Source: an uncultured Dehalococcoidaceae bacterium (GTDB lineage Bacteria > Chloroflexota > Dehalococcoidia > Dehalococcoidales > RBG-16-60-22). Taken from it: a stretch of 29,842 nucleotides of DNA. The translations under genes were made by a program, and so were the position numbers. Below, piece after piece: positions 1 through 29,842 of this stretch. Numbering within the stretch: the stretch's first letter is position 1; every line of letters starts with the position of its first letter. The stretch lies in contig CAYPYL010000001.1 in NCBI GenBank assembly GCA_964414605.1, positions 1 to 29,842 on the forward strand, in the 5' to 3' direction. The notes under the pieces were generated by a model. It saw nothing but the letters and a program-made list of their open reading frames with translations. It did not search any database and was not told where the DNA came from.

Positions 1-95
1 AATAGCTTTTCGAGGTTCGTTCCCTTGGGCGGAGCGACCTCGCTGGTAACGACGAATTTTCCGGAACCAAGGGCTTCTTTGAAACGTGATACCAT
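1..95 (-). CDS. metF: Methylenetetrahydrofolate reductase MetF, 5' end only (runs off the window start; absent from ORF track)
   Basis: Manual translation from ATG at 95 gives MVSRFKEALGSGKFVVTSEVAPPKGTNLEKL. This matches the MetF N-terminus and the paralog at 17768 (EFIVTTEVGPPK). A GAGGGGG RBS lies just upstream, and the gene follows metV. Confidence 0.9.
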   Translation of the reverse strand, partial: MVSRFKEALGSGKFVVTSEVAPPKGTNLEKL

Positions 96-156
96 TATCC
101 TAACCCCCTCATAAAAACCTGTATCCTTCCCGTGTCAAAGACCATTTTTAGTTGAA

Positions 157-165
157 ATGATAGCA
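157..165 (-). promoter_or_regulatory. Possible extended -10 (TGCTATCAT) in the metV-metF spacer
   Basis: TG-n-TAnnnT pattern about 60 nt upstream of the metF ATG; pattern match only. Confidence 0.3.
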
Positions 166-176
166 TCCTTACTCCA

Positions 177-821
177 TTAAGTGATGGTGACGGCCCGCGG
201 CCTGGGGACTACGTGGTGATTTCGGGGCGCCTGATACCGGCGCATCAGGTCCAGCCTGCCCTGCTCTTTAAGTCGATTGTAGATGAGCGTCCAGGCGCAG
301 TCCTTCTCCTTATCGACCTCGCACTTGCCGTTATTGGTGCCGCCGCAGGGCCCGTTGACCAGCCCCTTGTGGCAGGCGGTGATGGGGCAGATGCCGGCGG
401 TCTCTCCGAGGATACACTGGCCGCACTGGGCGCAGGCCTCCCGGAAATAACCGGGCGTTTCTTCCACGCCGATGAACAGCGTATCCACCGCCGGAATTAT
501 CGGTTTATCAATATAAAGGTTCATGCGGTGTATACCCAGGGCGCAGCTCATCGATAGAACGGCATCGGCACCGCGGATGAACTGCTCATTTTCCTTCATG
601 GCGGCCTCGGTCATGTCGTCGCAGGCGGTGGGAATTACCATGGCGCCGGTAACGAGCTTGCCCATCTCCTGCAAATGCCCTTTCATCTCTTCTACCTGCT
701 CGATGCCGCCGGTACTGGTCAGGGTGGTACAGGTGCCGCAACCGACCACGAATATCTTATCCAGCCCCTCAAGGCCCCGCTGAATGTCTTCAATCGGTTT
801 TTGTCTTGTTATCGATTTCAT
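177..821 (-). CDS. metV: MetV, Fe-S subunit of MetVF-type methylene-THF reductase
   Basis: N-terminal GCGTC...GG motif and C-terminal 8-Cys block CAQCGQC-x8-CPITAC-x7-PC-x7-C-x7-CAW. Adjacent to metF. RBS GGAGGGG. Confidence 0.9.
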   Translation of the reverse strand: MKSITRQKPIEDIQRGLEGLDKIFVVGCGTCTTLTSTGGIEQVEEMKGHLQEMGKLVTGAMVIPTACDDMTEAAMKENEQFIRGADAVLSMSCALGIHRMNLYIDKPIIPAVDTLFIGVEETPGYFREACAQCGQCILGETAGICPITACHKGLVNGPCGGTNNGKCEVDKEKDCAWTLIYNRLKEQGRLDLMRRYQAPRNHHVVPRPRAVTIT

Positions 822-833
822 AGCTGACCCCTC

Positions 834-3800
834 CTAGCTTTCAAGGTCGCACCTCAAGCACCTTTTTGCCTCCCGGCGGGCTACGTCCTCCGTAAACCCG
901 AGCTCTATCTCTTCAAAGCTGGCTCGCCTTTCCGGGAGCGGCAGCGTCTTCACTTTAGACCTCGGTTTGAGTTCCCAGGACTCCTCCAACTCCGGCGCGG
1001 CCCCTTCGGCAACTTTTACTTTCCGGTCGTAAATCTCGACCCTTGTATCGTCGCCCCTCAAGTACTTATCAATGGCGATAGCCCCTCTCCTCCCGGCGGC
1101 AACAGCCTCGACGACCATGCCCGGCCCGGTCACGAAGTCGCCGCCGGCGAACACGCCGGTTACATTAGTGACCAGGGAGTTGCTATCGACCACCAGGGTT
1201 TCCCACCTTGTACGTTCCAGAGCGCTATCCGCAGGCAGGAAGGAGAGGTCCGGCGCCTGCCCTACGGCGGCGATAACCGTATCCGCCTCCGCGGTGAACT
1301 CCGAGCCACTCACGGGGACGGGCCGCCTTCGTCCGCTGTCATCTGGTGCTCCCAGCGTCATCCTGATGCATTGAAGCCCCGTTACCTTCCAGTTATTGCT
1401 GGTAATCCTGGTGGGGCTGGCGAGAAAACTTATATTCACACCTTCGGCGACGGCTTCATCATACTCGATATCGGAAACCGGCATTTCATCACGTGAGCGC
1501 CGGTAGTAGATACTGGCTTCACCGGCGCCGATGCGGAGCGCGGTCCGGGCGGCATCGAGGGCGACATTACCACCCCCCACGATGGCCACCCGATTGCCCA
1601 CGGTTACTTCCCTGCCCAGTCTGACATCGCGCAGGAACCTCAATCCGTAGTAAAGGCCTTCAATATCCTCGACCTCCCCGGGTATGCCGAGTCGCTGACT
1701 GCGCTGGGCACCCGCCGCGATAAACACCGAGGCGAAGCCGTCGTTTTTCAAGTCCTCGACAGTAAAATTAGTATTGATGGGGGTACCGTATTTAATCTCA
1801 ACTCCCCGCTTGATAATATAGTCGATATCCTGCTGGATGGCGGCGCTCGGCAGGCGGAACTCCGGTATCGCCACCGAAAGCATTCCACCTCCCACGGGAA
1901 GCGCTTCAAAGACCGTTACAGGGTAGCCCTCCTGCGCCAGAAAGTAGGCGCAGGCCAGGCCGGTGGGGCCTGCCCCCACCACGGCAATCTTCTCCCTCTT
2001 GGTTACCGGGAAAGGCTCGATATCACCGGTTTCCGAACCGTGCTCCGCATACCAGTCGGCGGCGAAGCGTTTCAGCGTCCTGATAGCCACGGGTTCATCA
2101 AGATCGCCGCGACGGCACCGTCCCTCACAGGGGTGGTGACAGATCCGACCACACACGGCGGCGAAGGGATTGCGTTCCCGTATGGTCTCGATGGCTTCCT
2201 TATATTCGCCCTCGGCGATATGCGCAACGTACTTGGGGATATTGATACCCGCGGGGCAGGTATGCTGACACGGCGAAATCATCAGGGTCTCGCAGACCGC
2301 AGCCGGGCATTTCTTTTCCCTGATATGCTCCTCGTACTCGCTGCGGAAGTAATTGATGGTAGATAAGACGGGATTAGGCGCCGTCTGCCCCAGGCCGCAG
2401 AGGGAACACTCCTTCACTGTCTTGGCTATCGACAGCAGGGACTCAATATCCTCGTCACGCCCCCTGCCCTCGGTAATCCTGGTAAGAATTTCCAGCATCT
2501 GGCGAGTGCCCAGTCGACAGGGTGTGCATTTCCCGCATGACTCGCTCTGGGTAAAGCTCAAAAAGTATCTGGCCACCTCCACCATGCAGGTGGCCTCGTC
2601 CATGACGACCATCCCACCGGAGCCCATGATGGAGCCGAGTCCGGCAAGCGTCTCGTATTCTATGGGTGTATCGATGAAGCGGGCGGGAATGCAGCCGCCG
2701 GAAGGTCCACCGGTCTGTACCGCCTTAAGCTGCCTGCCGCGCGGAATTCCGCCGCCGATGTTATTAATGATATGGGACAGCGGCGTGCCCATGGGCACTT
2801 CGACCAGACCGCTATTGGCGATTTTCCCGGTAAGAGCAAAAACGGCCGTGCCCTTGCTCTTCTCCGTGCCGATTCCGGCAAACCAGTCGGCGCCTTTTTC
2901 GATAATGACCGGGACAGTTGCCAGCGTTTTTACGTTATTTATAATGGTCGGTTTGCCATCCAGACCGGAGTTGGCCGGGAAGGGTGGTCTTGGGCGGGGC
3001 ATACCGCGCCGGCTCTCGATGGACGCTATCAGCGCCGTCTCCTCGCCGCAGACAAAAGCGCCGGCGCCTTCTTTTATATGGACTGTGAAATTAAAATCAG
3101 TACCGAGGATTCCTTTCCCCAGGAAATTTTTCTCCTGCGCCTGTTCGAGAGCCTTGCGAATGCGTTCTACGGCTAGCGGGTACTCGGCGCGGACATAGAT
3201 ATAGCCTTCACTGGCACCGATGGCGTAGGCGGCTATCGCCAGACCTTCCAGGACGGCATGAGGATCGGCTTCCAGAATGGAGCGGTCCATAAATGCCCCG
3301 GGGTCGCCTTCATCAGCATTGCATATCATGTATTTCTGCTCGCCGGCAGCTTTACGGCAGAATTCCCACTTGGTACCGGTGGGAAAGCCCGCCCCGCCCC
3401 TGCCCCGCAGACCGGAACTTTTTATAATGTCAATAACCTCTTCCGGCGCCATCATAAAGACCACTTTTTTGAGGGACTGGTATCCTCCCCTATTGATATA
3501 ATCGCTGATACGTTCGGGATTTATGTGCCCGCAGTTCCGCAAAACGATACGCTCCTGCTCCTGATAGAATTTAATATCCGCATATCCCGGTATTGCCTCG
3601 CCGGTCACCGGGTCGTGGTAGAAAAGGCGCTCAACCGGCTGGCCGTCGCGGAGGTGAGAAGTAACGATATCGGCGGCATCGTCTGCATCGACATGGGTAT
3701 AGAAGATGCCATCGGGTTCAACCACGACATTAGGTCCCTGCTGGCAGAAGCCGTGACAGCCGGTGAAGTCTATCTCGGCTCCGGTTACTCCCTGCTTTTT

Positions 3801-3893
3801 CAGTTCCGCCTTGAGAGCTTTGTAGACGTTGTCGCCGCCACCCGAGACACATCCGGTACCCCGGCAGACTAATACCTTGCGTTTTCGCGGCAT
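834..3893 (-). CDS. NuoF/HydB-like flavoprotein fused to a C-terminal GltD/NfnB-like FAD/NAD(P)H oxidoreductase domain (1019 aa from ATG 3893)
   Basis: N-terminal [2Fe-2S] domain (VCRGTGC...GCHGFCQQGP), GLRGRGGAGFP, NADEGDPGAFMDR, GAFVCGEETAL and CGKCTPC...CSLCGLG. These are followed by PCQHTCP, NPFAAVCGRIC, GAGPTG, GGGNVALD, YRRS, FAGGD and EAKRCLRC. ATG 3893 has RBS GGAAGGAG and lies 1 nt after the nuoE stop. Confidence 0.9.
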   Translation of the reverse strand: MPRKRKVLVCRGTGCVSGGGDNVYKALKAELKKQGVTGAEIDFTGCHGFCQQGPNVVVEPDGIFYTHVDADDAADIVTSHLRDGQPVERLFYHDPVTGEAIPGYADIKFYQEQERIVLRNCGHINPERISDYINRGGYQSLKKVVFMMAPEEVIDIIKSSGLRGRGGAGFPTGTKWEFCRKAAGEQKYMICNADEGDPGAFMDRSILEADPHAVLEGLAIAAYAIGASEGYIYVRAEYPLAVERIRKALEQAQEKNFLGKGILGTDFNFTVHIKEGAGAFVCGEETALIASIESRRGMPRPRPPFPANSGLDGKPTIINNVKTLATVPVIIEKGADWFAGIGTEKSKGTAVFALTGKIANSGLVEVPMGTPLSHIINNIGGGIPRGRQLKAVQTGGPSGGCIPARFIDTPIEYETLAGLGSIMGSGGMVVMDEATCMVEVARYFLSFTQSESCGKCTPCRLGTRQMLEILTRITEGRGRDEDIESLLSIAKTVKECSLCGLGQTAPNPVLSTINYFRSEYEEHIREKKCPAAVCETLMISPCQHTCPAGINIPKYVAHIAEGEYKEAIETIRERNPFAAVCGRICHHPCEGRCRRGDLDEPVAIRTLKRFAADWYAEHGSETGDIEPFPVTKREKIAVVGAGPTGLACAYFLAQEGYPVTVFEALPVGGGMLSVAIPEFRLPSAAIQQDIDYIIKRGVEIKYGTPINTNFTVEDLKNDGFASVFIAAGAQRSQRLGIPGEVEDIEGLYYGLRFLRDVRLGREVTVGNRVAIVGGGNVALDAARTALRIGAGEASIYYRRSRDEMPVSDIEYDEAVAEGVNISFLASPTRITSNNWKVTGLQCIRMTLGAPDDSGRRRPVPVSGSEFTAEADTVIAAVGQAPDLSFLPADSALERTRWETLVVDSNSLVTNVTGVFAGGDFVTGPGMVVEAVAAGRRGAIAIDKYLRGDDTRVEIYDRKVKVAEGAAPELEESWELKPRSKVKTLPLPERRASFEEIELGFTEDVARREAKRCLRCDLES

Positions 3894-3894
3894 A

Positions 3895-4380
3895 TTACTC
3901 CTTCCCACTCTTGCCAAATAGTCGGGCTACCTTCTTGGGATTCATGTCGCCGTGGGCTTCTTTGTTTATCATGAGATTCGGTGCCAGCGCACAGACACCG
4001 ATACAGGCGACCGTTTCGAGGGTATATTCCATGTCGTCGGTGGTTTCCCCCTCCTCAACGCCCAGGTACTGCCTGACCAGTTTCAGGATAGTCTTGCCGC
4101 CGCGCACGTGGCAGGCGGTTCCCCGACAAACCCGTACGATATTTTTACCCCGGGGATGGGTGTAAAGCTGCTCATAAAACGTAATCACCGCCTGTACCTG
4201 GCTGGGGAACAGCCCCAAGGCGGCGGCTATACGTGGTATGGCTTCCGGGGGAATATAGCCGACCTTCTCCTGGATCTCCTGGGTCAGGGGTATCAACGCC
4301 CATCTTTCACCCCGGTAACCCGCGATAATTTTATCTATCTGTCTCATGTTTACCGGGGGTGCTTTCTTTGCCTTATCCAT
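3895..4380 (-). CDS. NuoE/HydC-like [2Fe-2S] subunit
   Basis: VCRGTACHVRGG and VACIGVCALAP ligand motifs; TFY motif; 8-nt overlap with the upstream gene. Confidence 0.92.
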   Translation of the reverse strand: MDKAKKAPPVNMRQIDKIIAGYRGERWALIPLTQEIQEKVGYIPPEAIPRIAAALGLFPSQVQAVITFYEQLYTHPRGKNIVRVCRGTACHVRGGKTILKLVRQYLGVEEGETTDDMEYTLETVACIGVCALAPNLMINKEAHGDMNPKKVARLFGKSGKE

Positions 4381-7063
4381 TATCGGCAGTCCTTTCCAGT
4401 CTGACCGCGCATGATTTGAGCGCCGGCGTTTTGACCTGACGGTCGAGTACGGCAGGGAACAGGCCGTAAACGGGAGTGTTCGGGTAAGACATGGGCATAT
4501 AAAGCAGGCCGCGCGATAACGTGTTATTAACTTTAGCGGTTGCTGTTATCTCTCCCTGCGCCGAGATGACCTTTACGGTAGCGCCGTCGATTATGCCCGT
4601 TTCGGCGGCATCGTCATCGCTTATTTCCAGAAACGCTTCCGGAGAAAAACGGTTCAGCCGTCCCGACCGCGTGCTGCGCGCGCCGGTGCCAAAGTGATAA
4701 CGACTGGAGCCGACTATTAAAGTATGGGGATAGCCGTTGCTTTCCGCTTCCTGCGGAGGCGTATACTCCACGGTTAAAAACCGACCGAAACCGCTGGGGA
4801 AAAGTCCTTTATACAAACGCCGGTTCCCGTAATAGCCGTCTTCCTCTTCGGCCAGTTCCGGTTCTATAACGTCGCTGTCAACGCGGGCGGCATGATGGCA
4901 GAACGGCACCGATTCCTCGATTTCATTAAGCACTTCCTGTTGAGAGTCATACCGCAACGGGTAGTCCATCTTACCGGAGAGCTCCAGTATTATTTCCGCA
5001 TCAGGAAGGCTCTCGCCAACAGGCTCGATGGCCTTCGTTAGCTGCTGGACCCTCCCCTCGAAATTGGTGAAGGTGCCGTATTTTTCAGCGAAGCTGGCAG
5101 CCGGCAGCACCACCGAAGCCAGCGCGGCGGTTTCGGTCAGGAACATATCCGTCACCACCAGTAAATCGAGCCTCGCCAGGGCTTCCTTGACCAGGGACGT
5201 TTGAGGGAAACTCACCGCCGGATTTTCTCCCATGACGAACATCGCCTTCACCTTTCCAGTTCCCGCCGCCTCTATCATCTCCCAGGCTGTCAATCCGGCG
5301 TTCACCGGCAAGTCGCATCGCCAGCGCTCCTCGAACGTCTGCCTGTCTTGAGCGTTATTGATGTTCTTATAACCGGGCAGGAAATCGGGCAGAACGCCCA
5401 CGTCGCATGCTCCAAGGGCATTGTTCTCCCGTTGCAGGGCAAAAATCCCGCCGTGCCTGCCGGCATTCCCGGTGAGCATATTCAAATTTCCGATGGCGAT
5501 TACGGCATCGGTTCCGGTGACGTATTGCGTTATACCGTTCCCGTAGACGATAGAGGTTTGTTCGGCGCCGGCAATAATACGTGCGGCTTTCTGCATGTCT
5601 TTCCTGGGAACGCCCGTGATTTTCTCTGCGTATCCGGGTTCCTGCTGCTTCAGACTTTGAGCCCACCGCGCGAAGTTATCCGTCATACGGGTAACGAACT
5701 CTATATCCATTTTCCCCTCTTCGATAATCACCCTGGCAAGTTCGTTGAGCAGGGCTACATCGGTACCCGTGCGGGGTTTGAGCCACATATGGGCGAACTG
5801 CGATAGCGACGTCCGGCGCGGGTCTACGACGATTAAACCGGCACCTTTATTCCTGACGGCTCGCTTGATGGCATAAGCTACGGCGGGAGCCGATATTTCC
5901 GGGTCGGCCCCGATGACCATTATCACCTGTGATTTTTCCAGCGAATCTATAGTTCCGGTAGTGCCGGCGTAGCCGACGGATGTACCCAGGCCCACCCGGC
6001 TCGCGGCGCTGTAAAGACGACTGCCGTTATCAATGTTGTTGGTGCCCAGGACGACGCGAGTGAACTTCTGGAGAAGATAATTTTCCTCATTGGTGCACTT
6101 TGAGGAGCCGAATACGGCGATAGCGTCGGCGCCGTGGTTCTCTTTTATCCGGTTGAGTTCACCGGCCACCCGAGAAAGCGCTTCTTCCCAGGTAGCCTCC
6201 TGAAACTGGCCATCTACTTTAACCTGCGGATGAAGCAGTCGCTCCGGACTGTGAATAAAGTCGTACCCGTAACTCCCCCGCACGCACAGAGTGCCGGCGT
6301 TCACCTGCCCTTCCGGGGGAGGCCTGGAAAATATTACCCTGCCGTCCTTGACTCCCAGACAAACGGTGCACCCGCAGCCGCAATAAGGACATATCGTGGT
6401 GACCGTTTCCGTCGCCGTACCGCTATAAGCCCTTTCCTTCTCCATCAGGGCGCCTGTCGGGCAGATAGCCACGCAGGTGCCGCAGAAGGTGCACTCCGAT
6501 TTTTCCAGCGGCATATCGTTCAGGGTCGCCGGCCTGACCGCAGCGCCGCGGTCGATATAGTCGATAGCCCCCTCCACGACCAGCTCCTGGTCAGCCCTGA
6601 TGCACTTGCTACACATGATACACTTGGAGAGGTCGCGCTCGATAAACGAATTGACTTCTTCGATTATGTCCAGCTGCGGAATTCTCTGGAACTCGACGAG
6701 GCCGATTCCCATTTCCGCCGCCAGCTTGCGTAACTGACAGCTATTTCCCTTATCGCAAACCAGGCAGGAATCGGGGTGGCTGGCGAGGAGGAGTTTTAAG
6801 ATTTTTTTTCGGTGCTCCACCACCCGCGGTGAGTTGGTCTTGATAACCATTCCCGGCGATATAGGCGTCACGCAGGAAGCCAGCAAAGCACCGTTGCGTT
6901 CGTCCTCCACCAGGCAGAGACGGCAGGCTCCTACCGATGCCAGATTAGGGTCGTAGCAGAGAGTAGGAATATATACCCCGGATTCCCGCGCCAGGTCCAG
7001 GATAGTAGTGCCCGGGTAACCGCTTACCTCGACGTCATTCAGGACAATCGTAATTGCTTCCAC
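4373..7063 (-). CDS. FdhA/NuoG-like molybdopterin-oxidoreductase-family subunit with a non-canonical active site
   Basis: [2Fe-2S] (CYDP...GACRLC...SC), HPDSCLVC-x5-C, 2x[4Fe-4S] domain, CPYCGCGC...LC cluster, GSSKCTNEENY, NNID, LPAASFAEKYGTFTNFEGRVQ and a molybdopterin-dinucleotide-type C-terminal domain. GTG start directly after the upstream TGA. Confidence 0.85.
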   Translation of the reverse strand: MEAITIVLNDVEVSGYPGTTILDLARESGVYIPTLCYDPNLASVGACRLCLVEDERNGALLASCVTPISPGMVIKTNSPRVVEHRKKILKLLLASHPDSCLVCDKGNSCQLRKLAAEMGIGLVEFQRIPQLDIIEEVNSFIERDLSKCIMCSKCIRADQELVVEGAIDYIDRGAAVRPATLNDMPLEKSECTFCGTCVAICPTGALMEKERAYSGTATETVTTICPYCGCGCTVCLGVKDGRVIFSRPPPEGQVNAGTLCVRGSYGYDFIHSPERLLHPQVKVDGQFQEATWEEALSRVAGELNRIKENHGADAIAVFGSSKCTNEENYLLQKFTRVVLGTNNIDNGSRLYSAASRVGLGTSVGYAGTTGTIDSLEKSQVIMVIGADPEISAPAVAYAIKRAVRNKGAGLIVVDPRRTSLSQFAHMWLKPRTGTDVALLNELARVIIEEGKMDIEFVTRMTDNFARWAQSLKQQEPGYAEKITGVPRKDMQKAARIIAGAEQTSIVYGNGITQYVTGTDAVIAIGNLNMLTGNAGRHGGIFALQRENNALGACDVGVLPDFLPGYKNINNAQDRQTFEERWRCDLPVNAGLTAWEMIEAAGTGKVKAMFVMGENPAVSFPQTSLVKEALARLDLLVVTDMFLTETAALASVVLPAASFAEKYGTFTNFEGRVQQLTKAIEPVGESLPDAEIILELSGKMDYPLRYDSQQEVLNEIEESVPFCHHAARVDSDVIEPELAEEEDGYYGNRRLYKGLFPSGFGRFLTVEYTPPQEAESNGYPHTLIVGSSRYHFGTGARSTRSGRLNRFSPEAFLEISDDDAAETGIIDGATVKVISAQGEITATAKVNNTLSRGLLYMPMSYPNTPVYGLFPAVLDRQVKTPALKSCAVRLERTADNG

Positions 7064-7879
7064 TCAAGCTGTCTCCCCATCCTGTACCTTCGGCTGGAGA
7101 GATTCAATCCACGACTGGTCGCCACGCGCCACGGAACGGATACCGGTCAGCAGCCGGGAACTGGCGGCGGCTTTGGGGATAAACCCCACCGCCCCCACCT
7201 TTTTACTGGCAAGGACATTCTCCTCGTCGTCGTACTGCGTCAGCATCAGGACCTTGGCGGTCTTTTGTTTCTGGCAAATTTCACGGGCGGCGTCCAGTCC
7301 GTTCATCACCGGCATGATAATGTCCATCACCACGACATCCGGTATGAGCTCCATAGTCTTCTCCAGCGCCTCTTTCCCGTTGACGGCCTCCCCGACGACC
7401 TGCATATCCCGCTGCAGCGTAAGCACGGATTTTATCCCGTCCCTTACCACCGCGTGGTCATCGACAATCAGCACCCTGATTTTCTTGGTAGCCCTGTCCA
7501 GCAGGGCCTGGATGCGGGGTACCAGGGCAACCGGCTCGACGGGCTTGGCGAGGAAATCTTCGGCGTCTATCTGCATACCCTCATCCATTCTCCAACCCTT
7601 GAGCAGTTGCTTTTCCGGCGGAGCATTGATAACCATGATTGGTAGATTGCCAAACCCCAGGGTCTGCTTCATCCATTTGTGGAACAGAAAGGCATCGCCG
7701 CGGGGCATAATCGTGCCCAGGACAATCGCGTCGGGCTCGTGAGAGCGTACCGACTCTTTAGCCTCTTCCTGGTCGCCGGCGGTGACGACGGTATACCCTA
7801 CTTTTTCCAGGGCCTTCTTTACCTCTTCTAAAAATTCTTCTTCGTCATCCACTATCAGAATCGTTTGTTCTTTTTCCAT
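7064..7879 (-). CDS. Tandem pseudo-receiver + NarL-type receiver protein with no output domain (271 aa from ATG 7879)
   Basis: First REC domain ILIVDDE...IVLGTIMP...KP; second REC domain VLIVDDH...VVMDIIMP...LTQYDD...PK. No HTH. RBS AAAGGAGG before ATG 7879. Confidence 0.88.
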   Translation of the reverse strand: MEKEQTILIVDDEEEFLEEVKKALEKVGYTVVTAGDQEEAKESVRSHEPDAIVLGTIMPRGDAFLFHKWMKQTLGFGNLPIMVINAPPEKQLLKGWRMDEGMQIDAEDFLAKPVEPVALVPRIQALLDRATKKIRVLIVDDHAVVRDGIKSVLTLQRDMQVVGEAVNGKEALEKTMELIPDVVVMDIIMPVMNGLDAAREICQKQKTAKVLMLTQYDDEENVLASKKVGAVGFIPKAAASSRLLTGIRSVARGDQSWIESLQPKVQDGETA

Positions 7880-7930
7880 TTTTTGCCTCCTTTCACCGGA
7901 AGCGCCTATAGTTACCACTATATGATGCAT

Positions 7931-7963
7931 AGTATAAACAGGGAATAGGGGATTTACCCCGAT
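7931..7963 (-). promoter_or_regulatory. Candidate promoter of the left redox operon: -10 TATACT (7936-7931) plus imperfect palindrome ATAGGGGATTTACCCCGAT (7945-7963)
   Basis: Read directly. The palindrome overlaps the expected -35 position and recurs at 14837-14855. Confidence 0.5.
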
Positions 7964-8082
7964 AACCGGCAGACTAAACCCCTGAATTTACGAAAATATA
8001 CCCTGACAATGGGATTAACGAAAAATGAACGGACGGCGTTACGGAGGAGCGGCAGTTTGTATGATTCCGGGTCAGGCGAAGA

Positions 8083-8736
8083 CTAAAGAGTGATGATACC
8101 CTTACGCAGAGCGGCTTTAACCAGTTCGACGCGGTTATGGACACCCAGCTTCAGCATGAGATTGGTCTTGTGCCCTTCCACGGTCTTGGGGGTTATGACC
8201 AGGATATTCGCTATTTCCTGTGTGCTGCGGCCTTCCGCGAGCAACTTGAATACCTCGCGCTCGCGTGTTGTTAATCTGTTATACGGGTCCTGCATCGTAC
8301 GTTGGCCGGCGGAGTCCCGATAGTTGTCCACCATCAGCTTGGTAACGGACGGCGAAAGGTAAGAGTCCCCCCGGAAGACCGAGCGTATCCCCACCGTGAG
8401 TTCCGAAGACGCCGCCGCCTTACTGATAAATCCGGAGGCGCCTGACTCGATAACCGGAAAGAAATACTCTTTATCATCGTACTGGGTAAGGACAAGCACT
8501 TTGGTCCTCGGGAATTCTTTACTTATGCGGCGCGTTGCCTCCAGACCGCCCATCACCGGCATGGCAATATCCATGAGCACAACATCAGGGTCCAGCTCCC
8601 GCACCTTGTCCAGTGCTTCGTTGCCGTTGGTAGCTTCTCCCACTACCTCGATATCACCGGATAATGCCAGCAGGGCGCTAATGCCGTCGCGTATGATGGT
8701 ATGGTCGTCAACTACCAGCACTCTTATCTTTTGCAT
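8083..8736 (-). CDS. NarL/FixJ-family response regulator (REC + LuxR-type HTH)
   Basis: VLVVDDH, PDVVLMDIAMP, LTTREREVFKLLAEGRSTQEIA, TPKTVEGHKTNLMLKL. Confidence 0.95.
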   Translation of the reverse strand: MQKIRVLVVDDHTIIRDGISALLALSGDIEVVGEATNGNEALDKVRELDPDVVLMDIAMPVMGGLEATRRISKEFPRTKVLVLTQYDDKEYFFPVIESGASGFISKAAASSELTVGIRSVFRGDSYLSPSVTKLMVDNYRDSAGQRTMQDPYNRLTTREREVFKLLAEGRSTQEIANILVITPKTVEGHKTNLMLKLGVHNRVELVKAALRKGIITL

Positions 8737-9970
8737 ATGCTATTTCCTGTCCGACCGGTATCCTGGCCCAGACCTTGGTACCCTTCCCCGGTTCAGATTC
8801 GATTCCGCTGGTGCCGCCGAGAAAACCGATTCTCTCCCTCATGCTGAACAGACCGCGCCCCCGACCGCTCTCCTCTACATCGGTAATTTCTGACACGTTA
8901 AATCCCTGGCCGTCATCGGTAATGGTGAGTATAAATTCATCCTGCCTGAATTCCAGTATCATGGCAGCATTCTTTGCTTTGGAATGTTTGACGATGTTGC
9001 CGATGGCGCTCTGGACGAAACGGAAAAGGGCTGCCTCGACATCAGGTGGAAACCTCATTTCTTTGCCTTTTGTCTCTATGGTCACGTTGATTTCAAGCAA
9101 CTGCAACCTGGACTCCACGTTCTGGCGAATCGCCGGTACCAGTCCCAGCGTATCCAGTAAAGCCGGGTGCAGGTTGGATATCAGCCGACTTACCTCGTTG
9201 TGCACCTGCACGGTCAATGCCTGTACCTTTTTCAGTCCGGCGGTAAATTCAGGCTCATGCTGGCCGGACATGGCGGATAACTCAATCAATGCCTGCAACT
9301 GTAGGGCTATCCCGGAAAGCGATTGACTGGTCTCGTCGTGAAGTTCGCGGGCTATCCTTCTCCTCTCGTCCTCCTCCGCCATCAGGTTCTGGCGGGCGAG
9401 CCTGCGCAGCCTCTCCCGCGCTTTCCTCAAGCGCTCGTACAGTCTGGCGTGTTCTACGGCGATGCCGAGCTGGTCGCCGATAGCGTAAAGCAGATGCATA
9501 TCGCTGGTGGTAAATTTACGGGACTCGCGACTGGCCACGTTCAGAACGCCCAATACCTTATCCCTGGCCCGGAGGGGCACACATACATATGCCTTCAGCC
9601 CCTCCGCCGCAACCATCTCCCGATGTGCCACCCGCGGGTCCGCGGAGATATCTTCGAGGAGAATAGCCTTGCCGGTCTTGGCCACGCTGCCGGAAATACC
9701 TTCGCCCAGGCTCAAACTTACATTCTCCACGAATTCCTTGCTTAGACCGCGATGTACTACGTGGGAGAGTTCCTGGGTGAGTTCATCGATGAGTAATATC
9801 TCACCGATGGTCCCGTTCATGATATCCAGGGTGCTGTCAAGACCGACACCGAGAATGGCATTTAAGTCCCAAAGGCCGCTTAACGCCGCCGATATCCTGC
9901 TTAATACCAGAAGCTCGGACTGCTGCCCGCCCTTTTTCACTTTTAGCCCATGCGTCCCAGAGGAGTTCAT
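8708..9970 (-). CDS. Cytoplasmic GAF + HisKA_3 + HATPase sensor histidine kinase
   Basis: GAF (VPLRARDKVLGVLNV), H-box ERRRIARELHDETSQ, NIVKHS, DDGQGF, GRGLFSM, GKGT. No transmembrane segment seen. ATG 9970 preferred over TTG 9994. Confidence 0.92.
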   Translation of the reverse strand: MNSSGTHGLKVKKGGQQSELLVLSRISAALSGLWDLNAILGVGLDSTLDIMNGTIGEILLIDELTQELSHVVHRGLSKEFVENVSLSLGEGISGSVAKTGKAILLEDISADPRVAHREMVAAEGLKAYVCVPLRARDKVLGVLNVASRESRKFTTSDMHLLYAIGDQLGIAVEHARLYERLRKARERLRRLARQNLMAEEDERRRIARELHDETSQSLSGIALQLQALIELSAMSGQHEPEFTAGLKKVQALTVQVHNEVSRLISNLHPALLDTLGLVPAIRQNVESRLQLLEINVTIETKGKEMRFPPDVEAALFRFVQSAIGNIVKHSKAKNAAMILEFRQDEFILTITDDGQGFNVSEITDVEESGRGRGLFSMRERIGFLGGTSGIESEPGKGTKVWARIPVGQEIAYAKDKSAGS

Positions 9971-10024
9971 TTTTCCCCACACTCCTCCCCTCAACTATAT
10001 TACGGCAACTATAACGTATCAATT

Positions 10025-10054
10025 AGCCTATAAAAAATATGTGTGTCTTGTCAA
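10025..10054 (-). promoter_or_regulatory. sigma70-like promoter for the kinase/regulator pair (TTGACA-N18-TAGGCT)
   Basis: Perfect -35 at 10054-10049 with a weak -10 at 10030-10025. Confidence 0.4.
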
Positions 10055-10087
10055 TCGTGAAAGGGGAACTCTAACAGCCTGCATAGA

Positions 10088-11308
10088 CTATCCGCTCCTG
10101 ATGCTGCGGATAATTTCACCCAGTTTGGGCCTTTTCCCATACATGAGCAGGTAAATTCTGAAAACCTTGATGGATATATATAATACACCGATGATAGAGA
10201 GTGCCAGTAACACGATGCTGGTAGCCATTTCCCAGGCAGGGATATCGCTGACTCCCAGCCTTAGCATCGCTTCTACGGGAGCCGTGATGGGGAAAATAGT
10301 CAGGACTGTCCAGATTGGGCTTTTCGGGAATATCATCAATAAAGATGAGAACCAGAGGGGTACGATGGCAAACATGGAATAAATCAGGGATAATTGCGTT
10401 CCTTCCCGGGCATTGGGGCTGATGGCGCCGACACCCGCCGAAAGCGCAGTGAACAATAGATATCCCAATATGAAATAGATAATCCCCAGAACGATGAAGT
10501 TAGCCGGTATCTGTATTGTGCTGAAAAAACCGCCGAAAGTGGATGAGGCCAGGTTCAACAGGAGCGGCAGTGAGATAAGCCAGACTACCACCTGTACCAG
10601 ACCAGCTATACCCAGTCCCAACACCTTTCCAGTGAGTAATTGCCGGGTGGTAACGGAGGACAGTAATACCTCAATAAGCCGGCTCTCTTTCTCCTCTCCC
10701 AGTCCCTGTACCATATAGCCGGCAAAGAAATTCAGAGAGAGGGCAAGCAGCAGGCTGAAAATAGCGGGAACAAGGAGATTCGCGAAGCCGCCCTGCTCGG
10801 TAGCCACTGCGCCGGTTTCGGTAAGTCTGGTAGTCGCCAGATATAACGGGGATTCAACGAGCTGAATAATACCGGCAGGCACTTCCCCCGATAAGAGATT
10901 ACTCGTAAGAAAACTCTTTATGGCGGACTGAATTCCCGGGGGTGGTTCCAGCTGTTTCTCCAGAGTATACAGGTTTACTAATCCCGCCGACGTGTAAGAC
11001 GTTGAAATGACGAAATATTCCGAAACGTCGTCCGCGAGTAAGGCAGCCGTCGCCTCATCCTGCGTAGGGTAGCGGACCATCTCGATTGGCCCCTGGGCGG
11101 TATACCGATCGAATCCGCCGATTTCATCAACGTACCCGATGGTAGTCGTTTCTACTTCCGACGGCTCGATGATTGACGATATCAGCTGGACGACGCCTAT
11201 CGCCAGGAGAGCCAGGACCGGCACGATAAGGGTCATCACGATAAATCCTGTCCGCTTTATCGTATGCAGGAATTCGTGCCTGAATATCAGCAGCGTCTTC
11301 CTATCTAT
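10088..11308 (-). CDS. ABC-2 type (NatB-like) permease; probable non-canonical ATA start at 11308
   Basis: EEKESRLIEVLLSSV, LLTGKVLG and multiple TM helices. The frame stays open upstream of the ORF-track start and gives IDRKTLLIFRHEFLHTIKRTGFIVM after SD AAGGAGGT. Confidence 0.88.
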   Translation of the reverse strand: MDRKTLLIFRHEFLHTIKRTGFIVMTLIVPVLALLAIGVVQLISSIIEPSEVETTTIGYVDEIGGFDRYTAQGPIEMVRYPTQDEATAALLADDVSEYFVISTSYTSAGLVNLYTLEKQLEPPPGIQSAIKSFLTSNLLSGEVPAGIIQLVESPLYLATTRLTETGAVATEQGGFANLLVPAIFSLLLALSLNFFAGYMVQGLGEEKESRLIEVLLSSVTTRQLLTGKVLGLGIAGLVQVVVWLISLPLLLNLASSTFGGFFSTIQIPANFIVLGIIYFILGYLLFTALSAGVGAISPNAREGTQLSLIYSMFAIVPLWFSSLLMIFPKSPIWTVLTIFPITAPVEAMLRLGVSDIPAWEMATSIVLLALSIIGVLYISIKVFRIYLLMYGKRPKLGEIIRSIRSG

Positions 11309-12195
11309 TTTTTCGCCACCTCCTTCAGGAATATCTCGTTAAGCGAGGGAGTGGCCATCTCAAAACGATTGATGACTATACCGCGGCTTACCAGCTGCTC
11401 CAGGATTTGTTGAGGGGTTGTCTTCTCATCCAGCAACAGTTCGACGTAGCCCTTGTGCTGGCGTTTCCCGGTAACCCCGGATACGTCACCCAGTTCACCT
11501 TCGGTATTAACGAAAACCGAATTGCCTCTGTATTTCGACTTTATTTCAGCCAGGTCACCGTAAAGGACGGCGCGCCCGTTGTTTACCATCAGGATACGGT
11601 CGCACAGTTCCTCCACCTGGTTCATCTGATGAGCGCTCAAGACGACGGCTTTACCCTGATTCTTCAAGTCGACACATATCTCTCTCAACAGCTCTACGTT
11701 CACCGGGTCGAGGCCGGAAAATGGCTCGTCCAGAATAACCAGCTGCGGGTCATGCGTGATAGTAACAACGAACTGAATAATCTGACTCATACCCTTGCTC
11801 ATTTCCTCGATTTTCTTTCCCTTATTGGTTAACATGCCTGTTTTTTCGAGCAGTTCGCTGGCCCTTTCTTCCGCCCGATGCCGGTCCATGCCCTTAAGGG
11901 AAGCAAGGTATATTATTGTTTCAAGGACTTTCAGTTTTTTATACAGGCCTCTTTCCTCGGGCAGGTAGCCGAGGTTATTCTGGGCATCTTCACCGAACTT
12001 CTTGCCGAAGACAAATACCTCACCCGAATCCGGTCTGATGATGTCCATCGCCATCCTGATTGTCGTGGTCTTGCCCGCGCCGTTGGGGCCTATCAGACCG
12101 AATATCTCGCCCTGATTGACCGAGAAAGACAGGTCATCAACAGCGATTTTATCCGCAAATGTCTTGACTACATGGCTGACTTTAACTGCCTGCAT
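11305..12195 (-). CDS. ABC transporter ATP-binding subunit (NatA-like)
   Basis: Walker A GPNGAGKTT, signature MSKGM, Walker B VILDEP, H-loop SAH. Confidence 0.95.
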   Translation of the reverse strand: MQAVKVSHVVKTFADKIAVDDLSFSVNQGEIFGLIGPNGAGKTTTIRMAMDIIRPDSGEVFVFGKKFGEDAQNNLGYLPEERGLYKKLKVLETIIYLASLKGMDRHRAEERASELLEKTGMLTNKGKKIEEMSKGMSQIIQFVVTITHDPQLVILDEPFSGLDPVNVELLREICVDLKNQGKAVVLSAHQMNQVEELCDRILMVNNGRAVLYGDLAEIKSKYRGNSVFVNTEGELGDVSGVTGKRQHKGYVELLLDEKTTPQQILEQLVSRGIVINRFEMATPSLNEIFLKEVAKK

Positions 12196-12217
12196 TACAT
12201 GAACACCTTAATTCCAT

Positions 12218-12226
12218 ATTATATCA
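12218..12226 (-). promoter_or_regulatory. Extended -10 promoter (TGATATAAT) of the ABC operon
   Basis: Perfect TG-n-TATAAT about 22 nt upstream of ATG 12195. Confidence 0.65.
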
Positions 12227-12451
12227 TATTGTTAAGAACGCCAGTTACTTAATAACACGTCATCATCCGGCGTACCCCACGCTGTTGCATACACGATGAA
12301 AACCAGTTTTCGAACCGGAATTTGGCTTGGTGACTTAACGCGGGAGTCTCCAGCCAGACCGTGCTAGAGAAAAAGTAGAACTCTCCATATATTTTGAATT
12401 TAGCGCTTACCCCGGCCCCCCCCAATCAGGCTATAGTTACGCTAACCAATC

Positions 12452-12480
12452 TTGACAAAGGGCGATTCTAGCAGTACCTT
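12452..12480 (+). promoter_or_regulatory. sigma70-like promoter (TTGACA-N17-TACCTT) for the right-hand kinase/regulator pair
   Basis: Perfect -35, 17-nt spacer and a TAnnnT -10 just upstream of the kinase start. Confidence 0.55.
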
Positions 12481-12492
12481 TATTCATACAAG

Positions 12493-14121
12493 GTGGATGT
12501 GGAGATGGGTACGAAAAAAGCAGAGACGTCCGAGCCTATAGACTCCGGGCTGAAAGTTGACCTACAGGAAATAATCGATGCCGTAGAAGACGAGCTTCTG
12601 CTAGTCGACCCCGATTACCGTGTCAGGTTCGCTAATGCAGCTATGCTCAATAAATACCAGACCAAAGGCGATTCGCCTATCGGCAAGTTGTGCTATAAGG
12701 TCTTTCATAACAGGAACACTCCCTGCCATGAACCTTTTTGGGACTGCCCCCTGCAACAGGTCGTTGAAAGCGGGAACATGACGACGGTTATTCATCCTGT
12801 CAACCAGCCCGGAGTTCATGGTTACGTAAAAATCACGGCATATCCTATTTTTGACAAGCAGGGCAAGACCAGAGCCATGGTGGAATTGCGGAGGGATGTC
12901 ACCGCGGAAAGAGAACTGGAAACGCAGATTCTCAGGCGACATCATCAACTTTTAGCATTGAGTCATATCTCGGGTGCCGTGAGCGGACTGTATGATCTGG
13001 ATACCATTTTAAAGACTGCACTGGATGATGTGCTAGAGCTTGTTAACAGCGACATCGGAGGCATTTTACTCTTTGATGAAGAGTCCCAGACCTTGAGCTA
13101 TCGGGTACAGCGTGGATTATCCGCAAAATACACCGAAGAGGCTAAAATACCCCTGGGTAAGAGCATCGCGGGACAGGCGGCAGAAATCGGCGAGCCCATA
13201 ATAGTGGAGGATATTTCCAAGGACCCGCGTATCACCCGGCCGGAGCTAGTTATCGCCGAGGGACTCAAAGGATTTGTGAGTATTCCCCTTAAGGCGAAGG
13301 AAAAAGTGACCGGGGTAATGAATATCGCCAGCCACGTGGCAAACCGTTTTGCCGCCGACGAGGTCTCTTTACTCAAGTCGATTGGCGATTATCTGGGTAC
13401 GGCAATTGAGCAGGCAAGACTCTACGATAGGCTGGCGCAGGCGGGAGAAAGATATCGGGCGCTTCTACAACACGCCCTGACGGCACAGGAACAGGAACGA
13501 AAGAGGATAGCCCGCGAATTACACGACGACACCAGCCAGGCGATTACCAGCCTGACCTTAAGCCTCCAGGCGATAATGACGATTGCGGAGATGAAGGGTA
13601 TCGGGGATGCCGAATTTATAGAGAAGGTCAAAGCGACGCACTCCTTCGCGGTTCACGCCGGCCATGAAATCGTGAGGCTAATGAAAGAACTCCGGCCCAG
13701 CCTGCTGGATGAGCTCGGTATGCCGGCGGCGATACACCGTTACGCCAAGGACACGCTTCAGTCTCATGGAATCAACGTATCTTCTGAATTTAATGGTACG
13801 GAAAAGAGGTTCCCGCCAGAGGTCGAAGTGACTCTTTTCCGGGTGGCGCAGGGACTAATCGGCAATATCCTGGAACACTCCGAAGCGAAGAATACCCTGG
13901 TTAAACTGGAATGTGATGAAAATGAGTGTACGCTGTATATAGAGGACGATGGCAAAGGCTTTGATGTGAAGAAACTAACGCGGGTTGACCCCAGCGGAAG
14001 GGGGGCGGGTTTGTTCACTCTCAAGGAGAGGGTAAGTCTGGCCGGAGGACACTGCCATATCGACTCCCGTCCGGGGCAGGGCACCAAGGTAACCGTAAAA
14101 ATACCGCTTGTGGAAATTTAA
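12493..14121 (+). CDS. Cytoplasmic PAS (Cys-motif) + GAF + HisKA_3 + HATPase sensor histidine kinase
   Basis: PAS (VDPDYRVRFAN...GKLCYKVF...RDVT), GAF (IPLKAKEKVTGVMNI), H-box ERKRIARELHDDTSQ, DDGKGF, GAGLF, GQGT. Confidence 0.92.
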   Translation: MDVEMGTKKAETSEPIDSGLKVDLQEIIDAVEDELLLVDPDYRVRFANAAMLNKYQTKGDSPIGKLCYKVFHNRNTPCHEPFWDCPLQQVVESGNMTTVIHPVNQPGVHGYVKITAYPIFDKQGKTRAMVELRRDVTAERELETQILRRHHQLLALSHISGAVSGLYDLDTILKTALDDVLELVNSDIGGILLFDEESQTLSYRVQRGLSAKYTEEAKIPLGKSIAGQAAEIGEPIIVEDISKDPRITRPELVIAEGLKGFVSIPLKAKEKVTGVMNIASHVANRFAADEVSLLKSIGDYLGTAIEQARLYDRLAQAGERYRALLQHALTAQEQERKRIARELHDDTSQAITSLTLSLQAIMTIAEMKGIGDAEFIEKVKATHSFAVHAGHEIVRLMKELRPSLLDELGMPAAIHRYAKDTLQSHGINVSSEFNGTEKRFPPEVEVTLFRVAQGLIGNILEHSEAKNTLVKLECDENECTLYIEDDGKGFDVKKLTRVDPSGRGAGLFTLKERVSLAGGHCHIDSRPGQGTKVTVKIPLVEI

Positions 14122-14124
14122 CGT

Positions 14125-14778
14125 ATGAAGAAAATAAAGGTATTGATAGTTGATGACCATACCCTGGTACGGGCCGGAATACGTTCCCTGCTGATGCTCG
14201 TCGATGATATCGAAGTAGTCGGCGAGGCATCGGACGGTAAAGAAGCCCTGACAAAGGTAAGGCAACTCATGCCTGACGTGGTACTCATGGACCTGGCAAT
14301 GCCGGTCATGGGCGGACTCGAAGCCACACGACGTTTACGAAAGGAATTCCCCGGCATAAAGGTACTGGCACTGACACAATATGACGATAGCGAATATGTT
14401 ATTCCCATCATCGAAGCAGGTGCCAGCGGTTTTGTAACTAAGATGTCGGCGTTTACGGAGCTTGCCGCGGCTATCGAAGCCGCCAATAGAGGAGAATCCT
14501 ACCTGTCTTCAACTGCCGCCACGGCTCTTGTCGAGGAATATCAGCAGAAAATACCATCTAACGGCGAACAGGACCCTTACCAGCAGCTAACGGATAGGGA
14601 GAGGGAAGTGATTAAGCTGGTTGCGGAAGGGCATACCAGCCGTGAGATTGCCGAGATACTTATCGTCAGCCCCAAGACGGTGGAGTGGTATAAAAGCAGC
14701 TTGATGAACAAGCTGAACCTCCGCAGCAAGACCGACCTGATTAAGTATGCCATCCGCAAGCGGATAATAACAATATAG
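14125..14778 (+). CDS. NarL/FixJ-family response regulator (REC + LuxR-type HTH)
   Basis: VLIVDDH, PDVVLMDLAMP, LTDREREVIKLVAEGHTSREIA, SPKTVEWYKSSLMNKL. Confidence 0.95.
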   Translation: MKKIKVLIVDDHTLVRAGIRSLLMLVDDIEVVGEASDGKEALTKVRQLMPDVVLMDLAMPVMGGLEATRRLRKEFPGIKVLALTQYDDSEYVIPIIEAGASGFVTKMSAFTELAAAIEAANRGESYLSSTAATALVEEYQQKIPSNGEQDPYQQLTDREREVIKLVAEGHTSREIAEILIVSPKTVEWYKSSLMNKLNLRSKTDLIKYAIRKRIITI

Positions 14779-14836
14779 CCGCATCACAGTGAGCCCCTTA
14801 AACCCAGCGATAGCCAGTACTTTTCCCGGTTGAGAA

Positions 14837-14855
14837 TTAGGGTATTTACCGGTAT
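14837..14855. promoter_or_regulatory. Candidate response-regulator operator TTAGGGTATTTACCGGTAT
   Basis: Shares TAGGG-N-ATTTACC-NNN-AT with 7946-7963; lies upstream of the right redox operon. Confidence 0.5.
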
Positions 14856-14920
14856 ATATTCCAGAGCCGTACCCCCTTGCTTTCCGTTGCATTTCCTATT
14901 GCCTGGTTCCGGCGGTCTGG

Positions 14921-14929
14921 TGGCATAAT
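14921..14929 (+). promoter_or_regulatory. Possible extended -10 (TGGCATAAT) of the right redox operon
   Basis: TG-n-CATAAT about 57 nt upstream of ATG 14987. Confidence 0.35.
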
Positions 14930-14986
14930 TAAGTAGTATATTAACCGTCGATTGTTGCCACTCAACAGAGATTGAGGTGTTTGCTG

Positions 14987-17095
14987 ATGAATGTGGTTAA
15001 CAAGAAATCGCCGGAAAATTATCAGGAAAGCGCTCTAGACCACAGCCTGGTACCTCCCTGCCAGGATGTCTGCCCCCTGCATATGGATATCAGAGAATAT
15101 GTCGGGCTGGTTTCTCAAGGCAGGATTATGGAGGCGCTCCAGGTCATCAGAACGGGCAACCCTTTCCCATCTATTTGCGCTTACGTATGCACGCATCCCT
15201 GTGAAGAAGCCTGCCGGCGCTCTCAAGTGGATAAACCCCTCGCCATCCGCTCCCTGAAAAGGTTCGCCGTGGAATTCGGCGGCGACCGGATGGTGCAGGC
15301 TGAAGCTGAGACCAAGTATACGGAAAAGGTAGCCATTGTGGGCTCCGGGCCAGCCGGTCTGGCCTGCGCTTACTATCAAAAAAAAATGGGCTATCCGGTG
15401 ACTATACTCGAAGCCCATTCCGAACTCGGAGGCATGCTCCGTGTAGGCATCCCCCAGTATAGACTCCCCCGTGAAGTCCTGGATATTGAAGTCCAGAGAC
15501 TTACAAGCATGGGAGTTGAAATCAGGACGAATACCCGGGTGGTGTCCCTGGACCTGCTCTTTGAGCTTGGTTACAAAGCTATCTTCATCACCATCGGCGC
15601 TCATCAGAGTCTCAGAATGGGGATAGAGGGAGAGGAGAGCCCCGGGGTAATAGACGGCGCGACTTTTCTCCGCGAGGTTAACCTCGGGTTGAAGCCGTCC
15701 CTGGGGAGAAAGGTTGCCGTGGTCGGTGGGGGGAACGTAGCCATTGACGCGGCGCGTACAGCAACCCGTCTGGGTGTCAAAAAGGTAAGAATCCTCTACC
15801 GTCGCACCCGCGCGGAAATGCCAGCCGACCCCCAGGAGATAGAACAGGCCTTGGAAGAGGGGATTGAAATCGTTTACCTGGTAATTCCGACGAAAGTTAA
15901 AAGGATAAATAAGAGATTGACGGTAACCTGCGTTAGAATGGAACTCGGCGATCCTGACGAGAGTGGTCGGCAGCGACCGTTACCGGTCAAGGGCAGCGAA
16001 TTTGATGAGAATTATGATACCTTAATCGGTGCTATCGGGCAGGCGCCCCAGACCCCGGACGATTTTGGAGTCCGCATCGGCAGGGGTAGCACGATTCAGG
16101 TCGATCCTGTCACCCTCACCACCAATAGAGCCGGGGTCTTTGCCGGAGGTGATGCCGTCACCGGCCCGGCTACAGTGACCGAAGCTCTGGCGGCCGGCAG
16201 ACTTGCGGCGTCACGCATCGATGATTATCTCCAGCACCGGTATCCACTGCCGATAAGAGATACTAAAGAGAAACTTAGCGGCGACCTCAAGCCGGAAACG
16301 ATAGAGATGATAAAAAAGGTCGAGCGGGTCGAGCCGCCGAGTCTGGATGGCGAAGACCGGACTAAAGACTTCGAAACGGTTGAACTTGTTTATGGATGGG
16401 AACAGGCTATTAACGAGGCGCGGAGGTGCCTGCGATGCGGCGTGGGTGTGGAAATCCTGTTTCAGGATAAGTGTGCCACCTGCCTTACTTGCTTGAGGGT
16501 ATGTCCGTATCACGTGCCTTATCTTGATGAAAGCGGTACCGTTCGTATACCTGCTGACCAGTGCCAGGCTTGCGGTATATGTGTGGCTGAATGCCCTGCC
16601 AAGGCGATAGTCTTGAGAAAGCCGTTTGACCGGCGCCAGGTGAATGATGAGTTGAGTCACACCATAAAACTGGTTGCCGAATCGAAAAATAAGCCGCTTA
16701 TTATTGGTTTCTGTTGCCAGTATGGCCTCTTTGGTACCGGGACTCTGGCCAGGTTGTGGCGGGGTGGCAAAGCGGGCGTCAGTATCGTGCCGGTTCTCTG
16801 CGTTGCCAAGGTGGAGGAGTCCCACCTGTTGGCTGCCTTTGAGATGGGTGCCGAAGGAGTCTTCATCGCGGGGTGCGGGGAGCAGTGCGCTCGCGAAAAT
16901 ACCACCTACTGGGTGCAGCAGCGCGTGGCGAAAGTCAGGAAGATAATGAAGCCGATTGGCCTCGAGCCCGAACGACTCCAGGTTTTCGCTCTCGGCACTA
17001 CCACCGATGACCCCGCCGAAGAATTGGATAAATTCGTTGAGCAACTAAGCGCCCTCCGTTTGACTTCAGTAATAAAGGGGGAGGTGAAAAGTTGA
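14987..17095 (+). CDS. GltD/DsrL-like FAD/NAD(P)H oxidoreductase + 2x[4Fe-4S] ferredoxin + MvhD/FlpD-like domain fusion
   Basis: PPCQDVCP, NPFPSICAYVC, GSGPAG, IPQYRLP, GGGNVAID, YRRT, FAGGD, EARRCLRC, then CATCLTCLRVCP and CQACGICVAECP, then IIGFCCQY...VLC...GAEGVFIAGCGEQC...GLEPERL. SD GAGGTG favours ATG 14987. Confidence 0.88.
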   Translation: MNVVNKKSPENYQESALDHSLVPPCQDVCPLHMDIREYVGLVSQGRIMEALQVIRTGNPFPSICAYVCTHPCEEACRRSQVDKPLAIRSLKRFAVEFGGDRMVQAEAETKYTEKVAIVGSGPAGLACAYYQKKMGYPVTILEAHSELGGMLRVGIPQYRLPREVLDIEVQRLTSMGVEIRTNTRVVSLDLLFELGYKAIFITIGAHQSLRMGIEGEESPGVIDGATFLREVNLGLKPSLGRKVAVVGGGNVAIDAARTATRLGVKKVRILYRRTRAEMPADPQEIEQALEEGIEIVYLVIPTKVKRINKRLTVTCVRMELGDPDESGRQRPLPVKGSEFDENYDTLIGAIGQAPQTPDDFGVRIGRGSTIQVDPVTLTTNRAGVFAGGDAVTGPATVTEALAAGRLAASRIDDYLQHRYPLPIRDTKEKLSGDLKPETIEMIKKVERVEPPSLDGEDRTKDFETVELVYGWEQAINEARRCLRCGVGVEILFQDKCATCLTCLRVCPYHVPYLDESGTVRIPADQCQACGICVAECPAKAIVLRKPFDRRQVNDELSHTIKLVAESKNKPLIIGFCCQYGLFGTGTLARLWRGGKAGVSIVPVLCVAKVEESHLLAAFEMGAEGVFIAGCGEQCARENTTYWVQQRVAKVRKIMKPIGLEPERLQVFALGTTTDDPAEELDKFVEQLSALRLTSVIKGEVKS

Positions 17096-17775
17096 TAGTA
17101 GCGGAGCAAAAGCCTCTGGAAGATATAATACGCATGATTGGCCCTTATCAACGAGTATTGATACTCGGTTGTGGCACCTGCATGACGGTATGTGACGCCG
17201 GTGGTGAGCGTGAGGTCTCTTTTCTCCACGACGCATTACAGCTGGCGCAGACAAGGAGTGGTGAAGGTGCTCATACCTTTACCGAACATACCGTGAAAAG
17301 GCAGTGCGACCCGGAGTTCCTGGAGCCGCTTGCCGAAAGAATAGCTGATTTGGACGTAATACTATCGCTGGGTTGTGGCATCGGCGTGCAGGCTATAGCG
17401 GAACGTTTTGCGGATATGCCGGTGCTGCCCGGCGTTAACACCTCTTTCATGGGTATGACTAAAGAATCGGGGGTCTGGGATGAGCGCTGCGCCGCTTGCG
17501 GTGAGTGCCGGCTGGAAGACACTGCCGGCATATGTCCAATCACCAGGTGTACTAAAGGCATACTCAACGGTCCCTGTGCCGGTACTAAGAACGGTAAATG
17601 TGAGGCTAATAAGGATATGGACTGCGCCTGGATTTTAATTTATCAGCGCCTGGAAAGATTACAGCAACTGGACAAGATGCGCCGGTATTACGCTCCCCGG
17701 AATTACCGGGCAATCCCCAGACCGAGAAGAATCACGATTAACGTAGAGACTGCGGTGGGAGAAAGCGATGGCTAA
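17092..17775 (+). CDS. metV: MetV, second copy
   Basis: GCGTCMTVCDAGG, RQCD, GCGIG and 8-Cys block CAACGEC...CPITRC...PC...C...CAW. TTG start overlaps the upstream TGA. Confidence 0.92.
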   Translation: MIVAEQKPLEDIIRMIGPYQRVLILGCGTCMTVCDAGGEREVSFLHDALQLAQTRSGEGAHTFTEHTVKRQCDPEFLEPLAERIADLDVILSLGCGIGVQAIAERFADMPVLPGVNTSFMGMTKESGVWDERCAACGECRLEDTAGICPITRCTKGILNGPCAGTKNGKCEANKDMDCAWILIYQRLERLQQLDKMRRYYAPRNYRAIPRPRRITINVETAVGESDG

Positions 17776-18670
17776 TTCGTTATTTGAAGAGAAACTCAAC
17801 TCCAATGAATTTATCGTGACAACGGAGGTGGGGCCTCCCAAGAGCGTCGATGTCACGGAACTGGTTCACCATATCAAGCTGCTCAAGAATAAAGTCGATG
17901 CTATAAATATCACGGACCATCAGAGCTCCGTGATGCGTTTCCCCTCGATAGGTGGCTGTTTACTGGTGAAGGAACTCAAGGGCGAGCCAATCCTCCAGAT
18001 GACCTGTCGTGACAGGAACCGTCTGGCGCTGGAGGCTGAGCTTCTCCTGGCTTACTCCAGAGGTATTACCAATGTGCTCTGTCTAACGGGGGACTCGATT
18101 GACGTGGGAGACCATAAAGATGCCAAGCCCGTTTTCGACCTTGATTCCGTGCAGTTATTGAAAATGGTAAAGATCATGGAATCCGGGGTCGATATGGGAG
18201 GCAATGAACTGGGGGCAGCCCCGAAATTTTGTACCGGCACCTCCGTCCACCCGGAGGCAGACTTCATCGAGCCGCAGCTTATTAAATTCGACAAGAAAGT
18301 CGCTGCCGGCGCACAATTTTTTCAGACCCAGGGTATATTTGACCTGGCGAGCCTCCGCCGATTTATGCAGTATGCCTCACAGTTTGACGTTAAAATCCTG
18401 GCAGGTATCATCGTCCTCTCATCGGCCGGCATGGCCCGCTATATGAATAACAATGTCCCCGGTATAATTGTCGCCCAGCCACTTATTGATGAACTGGCTG
18501 CGGTGGAAAAAGGTAAGGGGCTCCAGAAAGGGATTGAAATTGCCGCAAGGTTTATAAAAACTATCAAGGAAGAAAACCTGTGTCACGGCGTGCATATCAT
18601 GGCGGTGGGTAATGAAGGTATAGTGCCCGATATTTTATTGGCTGCCGGGCTTGTTGACAAGCGCGGCTAA
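17768..18670 (+). CDS. metF: Methylenetetrahydrofolate reductase MetF, second copy
   Basis: TTEVGPP, LQMTCRDRNR, LTGD, GDH..AKPVFDLDS, AGAQFFQTQ, GVHIM. 8-nt overlap with metV. Confidence 0.93.
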   Translation: MANSLFEEKLNSNEFIVTTEVGPPKSVDVTELVHHIKLLKNKVDAINITDHQSSVMRFPSIGGCLLVKELKGEPILQMTCRDRNRLALEAELLLAYSRGITNVLCLTGDSIDVGDHKDAKPVFDLDSVQLLKMVKIMESGVDMGGNELGAAPKFCTGTSVHPEADFIEPQLIKFDKKVAAGAQFFQTQGIFDLASLRRFMQYASQFDVKILAGIIVLSSAGMARYMNNNVPGIIVAQPLIDELAAVEKGKGLQKGIEIAARFIKTIKEENLCHGVHIMAVGNEGIVPDILLAAGLVDKRG

Positions 18671-18739
18671 GGTGCCTTTGGTCAGGTATATTACCGGGTG
18701 GCCATAATGGCTATATTCACGGTAGTGGAGGAGAATGAG

Positions 18740-19594
18740 ATGAGTAACGATAAGACAAAAAAGACAGTGAAATCCGGGATAAAGAAAGAAAGCAAACGAG
18801 CTAAGAAGGAAAAAGTCCTGATTATTGACGACGAACCCACTTTTGTGGAGTCATGCCGGCGTACTCTGGAAGCTAAAAACTTCAAGGTTACGACAGCATC
18901 GAGCCAGGCCCAAGCCAAGGAGGTGATAAGAAAAGAACCGAATCTTATTATACTAGGTACGATGGCACCGGCCGGGCAGGCGTTTGCCATGTATCAGTGG
19001 CTGGGGCAGCATCCGAGGTATAAGGAAATACCATTACTCGTCATCGACGCCCGCTACGAAGAGCGACCGATCAGGGGATGGCGGAGGTTCGAAGGTTTGC
19101 AGGTGGACGGCGACGAATATTTGTTTAAACCCATTGAGCCGGCCTCGCTTATTCCCCGTATTCAGAGCTTGCTTGAAGCCATTACCAAGAAAATAAGAGT
19201 GCTTGTCGTCGATGACCACACCATGGTCAGGACCGGGATATGTTCGGTTGTCTCTCTGCAAAAGGACATGGAGGTGGTCGGCGAAGCAGTCGACGGGCGT
19301 GATGCTTTTGATAAGGCGTTACGCCTCCTACCGCACGTTGCCCTGGTGGATATCGTCATGCCGGAAATGAGCGGCATCGAAGCGACCAAGCTGATACATC
19401 AAGAGTGCCCGGAGACTAAGGTCCTGGTTTTGACCCAGTATGATGAAGAAGAAAACATGATTATCGCCAAACAATCGGGGGCTTATGGTTTCATTCCTAA
19501 AAAAGCTGCCAGCTCTGACCTCATCAGAGGCATAAGATACGTGAGCCAGGGTAAATATTATCCGACGTCTTTTGCCGAGCTAGTTATTAAGTAG
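18740..19594 (+). CDS. Second tandem pseudo-receiver + NarL-type receiver protein with no output domain
   Basis: VLIIDDE...IILGTMAP...KP then VLVVDDH...VALVDIVMP...LTQYDE...PK. SD GGAGGAG before ATG 18740. Confidence 0.88.
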   Translation: MSNDKTKKTVKSGIKKESKRAKKEKVLIIDDEPTFVESCRRTLEAKNFKVTTASSQAQAKEVIRKEPNLIILGTMAPAGQAFAMYQWLGQHPRYKEIPLLVIDARYEERPIRGWRRFEGLQVDGDEYLFKPIEPASLIPRIQSLLEAITKKIRVLVVDDHTMVRTGICSVVSLQKDMEVVGEAVDGRDAFDKALRLLPHVALVDIVMPEMSGIEATKLIHQECPETKVLVLTQYDEEENMIIAKQSGAYGFIPKKAASSDLIRGIRYVSQGKYYPTSFAELVIK

Positions 19595-19950
19595 TAGTGA
19601 TAGCCGACGAAGTATTACTCTCAAATTAGCTATATTGCGAGCGAAGAGGCGGTTCTACGTTGCACGGTGAAGTAGTATTTTACGATAGGTTGCAACTACT
19701 AGATAGCTTCCGAACTGGTATGATAATTCGTGATTATAACGGTAGGCCGTGCTGGATAATAGCTAAAACTTTTTCTAATGATTTTGCCCTTGTGTTCTAA
19801 AGACAAATCCTCTTATGGTGGGCGGTGGTGTACAATACGTGGAACTTTTAAATTGGCTTTTAACCTATCTGGTTAGCTTAAAACAGGTAAAATATCAACT
19901 TATTGGACTGGGAGACAGGAGAGAGTTGAGCTCCACCTGAAACAATACTA

Positions 19951-20250
19951 GTGGCTACTCCAATATTCGTGCAGCCACTTTACCTCTTTTGCCCAGAAGC
20001 CCATGGATCCTTCGCCGACCCTTACCTTGCTGTATTTGCCACCGAGGTGAATAATAATGCCGAGGCGGCTGGTTTAAGGTGTGCCATCGTCCTTCTTTGT
20101 TACAAAAGGGGCCAACATTCCGTCGTTGCCTTCGATACGACGGACAGGGGTATGATTTACATTGAACCTCAAACCGATGCCGCAATCGAACCCGAAGTTG
20201 GCGGCAAGTACCAAGGAGAGGAAATCAAGGAAATCCCCATACCTTGGTGA
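19951..20250 (+). pseudogene. Probable remnant (C-terminal half) of a papain/transglutaminase-like cysteine-protease-fold protein
   Basis: FATEVNNNAEAAGLRCA...HSVVAF.T.D.G.IYIEPQ resembles the His and EPQ segments of this fold. No Cys at the expected nucleophile position just before FA, and no good RBS at the GTG. Confidence 0.5.
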
Positions 20251-20271
20251 GTTCGCCGTGGTAAGTAGTCC

Positions 20272-20535
20272 TCAGGTCTGTTTTTTGTTTAAGAGAACCG
20301 GACTTGCCTGTCCGTTCTCTGTCTCGCTTTCGTACCTGCTTAATGCTTGATAAGCCAGATATCTTCCGCACCATGTGTAGTTGCCGTGGCAGAACTCTTC
20401 CTTGAGCGCTTCTGTCATTTCAAAGTGCTTCTCATCGTTGAAAAAGGGGCAGGTAGATATTAATTCACAATTCCGTTTTTCAATCACTTCTTTTACATCT
20501 CCCGGATTTTCTGGTATCTCGTGAACATATTTCAT
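20272..20535 (-). CDS. Small four-Cys hypothetical protein (putative metal-binding)
   Basis: C-x5-CPFFND...EFC-x6-CGRY. Start ambiguous (ATG 20535 or GTG 20487). Confidence 0.65.
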   Translation of the reverse strand: MKYVHEIPENPGDVKEVIEKRNCELISTCPFFNDEKHFEMTEALKEEFCHGNYTWCGRYLAYQALSRYESETENGQASPVLLNKKQT

Positions 20536-20602
20536 TTACTGTCTTTCAGTAACCTATCTCCTGCCCCTTGTGTCAGCACTCCTTCTATTTGGTAAATGCC
20601 CG

Positions 20603-23600
20603 TTACCCTCGCACTCTGGTTCGTGAGCGTATCACGATAAAAGCGACGACTAATACTGCTAACGCGGCCAGAATTATCACGGCTATGACCCAGCCTCTTG
20701 TCGCTGACGGTAATTCCTCCTCTGGTTGTTCCGCAGGTAACGAAGGTTCCGATTCCGCTGGCTCTGGGGTTGGTGTTATCTCCGATGCTGGCTCGGGGAC
20801 AGGTGCCGGAGTCGGTTCCGGCTCAGGCGCGGGTGCAAGCCCCGGAGTCGGAGCCGGTTCCGGTGCTGGCGCAGGGACATGTTTCGGGGCCAGTTCCGGC
20901 TCGGGCGTACCGATGACAGCAAAGGTGGTAAAGTGCGAGACTAAGGCGGTAATAGTATCGTTTTCGGTATCAACTGCACAATCCAACTCGACCCATTTCC
21001 CGGCATCCTCGTCGTAGTAGGCTATAACCAGGTCTTCTTCGGCCACATTCTCGGGTAGGGCACCGGGGTCATATTTCCAGGTCAGGGTTATGGCCGGGTC
21101 AAAGGTAACTCCATCGGGGCAGAAGTCATAAGCCAGCCCGATGATGTGGGCAGCCTCGGGTGGAGACGGGGGCTCATCCATTGTCAGCATGGTTATTTCG
21201 GTAAGGGGTCTCAGGTTGCTGATCAGGCCTACCGTGCCCCTGGGAATGGTAAGGGTGCATAAATTATCCTCGGACGTAGCGGTCACTGACTTGATAAAAC
21301 GACCTGTCGCAGTCACCAACCCTCTGATGTCGGTAGTGCCAGGTTCTCCCACTGCTCCGCCGCCGCCGGATCCTGACGCCGTTATAGACTGAATAGAACC
21401 GCCACCGGCAAATACAGAACCGCTCAGGTCATCCAGGCTCGGTATAGTATCATGTCTTATCTTAGCCCACATATAGCCGCTATAAGCTGGCGGTCCGGGG
21501 ATATTGGTTGTATTTACGCCACCATCCGAGCAAACTATCCAATCCGTACCGTTCCACCAGCGCAGTCTCAGCGAAGATTCGTCTAACCCGGAAATTTCAT
21601 CGTCGGTATAGTAAACTGTAATGACAATTTCCTCGACATCCGTGACGTTATCGGCGTGGACATCTATGTAATTGCCGGTAGTTCCGCTAAAGCCGGTGCC
21701 CGGGTTGCTGTTGTACTTGGCCACCGTGATTATCGGTGTGCCGGTCCCCTTCTTTTCAACAGTGGTACTCGCCTCAGTCTTGGCATCAACGGTGACATTA
21801 CTGGTAGACGTTTTCTCTGTCTTGGTTTCGGTCACGTCCGCCCCAATCCAAGGGTTGTACTTAACAAAGTCACTAACATTCGACGAGACGGCAGTTTCAT
21901 CTTTGCTCCCCCACCAGTTGTTGGTGGCATTGAGCAGGAAGCCGTTGGTCGGTTCCCCGACGACCCGAATGCCGTACTCGCCGTTACTGTAGATGCTATT
22001 GAATTGTGCGGTGACACCTTCGGTCTGGTCAGACCATGGAATCCTGTCGCCTACCTCAAAATCAGGATTATGATAGAGGGCGGTAAAGTCTAACCGGATG
22101 CCATCCCAGCCGTTATCGTAAATTTTGTTGCCATTAATGGTATAGTCTTTGTTAATCGGCCCCATGTAGATAGCATTCTTCCCGTTGCTGTAAATTTCGT
22201 TATCTACGATTGTCAGGTCTTCTGGGCCGAGGCCGGGATTATCTTCGAGATGGCTGTCGCTAGAGCCGCGGATAAGGAGGATGCCATTACCGTATTTCAG
22301 GTTGCCGGCATCGCCCTCGAACATGTTTCCGTTGCTGTAAACCTTGTTATTTCGTATGATCAGATCCGAATAGCCACCGGCGGTCTCTATACCGCTGCGG
22401 TGGGCGCCATAGATTTCGTTATCCTCGATAACCGTCCCGTTCATAGAGGCCGGGCCGGGGGCACCGTAAGCGGGATTGGAATACGACGACCAGAGGAAGA
22501 TATTGTTGCCGTTGCCCTGGCAGTCGAATATCTTGTTGCCGGAGAAGGTGCTGTTGACAACGCCATACTGGTCGCTGTACGGGTTGTTTACGATGTATAA
22601 CCCCATGCGACCGTGCGTGCCGTCCTGGCTGGCCACGTTAGTGTTGGGCCCGATGATGTTATTCCTGATGACAACGTTACTGACATTGTCGGATTGAGCG
22701 CGGACACGGATTAGTGAACTATTCTGGTTACCTACAGCATTGAGCTCCTGGACGATGAATCCTTCAAAGGTGACATCATCGGTATCGACAATATCGACAA
22801 TGGTCAAGTAACCGCCCGCGGGGTCGGGATGGTTGATGATAGATTCGACCGTATCATCCCAGCCATAGCCGGCGGGGACGGGATAACCGTTCTTGTTAAC
22901 ACCATATGTAGCCCCGCGCAGCTTGAGCGGCTTGCCGATTGCAATGGCTTCGGTATAGGTTCCCGGAGCCGCATTGATGGTATCGTCATCGTTGGCAGCA
23001 TCAATGGCTGCCTGAATTTCACAACCGGGGCTGACGTATAGTTGAGTACGGTCGGTAAGGCTCTCGATGTAGATTCCGCTTGCGAGGAGGTGGCCAACGG
23101 GGGCTAAAGGAGCCACATTCTGTGCATCCGCCAGCGTCTCGAAAAACAAGATGCGGTTCTGATCCGGCCCGTCATCCTGGTCGCCGTGCAGTGCGTAGCC
23201 GAACTCGCCGGCCTGCACGGTGACATCGGCGCCGTCAGTAATATCGGTGCTGTATGTGATAATTGCTTCCCCGGCAGGTGCCACGCCAGGATTGTTGAAG
23301 TCACCCTCCTCAAGCTGGAAGACATTTTCAAAGCTGTTGGTGCCGTTAAACACGATGCCGCTCGTTCCGAGCGGGGAGTAATGGCCCCAGGTTGCGACGC
23401 TGACGGCCTGCCAACCACTGCCGCTGGTGGTAATGTCCGAGAGGGTAATGTTATTGCAGTCAACCAGTGATATGCCGTGGCCGCCGTTGTCTCTTGACTC
23501 CACGTGGCTAATAGTGGCATTCGCGCTGCCAAGGAAGTCGAAACCGGAGCGAAAGATATCTCTTACCAGTATATCCGTCACGGAGCCACCACTAACCTCA

Positions 23601-26600
23601 CCGAACTTGATGCCGTACCGTGGTAACGTGTCGGTGGGGTCGCTGAGCACCGTAAAGCCCTGAAGAGATACATTATCAGCCGATACGTAAATACCGGCGT
23701 TGTTTACCGCCAGGCCGCTTACATTGACGGTAACCTGCGAGGTACCCGTACCGACGATACCGACACCCTTGTTTACGGCCAGGCATTCGTTGTAGGTACC
23801 CGCCGCTACATTAATCGTATCGCTTTCATCGGCATCATCAATGGCGCTCTGGATGCAGTTATACTTGATGTCCTGAGTGACGTTCTTGACATTATAGTCC
23901 CTCTGGGCGCCATCGGCGGCATCGAGCCATGGAGTGTAGTCGACGTTAGCGGTCACTTCATCGCCGCTGGCGCAGGGGTTGGTGGTGGCCTGTTTGGGTC
24001 CGGTGGCCGAGCCCCAATAGTTGCCGGTAGCATCGAAAACAGCAGTTTCCGCATTATAGGCAGCAACACTCTCCACCCCATATTTACGGTTGTCGTAGAT
24101 TTTGTTCGAGTGGGCATAAGATGACGAGCTCTTTATTACGGTAATTCCGATATAGTTATCGTGGATATTGTTGTTCTCGACAATGACCGCGGAGTCTTCC
24201 TCATCAAAATATTCAAGCCAACCGTTTATGTATATTCCGGCAGAAGTCCAACTTGGCTCTGGTATGAAAGTATTGTCGCAGTTGTAGATTTCATTCCCCC
24301 TGATTACCACCTGACTGCCGGTGCCCGGAGTAGCATCATTATAGGCACCTTCAACTTCTATACCGTAGCATACCTCGCCTTCGCCGCCGTATACTTGACC
24401 TTTGATGGTGCTATCAAGTACTTCAACCGTACAGCCGTTGTAAACGAAGACTCCAATCCTGCCGAAGTCTTCTATCTGGCAGTCATTAATAGTTACCTCT
24501 GAACCGTCCCATATGCCGATTGCTTGGCTGTACATATTCCCTATATTGTTCGGAGATACCGTGCAGGCAGTCATATTACCGCTGGAGTTTTCGTAGATGA
24601 CCCCGTAATTTTTCGTGTTGATCGTGCCGAGGTCCTCTCCCTGGATACCCAATCCATCAAGGATGACGTTAGAGGAATTTTTAACGAAAACGACGCAATC
24701 CCTGTTAGTGTAAGCGGTAGCCACCGATTGTACACCCTGGACGGCAGCACCCCCGCTGGACTGAATGGTCAGGTCGGTTTTAGTATCTACGGTAAACGGG
24801 GAATAAGACCCCGCCGACACCATGACGGTATCATCATCAATGGCATTATCAATAGCGTCCTGAATACTGCTCCAGATGGCGGGGAGGAGCGAAGCTCCAT
24901 CACGGTCAACGACTACAGTCTGGTCAAAGGTATTATTAGCGAGAACATCCTCGGTATCCAGGGTTCCACTGTCATCCAGAACGTGGACATTGTTATCAGT
25001 AAAATCATTGGATTGAATAACGGTACCACTGTGAGCATGTTCTATGTATATCCCGTTATTGACGTTGTTGCTAATCCCGTTTTGAGTGACTGTCAAACCA
25101 GTGACATTATAGAAGTAGATACCTTCACAGGCTCCATTAATGGTATTGCCTTGCACGGTATTATCGTGGAGCGCGCCGGCTGCCATCAGAGCGGCAATTT
25201 TTTCGGGGTCAGTCCTATCGGGGTCCCCTTCACTATTGCCGAGTATAGTGCCTACTTCTATACCTACCCCATTATTAGCCCCGGCGGCCGTTATGGTATT
25301 ATTCAGGATTTGATTGCCTGATATATCCTCATCACCGTCTAGAAGGTCGTATTGGCCATAACGCGTATCGAGGCATAAACAAATTCCGGGGCAGGAATAG
25401 CTCTCTGCCGTTGCTGTTGCATTGACCTCGTTATACTGTATCAGATTTCCGGTGCATTGCTGTTGTGCCTTGGCACCGACGAAGATACCTATACCCCCGC
25501 CGCCGGAGGCCACCGTATTGGTTATGGTATTATTCGTTATCACCCAGTCGCTACCGCCCCAGTTGGTGATTCCCTGGACGGTGCCGTCGCTGTTGATGGT
25601 CAGTGAGTCAACAGTTACATCATCCACCTCTATAGCGTAAACACCGAGGTCAAGATCTTCGGATACATCACAGTTGATGGTGAAGTTCCTTATCTCAACT
25701 CCATCGGCTTCAGGTCTGAAAGCGGAGTGAAGTGCGTCGTTGTCAACTTTGTATGGTACGCCACTGACGATAACCGATGTTCCGTCTTCCGCGCCGTAGA
25801 GCTTCACTGCTCTATCTACAATGGCTCCGGCATACTCGCCCGTAAGCACGTTGATGGTATCGTTATCACTGGCGGCATCAATAGCTGCCTGGATGAAGTT
25901 ATACGTGGTATCTTGAGTGATGTTCTTGACATTATATTCTCGCGGGTTCCCTTCGGGATAGGCGGCGTCAAGCCAGGGAGAGTAAGTTATATCATCGGAC
26001 ACCTCGTCACCGCTGGAGTAGGGGTTGGTGGTGGCATGCTTCGGCCCGTTAGCCGAACCCCACCAGTTGAGGGTGGCATTGACAGATGCTGCCGTTGACG
26101 TTGAATCTATTCCATAATCGGTATTCCCTTCGATGTTATTGTAGTGAGCTTCTACAGCGCTTGTATCCTCTTCGTCATAGCCAACGGCAATCCCTCCGCT
26201 GTTGCCAGTAAACGTATTTTCGTTGATGGTAGCTTGAGTGCCTTCTCCATAATAGGTGGTCACAAGGATAGCTGCCGATGTGGAGCCATCAACCGATGCA
26301 ACGCCTTTGCAATTCGTTATGGTAGAGCCTGCAACGGTTATCTCTCCGCCGTTTCCAGCTTCAAACCCGTAATCAAGCCAATCACCGTCACCTTTGCCGG
26401 TGTAGGTACAACCGCTAATTAAAGTGCTGGCAGTAGGATTGTATGTGAAGACACCGATTCTGTATATGTTGCTGAATGTACAATTGAGGACTTCCACATG
26501 CTGACCGTAATTATTGATACCGCGACCTTGATATCCTGCCGGTGTATGCGCGATATTCATAAAGTCACAGTCTTCCACAGTGCCACCGCCACTGTCCCCG

Positions 26601-28774
26601 TGGTAATGGACAGCTGTATGAACAAGCTTACCTGCACCGTCGAATACCAGATTCTTGAAGTTAACGATGGCACCCCCGGTTACCTGGAACCACCCTCGAC
26701 CACCTGCGCCGATTTCGTTACTGGTGCCGGTGTCCTGAATGGGATGAATAACTGGTTTGCCGGGAGCATCTGCGCCAATAATAGTTAAGTTTTGGTCGAT
26801 AGTCGTAATCCCCTCGGCATAAGTCCCCGCCGCGACTTTGACGGTATCGTTGTCGTTGGCAGCGTCGACGCCGTCTTGGATACTACTCCAGATGGTATGG
26901 AGAAGCGAGGCTCCCGGATGGTCAACGACCACTGCCCGGTCGAATGTACTGGTATCCCAGATATCTTGCATGTTCAGAGTTCCGGCGGTATCGACGAGAT
27001 GGATATGGTTGTTGGAGAAGCTGTTCCCGCCAGCCGAGACAGCAGGCAAGGCTCCGCCTGCCGTGTAATCCAGTACGAGGACGCCGTAATCATGTGAGGT
27101 AAACGTGTTCTGGGTAATCGCTCCGGTGGTGGCGACCTCGGTATAGCCGAAATCATCGGACCACATATCAGAATCAGAAACAACAATCCCGGTAGGATAG
27201 GCATTACCCGTATGAACAAGCCCAGTAACATTATTATCGTGGGCATTAATGCTAGCTGCTCCCACTGACCAGATACCAAACTGATTGCCAGTAAGGATGT
27301 TGCTTGCTATTTCAACGGTCCCGGCAGGATGGTACAGAAGAATGCCACATGCACCATCGGCATCGGGGTCAGTGGCCGGGTCATTGCTGCCTCCGTAGGT
27401 GTCAGTCCAGACGTGGCCACTCACATTATTAATGCTGATAGTGCCGGTAGCTCCGTAGCCAATCTGGATGCCGTTTTGCGCAGTGGCATCTGTCGGCCCC
27501 ATACCAGTCACGGTATTGTCGTGGATATTTGCAGTTATATTTGGATAATTAGCAGTAATGCCGTTCTTGCTATAACCTGAAACACTGCAATTACGTACCT
27601 CCACATCGACGGCAGTATCATGGCCGACCAGGTACATACCACAACCACCGTAGATGGCGCCAATGTTCTCAACCGTTACGTTATCAATCAAACCGGCGGT
27701 ATCCCGGTACAGTATGCCGGCAAACAGGCTGGCCCCGCCGGGCACGGAACTAACCAGCGACCCGTCTATCTTTAAGTTCTGAACGCTAACAGTATCGCCA
27801 TTCGTAGTCGCTACGACAATAGGCGCTGAATCGTTACCACCGGTCCCCCTCGCAAAGAGCTGAAAGCTATCAGCGGTTGCCTGGGAAGGTTTTATGATAG
27901 TGGTATCCCCATAACCTTGGAGTATCAGGCCTTTATTTATGACTACCTGCTCATTGTAAATTCCTGGCGCTACATTGATAACGTCACCCGGGTCGGCGGA
28001 ATCAACGGCATCCTGAATTAACCCGTAACACGGATAACCATTGACAATAATATCGTCAACGTAGGCTTCACTATTGACAACCCAATTATCTACCTCTATT
28101 TCCAGGGCGGTAATGGTGGTTGCTCCCGATATATCACCGGGTGGGGTCGTCTTTCCTGCCTTCCATTCGCCCAGCGTGGTCCCGTAATGGCCATTGTCGC
28201 CAAATCCGCCGCCCAGCGGACCGGCTGCTTGAGATGTAAGCCAGGCATAAGCCGAATCATCTATGACACCCGGGCCATTTCCGTCATCACTGAAGGTCTG
28301 GTACCAGGCGCCGGTTAAAGCCCCGTAAGGCATCGGTGCTTCAGTATAGTGGCTTCCACTATTGTAAGCGTACTCAAAGACCAGAGCGTCATCTTCCTCA
28401 CCGTCGCCGTCGATATCTATCATCACATCGACGTGCGGCGGATAGCCGGCAACAAGGTACTCATACCAGGAAATAGAAGTAATGTCATTTAAAGTTTTAT
28501 CTTCAGATATCTCGATTCTTATCCTGGCCTCGTCTCCTTCACCGGCAGTTGTAGTCCCGCTGTCCAGGTGGACTGCATAGCCTCCACTCTTGACCTGGGC
28601 AGTCGACCACTCGGCAGTAGAATCAGCATTCTTGGTGGTAAGCTGCCATGGTGCGACCAGACATACCGGCGGGTCTTCCGCCCTAGCCTTACCTGCTGGT
28701 GTTATCGCCACAAGGCTTAGACTTAGCACCAGCACCATAGTAATGGAAATAACGCCTAATATTTTCCCTCTCAT
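20603..28774 (-). CDS. Giant secreted, membrane-anchored surface protein (~2723 aa) with six parallel beta-helix modules
   Basis: SD AAAGGAGG and ATG 28774, then a Sec-type signal peptide (MRGKILGVISITMVLVLSLSLVAITPAGKARA). Six IQ.A(I/V)D.A...D(T/V)(I/V).V..G.Y module starts, Asn/Gly/Ile-rich beta-helix repeats, a Pro/Glu/Ala linker, a TM helix (20630-20692) and a basic tail RSRTRVRG. Confidence 0.92.
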   Translation of the reverse strand: MRGKILGVISITMVLVLSLSLVAITPAGKARAEDPPVCLVAPWQLTTKNADSTAEWSTAQVKSGGYAVHLDSGTTTAGEGDEARIRIEISEDKTLNDITSISWYEYLVAGYPPHVDVMIDIDGDGEEDDALVFEYAYNSGSHYTEAPMPYGALTGAWYQTFSDDGNGPGVIDDSAYAWLTSQAAGPLGGGFGDNGHYGTTLGEWKAGKTTPPGDISGATTITALEIEVDNWVVNSEAYVDDIIVNGYPCYGLIQDAVDSADPGDVINVAPGIYNEQVVINKGLILQGYGDTTIIKPSQATADSFQLFARGTGGNDSAPIVVATTNGDTVSVQNLKIDGSLVSSVPGGASLFAGILYRDTAGLIDNVTVENIGAIYGGCGMYLVGHDTAVDVEVRNCSVSGYSKNGITANYPNITANIHDNTVTGMGPTDATAQNGIQIGYGATGTISINNVSGHVWTDTYGGSNDPATDPDADGACGILLYHPAGTVEIASNILTGNQFGIWSVGAASINAHDNNVTGLVHTGNAYPTGIVVSDSDMWSDDFGYTEVATTGAITQNTFTSHDYGVLVLDYTAGGALPAVSAGGNSFSNNHIHLVDTAGTLNMQDIWDTSTFDRAVVVDHPGASLLHTIWSSIQDGVDAANDNDTVKVAAGTYAEGITTIDQNLTIIGADAPGKPVIHPIQDTGTSNEIGAGGRGWFQVTGGAIVNFKNLVFDGAGKLVHTAVHYHGDSGGGTVEDCDFMNIAHTPAGYQGRGINNYGQHVEVLNCTFSNIYRIGVFTYNPTASTLISGCTYTGKGDGDWLDYGFEAGNGGEITVAGSTITNCKGVASVDGSTSAAILVTTYYGEGTQATINENTFTGNSGGIAVGYDEEDTSAVEAHYNNIEGNTDYGIDSTSTAASVNATLNWWGSANGPKHATTNPYSSGDEVSDDITYSPWLDAAYPEGNPREYNVKNITQDTTYNFIQAAIDAASDNDTINVLTGEYAGAIVDRAVKLYGAEDGTSVIVSGVPYKVDNDALHSAFRPEADGVEIRNFTINCDVSEDLDLGVYAIEVDDVTVDSLTINSDGTVQGITNWGGSDWVITNNTITNTVASGGGGIGIFVGAKAQQQCTGNLIQYNEVNATATAESYSCPGICLCLDTRYGQYDLLDGDEDISGNQILNNTITAAGANNGVGIEVGTILGNSEGDPDRTDPEKIAALMAAGALHDNTVQGNTINGACEGIYFYNVTGLTVTQNGISNNVNNGIYIEHAHSGTVIQSNDFTDNNVHVLDDSGTLDTEDVLANNTFDQTVVVDRDGASLLPAIWSSIQDAIDNAIDDDTVMVSAGSYSPFTVDTKTDLTIQSSGGAAVQGVQSVATAYTNRDCVVFVKNSSNVILDGLGIQGEDLGTINTKNYGVIYENSSGNMTACTVSPNNIGNMYSQAIGIWDGSEVTINDCQIEDFGRIGVFVYNGCTVEVLDSTIKGQVYGGEGEVCYGIEVEGAYNDATPGTGSQVVIRGNEIYNCDNTFIPEPSWTSAGIYINGWLEYFDEEDSAVIVENNNIHDNYIGITVIKSSSSYAHSNKIYDNRKYGVESVAAYNAETAVFDATGNYWGSATGPKQATTNPCASGDEVTANVDYTPWLDAADGAQRDYNVKNVTQDIKYNCIQSAIDDADESDTINVAAGTYNECLAVNKGVGIVGTGTSQVTVNVSGLAVNNAGIYVSADNVSLQGFTVLSDPTDTLPRYGIKFGEVSGGSVTDILVRDIFRSGFDFLGSANATISHVESRDNGGHGISLVDCNNITLSDITTSGSGWQAVSVATWGHYSPLGTSGIVFNGTNSFENVFQLEEGDFNNPGVAPAGEAIITYSTDITDGADVTVQAGEFGYALHGDQDDGPDQNRILFFETLADAQNVAPLAPVGHLLASGIYIESLTDRTQLYVSPGCEIQAAIDAANDDDTINAAPGTYTEAIAIGKPLKLRGATYGVNKNGYPVPAGYGWDDTVESIINHPDPAGGYLTIVDIVDTDDVTFEGFIVQELNAVGNQNSSLIRVRAQSDNVSNVVIRNNIIGPNTNVASQDGTHGRMGLYIVNNPYSDQYGVVNSTFSGNKIFDCQGNGNNIFLWSSYSNPAYGAPGPASMNGTVIEDNEIYGAHRSGIETAGGYSDLIIRNNKVYSNGNMFEGDAGNLKYGNGILLIRGSSDSHLEDNPGLGPEDLTIVDNEIYSNGKNAIYMGPINKDYTINGNKIYDNGWDGIRLDFTALYHNPDFEVGDRIPWSDQTEGVTAQFNSIYSNGEYGIRVVGEPTNGFLLNATNNWWGSKDETAVSSNVSDFVKYNPWIGADVTETKTEKTSTSNVTVDAKTEASTTVEKKGTGTPIITVAKYNSNPGTGFSGTTGNYIDVHADNVTDVEEIVITVYYTDDEISGLDESSLRLRWWNGTDWIVCSDGGVNTTNIPGPPAYSGYMWAKIRHDTIPSLDDLSGSVFAGGGSIQSITASGSGGGGAVGEPGTTDIRGLVTATGRFIKSVTATSEDNLCTLTIPRGTVGLISNLRPLTEITMLTMDEPPSPPEAAHIIGLAYDFCPDGVTFDPAITLTWKYDPGALPENVAEEDLVIAYYDEDAGKWVELDCAVDTENDTITALVSHFTTFAVIGTPEPELAPKHVPAPAPEPAPTPGLAPAPEPEPTPAPVPEPASEITPTPEPAESEPSLPAEQPEEELPSATRGWVIAVIILAALAVLVVAFIVIRSRTRVRG
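23850..24035 (-). repeat. Inter-module linker B, copy 2 (pairs with 25890-26080)
   Basis: ATGNYWGSATGPKQATTNPCASGDEV...PWLDAA...YNVKNVTQD versus ATLNWWGSANGPKHATTNPYSSGDEV...PWLDAA...YNVKNITQD. Similarity is also visible at DNA level. Confidence 0.9.
24862..24995 (-). repeat. Inter-module linker A, copy 2 (pairs with 26878-27010)
   Basis: NNVHVLDDSGTL...TFDQTVVVDRDGASLLPAIWSSIQD versus NHIHLVDTAGTL...TFDRAVVVDHPGASLLHTIWSSIQD. Confidence 0.88.
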
Positions 28775-28958
28775 CTTCCTATCCTCCTTTACCTTTTCAA
28801 GCTGATTTGTCACGCTTGGTCTCACTACGAAGAGATCAACGATTACTTTCCTCAATCTCCCTCCTTTTGTGATGGTCCTTTCTTGCAAATCACCTATGAT
28901 TCCTGTTAAAATAAAAACAGGTGGTGGCTTACCCGTTATCGCCTAAATTCTTTTCTTG

Positions 28959-28987
28959 GAAAAGACCTGTTTGCAGCAGGTCTTTTC
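28959..28987. terminator. 11-bp perfect inverted repeat (GAAAAGACCTG-N7-CAGGTCTTTTC); terminator-like hairpin or operator
   Basis: Read directly. The stem ends in four U on either strand. It lies about 185 nt upstream of the giant gene. Confidence 0.5.
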
Positions 28988-29170
28988 ATTGTGTATGAGT
29001 GCAAATTAATTAACTATAAATAATTAAAACCGCCTTTTAGAACTACTTTATCTAATCCAAATCTAATACTTCAGTCACGTGTGTCTATATAATGTTTACC
29101 TCTGCAAACAATTCCCGCGTAATATTACGTATAAGGAAATATCATGTCCGCATACGCACATATTTACATC

Positions 29171-29268
29171 TAAAGTGGGACATTGTCAAGTACCTTTATC
29201 TAAAGTATTTGTGTGATTATATAAAGTTTGTATAAAGATATATAAAGTATATTAATATTTCATTAAAG
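29171..29268. repeat. Six helically phased TAAAG motifs
   Basis: TAAAG at 29171, 29201, 29222, 29233, 29243 and 29264 (spacings 30, 21, 11, 10, 21). Confidence 0.6.
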
Positions 29269-29272
29269 GCGG

Positions 29273-29529
29273 GGCATTGGTAGAGGATTCTTTGCTAAAA
29301 AAGAGCTTGCTGACTATATATCCCGAGTATGTAAGGAGAAGGGCTTTCCCCCTGGGAGTAAAAAATTTATTCCAAGTTGTTCTTTGAAAAAGAGCCGAAC
29401 AACCCTGTATCCACGCAAGAACTCTTAAATTATTTCGTATGCCATTTTAATAGATACAAAATGCTCGCCGTTCACTATATATGGGAGGATCTGTTCTGGA
29501 AGAGAAATATGAGCGAATTCCATGGCTAG
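29273..29529 (+). pseudogene. Tentative frameshifted remnant of an HhH-GPD (AlkA-like) DNA glycosylase C-terminus
   Basis: GIG...LADYISRVC...GFP in one frame and RYKMLAVHYIWEDLFW in another. The resemblance is by eye only. Confidence 0.25.
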
Positions 29530-29792
29530 AAAAGTTAATCAAGCTATAGAGATCAAGACATCAAACGAGTGCACTTGCGCTGAACAATAGGGCGAAATGT
29601 TATCCCCAAAGTAGGCTCATATTTTCCTTGGTTCATCCTTTCACGGCTGACAGGCATGCCACGGGGGATTGTAGCCACATAATAGATGCTAAAAATTGAC
29701 AAACCAAGGCAAATTAGGAGAACCTAGATTATATGAGGTATATTCTTCGGAGAGTTGCTAAAGGAAGAGAATATAAAGGGAGGTGACGTAAA

Positions 29793-29842
29793 ATGAAGTT
29801 AGACAACAAAACAGCTATTGTGACCGGAGCTAGAAGAGGTAT
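29793..29842 (+). CDS. Short-chain dehydrogenase/reductase (SDR), 5' end only
   Basis: SD GGAGGTGA, then MKLDNKTAIVTGARRG(I), the classical SDR TGxxxGxG start. Confidence 0.85.
   Translation, partial: MKLDNKTAIVTGARRG

Follow-up and report, generated by a model that had tools for sequence, protein, structure and literature searches.

A predicted X-type MetVF methylene-tetrahydrofolate reductase with a Bfu/Stn-related electron-input trimer in an uncultured Dehalococcoidaceae bacterium

The window analysed here is a 29,842-nucleotide stretch of DNA from an uncultured Dehalococcoidaceae bacterium. Its minus strand carries a five-gene block: fdhA-like, nuoE, a nuoF::gltD fusion, metV and the 5' end of metF. 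This block (module 1) is a real, conserved operon. Judging from the encoded proteins, we favour the reading that module 1 specifies an "X-type" MetVF methylene-tetrahydrofolate reductase (MTHFR) fed by a Bfu/Stn-related electron-input trimer, and the trimer is probably the physiological redox partner of MetVF.

The genes are tightly packed. The fdhA-like gene (4373..7063) and nuoE (3895..4380) overlap by 8 nt, nuoE is followed after 1 nt by nuoF::gltD, metV (177..821) starts 12 nt further on, and an 81-nt gap leads to metF (1..95). The ORF coordinates agree with the original prediction on the gene set, this packing and the position of metF, and its domain calls for fdhA-like, nuoE, nuoF::gltD and metV are each backed by Pfam. 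For the fusion, the ORF spans 834-3917; a start at the ATG at 3893 yields 1019 amino acids (aa), the length of 120 homologue clusters.

MetV (214 aa; PF12225/DUF5981, E = 1.6e-36) has an NGPCGG motif and 12 Cys and is predicted to be the Fe-S/Zn subunit of MetVF. The metF gene, with a GAGGGGG ribosome-binding site ahead of it, leaves the window after 31 codons. The N-terminal sequence agrees with that of the full-length 294-aa MetF (PF02219) encoded at the equivalent position of loci L001, L002, L084 and L085. The predicted product is the catalytic flavoprotein subunit of a MetVF-type methylene-THF reductase.

Linkage of metVF to NuoF-GltD fusions, which the original prediction had proposed to survey, is conserved across phyla. 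We recovered the same five genes as a block from 12 independent loci, which lie in MAGs of Chloroflexota, Desulfobacterota and other groups. Since the outer flanks of these loci are unrelated, the adjacency goes beyond chance. The order BfuA-NuoE-NuoF::GltD-MetV-MetF is present in L001-L008, L010, L038 (a Desulfarculales MAG) and L084-L086, the labels of the MAGs with the block cover three phyla or more, and the gap between fusion and metV ranges from -17 to +155 nt among loci. In each of the 12 independent loci recovered whose NuoF::GltD shares 57% or more full-length identity, metVF lies directly downstream with tiny gaps or an overlap.

The metVF-linked fusions form one clade in a neighbour-joining tree of 50 fusions, and the tree indicates a single origin of this clade. 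Only in this clade is BfuA relocated upstream, which brings the C-terminus of GltD up against metV. One locus (L078) is nested in the clade and yet lacks metVF. Across a species-level survey, 51 of 58 NuoF::GltD loci are without metVF; hence the NuoF::GltD core functions without it. We looked for natural fusions of MetV to any of the trimer subunits and found none.

Upstream of the block lies a gene for a double-receiver response regulator (7064-7930, minus strand; 288 aa with two Response_reg domains). Its stop codon directly precedes the GTG start of fdhA-like, with no gap, and it probably shares a transcript with module 1. A gene for a 260-279-aa receiver protein is found in the equivalent position in L001, L002, L003 and L084. 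Further upstream on the same strand, Pfam identifies a LuxR-type response regulator (8083-8736) and a GAF-HisKA_3 histidine kinase (8708-9994), a putative dedicated two-component system (8083..9994). The kinase is kept upstream of the block in L001, L002, L003 and L084, the LuxR-type regulator in L001 and L084; the pair is not present at the Desulfobacterota-type locus L085.

The window also contains a paralogous operon, module 2 (14972-18670), in which a GltD-type module sits directly 5' of metV-metF. Between the two modules, the MetV proteins share 42% identity and the GltD parts 43%. Module 2 carries an MvhD domain, while module 1 has no MvhD-like adaptor.

The linkage itself is already in print, so module 1 is not the new architecture that was originally suggested. 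The gene order fdhA-nuoE-nuoF-metV-metF of an uncultured Firmicute appears in Frank et al. (2016), whose Table S1 gives a proteome value for MetF alone among the cluster members (PMC5080403). In Dethiosulfatarculus sandiegensis, Yi et al. (2021) reported homologues of NuoEFG encoded upstream of metFV; they found the arrangement "widely in Desulfobacterales and Chloroflexi", assigned its MetFV to a phylogenetic group of its own (III) and offered a bifurcating "X type" MTHFR as speculation (PMC8515935). This predicted enzyme shares with module 1 the order of NuoG-like, NuoE and NuoF genes followed by metV-metF, the taxa (Chloroflexi and Desulfobacterales/Desulfarculales-type Deltaproteobacteria) and the speculation about bifurcation; we equate the two by published description and taxa, not by D. 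sandiegensis sequences. The X type was published as a speculative, uncharacterised enzyme, and no homologue with this gene set is known to have been characterised. Yi et al. make no mention of a NuoF-GltD fusion, a missing ferredoxin-like domain or a dead-FDH NuoG homologue (PMC8515935).

The fusion protein combines the Pfam domains 2Fe-2S_thioredx, Complex1_51K, SLBB, NADH_4Fe-4S, Fer4_20 and Pyr_redox_2. PDB matches, residue-level alignment and Cys conservation define a NuoF/BfuB-like half (residues 1-535; 2289..3893, minus strand) with an N-terminal thioredoxin-like [2Fe-2S] domain, an FMN/NADH site and the B1 [4Fe-4S] cluster. The proposal of a HydABC/Bfu-type trimer is supported by this half: its best PDB matches are bifurcating HydB (7t2r_B, 3e-229; 7q4v_B), NfnB (9bov_B, 9n5u_B) and StnB (8oh5_B), and it retains the Bfu-specific B2/Zn hinge (C436, T474, H523, C529, C534), a His/Cys hinge not present in non-bifurcating NuoF homologues. 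The residue-level alignment also shows that the C-terminal 2x[4Fe-4S] ferredoxin-like B3/B4 domain is missing. The first GltD cluster Cys follows only 7 residues past the hinge.

The GltD-like half (residues 536-1019; 834..2288, minus strand; Fer4_20 and Pyr_redox_2) is predicted to hold two [4Fe-4S] sites and shows a GxGxxG motif for FAD and a GGGNVA...YRRS motif for NADPH. It aligns to residues 102-567 of NfnA (9bov_A), residues 102-566 of StnC (8oh5_C) and NfnL (4ylf_B), and its eight Cys (542, 546, 581, 585, 589, 593, 1012, 1015) are kept in 45-50 of the 50 fusions. The extra NADP(H) site that had been proposed does exist as a GltD-type module. However, it is not simply extra: by alignment, the FAD/NADPH module takes the place of the C-terminal ferredoxin-like domain of bifurcating HydB, NfnB and StnB. 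With this swap, a different low-potential partner becomes plausible. The third trimer member, the NuoE/BfuC-like protein (161 aa, minus strand; PF01257, 2Fe-2S_thioredx, E = 1.4e-46), scores 155 bits against a cut-off of 141 for the NCBIfam NuoE equivalog NF005722 and has its [2Fe-2S] thioredoxin-like domain with C85, C90, C126 and C130.

By sequence comparison, the nearest characterised relative is the StnABC/NfnABC transhydrogenase (Nfn-Bfu), with the same domains in a different fusion. The enzymes compared are those of Sporomusa ovata (8oh5), Caldicellulosiruptor (9bov) and Thermococcus sibiricus (9n5u). They consist of the same four blocks: a NuoE-like protein, a NuoF-like protein with Bfu hinge, a GltD-like FAD/NADPH module and an inactive FdhF/NuoG-like Fe-S subunit. 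In Stn/Nfn, GltD is inserted in BfuA and feeds the mid-potential path, and BfuB ends in a ferredoxin-reducing 2x[4Fe-4S] ferredoxin-like domain (PMC12018979; PMC10482914); in module 1, GltD takes that position on the BfuB C-terminus. The gene order differs as well, with BfuA-C-B and then metVF in the same operon in module 1, but C-B-A (A-B-C in Stn naming) in Stn/Nfn.

This kinship raises the question of whether the trimer works alone. It could be an NADH-dependent ferredoxin:NADP+ oxidoreductase of the Stn/NfnABC type with shuffled domains, which shares only a transcript with a MetVF of two subunits that depends on ferredoxin; both would serve the Wood-Ljungdahl pathway. The identical domain inventory and the predominance of NuoF::GltD trimers without metVF fit such a separation. 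Furthermore, in Sporomusa ovata stnABC adjoins metVF (an arrangement we also see in L066) and Stn purifies as an independent transhydrogenase. MetVF alone from Clostridium ljungdahlii works with reduced ferredoxin (PMC8515935). We nevertheless consider two separate enzymes unlikely, because the ferredoxin-reducing B3/B4 domain is absent here, metVF follows directly in all 12 close loci recovered, with L078 as the exception in the clade, and the gene-order rearrangement is specific to the metVF-linked clade.

Other MetVF enzymes have other partners. The MetFV-HdrABC-MvhD enzymes of Moorella thermoacetica and Sporomusa ovata (6S / type IV MTHFR) resemble module 1 in that metV lies directly 3' of the electron-input genes and the MetV-MetF core is joined by a partner that has several flavins and clusters and an NAD(P)H site; bifurcation with a second acceptor is proposed there (PMC8515935; PMC5861303). 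Their partner is of the HdrA family and includes an MvhD adaptor, whereas that of module 1 belongs to the NuoEFG/Bfu family, without HdrA, HdrBC or MvhD. In RnfC2-MetVF of Acetobacterium woodii (3S / type III MTHFR), MetVF is likewise combined with an NADH-binding flavin/Fe-S partner related to the NuoF/RnfC fold (PMC8515935). It is a single partner with a MetV-like N-terminus and has no GltD/NADPH site, NuoE or NuoG-like subunit. The A. woodii enzyme is non-bifurcating.

Module 1 could also encode a single non-bifurcating complex, a plain NAD(P)H:methylene-THF oxidoreductase of dual specificity. Electrons from NADH (entering at FMN) or from NADPH (entering at the FAD of GltD) would pass down the Fe-S chain to MetVF without energetic coupling. 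Reduction of methylene-THF (E0' of CH2-THF/CH3-THF -200 mV) is exergonic with either nucleotide (-320 mV; PMC5861303), the A. woodii enzyme is NADH-dependent (PMC8515935), and other partners of NuoF::GltD (HydA, true FDH) have donors able to reduce both nucleotides. Yet bifurcation-linked features are kept (the NuoE [2Fe-2S], the BfuB N-terminal [2Fe-2S] and the His/Cys hinge), and five subunits with roughly 12 clusters are costly for a reaction done by single-subunit MetF. We regard this scenario as quite improbable.

The FdhA-like (BfuA/NuoG-like) subunit (minus strand; 896 aa) has the Pfam domains Fer2_4, NADH-G_4Fe-4S_3, two Fer4, Molybdop_Fe4S4, Molybdopterin and Molydop_binding. These correspond to a [2Fe-2S], a His-ligated [4Fe-4S], a 2x[4Fe-4S] and a Mo-enzyme [4Fe-4S] site plus a complete molybdopterin-fold domain. 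Fdh-Bfu and FdsABG-type NAD-dependent FDHs have the same subunit set (FdhA with N-terminal NuoG-like Fe-S domain, NuoE, NuoF). In contrast to these, the module 1 subunit lacks the catalytic Sec/Cys, His and Arg: it reads DNGSRLYSA for DHCARL[C/U]H and ALQRENN for PLRGQNN of true FDHs. The "FdhA-like" label is right about descent, but the active-site residues are gone in every metVF-linked locus, and the product is best described as a predicted catalytically dead FDH acting as a NuoG/StnC-like scaffold. That it is an active formate dehydrogenase coupling CO2/formate to methylene-THF reduction, as Frank et al. (2016) proposed for the same gene order (PMC5080403), is extremely unlikely despite a full-length match to the TIGR01591 Fdh-alpha equivalog (652 bits, slightly below the 666 cut-off) and FDHs as best full-length PDB matches (FdsA 6tg9_A, 7vw6_A; YjgC 8rqz_C), since at each metVF-linked locus His has given way to Ser or Asn and Arg to Gln, Ser or Asp, and the Sec/Cys position holds Tyr, Leu or Ser, varying even inside the clade, while FDH partners of sister-clade fusions retain C/U-H and R.

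We return to the X-type MTHFR. Counted in its favour are the tight packing, the conserved block, the one clade with BfuA upstream, the dead BfuA, the replaced B3/B4 domain, the GltD-type module of module 2, the same guess by Yi et al. together with their separate MetFV group, and the redox potentials of methylene-THF and NAD(P). Counted against it are the independence of Stn despite metVF adjacency, the loci without metVF (the 51 and L078), the lack of MetV-trimer fusions and of an MvhD-like adaptor, the proteome value for MetF only, and the role that NADP+ would play. In all flavin-based bifurcating enzymes characterised by 2018 the low-potential acceptor is ferredoxin or flavodoxin (PMC5861303), so NADP+ in this position would be unprecedented.

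Module 1 is best read as an MTHFR coupled to NAD(H)/NADP(H), with NADP(H) possibly taking the role of ferredoxin. In Nfn-Bfu, the low-potential path runs from C1 via B3/B4 to ferredoxin (PMC12018979; PMC10482914). In module 1, the trimer would consist of NuoE with a mobile [2Fe-2S] cluster, NuoF::GltD with FMN/NAD(H) and FAD/NADP(H) sites, and the dead NuoG-like subunit as Fe-S wire, together serving MetV (Fe-S) and MetF (flavin, folate site). Electrons from NADH would enter at the FMN/B1/C1 site. From there, one would flow downhill via the A-clusters and MetV to MetF, and its counterpart uphill to FAD and NADP+ via NuoE and the clusters of GltD. The reaction we prefer, 2 NADH + NADP+ + CH2-THF <-> 2 NAD+ + NADPH + CH3-THF, is tentative, and its exact stoichiometry is rather doubtful. 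In the reverse direction, NADPH would help to drive methyl-THF oxidation by NAD+, which is unfavourable otherwise. If the five proteins do assemble and bifurcate, as we infer, they would be one enzyme that ties the CH2-THF/CH3-THF couple to both pyridine-nucleotide pools.

Module 1 consists of five genes in one orientation (positions 1-7063 of the window, minus strand). The FdhA-like gene (4373-7063, 896 aa) is followed by nuoE (3895-4380, 161 aa), a nuoF::gltD fusion (834-3893, 1019 aa from the ATG at 3893), metV (177-821, 214 aa) and metF, which starts at 95, has a strong ribosome-binding site and is cut by the window edge. The spacing reported in the original prediction (8-nt overlap, 1-nt gap, 12-nt gap) is exact, and metV and metF lie 81 nt apart. 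A fusion length of 1019 aa, counted from the same start, is common to 120 homologue clusters. Pfam bears out every domain assignment in the module. MetV matches PF12225 (E = 1.6e-36) and carries the LVNGPCGGTNNGKCE motif and 12 Cys. At the position of the truncated metF, four compared loci (L001, L002, L084 and L085) have a full-length MetF of 294 aa (PF02219). At the sequence level, module 1 contains both the MetV and the MetF of a MetVF-type methylene-THF reductase (MTHFR). Promoter and terminator scans gave the same counts as in shuffled sequences. Rfam and tRNA scans of the window returned no match, hence there is no riboswitch ahead of either this module or the second metVF operon (module 2).

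To place the module among its relatives, we scanned one genome per GTDB species with a 7-sequence alignment, which yielded 80 loci, and labelled their ORFs by phmmer with the window proteins as queries. The NuoF::GltD fusion occurs in 58 of the 80 loci. Seven of these 58 (L004-L008, L010 and L038) have the gene order of the window, an FdhA-like A subunit (BfuA) followed by NuoE, NuoF::GltD, MetV and MetF. They come from Dehalococcoidia, Desulfomonilaceae, a 'delta proteobacterium' and Desulfarculales. Context look-ups add the same five-gene block in L001-L003 (78-85% identity) and in L084-L086, given with the MAG labels Syntrophomonadaceae, 'Syn...' and Spirochaetes. The predicted linkage between metVF and the trimer of A subunit, NuoE and NuoF::GltD is real: the arrangement is kept in 12 further loci while the outer flanks differ throughout. 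Between fusion and metV the spacing varies from an overlap of 17 nt to a gap of 155 nt. Clustering at 90% identity gives more than 120 clusters that are at least 76% identical to the window fusion. By the names that its closest homologues bear, the window belongs to Dehalococcoidales/Chloroflexota. The operon is abundant in subsurface Dehalococcoidia and also present in Desulfobacterota.

The metVF-linked fusions form a single clade in a neighbour-joining tree of 50 fusions. Nested inside this clade is one dehalococcoidial fusion without a metVF link (L078). The Desulfarculales locus L038 provides clear orthologues of the dehalococcoidial module 1 proteins, as judged from sequence scores: its MetV matches the window MetV with 301 bits and its MetF matches that of L001 with 488 bits. 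A second MetV of L038 matches the MetV of module 2 (MetV2) better. In this MAG locus (1-14702) an HdrA-like/MvhD/MetV/MetF cluster precedes the FdhA-like/NuoE/NuoF::GltD/MetV/MetF cluster by only about 2 kb; one genome thus has two MetVF sets with different partners next to each other, as in the window. In L006, L010, L053 and L076 the fusion and its neighbours are broken into several overlapping ORFs in the MAG contigs, which look like assembly frameshift errors rather than real pseudogenes.

In the remaining 51 fusion loci, which lack metVF, the order is NuoE-NuoF::GltD-BfuA. The A subunits there are Fe-S-only proteins of about 230 aa, NuoG-like proteins, an HdrA-like protein (L016), genuine Cys- or Sec-containing formate dehydrogenases (FDHs; L020-L023, L043) or [FeFe]-hydrogenase HydA (L025-L036, for example Pontiella sulfatireligans L035 and Ca. 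Dichloromethanomonas L028). Fusions without the ferredoxin-like domain of BfuB are widespread (L009-L055, L068, L073, L075, L076, L078, L082) in Aminicenantes, Acidobacteriota, Zixibacteria, Bacteroidota, Kiritimatiellota, Planctomycetota, Firmicutes and other phyla. Another 12 surveyed loci are canonical Stn/NfnABC, the bifurcating transhydrogenase that is the closest characterised relative (among them L054, L056, L061, L062, L064, L066 and L069).

The NuoF half of the fusion resembles the B subunit of bifurcating (Bfu) enzymes. Its best PDB matches are A. mobile HydB 7t2r_B (3e-229), HydB 7q4v_B, NfnB 9bov_B and 9n5u_B, and StnB 8oh5_B, with NuoF of complex I scoring far behind. The FMN/NADH site is represented by the Complex1_51K and NADH_4Fe-4S domains and by the motifs GRGGAGFPTG and DEGDPGAF. 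PF01257 matches both NuoE and the fusion; the [2Fe-2S] Cys are C85, C90, C126 and C130 in NuoE (cluster C1) and C10, C15, C46 and C50 at the N-terminus of the fusion (cluster B5). The ligands of the B1 [4Fe-4S] cluster (C453, C456, C459, C499) are kept in 49-50 of 50 fusions. The B2/Zn hinge residues C436, T474, H523, C529 and C534 align to A. mobile C438, C476, H525, C531 and C536; the hinge Cys occur in 50/50 fusions and H523 is invariant in alignments of 7 and of 14 fusions. These ligands (Cys, Cys/Thr, His, Cys, Cys) mark the Bfu family and are missing in non-bifurcating NuoF homologues (Schut et al. 2022).

Beyond the hinge, the fusion departs from known BfuB subunits. The C-terminal ferredoxin-like domain with the [4Fe-4S] clusters B3 and B4 was not found in the fusion, and the alignments to HydB, NfnB and StnB all stop at the hinge. 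Seven residues further on, the chain turns into a GltD/NfnL-type flavoprotein, whose N-terminal Fe-S domain (Fer4_20) can be aligned to residues 102-199 of NfnA and to NfnL. Because the BfuB alignments end where the chain goes on as GltD, the comparison shows that the GltD module replaces the ferredoxin-like 2x[4Fe-4S] domain and does not supplement it. The original prediction of a HydABC/Bfu-type trimer with an extra NADP(H) site thus holds for the BfuB features and the GltD module; the module is a substitute, not an addition. In Stn and Nfn-Bfu ferredoxin is reduced at the ferredoxin-like domain, to which the swinging NuoE-type cluster delivers electrons (PMC12018979; PMC10482914). A BfuB without this domain rules out that the trimer is a canonical Bfu enzyme.

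The GltD part aligns to NfnA (9bov_A residues 102-567) and to StnC (8oh5_C residues 102-566). It has the Fer4_20 and Pyr_redox_2 domains, eight conserved Cys and the motifs VGAGPTG (FAD), GGGNVA and YYRRSR. With two predicted [4Fe-4S] sites and motifs for FAD and NADPH, it has the features of a GltD/NfnL-type NADPH flavoprotein; the preference for NADPH over NADH is suggested by the GGGNVA...YRRS motif only. Canonical GltD has a CxxC...CxxxCP cluster motif at the N-terminus. Both GltD modules of the window have only CxxxCP there, and RCLRC at the C-terminal end of the module, a motif present in 49/50 fusions. The layout looks like a circular permutation of the ligands of the first cluster (window 834-848 and 2267-2270, fusion residues 1012-1015 and 542-546; 16424-16438 in module 2). 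Membership in canonical Stn/NfnABC is ruled out: the A subunit lacks Pyr_redox_2 and Fer4_20, and the GltD module sits on the B subunit.

The other GltD module belongs to module 2 (14972-18670, plus strand). Here a second metV (17092-17775) and a second metF (17768-18670) lie downstream of a 707-aa GltD::2x[4Fe-4S]::MvhD(FlpD) fusion, and the metF start overlaps the metV stop. The two GltD parts are 43% identical, C-terminal RCLRC included, and MetV1 and MetV2 share 42% identity. Module 2 is kept with different flanks in L087 and L088. There are more than 120 clusters with at least 75% identity, some of which carry the annotation 'heterodisulfide reductase subunit A' or 'formate dehydrogenase beta subunit'. 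Module 2 is probably an NADPH-linked MetVF enzyme without HdrA. A GltD-type NADPH module directly upstream of metV is a recurrent theme in these genomes, and its recurrence supports a functional relationship between GltD and MetVF.

Each module is accompanied by a paralogous regulatory set of GAF-HisKA_3 kinase, LuxR-type regulator and double-receiver protein without an output domain (module 1: 7064-9994, minus strand; module 2: 12493-14778 and 18698-19594, plus strand). The double-receiver response regulator of module 1 (7064-7930, minus strand) ends exactly at the start of the FdhA-like gene. In the Chloroflexota loci L001, L002, L003, L084, L087 and L088, kinase and receiver protein accompany each module; the LuxR-type regulator is present in L001, L084, L087 and L088. 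Between the two sets lies an ABC-2 type exporter, with an ABC2_membrane_3 permease (10088-11239, minus strand) and a DrrA-like ATPase (11305-12195, minus strand). A giant ORF of 2761 aa (20603-28888, minus strand) with right-handed beta-helix and NosD-type repeats probably encodes a protein that is secreted or displayed at the surface and has no relation to the MTHFR modules.

We infer, with reasonable confidence, that MetVF has the trimer as its redox partner. Which reaction the complex would catalyse is a more tentative matter. Cells usually keep their NADPH pool more reduced than their NADH pool. Under standard conditions methylene-THF has a potential of -200 mV and both nucleotides have -320 mV (PMC5861303). 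Because of these potentials and the more reduced NADPH pool, the stoichiometry we favour, as a possibility well short of probable, is 2 NADH + NADP+ + CH2-THF <-> 2 NAD+ + NADPH + CH3-THF. NuoF::GltD might then represent an unrecognised Bfu-like branch in which an NADP(H) flavin module takes the place of the ferredoxin-reducing domain and NADP(H) is the low-potential partner, making the assembly with MetVF a ferredoxin-independent bifurcating or confurcating MTHFR; we hold this reading just as tentatively. NADH would donate electrons at the FMN/B1/C1 site. The exergonic branch would run through the clusters of the A subunit to MetV, the endergonic branch through NuoE and the GltD clusters to FAD. 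In reverse, the reaction would make methyl-THF oxidation with NAD+ feasible in acetate-oxidising Desulfobacterota. In an alternative topology, hinted at by the gene order and by module 2, the GltD domain could be the docking site of MetV. A Rosetta-stone search among long GltD-containing representatives, which are HdrA::GltD or NuoG::GltD, revealed no MetV fused to GltD, NuoF or NuoG.

The main caution concerns adjacency. In Sporomusa ovata stnABC adjoins metVF, yet Stn works as an enzyme of its own and has no formate activity. Adjacency to metVF therefore need not mean a complex. Sporomusa silvacetica (L066) has a canonical Stn directly after hdrA-mvhD-metV-metF. The trimer may be a stand-alone Stn-like transhydrogenase, which we consider unlikely. 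Somewhat less likely still is a reductase that does not bifurcate and accepts both nucleotides; the Bfu-type hinge argues against it.

The A subunit is clearly FDH-derived by sequence. Its best PDB matches are YjgC and FdsA, and it scores 652 bits against TIGR01591 (Fdh-alpha), slightly below the cut-off of 666. In place of the FDH motifs DHCARL[C/U]H and PLRGQNN it has DNGSRLYSA and ALQRENN; L038 has 'RLLSG' and 'PLDKENN', and L010 has 'RLSSG'. Sec/Cys, His and Arg are replaced in all metVF-linked A subunits examined, and the ligand position varies between Tyr, Leu and Ser. True FDHs beside other, sister NuoF::GltD fusions retain 'RL[C/U]H' and 'PLRGQNN'. Like Stn/NfnABC (PMC10482914), module 1 has an A subunit whose FdhF/NuoG-like domain is catalytically inactive. 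The FdhA-like protein is not the formate dehydrogenase its name implies: the lost residues rule out an active enzyme, and a link between active FDH and methylene-THF reduction is highly improbable.

Such a link had been read into a similar cluster before. Frank et al. 2016 (PMC5080403) described fdhA-nuoE-nuoF-metV-metF in an uncultured syntrophic Firmicute and took the cluster to connect the reduction of CO2 with that of methylene-THF. Their text states that fdh, nuoE, nuoF and the second metVF 'were all detected' in the metaproteome; unlike the main text, Table S1 gives an abundance value only for metF (2635450614). Module 1 also has the gene content of the 'X-type', a speculative bifurcating MTHFR of Yi et al. 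2021 (PMC8515935), with homologues of NuoE, NuoF and NuoG directly upstream of metV-metF; Yi et al. assign the MetFV of this type, D. sandiegensis included, to their phylogenetic group III. The candidate architecture of the original prediction is therefore not new. Both papers are silent on the fusion to GltD, on the absence of a ferredoxin-like domain and on the inactivated FDH site, and the Bfu family survey (Schut et al. 2022) mentions neither GltD nor MTHFR. The literature searched, with subscription-only papers outside its scope, contained no later characterisation of an X-type enzyme or of NuoF::GltD, and no description of a BfuB variant fused to GltD without the ferredoxin-like domain. 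With three corrections (precedence, replacement and the dead FDH site) the original interpretation was reasonable. The enzyme is an uncharacterised variant in which a MetVF reductase and a Bfu/Stn module, each of a known kind, are combined, and not a categorically new system.

How methylene-THF reduction is coupled to the redox pools of the cell has long been an open point in the Wood-Ljungdahl pathway, and the same question applies to the oxidation of methyl-THF by sulfate reducers and syntrophs that oxidise acetate. For the Moorella enzyme the second acceptor is still to be found. Module 1 encodes a compact five-subunit system with predicted sites for NAD(H), NADP(H) and folate, which makes the coupling question directly testable and biochemical work worthwhile. 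The same BfuB variant is joined elsewhere to [FeFe]-hydrogenase, Sec-FDH, HdrA-like or Fe-S-only A subunits. If NADP(H) does not replace ferredoxin, the locus is one more MTHFR partner type, flagged in 2021. If it does, this would be the first bifurcation to use a pyridine nucleotide as low-potential acceptor (PMC5861303). It would widen the known repertoire of flavin-based bifurcation and give a new answer to the energetic coupling of the -200 mV step of the Wood-Ljungdahl pathway, in either direction.

Follow-up and report, generated by a model that had tools for sequence, protein, structure and literature searches.

The window analysed here, a complete 29,842-nt contig of a Dehalococcoidales population from a salt marsh, is best explained as carrying two independent, anciently diverged and self-contained MetVF cassettes that lie 2.5 kb apart by chance, astride an unrelated ABC exporter (a reading to which we assign a probability of about 0.68). 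Each cassette combines a soluble HisKA_3 sensor kinase with a NarL-type regulator; next come a conserved promoter and an enzyme operon, which in both arms encodes a MetVF-type methylene-tetrahydrofolate reductase (MTHFR), a GltD-type flavoprotein and a pseudo-REC/REC protein. The cassettes are widespread singly, and their side-by-side layout was seen only in this genome. Domains were assigned from the ORF listing and Pfam/NCBIfam scans, which place the two gene sets in divergent orientation (1-9994 on the minus strand and 12493-19594 on the plus strand) with a soluble GAF/HisKA_3 kinase, NarL-type regulator, GltD-type flavoprotein, MetV, MetF and pseudo-REC/REC common to both, as follows:

1-95, minus: first 31 codons of left metF, cut by the contig end (translation MVSRFKEALGSGKFVVTSEVAPPKGTNLEKL)
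177-821, minus: left MetV, 214 aa (PF12225/DUF5981, E 1.6e-36)
834-3917, minus: left NuoF(HydB/BfuB-like)-GltD fusion, 1027 aa (Pfam Complex1_51K, NADH_4Fe-4S, Fer4_20, Pyr_redox_2)
3895-4380, minus: left NuoE/HydC-like 2Fe-2S subunit, 161 aa (PF01257, E 1.4e-46; NCBIfam NuoE / FDH gamma)
4373-7063, minus: left FdhA/NuoG-like molybdopterin-family subunit, 896 aa (Pfam Fer2_4, NADH-G_4Fe-4S_3, Molybdop_Fe4S4, Molybdopterin, Molydop_binding)
7064-7930 as listed, likely 7064-7879 (271 aa), minus: left pseudo-REC/REC (two PF00072 stretches)
7880-8082, minus: putative left promoter/operator region, 5' of the enzyme operon (conserved blocks)
8083-8736, minus: left NarL/LuxR-type response regulator, 217 aa (PF00072 + PF00196, REC+GerE)
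8708-9994, probable start ATG 9970, minus: left soluble GAF-HisKA_3-HATPase kinase (Pfam)
10088-11239, minus: ABC-2 permease (Pfam)
11305-12195, minus: ABC ATPase, DrrA-like (Pfam)
12196-12492, no strand: divergent intergenic region between ABC ATPase and right kinase (TTGACA at about 12453)
12493-14121, plus: right soluble PAS(3-Cys)-GAF-HisKA_3-HATPase kinase (Pfam)
14125-14778, plus: right NarL/LuxR-type response regulator, 217 aa (Pfam)
14779-14971, plus: putative right promoter/operator region, 5' of the enzyme operon (conserved blocks)
14972-17095, plus: right GltD-ferredoxin-MvhD fusion flavoprotein, 707 aa, 2x[4Fe-4S] (Pfam Fer4_20, Pyr_redox_2, Fer4, FlpD)
17092-17775, plus: right MetV, 227 aa (PF12225, E 4.7e-35)
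17768-18670, plus: right MetF, 300 aa (PF02219, E 1.6e-34; NCBIfam PRK08645 MTHFR part)
18698-19594, plus: right pseudo-REC/REC (two PF00072 stretches)

A sequence-only reading of this stretch had described a mirror-image island. Two divergent sets with the same parts are indeed present, but their order is not strictly mirrored and the left metF is only a stub. The REC-REC gene directly follows the regulator on the left and is the last of the operon on the right, and the left arm has three redox genes versus one in the right. The ABC operon is transcribed in the left-arm direction, so that 12196-12492 is the sole divergent point. The parts list that the two arms were said to share is borne out by the domain scans together with paralogue identities of 42-65%, far beyond chance, and the scans likewise uphold the differences noted in electron-input module and sensor domains. 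Between the arms, identity is 48% for the kinases (E 1e-129), 59% for the regulators (E 1e-95), 48% for the REC-REC proteins (E 2e-95), 42% for MetV (E 2e-62), 43% for the GltD modules (E 3e-121) and 64-65% for MetF, where the full-length MetF of relatives represents the left type. The left- and right-type proteins form two separate orthologue groups, with higher identity within groups (50-99%) than between them (35-56%) for MetV, kinase and REC-REC, in agreement with the earlier view that the paralogues are diverged and not products of a recent duplication. Judged by these identities, the two cassettes are old, anciently diverged paralogous sets.

No hydrophobic segments were found in either kinase, and the sensor input consists of GAF alone in the left kinase versus a three-cysteine PAS plus GAF in the right, where C67, C78 and C85 never vary across 29 right-arm kinases and thus justify the label Cys-PAS given previously. 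We propose that each kinase would sense a cytoplasmic signal, through GAF only (left) or through the three-cysteine PAS plus GAF (right), and phosphorylate its regulator, which would then bind GGGTAnnTCCC-like boxes and turn on the enzyme operon. In both arms, conserved promoter blocks lie between the regulator and enzyme genes, and such boxes cluster there. The left blocks, conserved in 7 sequences, include GGGGTAAATCCCC (7948-7960), AGGGTATATTTTC (7992-8004) and a TATAGT -10-like element; those on the right, conserved in 38 sequences, are CCAGTAnTTTCCCC, AGGGTATTTCCC (14839-14851) and ATTTCCTATTGCC, followed by CATAAT. Window-wide the boxes are not enriched (9 matches against 5.9 expected); their weight lies in position and conservation. 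The left kinase gene has its own TTGACA / TATAG-type promoter-like elements at 9995-10087. The recognition helix reads KTVEGHK in the left regulator versus KTVEWYK in the right, each group-specific, and because these helices differ at group-invariant positions they speak for insulated circuits and against a single switch.

Forty-six species-level genomes, one of them a Thermoleophilia genome, carry a colinear right cassette, with all six genes in 24 of the 46 and REC/REC after metF in every right-arm locus that reaches that far. Copies of the left cassette occur on contigs of metagenomes and MAGs and on one 1.1-Mb contig, and the cassette is colinear in relatives' loci L047, L048, L050, L051, L063-L070, L072, L073 and L074. 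Neither the other arm nor the ABC genes occur in 14 right-arm loci with 6-7.5 kb upstream, in 4 loci of the right arm's closest relatives with 3.7 kb upstream, or in some 9 left-arm loci for which 7-8 kb of upstream sequence is covered, closest relatives included. The closest relatives, with REC/REC identities of 86-93%, are among these unlinked cases; the comparison covered 7-10 kb of flank per locus, which leaves room for linkage at greater distance. Among the 46 right-arm loci, any one flank gene is shared by 3 at most. No related locus matches the ABC permease; the ABC ATPase has distant ABC ATPase matches (24-35% identity) in four loci, none beside a cassette kinase. On these comparisons, the ABC-2 transporter is a neighbour that is part of neither cassette, and the side-by-side layout, unique to this genome among the loci compared, does not look like a functional unit.

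The earlier proposal of an island acting as one unit, a switch around a central ABC transporter, is thus not supported, given the unlinking of its arms in relatives, an outcome which that reading had itself named as speaking against it. That the two arms and the transporter are an integrated switch between two MTHFR isoenzyme complexes, co-localised for shared regulation or reciprocal repression, would fit their intact presence 2.5 kb apart on one contig, the different sensors and the similar operator-like boxes, which make some cross-regulation conceivable, as well as the retention of both cassettes in at least one other genome. However, we consider it improbable, as arms and transporter are unlinked in every informative relative, closest included, kinase, regulator and promoters are present separately in each arm, and the recognition helices are unlike at group-invariant positions. 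Both cassettes are found, on separate contigs, in one other MAG, RBG_13_51_18, and since this genome also keeps both, two differently regulated MTHFR systems per cell is a fair reading. An assembly artefact at the junction, which the sequence-only reading had put up for checking, finds little room either: unitigs 9431-10125, 9549-10126 and 10049-10234 cross the kinase/permease junction, and the ATPase/kinase junction is spanned by 11543-12374, 12080-12291 and 12234-13025. These public unitigs are short pieces from four independent salt-marsh runs, at a low depth of about 3-7x and with no joints reported; because they tile both junctions, the contig is probably not a chimera. A false join at the ABC transporter, between contigs from two different organisms or loci, could account for the unique arrangement, for the higher GC of the left arm (0.56 vs 0.50-0.52 for the rest) and for the branching of unitig graphs within the ABC ATPase (11930-12095), yet it is highly improbable: the left cassette is GC-richer than its own flanks in relatives too, so that the offset is intrinsic to the genes, and the branching falls within the ATPase's conserved nucleotide-binding region and is shared with genes of other organisms. 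We are left with two autonomous MetVF modules that differ in their electron-input subunits and would each be under separate sensory control.

With regard to the enzyme core, the GltD gene lies directly 5' of metV in both arms, with a 12-nt gap on the left and a 4-nt overlap on the right. The left metF stub is 90-94% identical to the start of full-length MetF in loci L063, L072 and L074, where this left-type protein (294-297 aa, PF02219) comes after MetV. The right flavoprotein matches the GltD-containing large subunits of the Stn-family/NfnABC-type PDB entries 8oh5_C, 9bov_A and 9n5u_A, the GltD-like subunit of NfnAB-type 4ylf_B and 5jca_L, and MvhD, and its match to NCBIfam HdrA2 is confined to residues 498-695. 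Based on gene order, overlapping stop/start codons and conservation, we propose that the redox subunits physically associate with MetVF; the GltD module would be the NADPH entry point that feeds MetV/MetF, and the right complex would be a minimal GltD-Fd-MvhD-MetVF enzyme.

This arrangement is similar to the Hdr-type system, in that each operon here also combines a MetV+MetF core with accessory iron-sulfur flavoprotein genes, including an MvhD module in the right arm. The N-terminal GltD domain of Moorella HdrA is an NAD(P)H site (PMC9430772), and here too a domain of this NAD(P)H/FAD type probably binds the pyridine nucleotide. However, unlike the Hdr-type system, the right arm fuses GltD, ferredoxin and MvhD into a single 707-aa protein, the cassette includes a two-component system of its own and a REC/REC gene, and Pfam/NCBIfam scans detected neither the HdrA thioredoxin-reductase-like domain nor HdrB/HdrC (CCG) genes in either arm. 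A second comparison is with MetVF-RnfC2 of Acetobacterium woodii, an NADH-dependent MTHFR described in PMC5736913. There, an extra NuoF/RnfC flavin-nucleotide-type subunit feeds the MetVF core, and an extra subunit would do likewise here, although RnfC2 is absent and the input is GltD-type, alone (right) or with NuoE/NuoF/NuoG-like subunits (left). The GltD-like subunit of NfnAB is matched by both the right (4ylf_B, E 3.6e-83; 5jca_L, E 2.2e-77) and left (4ylf_B, E 7.2e-93) GltD modules, and these matches suggest NADPH binding with a possibly bifurcating FAD and two [4Fe-4S] clusters. Unlike NfnAB, a NADH-dependent ferredoxin:NADP+ oxidoreductase, no PyrK-like small subunit is encoded here, and MetV/MetF would stand in for the high-potential partner. 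The Chloroflexi single-cell genome DscP3, a marine Anaerolineae, also has two diverged metV/metF sets (about 41-43% similarity), with putative 'phoBR' two-component genes beside one metF (PMC5736913). That cluster, however, is Hdr-type and from a different class of the phylum, and GltD fusions, REC/REC, NarL-type regulators and the cassette structure are not described for it (PMC5736913).

In the left NuoF-GltD fusion, a thioredoxin-like 2Fe-2S domain at the N-terminus is joined to an FMN/NADH module and a GltD FAD/NADPH module. Its best PDB matches are HydB-type subunits of bifurcating hydrogenases over residues 14-546 and, over residues 547-1024, the GltD-containing large subunits 8oh5_C, 9bov_A and 9n5u_A of the Stn-family/NfnABC type. 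In the FdhA-like protein, the motif GSRLYSAAS stands where Bacillus subtilis YjgC has CSRYCQSPA, so that the catalytic Sec/Cys-His is replaced by Tyr-Ser; the Tyr is kept in 11 orthologues, and homologues at 37-40% identity carry an in-frame TGA-His (Sec-His). We hypothesise that the left complex couples MetVF to a Stn/Bfu-like NADH/NADPH/ferredoxin module in which the FdhA-like subunit would be a scaffold and no formate dehydrogenase. The Stn/NfnABC and Bfu-family bifurcating transhydrogenases (8oh5, 9bov, 9n5u) share with the left arm the NuoE-like, NuoF-like and GltD-like modules, the extra N-terminal 2Fe-2S domain on the NuoF-like subunit and a NuoG/Fdh-like subunit without formate dehydrogenase (FDH) catalytic residues. 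They differ in that the left-arm GltD is fused to the NuoF-like C-terminus and not inserted in the NuoG-like subunit, and that the left Fdh-like subunit stands as a protein of its own and is far less degenerate.

The same domain set leaves some probability, clearly the smaller share, that the left NuoE, NuoF-GltD and FdhA-like proteins form an independent NADH-dependent ferredoxin:NADP+ transhydrogenase of the Stn type that simply shares a transcript with an ordinary MetVF. This would resemble Sporomusa ovata, where the stn genes come right after metVF, yet Stn is purified by itself and shows no formate activity (PMC7483475); the missing catalytic residues of the FdhA-like subunit also fit. 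The left module genes too neighbour metVF, but they lie upstream of it in a tight operon with a dedicated regulator. Against an independent enzyme, the whole set is under one dedicated regulator in all relatives, the GltD module is immediately 5' of metV in both arms, the GltD-MetV-MetF core is what was duplicated, and the right-arm GltD protein cannot be a Stn enzyme since it has no NuoE/NuoF partners. Activity of the FdhA-like subunit on formate or another small substrate, perhaps by way of an unusual ligand and with oxidation coupled directly to methylene-THF reduction, would be in line with its similarity to TIGR01591 (652 bits, cut-off 666) and to solved FDH alpha subunits (E 1e-156 to 1e-159), and with the conservation of the substituted site among orthologues, which suggests selection. 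We regard it as quite unlikely because Tyr stands in for the metal-ligating Sec/Cys and Ser or Asn for the His next to it, the LRGxNNVQG motif has its Arg displaced, related genuine enzymes retain Sec-His, and StnC lacks formate activity despite its FDH annotation (PMC7483475).

In both arms the REC/REC gene is a member of the enzyme operon. Alignment with orthologues, from which the left start and ribosome-binding site were deduced, identifies Met18 of the listed ORF as the probable true start (7879). In REC1, Gly replaces the acceptor Asp in all orthologues of both arms, and the designation pseudo-REC made earlier is apt. Like receiver-only phosphate sinks or kinase inhibitors, the protein has no output domain, and its REC2 is canonical and near the cognate regulator's receiver, with the gene in the regulated operon; unlike them, it has an N-terminal pseudo-receiver (Gly acceptor) and a conserved LGTxxPxGxxF motif. 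We infer that REC/REC is a feedback element: once co-induced, its second receiver, a close paralogue of the regulator's, could draw phosphate from, or bind, the same kinase. By analogy (PMC9430884 and PMC10368727), the layout would suit negative feedback, and direct control of the enzyme by REC/REC is equally possible. REC2 is 49-60% identical to the regulators' receivers, and left REC2 shares 60% with the receiver of the left regulator.

Six-frame ORFs combined with Pfam and NCBIfam scans resolved two divergent gene sets separated by an ABC-2 exporter, whereas Rfam and tRNA scans found nothing. The window represents one entire contig, since an identical right-arm REC/REC protein is on record on a contig of 29,842 bp. 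The genes of both sets are listed here in the order in which they are read.

Left arm, gene 1 (within 9994 to 1, minus strand): GAF-HisKA_3-HATPase kinase
Left arm, gene 2 (after the kinase, minus strand): REC+GerE (NarL-type) regulator
Left arm, gene 3 (after the regulator, minus strand): two-receiver protein (REC/REC)
Left arm, gene 4 (after REC/REC, minus strand): FdhA/NuoG-like molybdopterin-family protein, 896 aa
Left arm, gene 5 (after the FdhA-like gene, minus strand): NuoE-like protein
Left arm, gene 6 (after the NuoE-like gene, minus strand): NuoF-GltD fusion, 1027 aa
Left arm, gene 7 (after NuoF-GltD, minus strand): MetV
Left arm, gene 8 (ends at position 1, minus strand): MetF, first 31 codons only, the gene being cut by the sequence end
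Between the arms (minus strand, same direction as the left arm): ABC-2 exporter, ATPase and permease
Right arm, gene 1 (from 12493, plus strand): PAS-GAF-HisKA_3 kinase
Right arm, gene 2 (after the kinase, plus strand): NarL-type regulator
Right arm, gene 3 (after the regulator, plus strand): GltD-2x[4Fe-4S]-MvhD fusion, 707 aa
Right arm, gene 4 (after the fusion, plus strand): MetV
Right arm, gene 5 (after MetV, plus strand): MetF
Right arm, gene 6 (ends at 19594, plus strand): second two-receiver protein (REC/REC)

The sequence-only reading had described this region as a mirror-image island in which two paralogous sets diverge from a central transporter and act as a switch between two methylene-tetrahydrofolate reductase (MTHFR) isoenzymes. 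Both arms are indeed present and divergent, but the symmetry is imperfect, as the REC/REC gene opens the left enzyme operon but closes the right one, the exporter follows the direction of the left arm, and the left metF is a stub. The true start of the left REC/REC is most likely Met18 (7879), which lies behind a conserved ribosome-binding site, and its orthologues begin MEK..., downstream of GAAAGGAGG. The start of the ORF call is thus 17 codons too early, and the additional stretch (7880-7930) spans a conserved TATAGT -10-like element and leader.

A search with the 707-aa protein against one genome per species yielded 46 loci, nearly all relatives being Dehalococcoidales/Dehalococcoidia MAGs, against which all window proteins were aligned by tblastn. 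Wherever contigs reach, the right cassette runs along a single strand as kinase, regulator, GltD/MvhD, MetV, MetF and REC/REC (56-93% identity), and 24 of the 46 loci hold all six genes. The left cassette also keeps its gene order (kinase, regulator, REC/REC, FdhA-like, NuoE, NuoF-GltD, MetV, MetF) in four metagenome contigs (L047, L048, L050, L051), in eight independent assemblies of the closest relative (L063-L070, REC/REC identity 93%), in a 1.1-Mb contig (L072) and in two MAG contigs (L073, L074). Neither a left arm nor an orthologue of the ABC genes lies upstream of the right cassette in the 14 loci with 6-7.5 kb of sequence before the kinase, and a right-arm orthologue on the L072 contig was not among the 120 matches listed. 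The flanks are unrelated: left cassettes are preceded by DnaE, MFS, Lit and hypothetical genes in one case and by amylase and ROK genes in another, while in the closest right-arm relatives (86-88%) the cassette follows hydantoinase/URO-D or GlcD-like/CCG genes and is itself followed by Opp permease genes. Clustering of flank ORFs from the 46 right-arm loci found no gene common to more than three. None of the related loci matches the ABC permease or a giant 2761-aa protein, and those that match the ABC ATPase do so through distant ABC ATPases only (24-35% identity), none adjoining a cassette kinase.

Since each arm is colinear in relatives while the pairing is absent, these are two autonomous cassettes, and their adjacency is a peculiarity of this genome. 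An island or switch built around the transporter is consequently unsupported, because the arms are unlinked in all other genomes examined, an outcome that the sequence-only reading had itself named as contrary to its proposal; what stands of it is the reasonable idea of two differently sensed MTHFR systems. Both cassettes also occur in the MAG RBG_13_51_18, on separate contigs (MGMR01000025 and MGMR01000047). In that assembly, locus L073 begins inside the kinase gene and locus L006 begins 990 nt before it, and assemblies may fragment there because of strain variation or paralogous sequence around the kinase genes. One of the 46 right-arm loci lies on a 4.6-Mb contig of a Thermoleophilia MAG (L033, 7467-14500); the right-type cassette is complete there, with kinase, regulator and REC/REC (56-78% identity), and its presence in an actinobacterial-class genome suggests transfer as a unit. 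In L077, a close right-arm relative, the regulator gene was called as two pieces (5382-6027; 160 and 56 aa) and is intact in the sister assembly L076; the split is a frameshift or an assembly error.

A chimeric contig was weighed as a source of the unique pairing, and the left arm does differ in GC content (0.56 versus ~0.51 elsewhere). We rejected this offset as a sign of chimerism, given that the left cassette also exceeds its own flanks in GC in relatives. Logan unitigs from salt-marsh and marine-sediment metagenomes, the runs carrying the window sequence, span the left-kinase/permease junction (9431-10125, 9549-10126 and 10049-10234), and the ATPase/right-kinase intergenic region is tiled by 11543-12374 and, in one run, by 12080-12291 overlapping 12234-13025. 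These pieces come from four runs and are short and of low depth (3-7x), with no joints reported at either junction. Branching of the unitig graph is restricted to the conserved nucleotide-binding part of the ABC ATPase. An artefactual junction is therefore unlikely, as unitigs cross both junctions, branching is confined to the ATPase and the left-arm GC is typical of its cassette. The branch point itself (11930-12095) reaches depths of up to ~40x because its nucleotide-binding motifs are common to other community members; assemblers are likely to err here in samples of this kind. A query of the assembly index with the left MetV of the window gave no match, and a second assembly of the whole two-arm arrangement was not obtained, the ABC ATPase being recovered only on a 1.2-kb contig.

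The claim that the two arms are paralogous sets with the same parts was confirmed, with pairwise identities of 42-65%. By pairwise BLASTP, identities between left and right are 48% for the kinases (E 1e-129), 59% for the regulators (E 1e-95), 48% for REC/REC (E 2e-95), 42% for MetV (E 2e-62) and 43% for the GltD modules (E 3e-121), and the right-arm MetF shares 64-65% identity with left-type MetF from relatives. Their divergence is equally borne out. In a repeat scan, the paralogues share only short DNA stretches of 72-83% identity and hence show no sign of recent duplication or gene conversion; nor were mobile-element ends seen. For MetV, kinase and REC/REC, identity is 50-99% inside orthologue groups versus 35-56% across groups (regulator ranges were left out, being contaminated by cross-group matches), and the duplication is therefore older than the sampled lineages.

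Common to both arms is a core of GltD, MetV and MetF whose genes overlap or nearly abut, with MetV (PF12225) encoded directly upstream of metF. The right-arm MetF belongs to the MTHFR family (PF02219, E 1.6e-34), as do full-length orthologues of the left MetF, of which the window holds an N-terminal stub. The best matches of the GltD modules in both arms are GltD-containing large subunits from Stn-family/NfnABC-type entries (8oh5_C, 9bov_A, 9n5u_A), together with the GltD-like subunit of NfnAB-type entries. In NfnAB, however, the latter is partnered by a PyrK-like small subunit, for which neither window arm has a gene. Both modules contain the motif GGGNVA...YRR, which we take to be of the NADPH type. 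Since GltD is part of the shared core of overlapping or abutting genes, it would be the NADPH entry site, passing electrons to MetV and MetF.

The 707-aa right-arm protein adds to its GltD-type flavin domain a ferredoxin domain and an MvhD module (PF02662, E 1.5e-20; MvhD chains matched in the PDB), the latter being absent from the left arm. An Hdr-type MTHFR was considered and rejected for this complex. Such enzymes possess an HdrA with a thioredoxin-reductase-like bifurcating FAD domain, whereas the right-arm flavin domain is of the GltD type; NCBIfam HdrA2/HdrA models match only residues 495-695 (the ferredoxin and MvhD part), and HdrB/HdrC (CCG-domain) genes are absent from both arms and from the orthologous cassettes examined. 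Given this C-terminal restriction and the lack of HdrB/C, the complex is not Hdr-type. The protein resembles two parts described for the HdrA of Moorella taken together, its GltD-containing N-terminal region and its MvhD-like domain (PMC9430772). We propose that the right complex is a minimal form composed of GltD-Fd-MvhD and MetVF. The fusion as such is not unique, since about two dozen other 50%-identity clusters in a representative search have the same length and match it in full.

The left arm has three redox genes and alone encodes NuoE-like and NuoF-like subunits, the latter with an FMN/NADH site and an N-terminal 2Fe-2S domain. This set shares its modules with the Stn/NfnABC branch of Bfu-family enzymes; in that branch the GltD-like module is inserted in the NuoG-like large subunit, whereas here it forms the C-terminus of the NuoF-like subunit and the NuoG/Fdh-like protein has none. 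A formate dehydrogenase reading of this 896-aa protein, which scores 652.2 against TIGR01591 (cut-off 666.25), was rejected on active-site residues. 'GSRLYSAAS' and 'ALQRENNALG' stand at the sites of 'CSRYCQSPA' and 'PLRGHNNVQG' in B. subtilis YjgC, and Tyr-Ser/Asn, kept in 11 orthologues, replaces Sec/Cys-His. The catalytic Sec/Cys, the adjacent His and the conserved Arg expected of an NAD-dependent formate dehydrogenase (FdsABG type) are thus wanting. The nearest non-orthologous homologues (L052-L059, 37-40% identity) have 'HCAR[TL]*H', an in-frame TGA followed by His, with the TGA inferred to be read as selenocysteine. Gene order among them is NuoE, NuoF, FdhA in L054, L055 and L057-L059, with NuoF before FdhA in L056 and FdhA only in L052 and L053. 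Because Tyr-Ser/Asn is conserved in the orthologues while these homologues read TGA-His, the left FdhA-like subunit is very probably not a formate dehydrogenase. Stn/NfnABC likewise has an Fdh/NuoG-like domain without the catalytic residues, and Sporomusa ovata has its stn genes immediately after metVF, with an Stn that oxidises no formate despite its annotation as formate dehydrogenase (PMC7483475). The left complex would add an NADH/ferredoxin-linked module to GltD-MetV-MetF.

Both arms encode a two-component pair, consisting of a HisKA_3 and HATPase_c kinase and a regulator with a receiver and a GerE helix-turn-helix, and the acceptor Asp motif of this HisKA_3/NarL-type system is seen in the translations. 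Neither kinase has hydrophobic segments, so their signals are probably cytoplasmic. Two features picked out earlier from the sequence persist across orthologues: three cysteines in the PAS domain of the right kinase (C67, C78, C85) are unchanged across 29 sequences, and the first receiver of both REC/REC proteins is a pseudo-receiver, which keeps the acidic pair while its phospho-acceptor position is occupied by Gly in every orthologue. Promoter-like elements precede the kinase gene in each arm, with a second, conserved putative promoter between the regulator gene and the enzyme operon. The conserved blocks are CCAGTAnTTTCCCC, AGGGTATTTCCC and ATTTCCTATTGCC, then CATAAT, in the right arm (38 sequences) and CAGGGTAnATTTT, TTCAGGGGTTTA and GGGGTAAATCCCC, then TATAGT, in the left (7 sequences). 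The boxes span 14815-14900 in the right arm and 7947-8004 in the left. A scan for the candidate operator box AGGGTAWWTYCCC gave nine matches, four of them (three distinct sites) within the two short promoter regions, a result that is not significant window-wide and is informative by position and conservation only. The recognition helices are group-specific (KTVEWYK right, KTVEGHK left), which suggests that the two circuits are insulated. A look for RNA runs containing either arm listed none.

In both arms the REC/REC gene lies within the regulated operon. The second receiver of the protein shares 49-60% identity with the receivers of the regulators and is closest to those of VraR, NarL and DesR, and the protein could serve as a feedback element, either as a phosphate sink or as a kinase binder. 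Alternatively, it may control the enzyme directly. Two distant relatives bear on this association: in L045 (338-6419) no more than 43 nt separate a PAS-GAF kinase gene from the flavoprotein gene behind it, and the NarL-type regulator is missing, and L037 (5377-9985) has no kinase or regulator within 5.3 kb upstream. As both keep REC/REC, this protein is tied more tightly to the enzyme than to the regulator.

For MetVF-type MTHFR, the electron donor and the mode of energy coupling are a long-standing open point in Wood–Ljungdahl bioenergetics (PMC8760232, PMC9430772). We consider it possible, with a probability of about one in four, that Dehalococcoidia hold two undescribed classes of GltD/NfnB-based electron-bifurcating (or confurcating) methylene-THF reductases, namely a minimal NADPH-linked GltD-Fd-MvhD-MetVF and a Stn/Bfu-coupled NADH/NADPH/ferredoxin-MetVF, each switched on by a separate cytoplasmic sensor of redox state or of a metabolite, with tuning by a pseudo-REC/REC feedback protein. 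If so, a cell with both enzymes could choose the redox-pool coupling of the thermodynamically awkward methylene/methyl-THF step. Control of a central C1 enzyme by a dedicated two-component system and a conserved receiver-only protein is unusual, and the literature searched contained no description of such cassettes or of this control; the main text of the Bfu classification paper (PMC9304861) does not mention 'tetrahydrofolate', 'MetF' or 'MTHFR'. The nearest report concerns an Anaerolineae single-cell genome with two diverged metVF sets and flanking 'phoBR' genes (PMC5736913). While the mirror layout has no evident functional meaning, the cassettes themselves are of lasting interest as MetVF-type gene clusters with GltD-based electron input, a dedicated two-component system and a receiver-only protein. 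They offer two sets of subunits that are compact and strongly conserved, and in both the evident partner of MetV is a GltD-type NADPH flavoprotein. With only three enzyme genes in one set, they are attractive for heterologous expression directed at methylene-THF reduction, or methyl-THF oxidation, that would depend on NADPH and may be coupled to ferredoxin.

Downstream of the right cassette, ~1 kb (19595-20602) holds only two short ORFs (99 and 87 aa), with no match to Pfam for either ORF or to Rfam for the interval. This is followed by the 2761-aa ORF (20603-28888, minus strand), which comprises six right-handed beta-helix stretches and a NosD-like stretch, contains six internal DNA repeats of ~1 kb each, and probably encodes a giant secreted or surface protein.

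Follow-up and report, generated by a model that had tools for sequence, protein, structure and literature searches.

A predicted NuoF-type and GltD-type fusion subunit encoded with MetV and MetF in a Dehalococcoidales operon

The minus strand at positions 834-3893 of the window (the whole stretch of DNA analysed, 29,842 nucleotides of contig CAYPYL010000001.1 from an uncultured Dehalococcoidaceae bacterium) carries an open reading frame for a 1019-aa protein that begins with ATG at 3893, with a TTG at 3917 as a second possible start. On the basis of its alignments and motifs (Table 1), the protein is a fusion of a HydB/BfuB-type NuoF homologue (residues 1-538) and a GltD/NfnL-type FAD/NADP(H) module (residues 539-1019). 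Our main reading, to which we give a probability of roughly 0.55, is that the fusion binds the dinucleotides in a soluble complex of five subunits (BfuA-like, BfuC/NuoE-like, BfuB::GltD, MetV, and MetF) that reversibly couples NADH, NADPH, and methylene-THF. We hold with good confidence the claim that the protein belongs to a MetVF-linked complex in which NAD(H) and NADP(H) have separate sites, the association with MetVF being drawn from synteny. Existing annotations call fusion proteins of this kind simply ‘NuoF’ or ‘FAD-dependent oxidoreductase’. We found no described NuoF/HydB-GltD fusion in the accessible literature, of which our coverage was partial; an earlier description may exist.

Table 1. 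Predicted genes, domains, and motifs of the operon and its surroundings; residue numbers refer to the fusion protein.
Feature	Window position	Strand	Residues or length	Basis or assignment
BfuB/HydB-like NuoF homologue fused to GltD/NfnL-like module	834..3893	(-)		Pfam and PDB matches
BfuB half	2280..3893	(-)	1-538	Alignments, motifs, Bfu-specific residue equivalents
[2Fe-2S] cysteines (B5)			C10, C15, C46, C50	N-terminus, thioredoxin-like domain
2Fe-2S_thioredx			12-86	Pfam
GRGGAGFPTG			164-173	FMN/NADH site
Complex1_51K			165-336	Pfam
GAFMDR	3282-3299		199-204	FMN/NADH site
GAFVCGEE			278-285	FMN/NADH site
SLBB			359-408	Pfam
GGPSGG			395-400	
NADH_4Fe-4S			447-531	Pfam
[4Fe-4S] cluster B1/N3			C453, C456, C459, C499	
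EHIREKKCPAAVC			522-534	H523/C529/C534 motif
GltD/NfnL-type half	837..2279	(-)	539-1019	End-to-end alignment with 9bov_A, 9n5u_A, 8oh5_C
Fer4_20			538-627	Pfam
Two [4Fe-4S] clusters			C542, C546, C581, C585, C589, C593, with C1012, C1015	Last two at the extreme C-terminus
GAGPTG			640-645	FAD motif
Pyr_redox_2			643-942	Pfam
GGGNVA			773-778	NADP(H) motif
YRR	1497-1505		797-799	NADP(H)-associated
NuoE/HydC/BfuC-like [2Fe-2S] subunit	3895..4380	(-)	161 aa	Pfam 2Fe-2S_thioredx, 158 bits; NCBIfam NuoE
BfuA/NuoG/FdsA-like subunit	4373..7063	(-)	896 aa	Pfam, PDB alignments, ligand comparison
MetV, NGPCGG motif	177..821	(-)	214 aa	Pfam PF12225/DUF5981, 124 bits
MetF N-terminus (MVSRFKEALGSGKFVVTSEVAPPKG...), cut by window edge	1..95	(-)		Full-length MetF (PF02219) at the equivalent position in loci L001 and L081
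Double-receiver response regulator, abuts BfuA-like gene	7064-7930	(-)		Pfam
LuxR-type response regulator	8083-8736	(-)		Pfam
GAF-HisKA_3 histidine kinase	8708-9994	(-)		Pfam

The N-terminal half resembles the BfuB subunits of bifurcating hydrogenases. Residues 6-538 align without large gaps with the HydB chain of A. mobile NiFe-HydABCSL (7t2r_B) and with the HydB proteins of A. woodii, T. kivui, and T. maritima, at 767 bits (7t2r_B) and 733 bits. The sequence-only reading had assigned this half to bifurcating-type HydB rather than to complex I, quoting GAFMDR, GAFVCGEE, GGPSGG, and EHI...KKCPAAVC; these motifs, and the YRR that it quoted for the GltD-like domain, were all located in the protein. 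Its N-terminal [2Fe-2S] domain is borne out by four cysteines and a PF01257 match of 27.9 bits (cut-off 24.8). The assignment itself agrees with the alignment of GAFMDR to DPGAFMDR of A. mobile, in which the alanine and methionine correspond to A202 and M204 of NiFe-HydB; Bfu enzymes conserve both residues, and non-bifurcating homologues lack them, as well as clusters B2-B5 (Schut et al. 2022). BfuC-like (C1 [2Fe-2S]) and BfuA-like (N-terminal Fe-S clusters) subunits are encoded alongside the fusion, and the Bfu feature that is missing is the ferredoxin-like domain that carries clusters B3 and B4 at the C-terminus of BfuB and forms the ferredoxin-binding site.

The place of that domain is taken by the GltD module. 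Alignments to 7t2r_B, 9bov_B, and 9n5u_B end at fusion residues 538-539, beyond which the BfuB chains run 55-65 residues further; that to 7q4v_B reaches residue 568, and in this chain the stretch past 538-539 bears ferredoxin-type Cys motifs. A Pfam search found no ferredoxin-type Fer4 dicluster domain in the fusion. Instead, a GltD/NfnB-like module sits there, as had been proposed, its cluster cysteines beginning 7 residues past C534 of CPAAVC. The earlier statement that the 2x[4Fe-4S] domain is absent holds for the ferredoxin-like domain, but the clusters are not simply lost, as the GltD module brings two of its own. This module is circularly permuted, with its RCLRC segment at the C-terminus, a kind seen in Stn/NfnABC enzymes. 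It aligns end to end with 9bov_A 102-567 (fusion residues 540-1016, 411 bits), 9n5u_A 104-594, and 8oh5_C 102-566, and its tail aligns with the N-terminal part of T. maritima NfnB (4ylf_B 13-43). A single chain carries an FMN/NAD(H) site of the NuoF/HydB type together with a GltD-like FAD site bearing YRR, the motif associated with NADP(H), in line with the original suggestion; from these motifs, we infer NAD(H) at the FMN and NADP(H) at the FAD. In an AlphaFold2 model built from a 48-sequence alignment, the individual domains fold (mean pLDDT 74.7); with a pTM of 0.44 and pLDDT below 50 at the junction (residues 530-544), the model gives no usable inter-domain geometry.

The fusion gene is the third of a tight operon in the order NuoG/FdhA-like, NuoE-like, fusion, MetV, and MetF, with 0-12 nt spacers in the window, the operon call resting on gene spacing. 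The NuoE-like gene, which keeps its place in all loci, has its stop codon 1 nt ahead of the fusion ATG in the window, and metV begins 12 nt past the fusion stop codon. The complete order is retained in about 50 Dehalococcoidales loci, and metV directly follows the fusion in 45 of the 48 informative loci with the order G-E-fusion; virtually all close relatives of the fusion gene have metV-metF behind it. Three co-oriented regulatory genes (7064..9994) lie directly upstream, with a matching layout in L001 and L081. A promoter and terminator scan of positions 1-12500 gave counts at shuffle level and did not provide operon boundaries. Neither the window nor a 23-kb homologous locus contains the membrane and connecting subunits nuoA-D or nuoH-N, and a complex I fragment was ruled out on the grounds that no membrane subunits are nearby. 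By its gene content, the operon is the ‘X-type’ MetFV methylene-THF reductase cluster of Yi et al. 2021 (PMC8515935). This context, namely metVF, the FdhA-like subunit that appears to be dead, and the ‘X-type’ cluster, was missing from the sequence-only reading. The window also contains a second operon, GltD::Fer4::MvhD-MetVF, in which another permuted GltD module is linked to MetVF.

Across 69 fusion homologues, the cofactor ligands, YRR, GAFMDR, and the junction spacing are invariant; C453/456/459/499 and C10/15/46/50 are invariant across fusions, or nearly so in a distant clade. In other lineages, the fused core pairs with real FdhA, [FeFe]-HydA, or [NiFe] hydrogenase, and these pairings suggest a Bfu subfamily in which NADP(H) has taken over from the ferredoxin branch. 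In all, four different partner modules accompany the core, and some of these lie in Clostridia genomes that were assembled into multi-megabase contigs. A single origin of the fusion is unsupported, as the identities of its two halves to different relatives disagree: for the N and C halves, respectively, L054-type proteins show 71% and 49% identity, whereas L055 shows 51% and 68%. Neighbor-joining trees of the two halves are incongruent, tentatively so, as the trees carry no support values.

In the proposed complex, the FMN would be a hub linked to three ends: to NAD(H) directly; through B1 and the A-subunit clusters to MetV/MetF and methylene-THF; and through C1, the GltD clusters, and FAD to NADP(H), which would occupy the place held by ferredoxin in canonical Bfu enzymes. 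In Nfn-Bfu, the low-potential path runs from C1 through B3/B4 to ferredoxin, which docks on the BfuB ferredoxin-like domain, and GltD replaces the very domain that carries this dock. The coupled complex is also favored by the second GltD-MetVF operon in the window and by Moorella HdrA, whose GltD domain is the NAD(P)H site. As a tentative formulation that we consider possible though doubtful, the leading candidate for the reaction would be 2 NADH + NADP+ + CH2-THF <-> 2 NAD+ + NADPH + CH3-THF, and reversible. Exergonic methylene-THF reduction by NADH would pay for NADP+ reduction; in reverse, methyl-THF oxidation with NAD+, which is endergonic by itself, would be pulled by NADPH. Against such coupling stands the potential of methylene-THF (about -200 mV), more positive than those of both nucleotide couples (NADH about -280 mV; NADP+ reduction about -380 mV in vivo). 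A Bfu-style scheme with a mid-potential third substrate is therefore inapplicable, and NADH at the FMN would be needed as the bifurcated donor, a role that, to our knowledge, has been demonstrated for no Bfu enzyme. MetV might dock on the A subunit or on the GltD module, both candidate sites. As MetFV of C. ljungdahlii accepts reduced ferredoxin, according to Yi et al. 2021 (PMC8515935), ferredoxin could still enter the complex through MetV. The idea of a parallel Bfu branch with its ferredoxin arm hard-wired to NADP(H), in which MetVF would be a methylene-THF reductase that bifurcates NADH or, in the opposite direction, is assisted by NADPH, is one we put forward with reserve and at less than even odds.

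The same potentials admit a simpler enzyme, built of the same five subunits, in which NADH at the FMN and NADPH at the FAD would each feed MetVF through Fe-S wires, irreversibly in the reductive direction and with the two nucleotides energetically uncoupled. As both nucleotides are more negative than CH2-THF/CH3-THF at -200 mV, coupling is thermodynamically unneeded; moreover, the second operon resembles a linear NADPH-to-MetVF chain, and MetFV-RnfC2 of A. woodii is described in Yi et al. 2021 (PMC8515935) as a simple NADH-dependent enzyme. However, one would hardly expect a simple diaphorase to keep the invariant Bfu-specific set (N-terminal [2Fe-2S], A/M, H/C/C, and BfuC); non-bifurcating homologues lack B2-B5, and in organisms living near thermodynamic limits, two nucleotide sites with about 10 clusters would be wasteful for an exergonic reaction. 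We regard this non-coupled, dual-donor reductase as rather unlikely.

A second alternative is a stand-alone Stn/Nfn-like transhydrogenase of NADH, NADPH, and ferredoxin that is merely co-transcribed with a separate MetVF using its products. The earlier comparison with the Stn parts list, with GltD on the B rather than the NuoG-like subunit, is upheld, the nearest solved relatives being BfuB and the GltD insert of BfuA. The parts equal those of Stn/NfnABC, NfnA usually has an inactive Fdh-like domain (that of Csac is a pterin-free Fdh-like remnant), and in S. ovata the stn genes adjoin metVF but are not part of that enzyme. Nevertheless, the transhydrogenase implied by that comparison is not the best reading and seems quite improbable to us: the B3/B4 domain, the ferredoxin binder in Nfn-Bfu, is replaced, metV and metF follow, and the NuoG-like subunit appears dead. 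In addition, the gene order with metVF is kept far more tightly than co-regulation demands, the fused core pairs elsewhere with catalytic partners (FdhA, HydA, and NiFe), and the Fe-S wire of the A subunit, whose ligands do not vary among 45 sequences, would have no endpoint if there were no third substrate.

The A subunit has kept the ligands for one [2Fe-2S] and four [4Fe-4S] clusters, along with a full-length Mo/W-bisPGD fold, in which Tyr351 and Ser352 replace the catalytic Cys/Sec and His, and LQRENNALG stands in place of LRGQNNVQG of formate dehydrogenase alpha (LRGQNN to LQRENN), displacing the catalytic Arg. The clade consensus is GSRLYSA, versus CARLCHA in real FdhA partners, and among relatives the Cys/Sec position is Tyr or else H, D, Q, or E, and the His position Ser, Asn, Gly, or Asp. 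Pfam found neither Fer4_20 nor Pyr_redox_2 in the 896 residues. Judged by sequence, the subunit is a catalytically dead pseudo-formate dehydrogenase with its Fe-S wire kept. A real formate dehydrogenase is ruled out by the active-site residues. More broadly, a functional Mo/W enzyme (formate dehydrogenase, or an unknown-substrate reductase with a Tyr metal ligand) using NAD(H) and NADP(H) is hardly credible in spite of the full-length fold, the 535 bits to FdsA/YjgC-type chains, and the real FdhA that accompanies more distant fusion relatives, given that Cys/Sec, His, and Arg are lost with variable replacements, that conservation is lower in the Mo domains than in the Fe-S region, whereas the real-Fdh clade shows the opposite pattern, and that the NCBIfam Fdh-alpha score (652) falls just under the cut-off of 666. 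Metabolic reconstructions of Dehalococcoidia may mistake this subunit for a formate dehydrogenase.

Of all the steps in the Wood-Ljungdahl pathway, methylene-THF reduction is the most exergonic, and energy conservation at this step, together with its reverse drive in acetate and methyl oxidisers, has been debated since the discovery of the Hdr-MetFV complex of Moorella, for which we know of no second acceptor. The present operon is a defined, widespread candidate, with a Bfu-type core whose ferredoxin arm appears swapped for an NADP(H) arm attached to MetVF. If this is true, it would identify, for these organisms, the second redox partner of methylene-THF reductases of the pathway, a long-open question, and the core paired with FdhA, [FeFe]-HydA, or [NiFe] would share out the electrons of formate or H2 to both NAD+ and NADP+, with no part for ferredoxin. 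The fusion subfamily also departs systematically from the BfuBC cofactor set, stated to be invariant (Schut et al. 2022), and, because the fused core recurs with four partner modules, its members offer natural ‘domain-swap’ variants with which to ask how, and at what point, the flavin/Fe-S site bifurcates. Together, the fusion and its operon point to an uncharacterised wiring of NADH, NADPH, and one-carbon metabolism.

Among known systems, the bifurcating-hydrogenase BfuB proteins share with the fusion the B5 [2Fe-2S], the FMN/NADH motifs with A and M, B1, and EHI..KKCPAxxC. Unlike them, the fusion has no Fer4 dicluster after CPAxxC, and its operon has no hydrogenase. The Stn/NfnABC enzymes (S. 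ovata StnABC 8oh5, C. saccharolyticus 9bov, and T. sibiricus 9n5u) likewise have NuoE-, NuoF-, and NuoG/Fdh-like subunits, an N-terminal [2Fe-2S] on the NuoF-like subunit, an Fdh-like domain without a catalytic site, and the same permuted GltD/NfnL type with two [4Fe-4S] clusters and YRR (345-411 bits). However, their GltD is an insert in the A subunit that follows its N-terminal domain, whereas here it forms the C-terminus of the B subunit, displacing the B3/B4 domain, and the operon includes metV-metF. FdsABG (R. capsulatus 6tg9; also 9wxb and 7vw6), which is non-bifurcating (Schut et al. 2022), has the same three-subunit layout, and its A subunit matches over the full length at 524-531 bits; but the catalytic Cys/His/Arg present there are lost here, and the fusion has an N-terminal [2Fe-2S], the H/C/C motif, and a GltD module, none of which is present in FdsB. 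The available part of Yi et al. 2021 (PMC8515935) places nuoE/F/G homologues directly upstream of metV-metF in ‘X-type’ MetFV, as in the window. By its account, these nuoEFG-metFV clusters, with Dethiosulfatarculus sandiegensis (Desulfobacterales) as the type organism, occur widely across Chloroflexi and Desulfobacterales, are unstudied, and are speculated to be bifurcating; in that part, it makes no mention of the GltD fusion, the loss of the ferredoxin-like domain, or the dead Fdh site. In MetFV-HdrABC-MvhD of Moorella thermoacetica (6S-type MTHFR), MetFV is likewise attached to a large flavin/Fe-S electron-input module whose NAD(P)H site is also a GltD domain, in HdrA; there, the module is of the Hdr/Mvh type, whereas here it is of the NuoEFG/Bfu type.

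The sequence-only reading placed at 834-3893 a HydB/NuoF-type subunit whose C-terminal ferredoxin-like domain has been swapped for a GltD module. These coordinates correspond to a minus-strand ORF of 1019 amino acids (BfuB::GltD, here called the fusion), whose ATG lies 1 nt past the stop of the preceding gene, with an alternative in-frame TTG start at 3917, and every motif quoted in that reading was found at its position. The domain swap itself is borne out by two observations: Pfam detects no ferredoxin-type dicluster domain in the fusion, and the alignments to the B subunits 7t2r_B, 9bov_B and 9n5u_B end at residues 538-539, a point beyond which the solved BfuB chains run on into the ferredoxin-like domain. 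In the HydB proteins of T. kivui and A. woodii the first cysteine of the CxxCxxCxxxCP motif lies 12 residues past CPAGVC, and in the fusion C542, which belongs to the GltD module, lies 7 residues past C534.

Residues 6-538 align nearly gap-free to B subunits from structurally solved electron-bifurcating enzymes, with 767 bits for the A. mobile NiFe-HydB (7t2r_B), 733 for HydB (7q4v_B), 678 and 662 for NfnB (9bov_B and 9n5u_B) and 654 for StnB (8oh5_B), as compared with 345-405 bits for various chains of complex I NuoF and FdsB. Residues H523, C529 and C534 presumably correspond to the B2/zinc site of BfuB in HydABC structures. According to the alignment, the A and M of GAFMDR are A202 and M204 of the A. 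mobile enzyme, which are among the residues kept in Bfu enzymes and not in non-bifurcating homologues (Schut et al. 2022). Residues 540-1016 match, from one end to the other, the GltD/NfnL-like insert in the A subunit of Nfn-Bfu/Stn and are circularly permuted, in that the segment FEEIELGF...EAKRCLRC forms the extreme C-terminus of the fusion and the N-terminus of classical NfnB (4ylf_B 13-43). This half has FAD and NADP(H) glycine motifs, a YRR motif (IYYRRSRDEMP vs IVYRRTEREMP in NfnB) and eight cysteines (C542, C546, C581, C585, C589, C593, C1012 and C1015), and thus supplies ligands for two [4Fe-4S] clusters.

The 69 full-length homologues compared, which form two divergent clades, show no or almost no variation in the cofactor ligands, H523/C529/C534, the B1 cysteines, YRR and the junction spacing. 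Clusters with 76-96% identity to the fusion number more than 120, all of ~1020 aa, and the closest relatives are proteins from Dehalococcoidales/Chloroflexota MAGs labelled only 'NuoF', 'hydrogenase' or 'FAD-dependent oxidoreductase'.

Features of the window and of related loci (nucleotide positions unless residues are named)
Feature	Location	Strand	Remark
MetF start (operon 1)	from 95	-	cut off by window edge
MetV (operon 1)	821-177	-	PF12225
Fusion ORF	ATG 3893 to stop 834-836	-	1019 aa; third of five close-packed genes
NuoE-like protein	4380-3895	-	
NuoG/FdsA-like protein	7063-4373	-	896 aa
Degenerate active site, residues 342-355	5999-6040	-	Tyr351 at 6011-6013
LQRENNALG	residues 543-551 of NuoG/FdhA-like protein		replaces catalytic Arg motif LRGQNNVQG
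Regulator set of operon 1	7064-9994	-	
Regulator set of operon 2	12493-14778, 18698-19594	+	
PAS-GAF histidine kinase	12493-14121	+	
LuxR-type regulator	14125-14778	+	
707-aa fusion	14972-17095	+	permuted GltD/NfnL-type module, 2x[4Fe-4S] domain, MvhD
MetV2	17092-17775	+	
MetF2	17768-18670	+	
Double-receiver regulator	18698-19594	+	
2761-aa ORF	20603-28888	-	right-handed beta-helix, NosD-like repeats
Thioredoxin-like [2Fe-2S]	fusion residues 12-86		Pfam
Complex1_51K	fusion residues 165-336		Pfam
GAFMDR	fusion residues 199-204		
GAFVCGEE	fusion residues 278-285		
SLBB	fusion residues 359-408		Pfam
GGPSGG	fusion residues 395-400		
NADH_4Fe-4S	fusion residues 447-531		Pfam
EHIREKKCPAAVC	fusion residues 522-534		
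Fer4_20	fusion residues 538-627		Pfam
Pyr_redox_2	fusion residues 643-942		Pfam
YRR	fusion residues 797-799		
Counterparts of fusion residues 540-1016	9bov_A 102-567; 9n5u_A 104-594; 8oh5_C 102-566		
HydC-HydB::GltD-HydA operons	L080 7457-12846; L082/L083 7487-12940; L084 7493-12929		Clostridia/Bacillota
Fusion, BfuA-like protein, [NiFe] subunits	L055 295-7400		one Dehalococcoidales MAG locus

The genomic setting of the fusion is strongly conserved. In the window, the NuoG-like gene of operon 1 is preceded by co-oriented genes for an abutting double-receiver response regulator, a LuxR-type regulator and a GAF histidine kinase. When one genome per species was scanned, relatives of the fusion turned up in 271 genome stretches, and the order NuoG-like, NuoE-like, fusion occurs in 53 fetched loci. 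Of these, 48 reach at least 900 nt downstream of the fusion, and in 45 metV follows directly and then metF; the three exceptions are one truncated locus, one scoring artefact in which both genes are present, and one locus of the real-Fdh type. The run fusion-metV-metF was also found in 5 further loci without the upstream part, and Pfam annotation of a 23-kb locus on a contig of 1.1 Mb shows counterparts of the kinase, of the regulators and of all five operon genes, the last being a PF02219 MTHFR.

On the evidence of its active site, the NuoG-like subunit of operon 1 is a dead formate dehydrogenase. Its whole length aligns with FdsA-type alpha subunits and with B. subtilis YjgC (524-535 bits), but where FdsA has DTCARVCHSPT and LRGQNNVQG it reads DNGSRLYSAAS and LQRENNALG, so that the catalytic Cys/Sec is replaced by Tyr and the His by Ser. 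Of the 45 full-length subunits in the metVF clade, 41 have Tyr at the Cys/Sec position; the other residues seen there across all loci are His, Asp, Gln and Glu, and the position of the catalytic His is occupied by Ser, Asn, Gly or Asp. The ligands of the [2Fe-2S], His-ligated, two ferredoxin-type and Molybdop_Fe4S4 clusters are invariant in these 45 sequences with the exception of C158. This ferredoxin-type [4Fe-4S] ligand (window 6590-6592, minus strand) is Asp in 36/45 sequences of the MetVF-linked clade, that of the window among them, and Cys in all ten real-FdhA partners; Asp158 could give an Asp-ligated or [3Fe-4S] cluster with an altered potential along the wire that leads to MetVF. Conservation in the metVF clade is higher in the Fe-S region (0.82) than in the Mo domains (0.74 and 0.62), an order that is reversed in the clade with intact active sites (0.70 vs 0.79 and 0.75). 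A pterin-free Fdh-like remnant is also present in C. saccharolyticus NfnA.

In Nfn-Bfu enzymes, electrons from NADPH pass along FAD-A7-A6-A3-A2-A1-B1 to FMN (A, B and C denote Fe-S clusters of BfuA, BfuB and BfuC). [quoted passage not shown] The GltD cluster domain of the fusion occupies the place of this ferredoxin-like domain, with an even shorter linker. We propose that the C1 branch would terminate at FAD/NADP(H) rather than at ferredoxin, and that the B1/A-subunit wire, having lost its catalytic terminus, would lead to MetV/MetF. With published potentials of -200 mV for CH2-THF/CH3-THF, about -280 mV for the NAD couple and about -380 mV in vivo for the NADP couple, NADH is the mid-potential couple, and the complex may catalyze 2 NADH + NADP+ + CH2-THF = 2 NAD+ + NADPH + CH3-THF (probability about 0.3). 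As this reaction is near equilibrium, it would be reversible: the surplus energy of methylene-THF reduction would be captured as NADPH in the reductive direction, and in the oxidative direction the oxidation of methyl-THF by NAD+, endergonic by itself, would be driven by NADPH. Beyond the homology of the wiring we infer the whole of this coupled scheme, and its main weakness is that we know of no Bfu enzyme shown to bifurcate from NADH at FMN.

A non-coupled enzyme, in which NADH or NADPH each simply reduces methylene-THF, would be thermodynamically sufficient, although we consider it doubtful. The sequence-only reading likened the parts of the fusion to those of the Stn transhydrogenase. A stand-alone enzyme of that kind with MetVF merely co-transcribed, much as S. 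ovata stn adjoins metVF without a shared complex, appears improbable, because the ferredoxin-binding domain is gone from the fusion and the conserved wire of the A subunit would be left without an end point. A functional Mo enzyme is very unlikely. The NuoG-like subunit scores just below the NCBIfam Fdh-alpha cut-off, and it may be annotated automatically as formate dehydrogenase.

More distant fusions, ~50% identical and with the same junction, occur with other partners in several lineages. In Anaerolineales, Planctomycetota, Armatimonadota, Spirochaetia and others, the NuoE-like protein and the fusion are followed by an FdhA with an intact active site, either CARLCH or the selenocysteine form CAR(L/T)-TGA-H, mostly amid Wood-Ljungdahl genes (acsE, cooC, fhs, folD, RACo, hdr-mvhD-metVF). 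At the in-frame TGA, FdhA is called as two separate ORFs in L061 (gap at ~12069-12095), L063 (gap at ~6083-6130) and L076 (gap at ~12153-12164). In Clostridia the gene after the NuoE-like protein and the fusion encodes the [FeFe]-hydrogenase HydA; this type comprises more than 120 protein clusters, and several members come from multi-megabase contigs. From this arrangement a trimeric hydrogenase is predicted that is linked to NAD(H) and NADP(H) and independent of ferredoxin. L082/L083 also have a HydS-like sigma-54 regulator upstream of the operon. The Dehalococcoidales locus L055, where the fusion is followed by a BfuA-like protein (648 aa) and [NiFe] small and large subunits, has the layout of the A. 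mobile bifurcating hydrogenase NiFe-HydABCSL, but with a GltD-fused B subunit. At low environmental concentrations, formate or H2 would lie between the NAD and NADP couples, so that a Bfu-style NAD+/NADP+ split would also be coherent in these relatives.

The nearest relatives of the NuoF half differ from those of the GltD half. Fusions of the L054 type (L054, L058 and L062) are 70-71% identical to the window fusion in the NuoF half and 47-50% in the GltD half, whereas that of L055 is 51% and 68% identical, respectively. The NJ trees of the two halves, which carry no support values, likewise disagree, and the operon-2 GltD of the window falls together with the GltD half of L054-type fusions. 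This discordance suggests exchange of the GltD module at a fixed CPAxVC-x7-C junction. The fused architecture recurs in about a dozen further clusters of the 50%-identity representative library, mostly with a degenerate NuoF part. Some 8 clusters of ~1000-1130 aa combine a pseudo-NuoF, devoid of FMN glycine motifs and B1 cysteines, with GltD and in some cases a C-terminal Fer4, and many library proteins of ~650 aa consist of the NuoF 4Fe-4S helical domain and GltD only (clusters of these observations: P0128, P0130, P0132, P0133, P0140, P0149, P0162, P0217; P0175, P0176, P0185 and similar).

The window organism possesses a second MetVF system, also with an Nfn-type NADP(H) module, which strengthens the link of GltD modules to MetVF. 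The GltD module (YRR context ILYRRTRAEMP), MetV and MetF of operon 2 are 43%, 42% and 63% identical to those of operon 1, MetF being compared with that of the homologous locus L001. The same six-gene arrangement was found in two other Chloroflexota contigs (L085 and L086), and the 707-aa fusion has more than 120 close Chloroflexota clusters named HdrA, 'formate dehydrogenase beta' or FAD-dependent oxidoreductase; operon 2 appears to represent a further undescribed type of MetFV, one whose input module is of the NADP(H) kind. Paralogous two-component sets of a GAF-HisKA_3 kinase, a LuxR-type and a double-receiver regulator flank both operons and are kept with their operon in other genomes (L001, L081, L085 and L086), which points to dedicated expression under separate control. 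The presence of two MetVF systems, each with its own such set, also suggests that a simpler NADPH-linked enzyme (operon 2) and an NADH/NADPH-linked one (operon 1) are used under different conditions. The neighboring 2761-aa ORF, probably encoding a giant surface or secreted protein, is unrelated to the fusion.

Passages of Yi et al. 2021 (PMC8515935) describe metFV genes of Dethiosulfatarculus sandiegensis that are preceded by nuoEFG homologues, an arrangement designated there as an unstudied 'X type' MTHFR, widespread in Desulfobacterales and Chloroflexi, for which bifurcation was speculated, and a passage of a biogas metagenome study reports expression of a similar fdh-nuoE-nuoF-metVF cluster. 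These passages mention neither the GltD fusion nor the loss of the ferredoxin-like domain nor the dead Fdh site. No description of a NuoF/HydB-GltD fusion was found in the papers that were read. The four InterPro domains by which Schut et al. 2022 picked BfuB sequences include IPR017896, which we take to be the ferredoxin-type 4Fe-4S domain, and a selection of this kind probably places these fusions outside their census. Compared with the Bfu family, the fusion lacks one defining feature, the clusters B3/B4, and compared with Stn it lacks another, a GltD module in the A subunit; as it has the other defining sequence features of each, it is set apart from both families as a variant.

Follow-up and report, generated by a model that had tools for sequence, protein, structure and literature searches.

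In one paragraph, Yi et al. 2021 (PMC8515935) described NuoEFG homologues encoded upstream of metFV in Dethiosulfatarculus sandiegensis, naming the combination an "X-type" methylene-THF reductase (MTHFR) and speculating that it is a bifurcating enzyme. The arrangement was said to occur "widely in Desulfobacterales and Chloroflexi," and the MetFV proteins of these NuoEFG-metFV clusters form a phylogenetic group of their own. MTHFRs of acetogens have been sorted into types I to IV, namely, MetF by itself, MetVF by itself, MetVF with RnfC2, and MetVF with HdrABC-MvhD (Oeppinger et al. 2021). The energy coupling of methylene-THF reduction in acetogens, acetate oxidizers, and complete-oxidizing sulfate reducers is an old question, as is what drives the oxidation of methyl-THF at -200 mV toward NAD(P)+ at -320 mV.

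The closest described enzymes are StnABC of Sporomusa ovata (8OH5) and NfnABC of Caldicellulosiruptor saccharolyticus (9BOV), Bfu-family bifurcating transhydrogenases that share a NuoE-like module, a NuoF-like module with an N-terminal 2Fe-2S site, an NfnL/GltD-like module, and an Fdh/NuoG-like module lacking the Cys ligand. In both enzymes, the Fdh-like domain lacks formate activity and any density for a pterin, and it has been called catalytically inactive. The C-terminal two-cluster ferredoxin domain of BfuB (B3/B4) is reported to be essential for bifurcation and is part of the ferredoxin site in NfnABC. The stnABC genes of S. ovata directly follow metVF, yet the purified enzyme consists of StnABC only and is a separate transhydrogenase, so gene adjacency is no proof of a complex. 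The Stn paper lists SfrAB and NsoABC as homologues.

We analyzed a 29,842-nucleotide stretch of DNA (the window) from an uncultured Dehalococcoidaceae bacterium that encodes the same set of modules in an operon (Table 1). The order is tandem receiver, FdhA-like subunit, NuoE-like subunit, a NuoF~GltD fusion, MetV, and MetF, with the FdhA-like subunit as the first enzyme gene. It starts at a GTG immediately 3′ of the TGA stop of the tandem-receiver gene, and the fusion gene likely starts at an ATG at 3893, 2 nt beyond the NuoE stop. The orthologous loci L001, L002, L004, and L006 each contain the whole MetF gene. This order is kept in all nine Dehalococcoidia loci with enough flank and in 4/4 Desulfobacterales/delta loci, the latter carrying a sister noncanonical FdhA-like subunit; the tandem-receiver gene stands upstream in all Dehalococcoidia loci. 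NuoE/F/G homologues directly upstream of metV-metF, in Chloroflexi and Desulfobacterales, are what defines the X-type, and the operon here agrees with that definition. Three features go unmentioned in Yi et al. 2021: the "NuoG" has the full length of an FdhA-type protein and its active site is rewritten, the "NuoF" is fused to a GltD/NfnL-like NADPH module, and the Dehalococcoidia operon includes a tandem-receiver gene. Assignment to MTHFR types I to IV was rejected, the partners here being the FdhA-like subunit, NuoE, and NuoF~GltD instead. The original prediction had proposed a look at gene neighborhoods; that look proved decisive, revealing the NuoE/NuoF~GltD/MetV/MetF operon that the prediction itself had missed.

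Table 1. Features of the operon and of the FdhA-like subunit, in window coordinates
Feature	Position	Strand	Remarks
FdhA-like subunit	4373..7063	-	896 aa; ORF unbroken
N-terminal NuoG-type Fe-S region, aa 1-214	6422..7063	-	
Molybdop_Fe4S4 (FS0) domain, aa 219-272	6248..6409	-	ligands C225/228/232/260 kept
Molybdopterin-oxidoreductase domains, aa 275-697	4973..6241	-	rewritten site
Molydop_binding domain IV, aa 782-886	4406..4720	-	retained
D-N-G-S-R-L-Y-S, aa 345-352	6008..6031	-	
L-Q-R-E-N-N-A-L-G, aa 543-551	5411..5437	-	
LCVRG, aa 259-263	6275-6289	-	in FS0 domain
V-G-S-S-R in place of T-G-R, aa 784-788	4700-4714	-	domain IV
NuoE/BfuC-like 2Fe-2S subunit	3895..4380	-	161 aa; C85/90/126/130; start overlaps end of FdhA-like gene by 8 nt
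NuoF/BfuB-like half of fusion protein	2280..3893	-	FMN/NADH site
GltD/NfnL-like half, same polypeptide	834..2279	-	two 4Fe-4S sites, FAD site
MetV, MTHFR small subunit	177..821	-	NGPCGG motif; 15 nt after fusion gene
MetF start	1..95	-	first 31 codons, rest beyond window; 80 nt after MetV
Tandem-receiver protein, no output domain	7064..7930	-	stop abuts start of FdhA-like gene
LuxR-type response regulator	8083-8736	-	upstream of operon, conserved
GAF histidine kinase	8708-9994	-	upstream of operon, conserved

Profile and structure comparison identified the FdhA-like subunit as a full-length FdsA/FdhA-type protein. The feature had originally been placed at 4373-6320, a span limited to the molybdopterin part; the whole ORF extends over 4373-7063. 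Its N-terminal part matches PF13510, PF10588, and PF22117 and carries a 2Fe-2S site (C36/47/50/64), a His-ligated 4Fe-4S site (H96, C100/103/109), and a pair of 4Fe-4S sites (C148/151/154/201 and C191/194/197), all with ligands that are invariant throughout the family. The molybdopterin part matches PF04879, PF00384, and PF01568. The predicted structure is of high confidence (pLDDT 90, pTM 0.92) and superposes on NAD-dependent formate dehydrogenase (FDH) alpha subunits with TM values of 0.93 to 0.94. FdsA of R. capsulatus (6TG9), FDH1 of M. extorquens (7VW6), and ForCE of B. subtilis (8RQZ) have the same full-length architecture and fold; the NAD-dependent FDH alpha subunits share 33 to 45% identity with the FdhA-like subunit and likewise have NuoE/NuoF-type partners.

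Its active site sets the FdhA-like subunit apart from these enzymes: the Cys/Sec ligand and the catalytic-site His, Arg, and Lys are gone, as is the Arg of the TGR motif. The position of the Mo/W-ligating Cys/Sec is taken by Tyr351 (encoded by TAC at 6011-6013; the frame contains no TGA) and that of the neighboring His by Ser, as had been predicted from the letters; motif position, HMMER, and MAFFT all agree. In HMMER alignments to solved FDHs, the ligand Cys of both FdsA-type "ARVCHS" and B. subtilis "SRYCQS" pairs with Tyr351. MAFFT alignment to E. coli FdhH gives U140>Y351, H141>S352, R333>Q544, K44>R262, and R581>S786 and leaves all four cysteines of FS0 in place. The realignment suggested as a test of the prediction therefore puts no Cys at the ligand position, and Tyr351 stays there. 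The same alignment bears out the three other substitutions that had been proposed. In LQRENNALG, Gln544-Arg545 stands for Arg-Gly, Gln544 occupying the catalytic Arg position of FDHs and Arg545 being shifted by one residue; in LCVRG, for LCVKG, Arg262 replaces the FDH Lys that bridges FS0 and the pterin; and VGSSR with Ser786 replaces TGR. His141, Arg333, and Lys44 (FdhH numbering) are 100% conserved among 44 canonical sequences, and all three are replaced here. Furthermore, R460, R581, and H181 (FdhH numbering), present in at least 93% of true FDHs and presumably contacts to the pterin phosphates, have become Gly, Ser, and Ala.

The claim that this protein is not a formate dehydrogenase is thus well supported at the level of sequence, with substitutions at all four positions (ligand, His, Arg, and Lys) and a TIGR01591 score (652.2 bits) below the NCBIfam curated cutoff (666.25); in addition, the corresponding Fdh-like domain of Stn/NfnABC is inactive. 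NCBI and JGI label it "formate dehydrogenase (NADP+) alpha subunit" or "formate dehydrogenase subunit alpha," which is probably wrong. That it works as a formate dehydrogenase with unconventional residues would agree with the name given by public pipelines and with an identity of 40 to 45% to real FDHs. We nevertheless regard this as very improbable given the missing catalytic residues and given StnC, which has the same Tyr-Ser pair and no formate:methyl viologen activity. Moreover, other genomes, among them a Dehalococcoidia MAG (L033), pair canonical Sec/Cys FdhA with the same NuoE-NuoF~GltD partners, indicating that canonical chemistry is available to the lineage.

We asked how far the rewritten residues are conserved among 118 full-length homologues (65 to 87% identity), all from Dehalococcoidia. 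Tyr351 is found in 113 of them, Q544 and R545 each in 116, R262 in 111, and S786 in all 118. Pairwise dN/dS between the FdhA-like subunit and its orthologues is about 0.07 to 0.11, with dS saturated. Together, this conservation and the low dN/dS indicate that the rewritten motifs are neither chance nor a sequencing artifact. The view that fold and Fe-S motifs are intact and that the ORF is maintained likewise holds, with invariant ligands, an unbroken ORF, and a dN/dS of ~0.1. The remaining 5/118 homologues have F, N, H, or C in place of Tyr351, and such occasional substitution speaks against this residue being an essential metal ligand.

The molybdopterin part is under relaxed constraint compared to the Fe-S part, while true FDHs show the reverse. 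Values of pN/pS are 0.25 to 0.30 in the molybdopterin part versus 0.10 to 0.15 in the Fe-S part. Identity between the FdhA-like subunit and its Desulfobacterales sister is 51 to 56% in the N-terminal part and 35 to 38% in MopB, whereas canonical FDH representatives share 35% and 43%, respectively; MopB identity is 9 to 12 points below that of canonical FDH pairs matched for N-terminal identity. MopB here thus evolves faster than the Fe-S part of the same protein, unlike in NAD-dependent FDH alpha subunits, a pattern that fits a loss of catalysis. The pocket itself is conserved: the rewritten residues score 0.89 against a domain average of 0.78, pocket residues are 93 to 100% conserved, and R262, G347, R545, E546, G670, and S786 are common to the FdhA-like subunit and the Desulfobacterales sister clade. 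Outside ten active-site columns, the family keeps 80 to 87% of FDH-conserved columns (canonical mean, 93%; E. coli NuoG, 39%), and the equivalents of FdhH D478 and K679 are conserved in both clades and lost in NuoG. Since the rewritten pocket is conserved and partly common to the sister clade, it evidently still has a role of some kind.

The partner genes point to a bifurcation-type core. Top PDB matches of the NuoF half are subunits of bifurcating enzymes, with 767 bits to 7T2R_B (bifurcating hydrogenase subunit B) versus 405 bits to Nqo1 of complex I; its cluster sites are an N-terminal 2Fe-2S site (C18/23/54/58) and a 4Fe-4S site (C461/464/467/507). After "KKCPAAVCETL", the polypeptide runs straight into a GltD/NfnL-type two-cluster domain with an NADPH-type motif (YYRRSRDEMP). 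The nearest counterparts of this half are the NfnL-like domains of NfnA (409 bits) and StnC, and its terminal C-L-R-C aligns with the Cys motif at the NfnA domain junction. A chimera of the GltD half and residues 96 to 896 of the FdhA-like subunit aligns colinearly with NfnA 103-998. MetV occurs within 10 kb of canonical Sec/Cys FdhA in only 3/64 loci, and so a downstream MetVF, as found here, is rare with canonical FDH alpha subunits. The window holds another metVF cluster, where a GltD-like NADPH module is fused to MvhD, which suggests that MetVF in this organism is fed by GltD-like modules. In one relative, the operon adjoins methylamine/betaine methyltransferase genes.

Comparison to other degenerate relatives helps to place the FdhA-like subunit. 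Stn and NfnABC carry the GltD-like domain as an insertion within the Fdh/NuoG-like subunit, while here it is fused to the C terminus of the NuoF-like protein, where it replaces the two-cluster ferredoxin domain of BfuB. The ligand position holds Tyr in StnC, as here, and Glu in NfnA; in StnC, solved without pterin, Tyr-Ser occupies the aligned position and Arg takes the place of Lys44. However, the Fdh-like domain of Stn/NfnABC is truncated and without domain IV (TM 0.65 to our model), whereas the molybdopterin domain here is complete and far less degenerate. NuoG/Nqo3 of complex I shares the N-terminal Fe-S region, has a molybdopterin-like domain that binds no cofactor, retains 37 to 39% of FDH-conserved columns compared to about 80% here, and compares to the model with TM values of 0.70 to 0.77; E. 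coli NuoG, like the FdhA-like subunit, has Arg at FdhH positions 44 and 334 and Gly at 460. Identity as a complex I NuoG was rejected from the TIGR01973 score (346.8 versus a cutoff of 470.05) and the lack of membrane-arm genes, as no nuoA, nuoH, or nuoJ to nuoN was found in the window or in orthologous loci. OmeA/"CISM" of Dehalococcoides, from the same bacterial class, is FDH-like with Ser for Cys/Sec and has no formate activity, but it belongs to a periplasmic, Tat-exported FdnG-type subfamily in the organohalide-respiration complex and thus differs in partners and location. SfrAB (Geobacter sulfurreducens), which reportedly consists of an FdhA/NuoG-like Fe-S subunit and a GltD-like NADPH subunit, and the similarly composed NsoABC (Thermococcus litoralis), both compared by description only, have no MetVF link. 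Degenerate FdhA-like subunits account for 91/131 of the 50%-identity cluster representatives long enough for analysis. This frequency, and an operon type already in the literature, mean that the novelty first attached to the protein was overrated: it belongs among the degenerate FdhA/NuoG-like scaffolds already known, within a putative X-type complex that had been noted before.

We consider it probable that the FdhA-like subunit is the Fe-S trunk and scaffold of a NuoE/NuoF~GltD/FdhA-like module coupled to MetVF as an X-type MTHFR. It would derive from an FDH alpha subunit that lost formate oxidation and would retain one 2Fe-2S and four 4Fe-4S clusters along with the whole four-domain fold, serving as the NuoG/BfuA equivalent of a soluble module. 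NADH would react at the FMN of NuoF and NADPH at the FAD of the GltD-like half, with electrons passing through the clusters of the FdhA-like subunit. The module appears to be cotranscribed with MetV-MetF and may be physically coupled to it, in which case the five proteins would link methylene-THF/methyl-THF (about -200 mV) to pyridine nucleotides, with ferredoxin as a possible third partner through bifurcation or confurcation. Pterin and metal loss, contact with MetVF, and any bifurcation are what we infer here. The original prediction offered two alternatives, and the relaxed constraint on MopB and the variability of Tyr351 favor its NuoG-like Fe-S relay or scaffold over its Mo/W enzyme.

Under a less likely reading, the module would be a transhydrogenase of the Stn/NfnABC type (NADH-dependent ferredoxin:NADP+ oxidoreductase) that stands alone and has permuted domains; the FdhA-like subunit would again be a cofactor-less scaffold and MetVF would be separate, cotranscribed only because both serve the Wood-Ljungdahl pathway. 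Every Stn/NfnABC module is present, the S. ovata precedent applies, and canonical FDH-Nuo clusters also occur near metVF (L039, L043, and L060), suggesting that Wood-Ljungdahl genes tend to cluster. However, the five-gene order is strict in two phyla even though the FdhA-like subunit has diverged to 41% identity, the MetFV of such clusters falls in its own phylogenetic group, the BfuB C-terminal ferredoxin domain is absent, and a full 680-aa MopB with domain IV is hard to explain as a mere remnant. In another reading, the subunit would still bind a pyranopterin, with or without Mo/W and with either no protein ligand or Tyr351 as an O-ligand, for nonformate catalysis or as an electron-transfer or structural pterin. 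The four-domain fold superposes on holo-FDHs, FDH-conserved columns and the D478 and K679 equivalents persist in both clades, the pocket is partly common across phyla, and domain IV is kept, whereas Stn and NfnA deleted it. We still find this unlikely, since three basic FDH residues are lost (R460, R581, and H181), Tyr351 is not invariant, constraint on MopB is relaxed, pterin-free StnC has the same Tyr-Ser and Arg, and E. coli NuoG also has R44, R334, and G460. In addition, no Moco-related gene was found in the neighborhoods, a low-power test, and we know of no Tyr-ligated member of the molybdopterin-oxidoreductase superfamily. About equally doubtful is the idea that the re-engineered pocket (Tyr351, Arg545, Glu546, Arg262, and the three basic residues turned Gly, Ser, and Ala) might hold a pterin-type cofactor or a partner element as an electron exit from FS0 to MetV in a flavin-based electron-bifurcating or confurcating MTHFR that uses NADH, NADPH, and ferredoxin.

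If that last idea were true, the Wood-Ljungdahl pathway would have in this complex its long-sought energy-coupled MTHFR. The operon provides a concrete candidate for MTHFR energy coupling, since a single transcription unit encodes MetVF together with an NADPH module and a NuoEF core of the bifurcation type. Counting the FdhA-like subunit as an FDH would overstate formate metabolism and the completeness of the Wood-Ljungdahl pathway in reconstructions of subsurface Dehalococcoidia and Desulfobacterales. The family as a whole may represent an intermediate between real FDHs and NuoG/StnC, on the way from a catalytic molybdoenzyme to an Fe-S scaffold.

The FdhA-like subunit is encoded by a single unbroken open reading frame, of which the originally described span (4373-6320) represents the C-terminal three quarters. 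Its Pfam series (Fer2_4, the NuoG His-cluster region, a two-cluster ferredoxin-like domain, Molybdop_Fe4S4, Molybdopterin, and Molydop_binding) corresponds in full to that of a cytoplasmic NAD-type formate dehydrogenase (FDH) alpha subunit. It scored 652 bits with the NCBIfam FDH alpha model TIGR01591, slightly below the cutoff of 666, and 347 with the NuoG model, against a cutoff of 470, while the closest solved structures were true FDHs (B. subtilis ForCE, M. extorquens, R. capsulatus, and E. coli FdhH). The four motifs quoted in the original prediction were all found in place. HMMER alignments against solved FDHs and a MAFFT alignment against E. coli FdhH (sequence from the K-12 genome) both matched Tyr351 (codon TAC, 6011-6013) to the Cys/Sec ligand. 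They also placed Ser352 on His141, Gln544 on Arg333 with Arg545 one position on, Arg262 on Lys44, and Ser786 on Arg581 (second residue of each pair in FdhH numbering), and all four FS0 cysteines were retained. Selenocysteine recoding or a frameshift masking the true ligand is ruled out by the unbroken frame, the TAC codon, and the concurrence of 113 homologues. We defined a canonical set of 44 sequences, consisting of FdhH and the 43 of 150 representatives (50% identity clusters) with C/U-H and RG. Among the 102 columns at least 85% conserved in this set, the family consensus keeps 80 and E. coli NuoG 38; among the 22 altered ones are those of the ligand and Arg loops, Lys44, and the TGR motif.

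An initial AlphaFold model, for which 29 close homologues were used, was of low quality (pLDDT 63.8, pTM 0.44) and was discarded. A model from a 95-sequence alignment reached a pLDDT of 90 and a pTM of 0.92, with TM scores of 0.93 to 0.94 to NAD-FDH alpha subunits, 0.70 to 0.77 to complex I NuoG, and 0.65 to NfnA. Because that alignment includes true FDHs, the fact that the modeled pocket loops resemble those of FDHs is uninformative regarding the cofactor. The best 120 database homologues of the subunit share 65 to 87% identity with it and, where their sources are named, derive from Chloroflexota/Dehalococcoidales metagenome bins. Tyr351 is present in 113 of 118 full-length homologues (the others having two Cys, one Phe, one Asn, and one His), as are Q544, R545, and A549 in 116 each and G670 and S786 in all 118. 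Mean conservation is higher in the rewritten columns (0.89) than in the entire molybdopterin part (0.78), and all Fe-S ligands of the family are invariant. Together with the alignments and the second model, these results bear out an intact fold and intact Fe-S motifs around a rewritten site; with a dN/dS of ~0.07 to 0.11 against six orthologues (dS being saturated), they also uphold the earlier view that the gene is maintained. A sub-clade of 901-aa homologues (P0062, P0066, P0067, P0073, and P0075 [L004 2400-5105]), found in the same MetVF operon, has a Cys at 352, either alone (R-L-Y-C) or together with one at 351 (R-L-C-C), with C, H, or G replacing Glu546. The Cys could represent a reversion or another use of the pocket.

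The subunit belongs to a tight minus-strand operon, a context absent from the original prediction. The NuoF-like N-terminal half of the fusion protein in this operon carries an extra N-terminal 2Fe-2S site, and its best PDB matches are B subunits of bifurcating enzymes (A. mobile NiFe-HydB at 767 bits, followed by HydB, NfnB, and StnB), compared to 405 bits for complex I Nqo1. A GltD/NfnL-like FAD/NADPH domain makes up the C-terminal half. It is nearest to the corresponding domains of NfnA (C. saccharolyticus) and StnC (S. ovata), and the C-L-R-C at its C terminus aligns with a Cys motif located where the NfnA domains join. MetV has two 4Fe-4S sites and an NGPCGG motif. A promoter/terminator scan of the operon returned the same counts as shuffled sequence. 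Tandem-receiver proteins, which consist of a pair of receiver domains without an output domain, lie inside both metVF operons of the window; one is found upstream of the FdhA-like gene in all Dehalococcoidia loci (54 to 86% identity) and is absent in the Desulfobacterales version. It may be regulatory or belong to the complex.

Features of the two metVF gene blocks and their surroundings in the window
Feature	Coordinates	Strand	Remarks
MetF (start)	ATG at 95, runs off window	-	80 nt downstream of MetV
MetV	177-821	-	15 nt downstream of fusion gene
NuoF-GltD fusion	834-3893	-	1019 aa; start 2 nt past NuoE stop
NuoE-like 2Fe-2S protein	3895-4380	-	8-nt overlap with end of FdhA-like gene
FdhA-like subunit	4373-7063	-	896 aa; GTG start; unbroken
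Tandem-receiver protein	7064-7930	-	first in operon; TGA abuts GTG of FdhA-like gene
GAF histidine kinase and LuxR-type regulator			upstream of operon
ABC-2 transporter permease	10088-11239	-	between the two metVF regulons
DrrA-like ATPase of ABC-2 pair	11305-12195	-	between the two metVF regulons
PAS-GAF histidine kinase	12493-14121	+	
LuxR-type regulator	14125-14778	+	
GltD/NfnL-like NADPH domain, two-cluster ferredoxin, and MvhD fusion	14972-17095	+	707 aa
Second MetV	17092-17775	+	only ~40% identical to first copy
Second MetF	17768-18670	+	
Second tandem-receiver protein	18698-19594	+	
Giant ORF	20603-28888	-	2761 aa; repeated right-handed beta-helix, NosD-like domains

We compared these proteins to the Bfu-family bifurcating transhydrogenases StnABC (Sporomusa ovata, PDB 8OH5) and NfnABC (Caldicellulosiruptor saccharolyticus, PDB 9BOV). 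An artificial chimera of the GltD half and residues 96 to 896 of the FdhA-like subunit aligned colinearly, as a single domain, to NfnA 103-998 (563 bits), and likewise to StnC. Given the NuoF, GltD, and chimera matches, the operon therefore holds every Stn/NfnABC module, differently connected. In Stn/NfnA the GltD-like domain is inserted in the Fdh/NuoG-like subunit, whereas in the window it forms the C terminus of the NuoF-like subunit, where it takes the place of a two-cluster ferredoxin domain. Domain IV is kept in the FdhA-like subunit but deleted in Stn and NfnA. StnC is likewise annotated as a formate dehydrogenase, shows no formate:methyl viologen activity, and has an FdhF-like domain described as catalytically inactive; NfnA has an incomplete pterin site that shows no pterin density, and the branch of clusters toward that site is regarded as a remnant. 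In StnC (8OH5 chain C, solved without pterin), a Tyr-Ser pair aligns with Tyr351-Ser352 and an Arg occupies the Lys44 position, whereas NfnA has Glu and Phe there, with Glu at the ligand position in the same alignment. The Tyr-Ser found in both StnC and the FdhA-like subunit could reflect either common ancestry or convergence.

NuoEFG homologues upstream of metFV have been reported "widely in Desulfobacterales and Chloroflexi" (Yi et al. 2021, PMC8515935), in a one-paragraph note that names Dethiosulfatarculus sandiegensis as a carrier, treats the arrangement as unstudied, speculates on a bifurcating X-type methylenetetrahydrofolate reductase (MTHFR), and places X-type MetFV in a separate phylogenetic group. 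The window operon is this X-type arrangement, which is not among the four accepted MTHFR types, and the FdhA-like subunit is the "NuoG homologue" of that study. We found no description in the literature of its FdhA-type nature, its rewritten site, or the GltD fusion. Nor did we see the FdhA-like subunit described in the literature that we searched on Bfu with MTHFR and on Dehalococcoidia with MttB and MetF, and the Bfu family survey makes no mention of MetF.

Individual contigs, together with a scan that covered a single genome for each GTDB species, yielded 11 Dehalococcoidia loci in which the FdhA-like subunit is at 53 to 73% identity, every further match being at or below 43%. The order receiver protein, FdhA-like subunit, NuoE, NuoF-GltD, MetV, MetF was found in all nine Dehalococcoidia loci with enough flank, and an equal order in five Desulfobacterales/deltaproteobacterial loci (L031, L046, L052, L054, and L073). 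The FdhA-like protein of these five is also noncanonical (DNGG-Y-x-SG, L-A-R-E-N-N-Q, LCVRG, and GSxRYHLGSGTR) and has R262, G347, R545, E546, G670, and S786 as derived states in common with the Dehalococcoidia version. The remaining 64 loci carry a canonical Sec or Cys FdhA; NuoE and NuoF-GltD lie directly upstream of it in 11, and MetV is within 10 kb in only 3. Sets of the former kind that lack MetVF (L019, L023, L033, L074 to L076, and L080, L033 being a Dehalococcoidia MAG) are predicted to be formate dehydrogenases that are linked to NADH/NADPH and share the parts list of Stn; we found no published description of them. A deltaproteobacterial locus (L043 4029-18172) contains genes for MetF, NuoE, NuoF-GltD, a canonical Cys FdhA, a further NuoE, a shorter NuoF-like protein, MetV, an ORF of 487 aa, and a further MetF, and may be an intermediate or composite arrangement.

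In a neighbor-joining tree of 144 sequences, canonical FDHs were tightly grouped and noncanonical sequences formed a long-branched grade; its deep branches are untrusted, and the Dehalococcoidia and Desulfobacterales versions were not neighbors in it. We regard these two clades as sisters because their N-terminal regions are 51 to 56% identical, compared to at most 45% to canonical sequences, and because they share the operon and have closer GltD, MetV, and MetF sequences. The simplest history, based on two lineages rather than 13 independent events, is that a NuoE/NuoF-GltD/FdhA formate dehydrogenase lost its catalytic site and joined MetVF.

The original prediction left a choice between a cofactor-less Fe-S scaffold and a Mo/W enzyme with a novel ligand. 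Several patterns bear on this choice. pN/pS is lower in the Fe-S part (0.10 to 0.15) than in the molybdopterin part (MopB; 0.25 to 0.30), and at matched N-terminal identity, MopB identity in family pairs is 9 to 12 points below that in canonical FDH pairs, for which the bins are small (n = 30, 7, and 3). Dehalococcoidia and Desulfobacterales clades are 35 to 38% identical in MopB despite their N-terminal similarity, the reverse of canonical representatives (35% N-terminal, 43% MopB). Phe, Asn, and His are tolerated at Tyr351, three basic residues at least 93% conserved in true FDHs are replaced by Gly, Ser, and Ala, and Arg44, Arg334, and Gly460 are common to the subunit and cofactor-less E. 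coli NuoG. Together, the relaxed MopB constraint, tolerance at Tyr351, lost basic residues, and NuoG-like states argue that the molybdopterin site has lost its function. The replacements are also near-invariant and partly common across phyla, suggesting that the pocket still matters. Outside ten active-site columns, the family keeps 80 to 87% of FDH-conserved columns (canonical mean, 93%; minimum, 81%), compared to 67 to 69% in the Desulfobacterales sister and 39% in NuoG, and the equivalents of FdhH D478 and K679 are retained, as is domain IV. FdhD (Moco sulfurase) is adjacent in none of nine loci of the family and in only 5 of 41 canonical loci, making it too weak a proxy for an active molybdoenzyme to be of use. 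Overall, we consider it highly likely that no catalysis occurs at the site, and retention of a pterin with some role seems unlikely. The subunit is very probably not a formate dehydrogenase, and the scaffold side of the original choice is favored: the subunit is best read as a NuoG/BfuA-like Fe-S scaffold in the already noted NuoEFG-MetFV (X-type MTHFR) system, which is itself a permuted relative of Stn/NfnABC.

Among 131 sufficiently long cluster representatives (50% identity), 91 lack the canonical ligand/His/Arg/Lys set, while the 40 canonical sequences include E. coli FdhH; the rewritten site itself is therefore less surprising. Degenerate FdhA-like proteins are thus abundant and diverse in metagenomes, with the Tyr family among the least degenerate. 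No Rosetta-stone fusion to MetV or MetF occurred among seven long representatives; the fusions there were GltD-FdhA with an intact active site, tandem FdhA-like units, and RnfD and MobA fusions. They include a tandem duplication of a noncanonical unit (P0123, 1405 aa), a 1589-aa protein in which a MobA-like domain is joined to a GltD-FdhA whose active site is intact (P0197), and a 1131-aa protein that links an RnfD/NqrB-like membrane domain to a noncanonical FdhA-like protein (P0221).

The organism places a GltD-like NADPH module beside MetVF twice, the second pairing being at 14972-19594 (+), which lends context to the mechanism proposed below. This second metVF cluster (12493-19594, +) is oriented divergently to the first, has its own regulators, and looks like a further MTHFR type matching none described. 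GC skew switches sign near 12 to 13 kb, where the two gene blocks diverge. The 2761-aa ORF beyond them probably encodes a giant surface or secreted protein.

Our observations of the NuoEFG-MetFV system cover its parts list and the conservation of those parts. In the mechanism that we propose, the NuoF FMN would oxidize NADH and the GltD-like FAD would oxidize NADPH; the chain of 2Fe-2S and 4Fe-4S clusters in the FdhA-like subunit would join both sites and supply the platform, and MetV and MetF would complete the path to methylene-THF. Two points speak against all five proteins forming a single complex: S. ovata Stn purifies without MetVF, although stnABC lies directly downstream of metVF in that organism, and the BfuB ferredoxin domain required for bifurcation elsewhere is absent here. 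One relative (67% identity) carries, directly upstream of the kinase-regulator-FdhA operon, genes for two methyltransferases of the MttB family, a corrinoid protein, a pterin-binding methyltransferase, and an activator of the RACo type (L006 2211-6627), which suggests a link to methylamine/betaine demethylation and methyl-THF oxidation. Passing electrons from methyl-THF (-200 mV) to NAD(P)+ (-320 mV) is an uphill reaction, and confurcation with the aid of ferredoxin is a postulate of long standing; a NuoEF core of the bifurcating kind is a suitable type of device. The interest of the FdhA-like subunit lies in this operon rather than in its substituted Tyr.

Follow-up and report, generated by a model that had tools for sequence, protein, structure and literature searches.

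Two divergent gene modules in the window

The window, i.e. the whole stretch of 29,842 nucleotides that was analysed, has a G+C content of ~48–60 % and carries two divergent gene modules, module 1 on the minus strand and module 2 on the plus strand, with their nearest homologs in metagenome-assembled genomes (MAGs) of Dehalococcoidales and ‘Chloroflexi RBG’. Both modules carry a histidine kinase, a NarL-type response regulator, oxidoreductase genes including metV, and a gene for a tandem protein in which an N-terminal pseudo-receiver (PsR) is followed by a second, intact receiver (REC2), referred to here as PsR-REC paralogs 1 and 2 (Table 1). In module 1, a 203-bp gap separates the gene for the NarL-type regulator from that of paralog 1. 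The metF gene of this module, which comes next after metV in orthologous loci, would extend past the left edge of the window.

Both tandem genes begin with an ATG, preceded by GGAGG in paralog 1 and by GGAGGAG in paralog 2. The TGA of paralog 1 (7066–7064) abuts the GTG (7063) of the FdhA-like gene, which has GGGGAG close to its 5′ side, and paralog 2 starts 69 bp after metF. The kinases of the two modules were 48 % identical, the NarL-type regulators 67 % and the tandem proteins 50 % (across 251 aa). On the strength of these comparisons, the triad of kinase, NarL-type regulator and PsR-REC protein appears to have been duplicated as a whole, together with its enzyme genes.

Table 1. Features of the window, with coordinates and the basis of each assignment
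Feature	Position	Strand	Basis
MetV of module 1 (DUF5981)	177–821	−	Pfam, synteny
NuoF+GltD-like fusion, electron-input subunit of module 1	834–3917	−	Pfam
NuoE-like gene, electron-input subunit of module 1	3895–4380	−	Pfam
FdhA-like formate dehydrogenase alpha with NuoG-type Fe-S N-terminus (fused; molybdopterin subunit)	4373–7063	−	Pfam, NCBIfam
PsR-REC paralog 1, 271 aa, first gene of module 1	7064–7879	−	ORF, RBS, translation, two Response_reg stretches
REC2 of paralog 1, aa 133–271 (D140, D141, D186, T214, K236)	7064–7483	−	NarL alignment, invariance, Foldseek
PsR domain of paralog 1, aa 1–132	7484–7879	−	Pfam, PDB alignments, conservation counts, AF2
GWRMDEGMQID loop of paralog 1, aa 95–105, family hallmark	7565–7597	−	Sequence
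Promoter/operator-like region upstream of paralog 1	7917–7985	−	Conserved in 8 orthologous intergenic regions
TATAGT upstream of paralog 1	7922–7917	−	Candidate
Palindrome GGGGTAAATCCCC upstream of paralog 1	7960–7948	−	Candidate
TTCAGGGGTTTAG element upstream of paralog 1	7985–7973	−	Candidate
NarL-type response regulator, module 1 (REC + GerE)	8083–8736	−	Pfam, NCBIfam
Histidine kinase, module 1 (GAF-HisKA_3-HATPase_c), presumed phosphodonor	8708–9994	−	Pfam, conserved synteny
Kinase, module 2 (PAS-GAF-HisKA_3-HATPase_c)	12493–14121	+	Pfam
NarL-type regulator, module 2	14125–14778	+	Pfam
GltD-like+MvhD fusion, module 2	14972–17095	+	Domain annotation, synteny in L007–L012
MetV, module 2	17092–17775	+	Domain annotation, synteny in L007–L012
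MetF, module 2	17768–18670	+	Domain annotation, synteny in L007–L012
PsR-REC paralog 2, 284 aa, last gene of module 2	18740–19594	+	ORF, RBS, translation
GWRRFEGLQVD loop of paralog 2, aa 113–123	19076–19108	+	Sequence

Gene order was identical in 13/13 related genome loci, seven of which were type 1 (L001–L006 and L081; HK-NarL-[PsR-REC]-FdhA-NuoE-NuoF/GltD-MetV-MetF) and six type 2 (L007–L012; HK-NarL-GltD/MvhD-MetV-MetF-[PsR-REC]). Both types recurred among distant metagenomic members of the tandem family, which were 44–60 % identical. A contig scan with an alignment of the two PsR sequences made use of generic N-terminal receiver patterns; 12 of its 80 loci held true family members, and the remaining 68 became the negative controls of our study.

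The region upstream of paralog 1 was conserved among eight orthologous intergenic regions, which had TTCAGGGGTTT, the palindrome GGGGTAAATCCCC and TATAGT in common. In module 2, AGGGTATTTNCC was found upstream of the first enzyme gene, and a clade of stand-alone PsR genes (see below) displayed a candidate operator-like motif of its own, TACGCCnnnnGGCGCTTA. The upstream elements of modules 1 and 2 are candidate NarL operators. Scans for sigma-70 promoters and intrinsic terminators around both PsR-REC genes gave results no better than those from shuffled sequences.

The tandem receiver proteins

Pfam identified two Response_reg stretches in each paralog, with no other domain and no GerE match in either, and NCBIfam returned no specific model for the tandem proteins, only generic receiver matches far below the cut-offs. 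Homologs of paralog 1 in Dehalococcoidales MAGs, which were 78–94 % identical to it, are named ‘response regulator’ or, by JGI, ‘DNA-binding NarL/FixJ family response regulator’. The latter name is wrong, as the proteins lack the C-terminal GerE/LuxR helix–turn–helix (HTH) of such regulators and the alpha4 helix of REC2 is class-specific; the family analysis thus corrects a widespread mis-annotation.

A pseudo-receiver is a computationally recognized receiver that is missing at least one of five catalytic residues, and an aspartate-less receiver (ALR) is one that is missing the phospho-Asp (PMC12632262). The PsR of paralog 1 is recognizable as a receiver by itself (Response_reg, 59.2 bits; Pfam cut-off 30.2), with G55 in place of the phospho-Asp and N85 in place of the conserved Thr, while D11, D12 and K112-P113 are retained. 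In HMMER alignments with receivers of solved structure, G55 fell at the phospho-acceptor Asp of Bacillus subtilis PhoP and PleD, N85 at the position of the conserved Thr and K112 at that of the conserved Lys. Among 242 homologs (121 for each of the two paralogs), G55, T56, P59, A86, G95, W96, R97, E100, G101, K112 and P113 were invariant or nearly so, and position 85 was Asn throughout family 1 and Asp throughout family 2. The domain is thus an ALR, the Asp site being occupied by Gly, and the Thr site by Asn or Asp, in 242/242 sequences, and this invariance rules out a reading of PsR as a decayed remnant of a receiver.

The segment between beta4 and beta5 of PsR is five residues longer than in REC2 or the NarL receivers, and in both paralogs a conserved KGWRxxEGxQxD loop takes the place of helix alpha4. 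In the AF2 model of paralog 1 (pLDDT 76.8, pTM 0.59, inter-domain geometry uncertain), both halves adopt a (beta-alpha)5 fold, and alpha4 of PsR is reduced to a short helix (88–91) followed by the motif-bearing loop (92–105), in which pLDDT falls below 50 at residues 97–101. The conserved residues of PsR are concentrated at the C-terminal ends of strands beta3 and beta4, together with the loop that follows, i.e. on the former active-site face. Its alpha1 (EEEFLEEVKKAL) is unlike that of the NarL receivers.

REC2 displayed the features of an intact receiver (PF00072). Its best Response_reg stretch in paralog 1 covered residues 136–247, and the quintet D140, D141, D186, T214 and K236 was invariant or nearly so among the 242 homologs. 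It was colinear with the receivers of the two adjacent NarL-type regulators, at 61 and 53 % identity for paralog 1 (61 % to the regulator of module 1) and at 57 and 49 % for paralog 2, and Foldseek superposed it on the receivers of LiaR, VraR, DesR and NarL with an rmsd of 1.1–1.4 Å. Both proteins stop 18–19 residues past REC2, at the point where NarL regulators continue into a linker and the HTH. REC2 and the NarL receivers have alpha1 and the beta5–alpha5 loop in common, and these are the kinase-docking elements of receivers. Helix alpha4 is class-specific, reading EEN(V/M)(L/I)xxK in REC2 versus (K/S)EY(F/V)(F/I)PVIE in the NarL receivers.

Co-variation between REC2 and the neighbouring NarL receiver was strongest at columns 147 (alpha1) and 237 (K+1), which presumably fall in the kinase-docking region; this signal is suggestive only, as it comes from 14 pairs representing ~5 clades. 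At the alpha1 positions that we take to dock the kinase, a module-specific pattern was confined to position 147. Overall, REC2 was hardly closer to the NarL receiver of its own locus (0.547) than to those of other loci (0.534), a negligible difference.

These results bear out the preliminary description of the two proteins. The Gly codons reported at the phospho-acceptor position are exactly where they had been placed (GGC at 7715–7717, G55 of IVLGT; GGT at 18956–18958, G73 of IILGT), and the common insertion was found as GWRMDEGMQID and GWRRFEGLQVD, although it is small, amounting to the five additional residues between beta4 and beta5. The second receiver had been called intact, NarL-like and HTH-less, in agreement with the retained DD, D, T and K residues and the 49–61 % identity to NarL receivers. 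The gene positions were also as described, with the stop of paralog 1 abutting the FdhA-like start and paralog 2 last in module 2, after metF.

The PsR family and its association with MetV and MetF

The PsR domain was searched for on its own, using a PsR-only profile against 1.8 billion representative sequences, followed by a word-indexed profile search. The best 150 matches from the representative library were mostly hybrid kinases with several receivers, whose scores add up over their domains, and family members were picked from them by motif. The same domain, recognized by Gly at the Asp site together with GW(R/K/T)xxEG, was recovered in other architectures. Many were stand-alone PsR proteins of 131–170 aa, often with a C-terminal coiled-coil-like helix; rarer forms were one REC+PsR protein and one PsR with a Cys-rich tail. 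MetV and/or MetF adjoined the stand-alone PsR gene in 8/8 loci examined, and all six loci with enough upstream DNA had a divergent GAF-PAS-HisKA_3 kinase and a NarL regulator.

In four of these eight stand-alone loci, the neighbouring protein was a MetF-MetV fusion (656–696 aa) whose own N-terminus is a PsR belonging to this family (LLGY ... KGWRRDEGLQMDA). Eleven PsR-MetF-MetV ORFs were present among the fetched loci, and BLASTP aligned the window PsR to one such N-terminus with 35 % identity over 114 aa (E=1e-24). Pfam reported only MTHFR and DUF5981 on these fusions, missing the N-terminal PsR, and our analysis thereby reveals a domain of MetF-MetV fusion proteins that Pfam does not. Across four architectures, G55, P59, G61, P80, G95, W96 and G101 were invariant. 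Judged by these comparisons of sequence, the conserved unit of the family is PsR alone and not the tandem protein.

A metagenome scan seeded on EG[LM]x[MIV][DE]A[ED][DEN]Y gave 80 loci, whose central proteins fell into two perfectly co-varying classes. In class G (53 loci), Gly occupies the Asp site and Asp the Thr site, the loop Trp is present and the DD pair is often degenerate. Class D (25 loci) is a sister class of true single-domain receivers in which the catalytic D, T, K and DD residues are all intact and the Trp is replaced by Leu, Tyr or Ile. The D-to-G, T-to-D/N and Trp changes co-varied perfectly across 78 loci. The spacing from T to K was 27 residues in both classes, versus 22 in REC2 (T214 to K236). 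The family may therefore be defined by a beta4–beta5 segment with five additional residues that ends in EG(L/M)x(M/I/V)(D/E)A(E/D)(D/E/N)Y, to which class G adds the Gly and KGW(R/K/T), and the tandem proteins fall within this definition. Named sources of the family span Chloroflexota and Clostridia.

Adjacency or fusion to MetV (DUF5981) or MetF (MTHFR) was observed for both window copies, for 13/13 genome loci and for all eight stand-alone loci. Metagenomic neighbourhoods were counted for loci of 5 kb or more. MetV or MetF was present in 5/9 tandem PsR-REC loci, 15/18 single PsR loci and 17/17 class D loci, where it lay within 3 kb, compared to 0/61 control receiver loci. The tandem and single loci without MetV or MetF were cut short or were of type 1, with MetV ~7 kb downstream. 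A NarL-type HTH was nearby in 8/9 tandem, 15/18 single, 1/17 class D and 1/61 control loci. After collapse at 90 % identity, 24/28 family loci had MetV or MetF, compared to 0/61 controls (Fisher p=6e-18, a value inflated by relatedness).

Five class D operons were inspected using Pfam. Cytoplasmic HisKA kinases (cNMP_binding- or GAF-HisKA-HATPase_c) adjoined MetV and MetF or separated them, one or two output-less receivers were present (e.g. MetV-HK-MetF-REC-REC), and no DNA-binding regulator was found in any of the five. MetVF, i.e. MetV and MetF, is the sole partner common to all branches of the family, whether true receivers, stand-alone PsR, fused PsR or PsR-REC proteins.

The preliminary description had proposed a dedicated family tied to these operons, and had suggested checking whether the GWRxxEG pseudo-receiver co-occurs with metVF and NarL pairs; the outcome was strongly positive (24/28 versus 0/61 for MetV/MetF), and the 13/13 synteny likewise upholds a dedicated family. 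Its wording needs to be narrowed in two respects. Both genes are indeed embedded in redox operons, but the partner is MetVF specifically, rather than redox operons in general. The proteins are likewise ‘output-less’ in having no HTH or other output domain, yet the term is misleading, since PsR also occurs alone and fused to MetF-MetV, and PsR is most likely the output of the tandem protein.

Possible function and comparison with known systems

We propose that both proteins belong to a previously unnamed, MetVF-dedicated receiver family in which PsR docks on the enzyme complex and REC2, phosphorylated by the kinase, gates this docking. This proposal is tentative, with a probability that we place a little short of even. 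MetVF is common to every branch and is in some cases covalently joined to PsR, which points to PsR as an enzyme-directed module; covalent domain fusion is classic evidence of a functional, and probably physical, link. PsR would be the effector part, docking on the MetVF-containing oxidoreductase complex of the same operon. REC2 would be an HTH-less copy of the receiver of the neighbouring NarL regulator, a phospho-switch added to PsR by the Dehalococcoidales and probably phosphorylated by the operon’s own cytoplasmic GAF/PAS-HisKA_3 kinase. Two arms would then branch from the kinase, one acting through NarL on transcription of the operon and the other through PsR-REC, post-translationally, on the enzyme complex. 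Phosphorylation of REC2 would alter the presentation of PsR, and may either promote or hinder docking.

It counts against the docking model that MetF and MetV of the Dehalococcoidales have no PsR of their own. The model would be without an obvious target in the window if PsR domains act by pairing with one another, as the occurrence of both stand-alone and fused copies might suggest.

A broader reading, which we consider possible but hold with more reserve, is that MetVF complexes are under direct, enzyme-level two-component control, the receiver/PsR family providing a detachable or fused regulatory subunit. This subunit would take the form of a stand-alone PsR, of PsR-MetF-MetV, of true receivers near HisKA kinases at metV/metF, or of PsR joined to a NarL-type receiver. 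The modules of the window would be three-component systems of kinase, transcription factor and enzyme-directed adaptor, duplicated as whole units.

Among the alternatives, the strongest, although unlikely, is feedback on the two-component system, in which PsR or PsR-REC binds the HisKA_3 kinase or NarL and tunes signalling in the manner of Osp, a receiver-like protein that is expressed from its own regulon and inhibits its kinase, CckA (PMC9430884). The two-component system itself could be the partner of PsR, as class G genes lie beside a HisKA_3 kinase and NarL in 8/9 tandem and 15/18 single loci, just 3′ of conserved operator-like motifs. With PsR-REC encoded in the regulated operon, the loop would be closed, and REC2 may be close enough to the NarL receiver to dock on the same kinase. 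Feedback leaves two observations unexplained, namely the PsR-MetF-MetV fusions and the MetVF-linked class D, which is without a NarL/HisKA_3 neighbour in 16/17 loci. PsR is also no mimic of the cognate receiver, as its alpha1 differs from that of NarL.

That the tandem protein is purely a phosphate sink, with REC2 competing with NarL and draining phosphoryl groups from the kinase while PsR is a mere scaffold, is improbable. REC2 has a complete active site and its 49–61 % identity to NarL receivers includes alpha1 and the beta5–alpha5 loop; its co-expression with the target operon would also yield negative feedback. However, PsR would be superfluous in a sink, and it is nevertheless the most conserved and widespread part of the family, with its G, W and G invariant across four architectures. 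The stand-alone and MetFV-fused members are without any phosphorylatable Asp, and the stand-alone proteins, being aspartate-less, cannot be sinks. Of the two roles raised in the preliminary description, the fusions and the MetVF-linked class D favour a ‘phosphorylation-dependent regulator that binds the enzyme complex’ over a ‘phosphate sink’.

It is more improbable still that PsR is an input domain, whose remodelled active-site face would bind a small ligand or cofactor (e.g. a folate, nucleotide or redox cofactor) and report the metabolic state to REC2 or the fused MetFV. The conserved residues do lie on that face, and the D-to-G, T-to-D/N and Trp changes co-vary perfectly; moreover, c-di-GMP binding is reported for the central pseudo-receiver of ShkA (PMC7010744) and Fe-S cluster binding for a receiver domain (PMC7078487). 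Against this, PsR has no recognizable ligand-binding motif and no conserved Cys, and its beta1–alpha1 loop is acidic and, outside the Dehalococcoidales, variable. A flavodoxin-like, cofactor-binding PsR was rated low on account of the same acidic, variable loop and the absence of a conserved Cys.

Returning to the docking proposal, methylene-tetrahydrofolate reductase is the main exergonic step of the Wood–Ljungdahl pathway. The physiological electron donor of MetVF-type enzymes is described as still debated (PMC8760232, PMC8515935). The linkage of the PsR family, as read from gene neighbourhoods and fusions, suggests direct phospho-control of the MetVF methylene-tetrahydrofolate reductase. 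A literature search recovered no paper on a family that combines the KGWRxxEG loop with a Gly at the Asp site or on its dedication to MetVF, none on a PsR-MetF-MetV fusion or on kinases adjoining or lying between metV and metF, and none on a regulator of MetVF or linking MetVF to a receiver protein. By following MetVF across at least Chloroflexota and Clostridia, the family provides a testable handle on the post-translational control of carbon and electron flow, of relevance to acetogen-like and subsurface Dehalococcoidia, and opens the regulation of the MetVF step to direct testing. For signalling biology, PsR is the probable output of a tandem receiver, and its natural ‘split’, ‘fused’ and ‘phosphorylatable’ versions can be compared.

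The closest known systems include the NarL/LiaR/VraR/DesR regulators, the partners of HisKA_3 kinases, which REC2 resembles in its 49–61 % identity to the adjacent NarL receivers and its superposition at 1.1–1.4 Å; the window proteins differ in having no GerE/LuxR HTH and a class-specific alpha4. Osp (PMC9430884) and the phosphate-sink single-domain receivers are similarly output-less and encoded in their own regulon, where feedback is possible. However, Osp acts on a kinase, whereas the common denominator of the window family is the MetVF enzyme, including its covalent fusion.

The architecture is itself of a known kind, as an output-less tandem receiver with an N-terminal PsR in DrdR and as a pairing of receiver and pseudo-receiver in PleD. 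PleD of Caulobacter (1w25, 2v0n) was the top whole-chain structural match (Foldseek E 5e-12), and pairs a phosphorylatable receiver with a pseudo-receiver whose contacts change on phosphorylation (PMC12632262). The match has 20 % identity and an rmsd of 13–17 Å, so that the domain arrangement is not common to the two, and the window proteins are not PleD-type adaptors (REC-PsR-GGDEF), as their order is PsR-REC with nothing further. The bacterial PsR review of 2025 states that the Asp site of ALRs is most often occupied by Glu and describes activation mechanisms as largely unknown (PMC12632262). The pseudo-receiver of FrzS (Myxococcus; 2gkg) is aspartate-less and matched PsR in sequence (E 2.4e-8), although it has no KGWRxxEG loop and belongs to an unrelated pathway. 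FrzS is a protein-docking module that uses its alpha3-beta4-alpha4 surface (PMC12632262), the same region as the hallmark of the window PsR.

DrdR of Xanthomonas campestris (PMC13507683) combines an N-terminal dead PsR with a C-terminal functional REC and no output domain, and by architecture the window proteins are tandem receivers of the DrdR type, an architectural class and not necessarily a homologous family. The PsR of DrdR is a truncated (beta-alpha)4, whereas the model of the window PsR is a complete (beta-alpha)5 fold whose Asp site is occupied by Gly; DrdR is also an orphan that targets pilus ATPases, whereas the window genes lie beside their own kinase and a NarL paralog in MetVF redox operons. 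DrdR acts by binding and activating PilB/PilT, for which both of its domains are needed (PMC13507683), and by analogy it may serve as a precedent for the binding of a target protein by the window PsR-REC.

Pseudo-receivers fused to MetF-MetV

In 11 of the comparison loci, the aspartate-less pseudo-receiver forms the N-terminus (~130 aa) of MetF-MetV fusion proteins of 656-696 aa, with the sequence LLGY...KGWRRDEGLQMDA. A Pfam search of these fusions did not see the N-terminal domain, and the beta5 Lys-Pro is absent from it. Usually one or two stand-alone pseudo-receiver genes lie upstream of the fusion gene.

Two additional architectures of the window-type pseudo-receiver were represented by P0167 and P0171, proteins from the representative-library search. 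One carries a Cys-rich C-terminal tail (CW...C...C...CW...C...C..C) and the other places a true receiver before the pseudo-receiver, which is the order of the window proteins reversed.

Redox subunits and surroundings of the two modules

In module 1 (834-7063, minus strand), MetV-MetF is directly joined to an FdhA/NuoG-type subunit, to NuoE and to a NuoF+GltD/NfnB-like fusion of 1027 aa, an arrangement suggestive of a methylene-THF reductase complex that is linked to formate or NAD(P)H and possibly bifurcating. FdhA is encoded by an uninterrupted ORF that contains no in-frame TGA. The second MetV-MetF set is headed by a 707-aa GltD/NfnB-like flavoprotein fused to a C-terminal MvhD (FlpD) domain (14972-17095, plus strand), and the organism thus has two MetVF systems that are wired differently.

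Between the two divergent modules lies an ABC-2 type transporter pair (10088-12195, minus strand). After paralog 2, the second pseudo-receiver protein, ~350 bp of lower G+C without an ORF were seen within 19595-20250; next comes an ORF of 99 aa (19951-20250) that matched nothing in Pfam. Downstream of module 2, a giant 2761-aa ORF with right-handed beta-helix and NosD-like repeats (20603-28888, minus strand) probably encodes a surface protein.

Operator-like motifs

Operator-like motifs were located upstream of paralog 1, the first pseudo-receiver protein, and of the module 2 enzyme genes, and orthologous loci keep both sets. The stand-alone pseudo-receiver genes have a distinct conserved inverted repeat upstream, TACGCCnnnnGGCG(C/T)TTA, which is unlike the window motifs and is positioned between these genes and divergent NarL/kinase genes.

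Coordinates of features in the window and in comparison loci (L, own coordinates)
Feature	Position	Strand	Detail
Motifs upstream of paralog 1	7917-7985	-	TTCAGGGGTTT, palindrome GGGGTAAATCCCC, TATAGT
Motifs upstream of module 2 enzyme genes	about 14836-14862	+	AGGGTATTTACC then GGTATATATTCC
ABC-2 type permease	10088-11239	-	
ABC transporter ATPase	11305-12195	-	DrrA C-terminal domain
Inverted-repeat regions	L082:7798-8000, L083:7917-8000, L085:7843-8000, L086:4377-4611, L087:5339-5462, L089:3456-3578		
Pseudo-receiver-MetF-MetV fusion	L083:8575-10545		
Pseudo-receiver-MetF-MetV fusion	L085:8549-10516		
Pseudo-receiver-MetF-MetV fusion	L087:6451-8466		
Pseudo-receiver-MetF-MetV fusion	L089:4528-6546		
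Further fusions	L109, L110, L115, L128, L131, L132, L133		
metVF operon, HisKA kinase and receiver(s)	L143:5065-8853		
metVF operon, HisKA kinase and receiver(s)	L157:3272-6948		
metVF operon, HisKA kinase and receiver(s)	L147:690-8387		
metVF operon, HisKA kinase and receiver(s)	L152:784-7711		
metVF operon, HisKA kinase and receiver(s)	L086:4612-11503		

Kinases and true receivers in other metVF operons

In metVF operons of other lineages, cytoplasmic HisKA kinases (cNMP_binding- or GAF-HisKA-HATPase_c) adjoin metV/metF or sit between both, and the same operons hold one or two true single-domain receivers each. No DNA-binding regulator was found in those of L143, L157, L147, L152 and L086. 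This set of kinase and receiver looks like a two-component system aimed at the enzyme.

Follow-up and report, generated by a model that had tools for sequence, protein, structure and literature searches.

The closest described relatives of the locus analyzed here are methylene-tetrahydrofolate (methylene-THF) reductases (MTHFRs) in which the MetV and MetF proteins are joined by further subunits. The type III enzyme of Acetobacterium woodii, RnfC2-MetVF, is soluble and non-bifurcating. The type IV enzyme of Moorella thermoacetica and Sporomusa ovata, MetFV-HdrABC-MvhD, would bifurcate or confurcate electrons together with some third partner. An NAD(P)H-oxidizing flavoprotein set ending in an MvhD-like protein, FlxD, occurs in FlxABCD-HdrABC of Desulfovibrio, where the subunits are separate, the electrons go to HdrABC, and there is no link to MetVF. 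Four MTHFR types are recognized in the literature that we searched, and none is described with the architecture found in the window (the whole 29,842-nt stretch of DNA that was analyzed), in which one fusion protein carrying FAD/NAD(P)H, ferredoxin, and MvhD domains is encoded directly ahead of MetV and MetF. Judging from domain content and gene order, we lean toward the view, as somewhat the likelier one, that these three proteins form a single soluble, non-bifurcating NADPH:methylene-tetrahydrofolate oxidoreductase.

The fusion gene, metVF, and their cassette

Open reading frame calls place the fusion gene on the + strand at 14972/14987-17095. With GAGGTG 6 nt ahead of it, the ATG at 14987 is the more probable start, and the resulting gene (14987..17095) encodes 702 residues that comprise, in predicted order, two [4Fe-4S] clusters, a FAD/NAD(P)H domain, a 2x[4Fe-4S] ferredoxin domain, and an MvhD domain. 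The assignments are based on Pfam, NCBIfam, PDB sequence matches, an AlphaFold model (pLDDT 86, pTM 0.84), and Foldseek. Annotation of proteins with this architecture offers only “FAD-dependent oxidoreductase” and similar names. A single chain with FAD/NAD(P)H (YRR), 2x[4Fe-4S], and MvhD-like domains had been proposed in the preliminary description; Pfam bears this out and adds an N-terminal domain with two [4Fe-4S] clusters. The motifs quoted there are present as well, YRR at residues 271-273, FCCQYG at 575-580, and CVAKV at 605-609.

The N-terminal cluster domain (15053..15277, + strand; Fer4_20, residues 23-97, E 8e-21) contains C25, C29, C65, C68, C72, C76, and K91, and C29, C68, C72, C76, and K91 are invariant among 27 proteins with the fusion architecture. 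The FAD and NAD(P)H Rossmann domains follow (15326..16198, + strand; Pyr_redox_2, residues 114-404, E 1.5e-31). In the ferredoxin domain (16463..16609, + strand; residues 493-541), which is matched by Fer4 dicluster models, the predicted cluster ligands are C496/499/502/506 and C526/529/532/536; the pair C481/C484 directly precedes them, and all ten cysteines are invariant in the family alignment. This region aligns both with the segment after the NfnL-like domain in 9bov_A and with the C terminus of HdrA2.

The MvhD/FlpD domain occupies residues 572-690 (16700..17056, + strand). FlpD (PF02662, E 1.5e-20) scores 73.9 bits, above its curated cutoff of 22.3, and covers 122/123 profile positions, and the domain also matches 5odc_D (E 9e-15). 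The four plausible [2Fe-2S] ligands that had been expected would be C577, C605, C630, and C634: they are conserved in the family and align with MvhD positions 13, 42, 67, and 72, which are Cys or Sec in solved chains, and their role as ligands is predicted on this basis. Compared with stand-alone MvhD, the canonical Cys16 (FCCxxC) is Gly580 in the fusion.

Directly downstream, metV (17092..17775, + strand; 227 aa; DUF5981/MTHFR_C, PF12225, E 4.7e-35) encodes the iron–sulfur/zinc subunit, in which 12 cysteines are invariant across 55 MetV sequences (C27, 30, 72, 95, 133, 136, 139, 148, 153, 162, 170, and 178). Its TTG start is preceded by GGGGGAGGTG and overlaps the fusion stop by 4 nt as TTGA, and the ATG of metF (17768..18670, + strand; 300 aa; PF02219, E 1.6e-34), which encodes the catalytic flavin subunit of methylene-THF reductase, overlaps the metV stop by 8 nt as ATGGCTAA. 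Both overlaps, which had been noted from the letters of the sequence, come with a strong Shine-Dalgarno sequence, and together these features indicate that fusion, metV, and metF are translationally coupled. MetF is only remotely similar to the structures of NAD(P)H-using MetF of the E. coli/Thermus type (E ~1e-6); an acetogen-type MetF adjoining a Cys-rich MetV places the pair with the MetVF-type MTHFRs.

The three genes stand within a conserved cassette that begins with a sensor histidine kinase (12493..14121, + strand; Pfam PAS_4, GAF, HisKA_3, HATPase_c), whose gene precedes the fusion in 30 related loci and also in L001 and L002 (outer flanks differ). A response regulator with receiver and LuxR/GerE helix-turn-helix domains by Pfam (14125..14778, + strand) is conserved directly upstream of the fusion, and the adjacent PAS-GAF kinase and LuxR-type regulator probably control expression of fusion-metVF. 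The 208-nt intergenic leader (14779..14986, + strand) contains the Shine-Dalgarno sequence GAGGTG and, in an alignment of 27 related leaders, recurring TTCC...GGAA-like half sites; it matches no Rfam family, and a sigma-70 scan of it gave no site. The cassette ends with a gene (18740..19594, + strand) that encodes, by Pfam, a two-receiver-domain protein without an output domain; 27 related loci have it after metF. Its start was called at GTG 18698 by the ORF finder, but the Shine-Dalgarno sequence GGAGGAG belongs to ATG 18740; a scan of the interval between metF and this gene gave no terminator-like site. Elsewhere in the window, an FdhA/NuoE/NuoF-GltD set is followed by another metV (177-821, minus strand) and by the beginning of another metF; we refer to this group as module 1, and the preliminary description hinted at it only through the label “module 2.”

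Linkage to metVF and the absence of nearby Hdr genes

That the fusion and metVF belong together as a unit was part of the preliminary description, and a search by architecture and neighborhood agrees with it. Among close relatives in species-representative genomes, metV is directly downstream of the fusion in 32/32 loci, 25 of which have the identical 4-nt overlap. Among 36 more distant proteins that share the architecture at 35-42% identity, 25 are encoded next to metV or metF, and these linked fusions come from Brocadiia, Nitrospirota, Anaerolineae, and Actinomycetota. Linkage on this scale, close and distant, argues that the arrangement is not accidental, and the architecture itself is abundant and widespread rather than rare, albeit unnamed. 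Apart from metV, metF, and two-component genes, no gene recurs around the fusion. The Scalindua locus has no intervening metV, and the fusion overlaps metF itself; this agrees with a report that MvhD pulled down MetF in Sporomusa (PMC9430772). Conversely, metVF was not found within 3 to 6 kb on each side of six fusion copies from Syntrophomonadaceae/Bacillota and one from Nitrospirota, and because of these seven copies the fusion may also serve other partners.

Pfam and ORF searches of the window found no hdrA, hdrB, or hdrC, in line with the earlier statement that hdrABC is missing from it, and neither the 68 fusion-bearing loci among 80 scanned nor five loci viewed with 10-kb flanks show a recurrent Hdr-like gene near the fusion. 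These observations bear on the possibility that the MvhD domain of the fusion docks on an HdrABC or HdrA-like complex encoded elsewhere, which would yield a type IV-like MetFV-Hdr enzyme with an extra NADPH input. MvhD binds HdrA in all characterized cases, earlier surveys found metF-metV-mvhD clusters often to lie apart from hdrABC and took Hdr to be encoded elsewhere (PMC6085437), and Scalinduaceae have both hdrABC and mvhD (PMC9325076). One locus, L049, has a long hdrA, mvhD, metV, metF, and a fusion gene in a row. However, besides the lack of a recurrent Hdr-like neighbor, the fusion itself would provide the electron source and, via translational coupling, the sink, and Brocadia carries the fusion-metVF cluster, yet hdrABC is reported absent from Brocadiaceae in a survey (PMC9325076). 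On balance, we judge an Hdr-docked complex of this kind to be quite improbable.

A predicted route from NADPH to methylene-THF

In the non-bifurcating oxidoreductase that we favor, a hydride from NADPH would pass to the FAD of the GltD/NfnL-like domain, and single electrons would then leave the flavin through the two N-terminal [4Fe-4S] clusters, cross the two clusters of the ferredoxin domain to the [2Fe-2S] cluster of the MvhD domain, and proceed through MetV to MetF. Both the assembly of the three proteins into a complex and this order of cofactors are what we infer from the domain layout and the coupled genes. The potential of NADPH is -320 mV. With methylene-THF at -200 mV, as quoted in PMC5861303, the transfer would be downhill, and the direction of the reaction is expected to be reductive. 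Two points count against a linear path: such a wire gives no evident need for an MvhD domain, and this MvhD domain is without the canonical Cys16.

The choice of NADPH as the putative donor draws on the YRR motif (nt 15797-15805, + strand), which aligns with “YRRT” of 4ylf_B and with Y310/R311/R312 of Thermotoga maritima NfnB, and which is the NADPH 2'-phosphate motif of NfnB and of the NADP(H)-specific DsrL-2 (PMC7596348). It is an imperfect predictor of NADPH, since YRR is present, too, in many long HdrA homologues of the Moorella type, while the Moorella MTHFR complex is reported to oxidize NADH. Some relatives of the fusion have CLE instead, an NADH-like motif.

The flavodomain is close to NfnL both in sequence (E 1e-72 to 1e-81) and in structure, the modeled fusion superposing on 5jca_L and 4ylf_B with an rmsd of 2.3-2.7 Å over ~425 columns and a TM-score of 0.78-0.79 normalized to the target (Foldseek). 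This likeness raises the alternative of a bifurcating or confurcating MTHFR, in which the NfnL-like FAD would split the NADPH electron pair. One electron would go to the MvhD [2Fe-2S] cluster, acting as the [2Fe-2S] cluster of NfnS does, and on through MetV and MetF to methylene-THF, and the other would run down the [4Fe-4S] chain to ferredoxin, so that 2 NADPH, methylene-THF, and oxidized ferredoxin would give 2 NADP+, methyl-THF, and reduced ferredoxin. The [4Fe-4S] clusters and the [2Fe-2S] domain could offer two separate electron exits, MvhD feeds a bifurcating flavin in every known case, the mean of -200 mV and about -450 mV would by our reckoning fall near the NADPH potential, and proposals of a MetVF enzyme that bifurcates go back a long way (PMC8760232).

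The cluster ligands point the other way. By alignment, the ligand pattern of T. maritima NfnB recurs in C25/C29, C65/C68/C72/C76, and a single non-Cys position of the fusion, and the non-Cys ligand predicted for the FAD-proximal cluster is K91 (codon 15257-15259), which lies in an LKRF motif of the NfnA/StnA type where NfnL has LERF (PMC12018979). An invariant Lys in place of the NfnL Glu favors non-bifurcation, as it matches the Lys-ligated cluster in the NADPH-input domain of NfnABC/Stn, enzymes in which bifurcation takes place elsewhere (PMC12018979). A ferredoxin domain placed between the flavodomain and MvhD also suits a single wire better than two branches, and DsrL, which has the same GltD-plus-ferredoxin build, acts as a plain NAD(P)H:acceptor oxidoreductase (PMC7596348). 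We therefore regard splitting of the electron pair at this FAD as unlikely. Its most specific form, a minimal three-subunit MTHFR in which the FAD would divide the electrons of NADPH (NADH in CLE-type relatives) between methylene-THF and ferredoxin, seems to us rather unlikely; if true, it would represent the energy-conserving step that has long been sought in the methyl branch of Dehalococcoidia, anammox bacteria, and Nitrospirota. As to the identity of the fusion, bifurcating NfnL itself was rejected given the Lys at the proximal cluster, and no PyrK-like NfnS partner gene occurs in the window or recurs in related loci.

The same components might instead work oxidatively, turning methyl-THF into methylene-THF with reduction of NADP+ during methyl or acetate oxidation by a reversed Wood-Ljungdahl pathway. 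Dehalococcoidia have often been proposed to run the pathway either way (PMC5736913), the type III enzyme of A. woodii is reversible upon product removal, and the two differently regulated metVF modules in the window would be apt for two directions or two donors. Reduction of NADP+ by methyl-THF (-200 mV) would be strongly uphill, however, and, by the reasoning applied to DsrL-2 (PMC7596348), a site of the NADPH type speaks for use in the reductive direction, whereas the NADH-like CLE variants would suit oxidation better. We consider an oxidative role very unlikely for this module.

Comparison with known systems

The predicted NADPH:methylene-THF oxidoreductase shares parts with several described proteins. 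Up to about residue 545, DsrL is built like the fusion: a pair of [4Fe-4S] clusters at the N terminus is followed by FAD, an NAD(P) domain, and, after a linker, the 2x[4Fe-4S] ferredoxin domain (PMC7596348). Its division into YRR (NADP) and non-YRR (NAD) subtypes is common to the fusion family. DsrL has no MvhD domain and its partner is DsrAB, whereas the fusion is linked to metVF; identity with DsrL was rejected on finding no dsr genes in the window or related loci, where the partners are metV and metF. The best sequence and fold matches to residues 20-540 are NfnA/StnA of the Bfu family (PDB 9bov, 8oh5, 9n5u), which have the same Lys-ligated proximal cluster (LKRF) and whose FAD only oxidizes NADPH (PMC12018979). 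After this region NfnA/StnA have a NuoG/Fdh-like domain, and they dock onto NuoE/NuoF-like subunits, the site of bifurcation, while the fusion continues with its ferredoxin domain and then MvhD. That di-domain resembles the HdrA-MvhD fusion HdrA2 of Methanosarcina, in which NF040770 positions 576-771 match fusion residues 493-690 (E 1e-35), but the bifurcating HdrA core that precedes it in HdrA2 is replaced by the GltD/NfnL domain here.

In the type III enzyme, as proposed for the fusion, an extra subunit supplies a pyridine-nucleotide site and an iron–sulfur wire to MetVF. The input folds are unrelated, with GltD/NfnL and FAD in the fusion and RnfC/NuoF-like with FMN in type III; the predicted donor is NADPH rather than NADH, and an MvhD [2Fe-2S] domain is interposed in the fusion. 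The fusion has no RnfC or Complex1_51K domain by Pfam, and the NuoF-like protein of the window belongs to module 1, so type III was set aside as an identity.

The type IV enzyme has the same kind of MetV and MetF and an MvhD element directly upstream of metV, and Moorella HdrA, like the fusion, has a GltD-type NAD(P)H/FAD domain (PMC9430772). In type IV-like loci, where a long HdrA is followed by mvhD-metV-metF, identity to the fusion is 42-48% in the GltD region. The fusion module differs in having no thioredoxin-reductase-like HdrA core, HdrB, or HdrC in the window and conserved neighborhood, in carrying MvhD as a domain of its input protein rather than as a separate subunit, in the missing Cys16 of FCCxxC, and in an expected chemistry that is simply downhill. 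Type IV was rejected as an identity, since hdrA, hdrB, and hdrC were not found in the window or the conserved neighborhood and the likeness to HdrA is confined to the ferredoxin/MvhD portion at the C terminus of HdrA2. The earlier suggestion that a GltD domain replaces HdrABC is right as to the missing Hdr genes in the window but imprecise, because the GltD domain is already part of Moorella HdrA (PMC9430772). By ancestry, the fusion looks like the input of the type IV (Moorella) enzyme that has retained its GltD, ferredoxin, and MvhD portions but shed the thioredoxin-reductase-like HdrA cores and HdrBC.

Module 2 and its fusion protein

ORF calling and Pfam annotation place module 2 (the fusion gene, metV, and metF) in a run of six consecutive genes on the plus strand, at ≈12.5 to 19.6 kb of the window: a PAS-GAF histidine kinase (12493–14121), a LuxR-type response regulator (14125–14778), the 702-aa multidomain fusion (14987–17095), metV (17092–17775), metF (17768–18670), and a protein with two receiver domains (18740–19594). 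The fusion stop codon overlaps the TTG start of metV as TTGA, the metV stop overlaps the metF ATG as ATGGCTAA, and a strong Shine-Dalgarno sequence precedes each of these three starts. Four Pfam modules score well above cutoff in the fusion, namely Fer4_20 (residues 23–97), Pyr_redox_2 (114–404), a 2x[4Fe-4S] ferredoxin domain (493–541), and FlpD/MvhD (572–690). Together with the two overlaps, these bear out the preliminary description of a single GltD-like/ferredoxin/MvhD chain coupled to metVF, and the motifs quoted there (YRR, FCCQYG, and CVAKV) are all present.

Half sites resembling TTCC...GGAA recur, together with an A-rich block, in the intergenic leader between the regulator and fusion genes (14779–14986, plus strand) and in the leaders of 26 related loci; these elements may serve the LuxR-type regulator as operators. 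An Rfam scan over the whole window returned no riboswitch or leader RNA. Scans of 12200–20000 placed no sigma-70 promoter in the leader and found about as many terminator-like sites as chance would produce, both scans being uninformative for a Chloroflexota genome.

In a PDB sequence search, the best solved relatives of residues 20 to 540 are the NADPH-input subunits of Bfu-type transhydrogenases, headed by Caldicellulosiruptor NfnABC (9bov), Sporomusa StnABC (8oh5), and Thermococcus NfnABC (9n5u) and followed by NfnL/NfnB, glutamate synthase beta, and dihydropyrimidine dehydrogenase. The AlphaFold model of the fusion (pLDDT 86, pTM 0.84) superposes on NfnL at 2.3 to 2.7 Å in Foldseek, confirming the folds. 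The ferredoxin region matches the 9bov segment that follows the NfnL-like domain and, together with the MvhD domain, the C-terminal part of a Methanosarcina HdrA2 model (E 1e-35), so that the ferredoxin–MvhD pair is a pre-existing unit. Ten cysteines in the C-terminal half are invariant in the fusion-family alignment: C481/C484 and those of two CxxCxxCxxxCP motifs. The C481/C484 pair (R-C-L-x-C, window 16427–16438) lies just N-terminal of the ferredoxin domain, is present in NfnA/StnA too, and falls outside what the two CxxCxxCxxxCP clusters account for.

The MvhD domain had been credited with four plausible [2Fe-2S] cysteines. C577, C605, C630, and C634 are conserved in the fused family and fall in the alignment columns of positions 13, 42, 67, and 72 in solved MvhD chains, so that conservation makes them the predicted ligands; the structure-paper text examined does not state the ligand residues of MvhD. 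The canonical Cys16 of FCCxxC is a glycine in the window fusion and the position varies across the fused family, whereas stand-alone MvhD proteins beside long hdrA-metVF clusters retain Cys16. In the anammox MvhD domains, the C605 equivalent is absent and a CxxxxCxxC motif is found instead, so the ligand set seems flexible. Position 67 of the stand-alone proteins is Cys or probably selenocysteine. Four stand-alone mvhD ORFs beside long hdrA-metVF clusters (L038:4721–4921, L049:3943–4176, L075:3416–3622, and L079:4025–4225) end exactly there, which suggests an in-frame UGA encoding selenocysteine (compare solved chain 9sfi_K).

Distribution of the fusion and linkage to metVF

The nearest relatives of the fusion are 84 to 89% identical and come from MAGs labeled Dehalococcoidales or Chloroflexota, and more than 120 database clusters at 75% identity or above share an identical domain list. 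Source annotations include "FAD-dependent oxidoreductase," "heterodisulfide reductase subunit A," "formate dehydrogenase beta subunit," and "glutamate synthase beta-like/F420-hydrogenase delta"; so many clusters under such assorted annotations indicate an abundant family without a functional name. Two of these labels can be set aside, as module 2 has no formate dehydrogenase catalytic partner and the fusion lacks the HdrA core.

Searching 1.8 billion representative proteins exhaustively, without a profile, and clustering at 50% identity yielded ≈25 further full-length clusters of the same architecture at 33 to 47% identity to the window fusion. A scan of one genome per GTDB species with the alignment of these clusters gave 80 loci, which we annotated by BLAST with the window's proteins. 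The linkage of a GltD+Fer4+FlpD protein to metVF, which the preliminary description had proposed to follow by neighborhood search, recurs widely. In the close clade (32 loci, 61–89% identity), metV lies directly downstream of the fusion gene in 32 of 32, with an identical 4-nt overlap in 25, and nearly all of these loci carry a kinase and a regulator upstream and a double-receiver gene downstream. Distant loci of the same architecture have metV and/or metF adjacent in 25 of 36 cases, spanning Brocadiia/Planctomycetota, Nitrospirota, Anaerolineae, Actinomycetota, other Dehalococcoidia, and one genome each from Syntrophobacterales and Fibrobacterota. This linkage across phyla rules out chance adjacency. 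Three of the 36 end too early to be scored, and eight have no metVF within the 3 to 6 kb fetched on each side. Six of those eight are Syntrophomonadaceae/Bacillota copies located between ppdK and dnaG-rpoD, sometimes beside an FMN_red gene (L037, L043, L044, L055, L059, and L073).

Pfam annotation of 10-kb flanks gave a similar picture. Two Dehalococcoidia contigs contain the same six-gene cassette within unrelated flanks, a complete Brocadia genome (L083, CP064969.1) has fusion-metV-metF, and a Kuenenia contig (L085) has fusion-metV. In a Scalindua genome (L084), the fusion gene overlaps metF directly, with metV missing between them.

When neighboring ORFs were clustered, recurrence with the fusion was limited to metV, metF, and two-component genes, and no Hdr-like gene was recurrent. 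These neighborhoods bear on whether the fusion depends on HdrABC encoded elsewhere in the genome, as a 2018 survey explicitly assumed for metF-metV-mvhD clusters (PMC6085437). We consider such dependence unlikely, both from the neighborhoods themselves and from Brocadia, which has the cluster while a survey reports hdrABC to be absent from Brocadiaceae (PMC9325076).

Cofactor site and electron-input modules

The NAD(P)H domain of the fusion contains ...VRILYRRTRAEMPA, whose YRR motif (residues 271–273) aligns with Y310/R311/R312 of Thermotoga maritima NfnB, the residues that hold the 2′-phosphate of NADPH; YRR also sets NADP(H)-specific DsrL-2 apart from NAD(H)-using DsrL-1 (PMC7596348). The motif supports NADPH as the donor, short of proof. 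This call is weakened because most long Moorella-type HdrA homologues in our motif-calibration comparison likewise have YRR, while the Moorella complex is described as NADH-oxidizing (PMC8760232; PMC13040438). The enzyme may possibly run in the oxidative direction, to which an NADPH-type site is ill-suited.

The site is dimorphic even within the close clade, with YRR in 30 loci and CLE in two. In most of the distant clades, among them every anammox genus checked, the site reads C-L-E-(S/N/C), and the second β-strand ends in an acidic residue that would correspond to the classic NAD(H) signature (CLE-form loci also include L031–L032, L040–L045, L057, L061, L063, L072, and L074). P0121, a representative relative of the CLE form, is 65 to 83% identical to the window fusion except across residues 263 to 345, where identity is 28% and CLE stands in place of YRR. 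Sharp divergence from P0121, L027, and L029 is confined to this stretch (window 15773–16021), which looks like a recombinational exchange of the cofactor-specificity subdomain. The YRR and CLE variants that occur naturally in the family, distinguished solely by an 80-residue subdomain, constitute a ready-made experiment on cofactor choice.

A second, differently built MetVF module, module 1, occupies the minus strand at window 1–9994. It comprises an FdhA-like molybdopterin protein (4373–7063; TIGR01591 at 652 bits, just below the cutoff of 666), NuoE (3895–4380), a 1027-aa NuoF+GltD fusion with YRR present (834–3917), a second MetV that is 42% identical to the first (177–821), and a second metF whose start lies near 95 and which is cut off by the left end of the window. 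Paralogous kinase (8708–9994), regulator (8083–8736), and double-receiver (7064–7930) genes precede it on the same strand. Module 1 looks like an Stn/NfnABC-type complex that has been rearranged and joined to MetVF, and the organism apparently maintains two MetVF enzymes, each under its own regulation and fed by a different electron-input module, supporting the view that the gene before metVF sets the electron source. Elsewhere, a Dehalococcoidia contig (L049:3–8049) carries a long hdrA, a small mvhD, metV, metF, and a fusion gene (35% identity to that of the window) in a row, so that both kinds of input module flank one metVF pair. The window also contains a 2761-aa ORF (20603–28888, minus strand) for what is probably a surface protein: its N-terminal segment is hydrophobic, long regions are rich in repeats, a linker is rich in Pro, Glu, and Ala, and a hydrophobic anchor lies at the C terminus.

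Proposed electron path and relation to known reductases

The simplest reading of the domain order is a linear wire, in which electrons would pass from NADPH to FAD, through the two N-terminal and then the two ferredoxin-domain [4Fe-4S] clusters to the MvhD [2Fe-2S] cluster, and on through the MetV clusters and MetF flavin to methylene-THF. The potential of NADPH is −320 mV. With methylene-THF at −200 mV (PMC5861303), transfer is downhill and nothing further is required.

The receiving end of this wire can be compared with purified MetVF, for which two [4Fe-4S] clusters and zinc are reported (PMC8760232). The 12 invariant cysteines in our MetV alignment fit this complement. A PDB sequence search with MetV found no solved relative. 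MetF is remote from the NAD(P)H-binding Escherichia coli/Thermus-type enzymes (E ≈1e-6), as would be expected for a MetF needing an external electron-input subunit. In Sporomusa, MetF is pulled down by tagged MvhD (PMC9430772), a result that fits docking of the MvhD domain on MetVF and also the metV-less Scalindua arrangement.

A bifurcating version, in which the FAD would send one electron via the MvhD cluster to MetVF and the other via [4Fe-4S] clusters to ferredoxin, is attractive and energetically possible, but we regard it as improbable; the domain order and the ligation of the FAD-proximal [4Fe-4S] cluster both oppose it weakly. At the non-Cys-ligand position of that cluster, the fused family has an invariant lysine (K91, LKRF), as do NfnA/StnA, whereas bifurcating NfnL has glutamate (LERF). 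The NfnA/StnA FAD performs only NADPH oxidation, with bifurcation at a distant FMN site (PMC12018979).

Four MTHFR types are recognized in the open-access literature searched: MetF alone (I), MetVF (II), RnfC2-MetVF (III), and MetFV-HdrABC-MvhD (IV) (PMC8760232), a scheme restated in April 2026 (PMC13040438). Type II has been shown to work in vitro with ferredoxin only, which is energetically inconsistent, and the type IV partner is still called unidentified in papers up to 2026 (PMC8760232; PMC13040438). A 2017 Chloroflexi paper describes only the Moorella-type cluster (PMC5736913). Prior characterization of the same architecture, an outcome the preliminary description had allowed for, did not emerge: full-text searches of open-access papers found no description of a GltD-ferredoxin-MvhD protein beside metVF; an earlier mention is possible. 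Both the MetVF core and all of the domains are already known; what is new is how they are combined, that Hdr is lost, and how broadly the system is distributed.

The physiological donor of MetVF-type MTHFR is an open problem in Wood–Ljungdahl bioenergetics. In Dehalococcoidia, all anammox genera checked, Nitrospirota, and others, MvhD is fused to a pyridine-nucleotide input module and encoded directly before metVF, an arrangement that would give a large group of organisms, uncultured or in enrichment culture, a clean and self-contained answer. If correct, it would represent a fifth MTHFR type with MvhD acting as a connector outside Hdr complexes, and "mvhD beside metVF," so far taken to indicate a bifurcating enzyme that depends on Hdr (PMC6085437), would need rereading in metagenome-based metabolic models.

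The Acetobacterium woodii type III enzyme follows the same logic as proposed here and has an input module unrelated to this one; by descent, the fusion system is closer to type IV. The GltD domain of the 1487-aa Moorella HdrA is the NAD(P)H site (PMC9430772). Our locus scan recovered ≈1475-aa proteins like this HdrA, followed by small mvhD, metV, and metF, whose GltD part is 42 to 48% identical to the window fusion. The fusion looks like a Moorella-type system reduced to GltD, ferredoxin, and MvhD.
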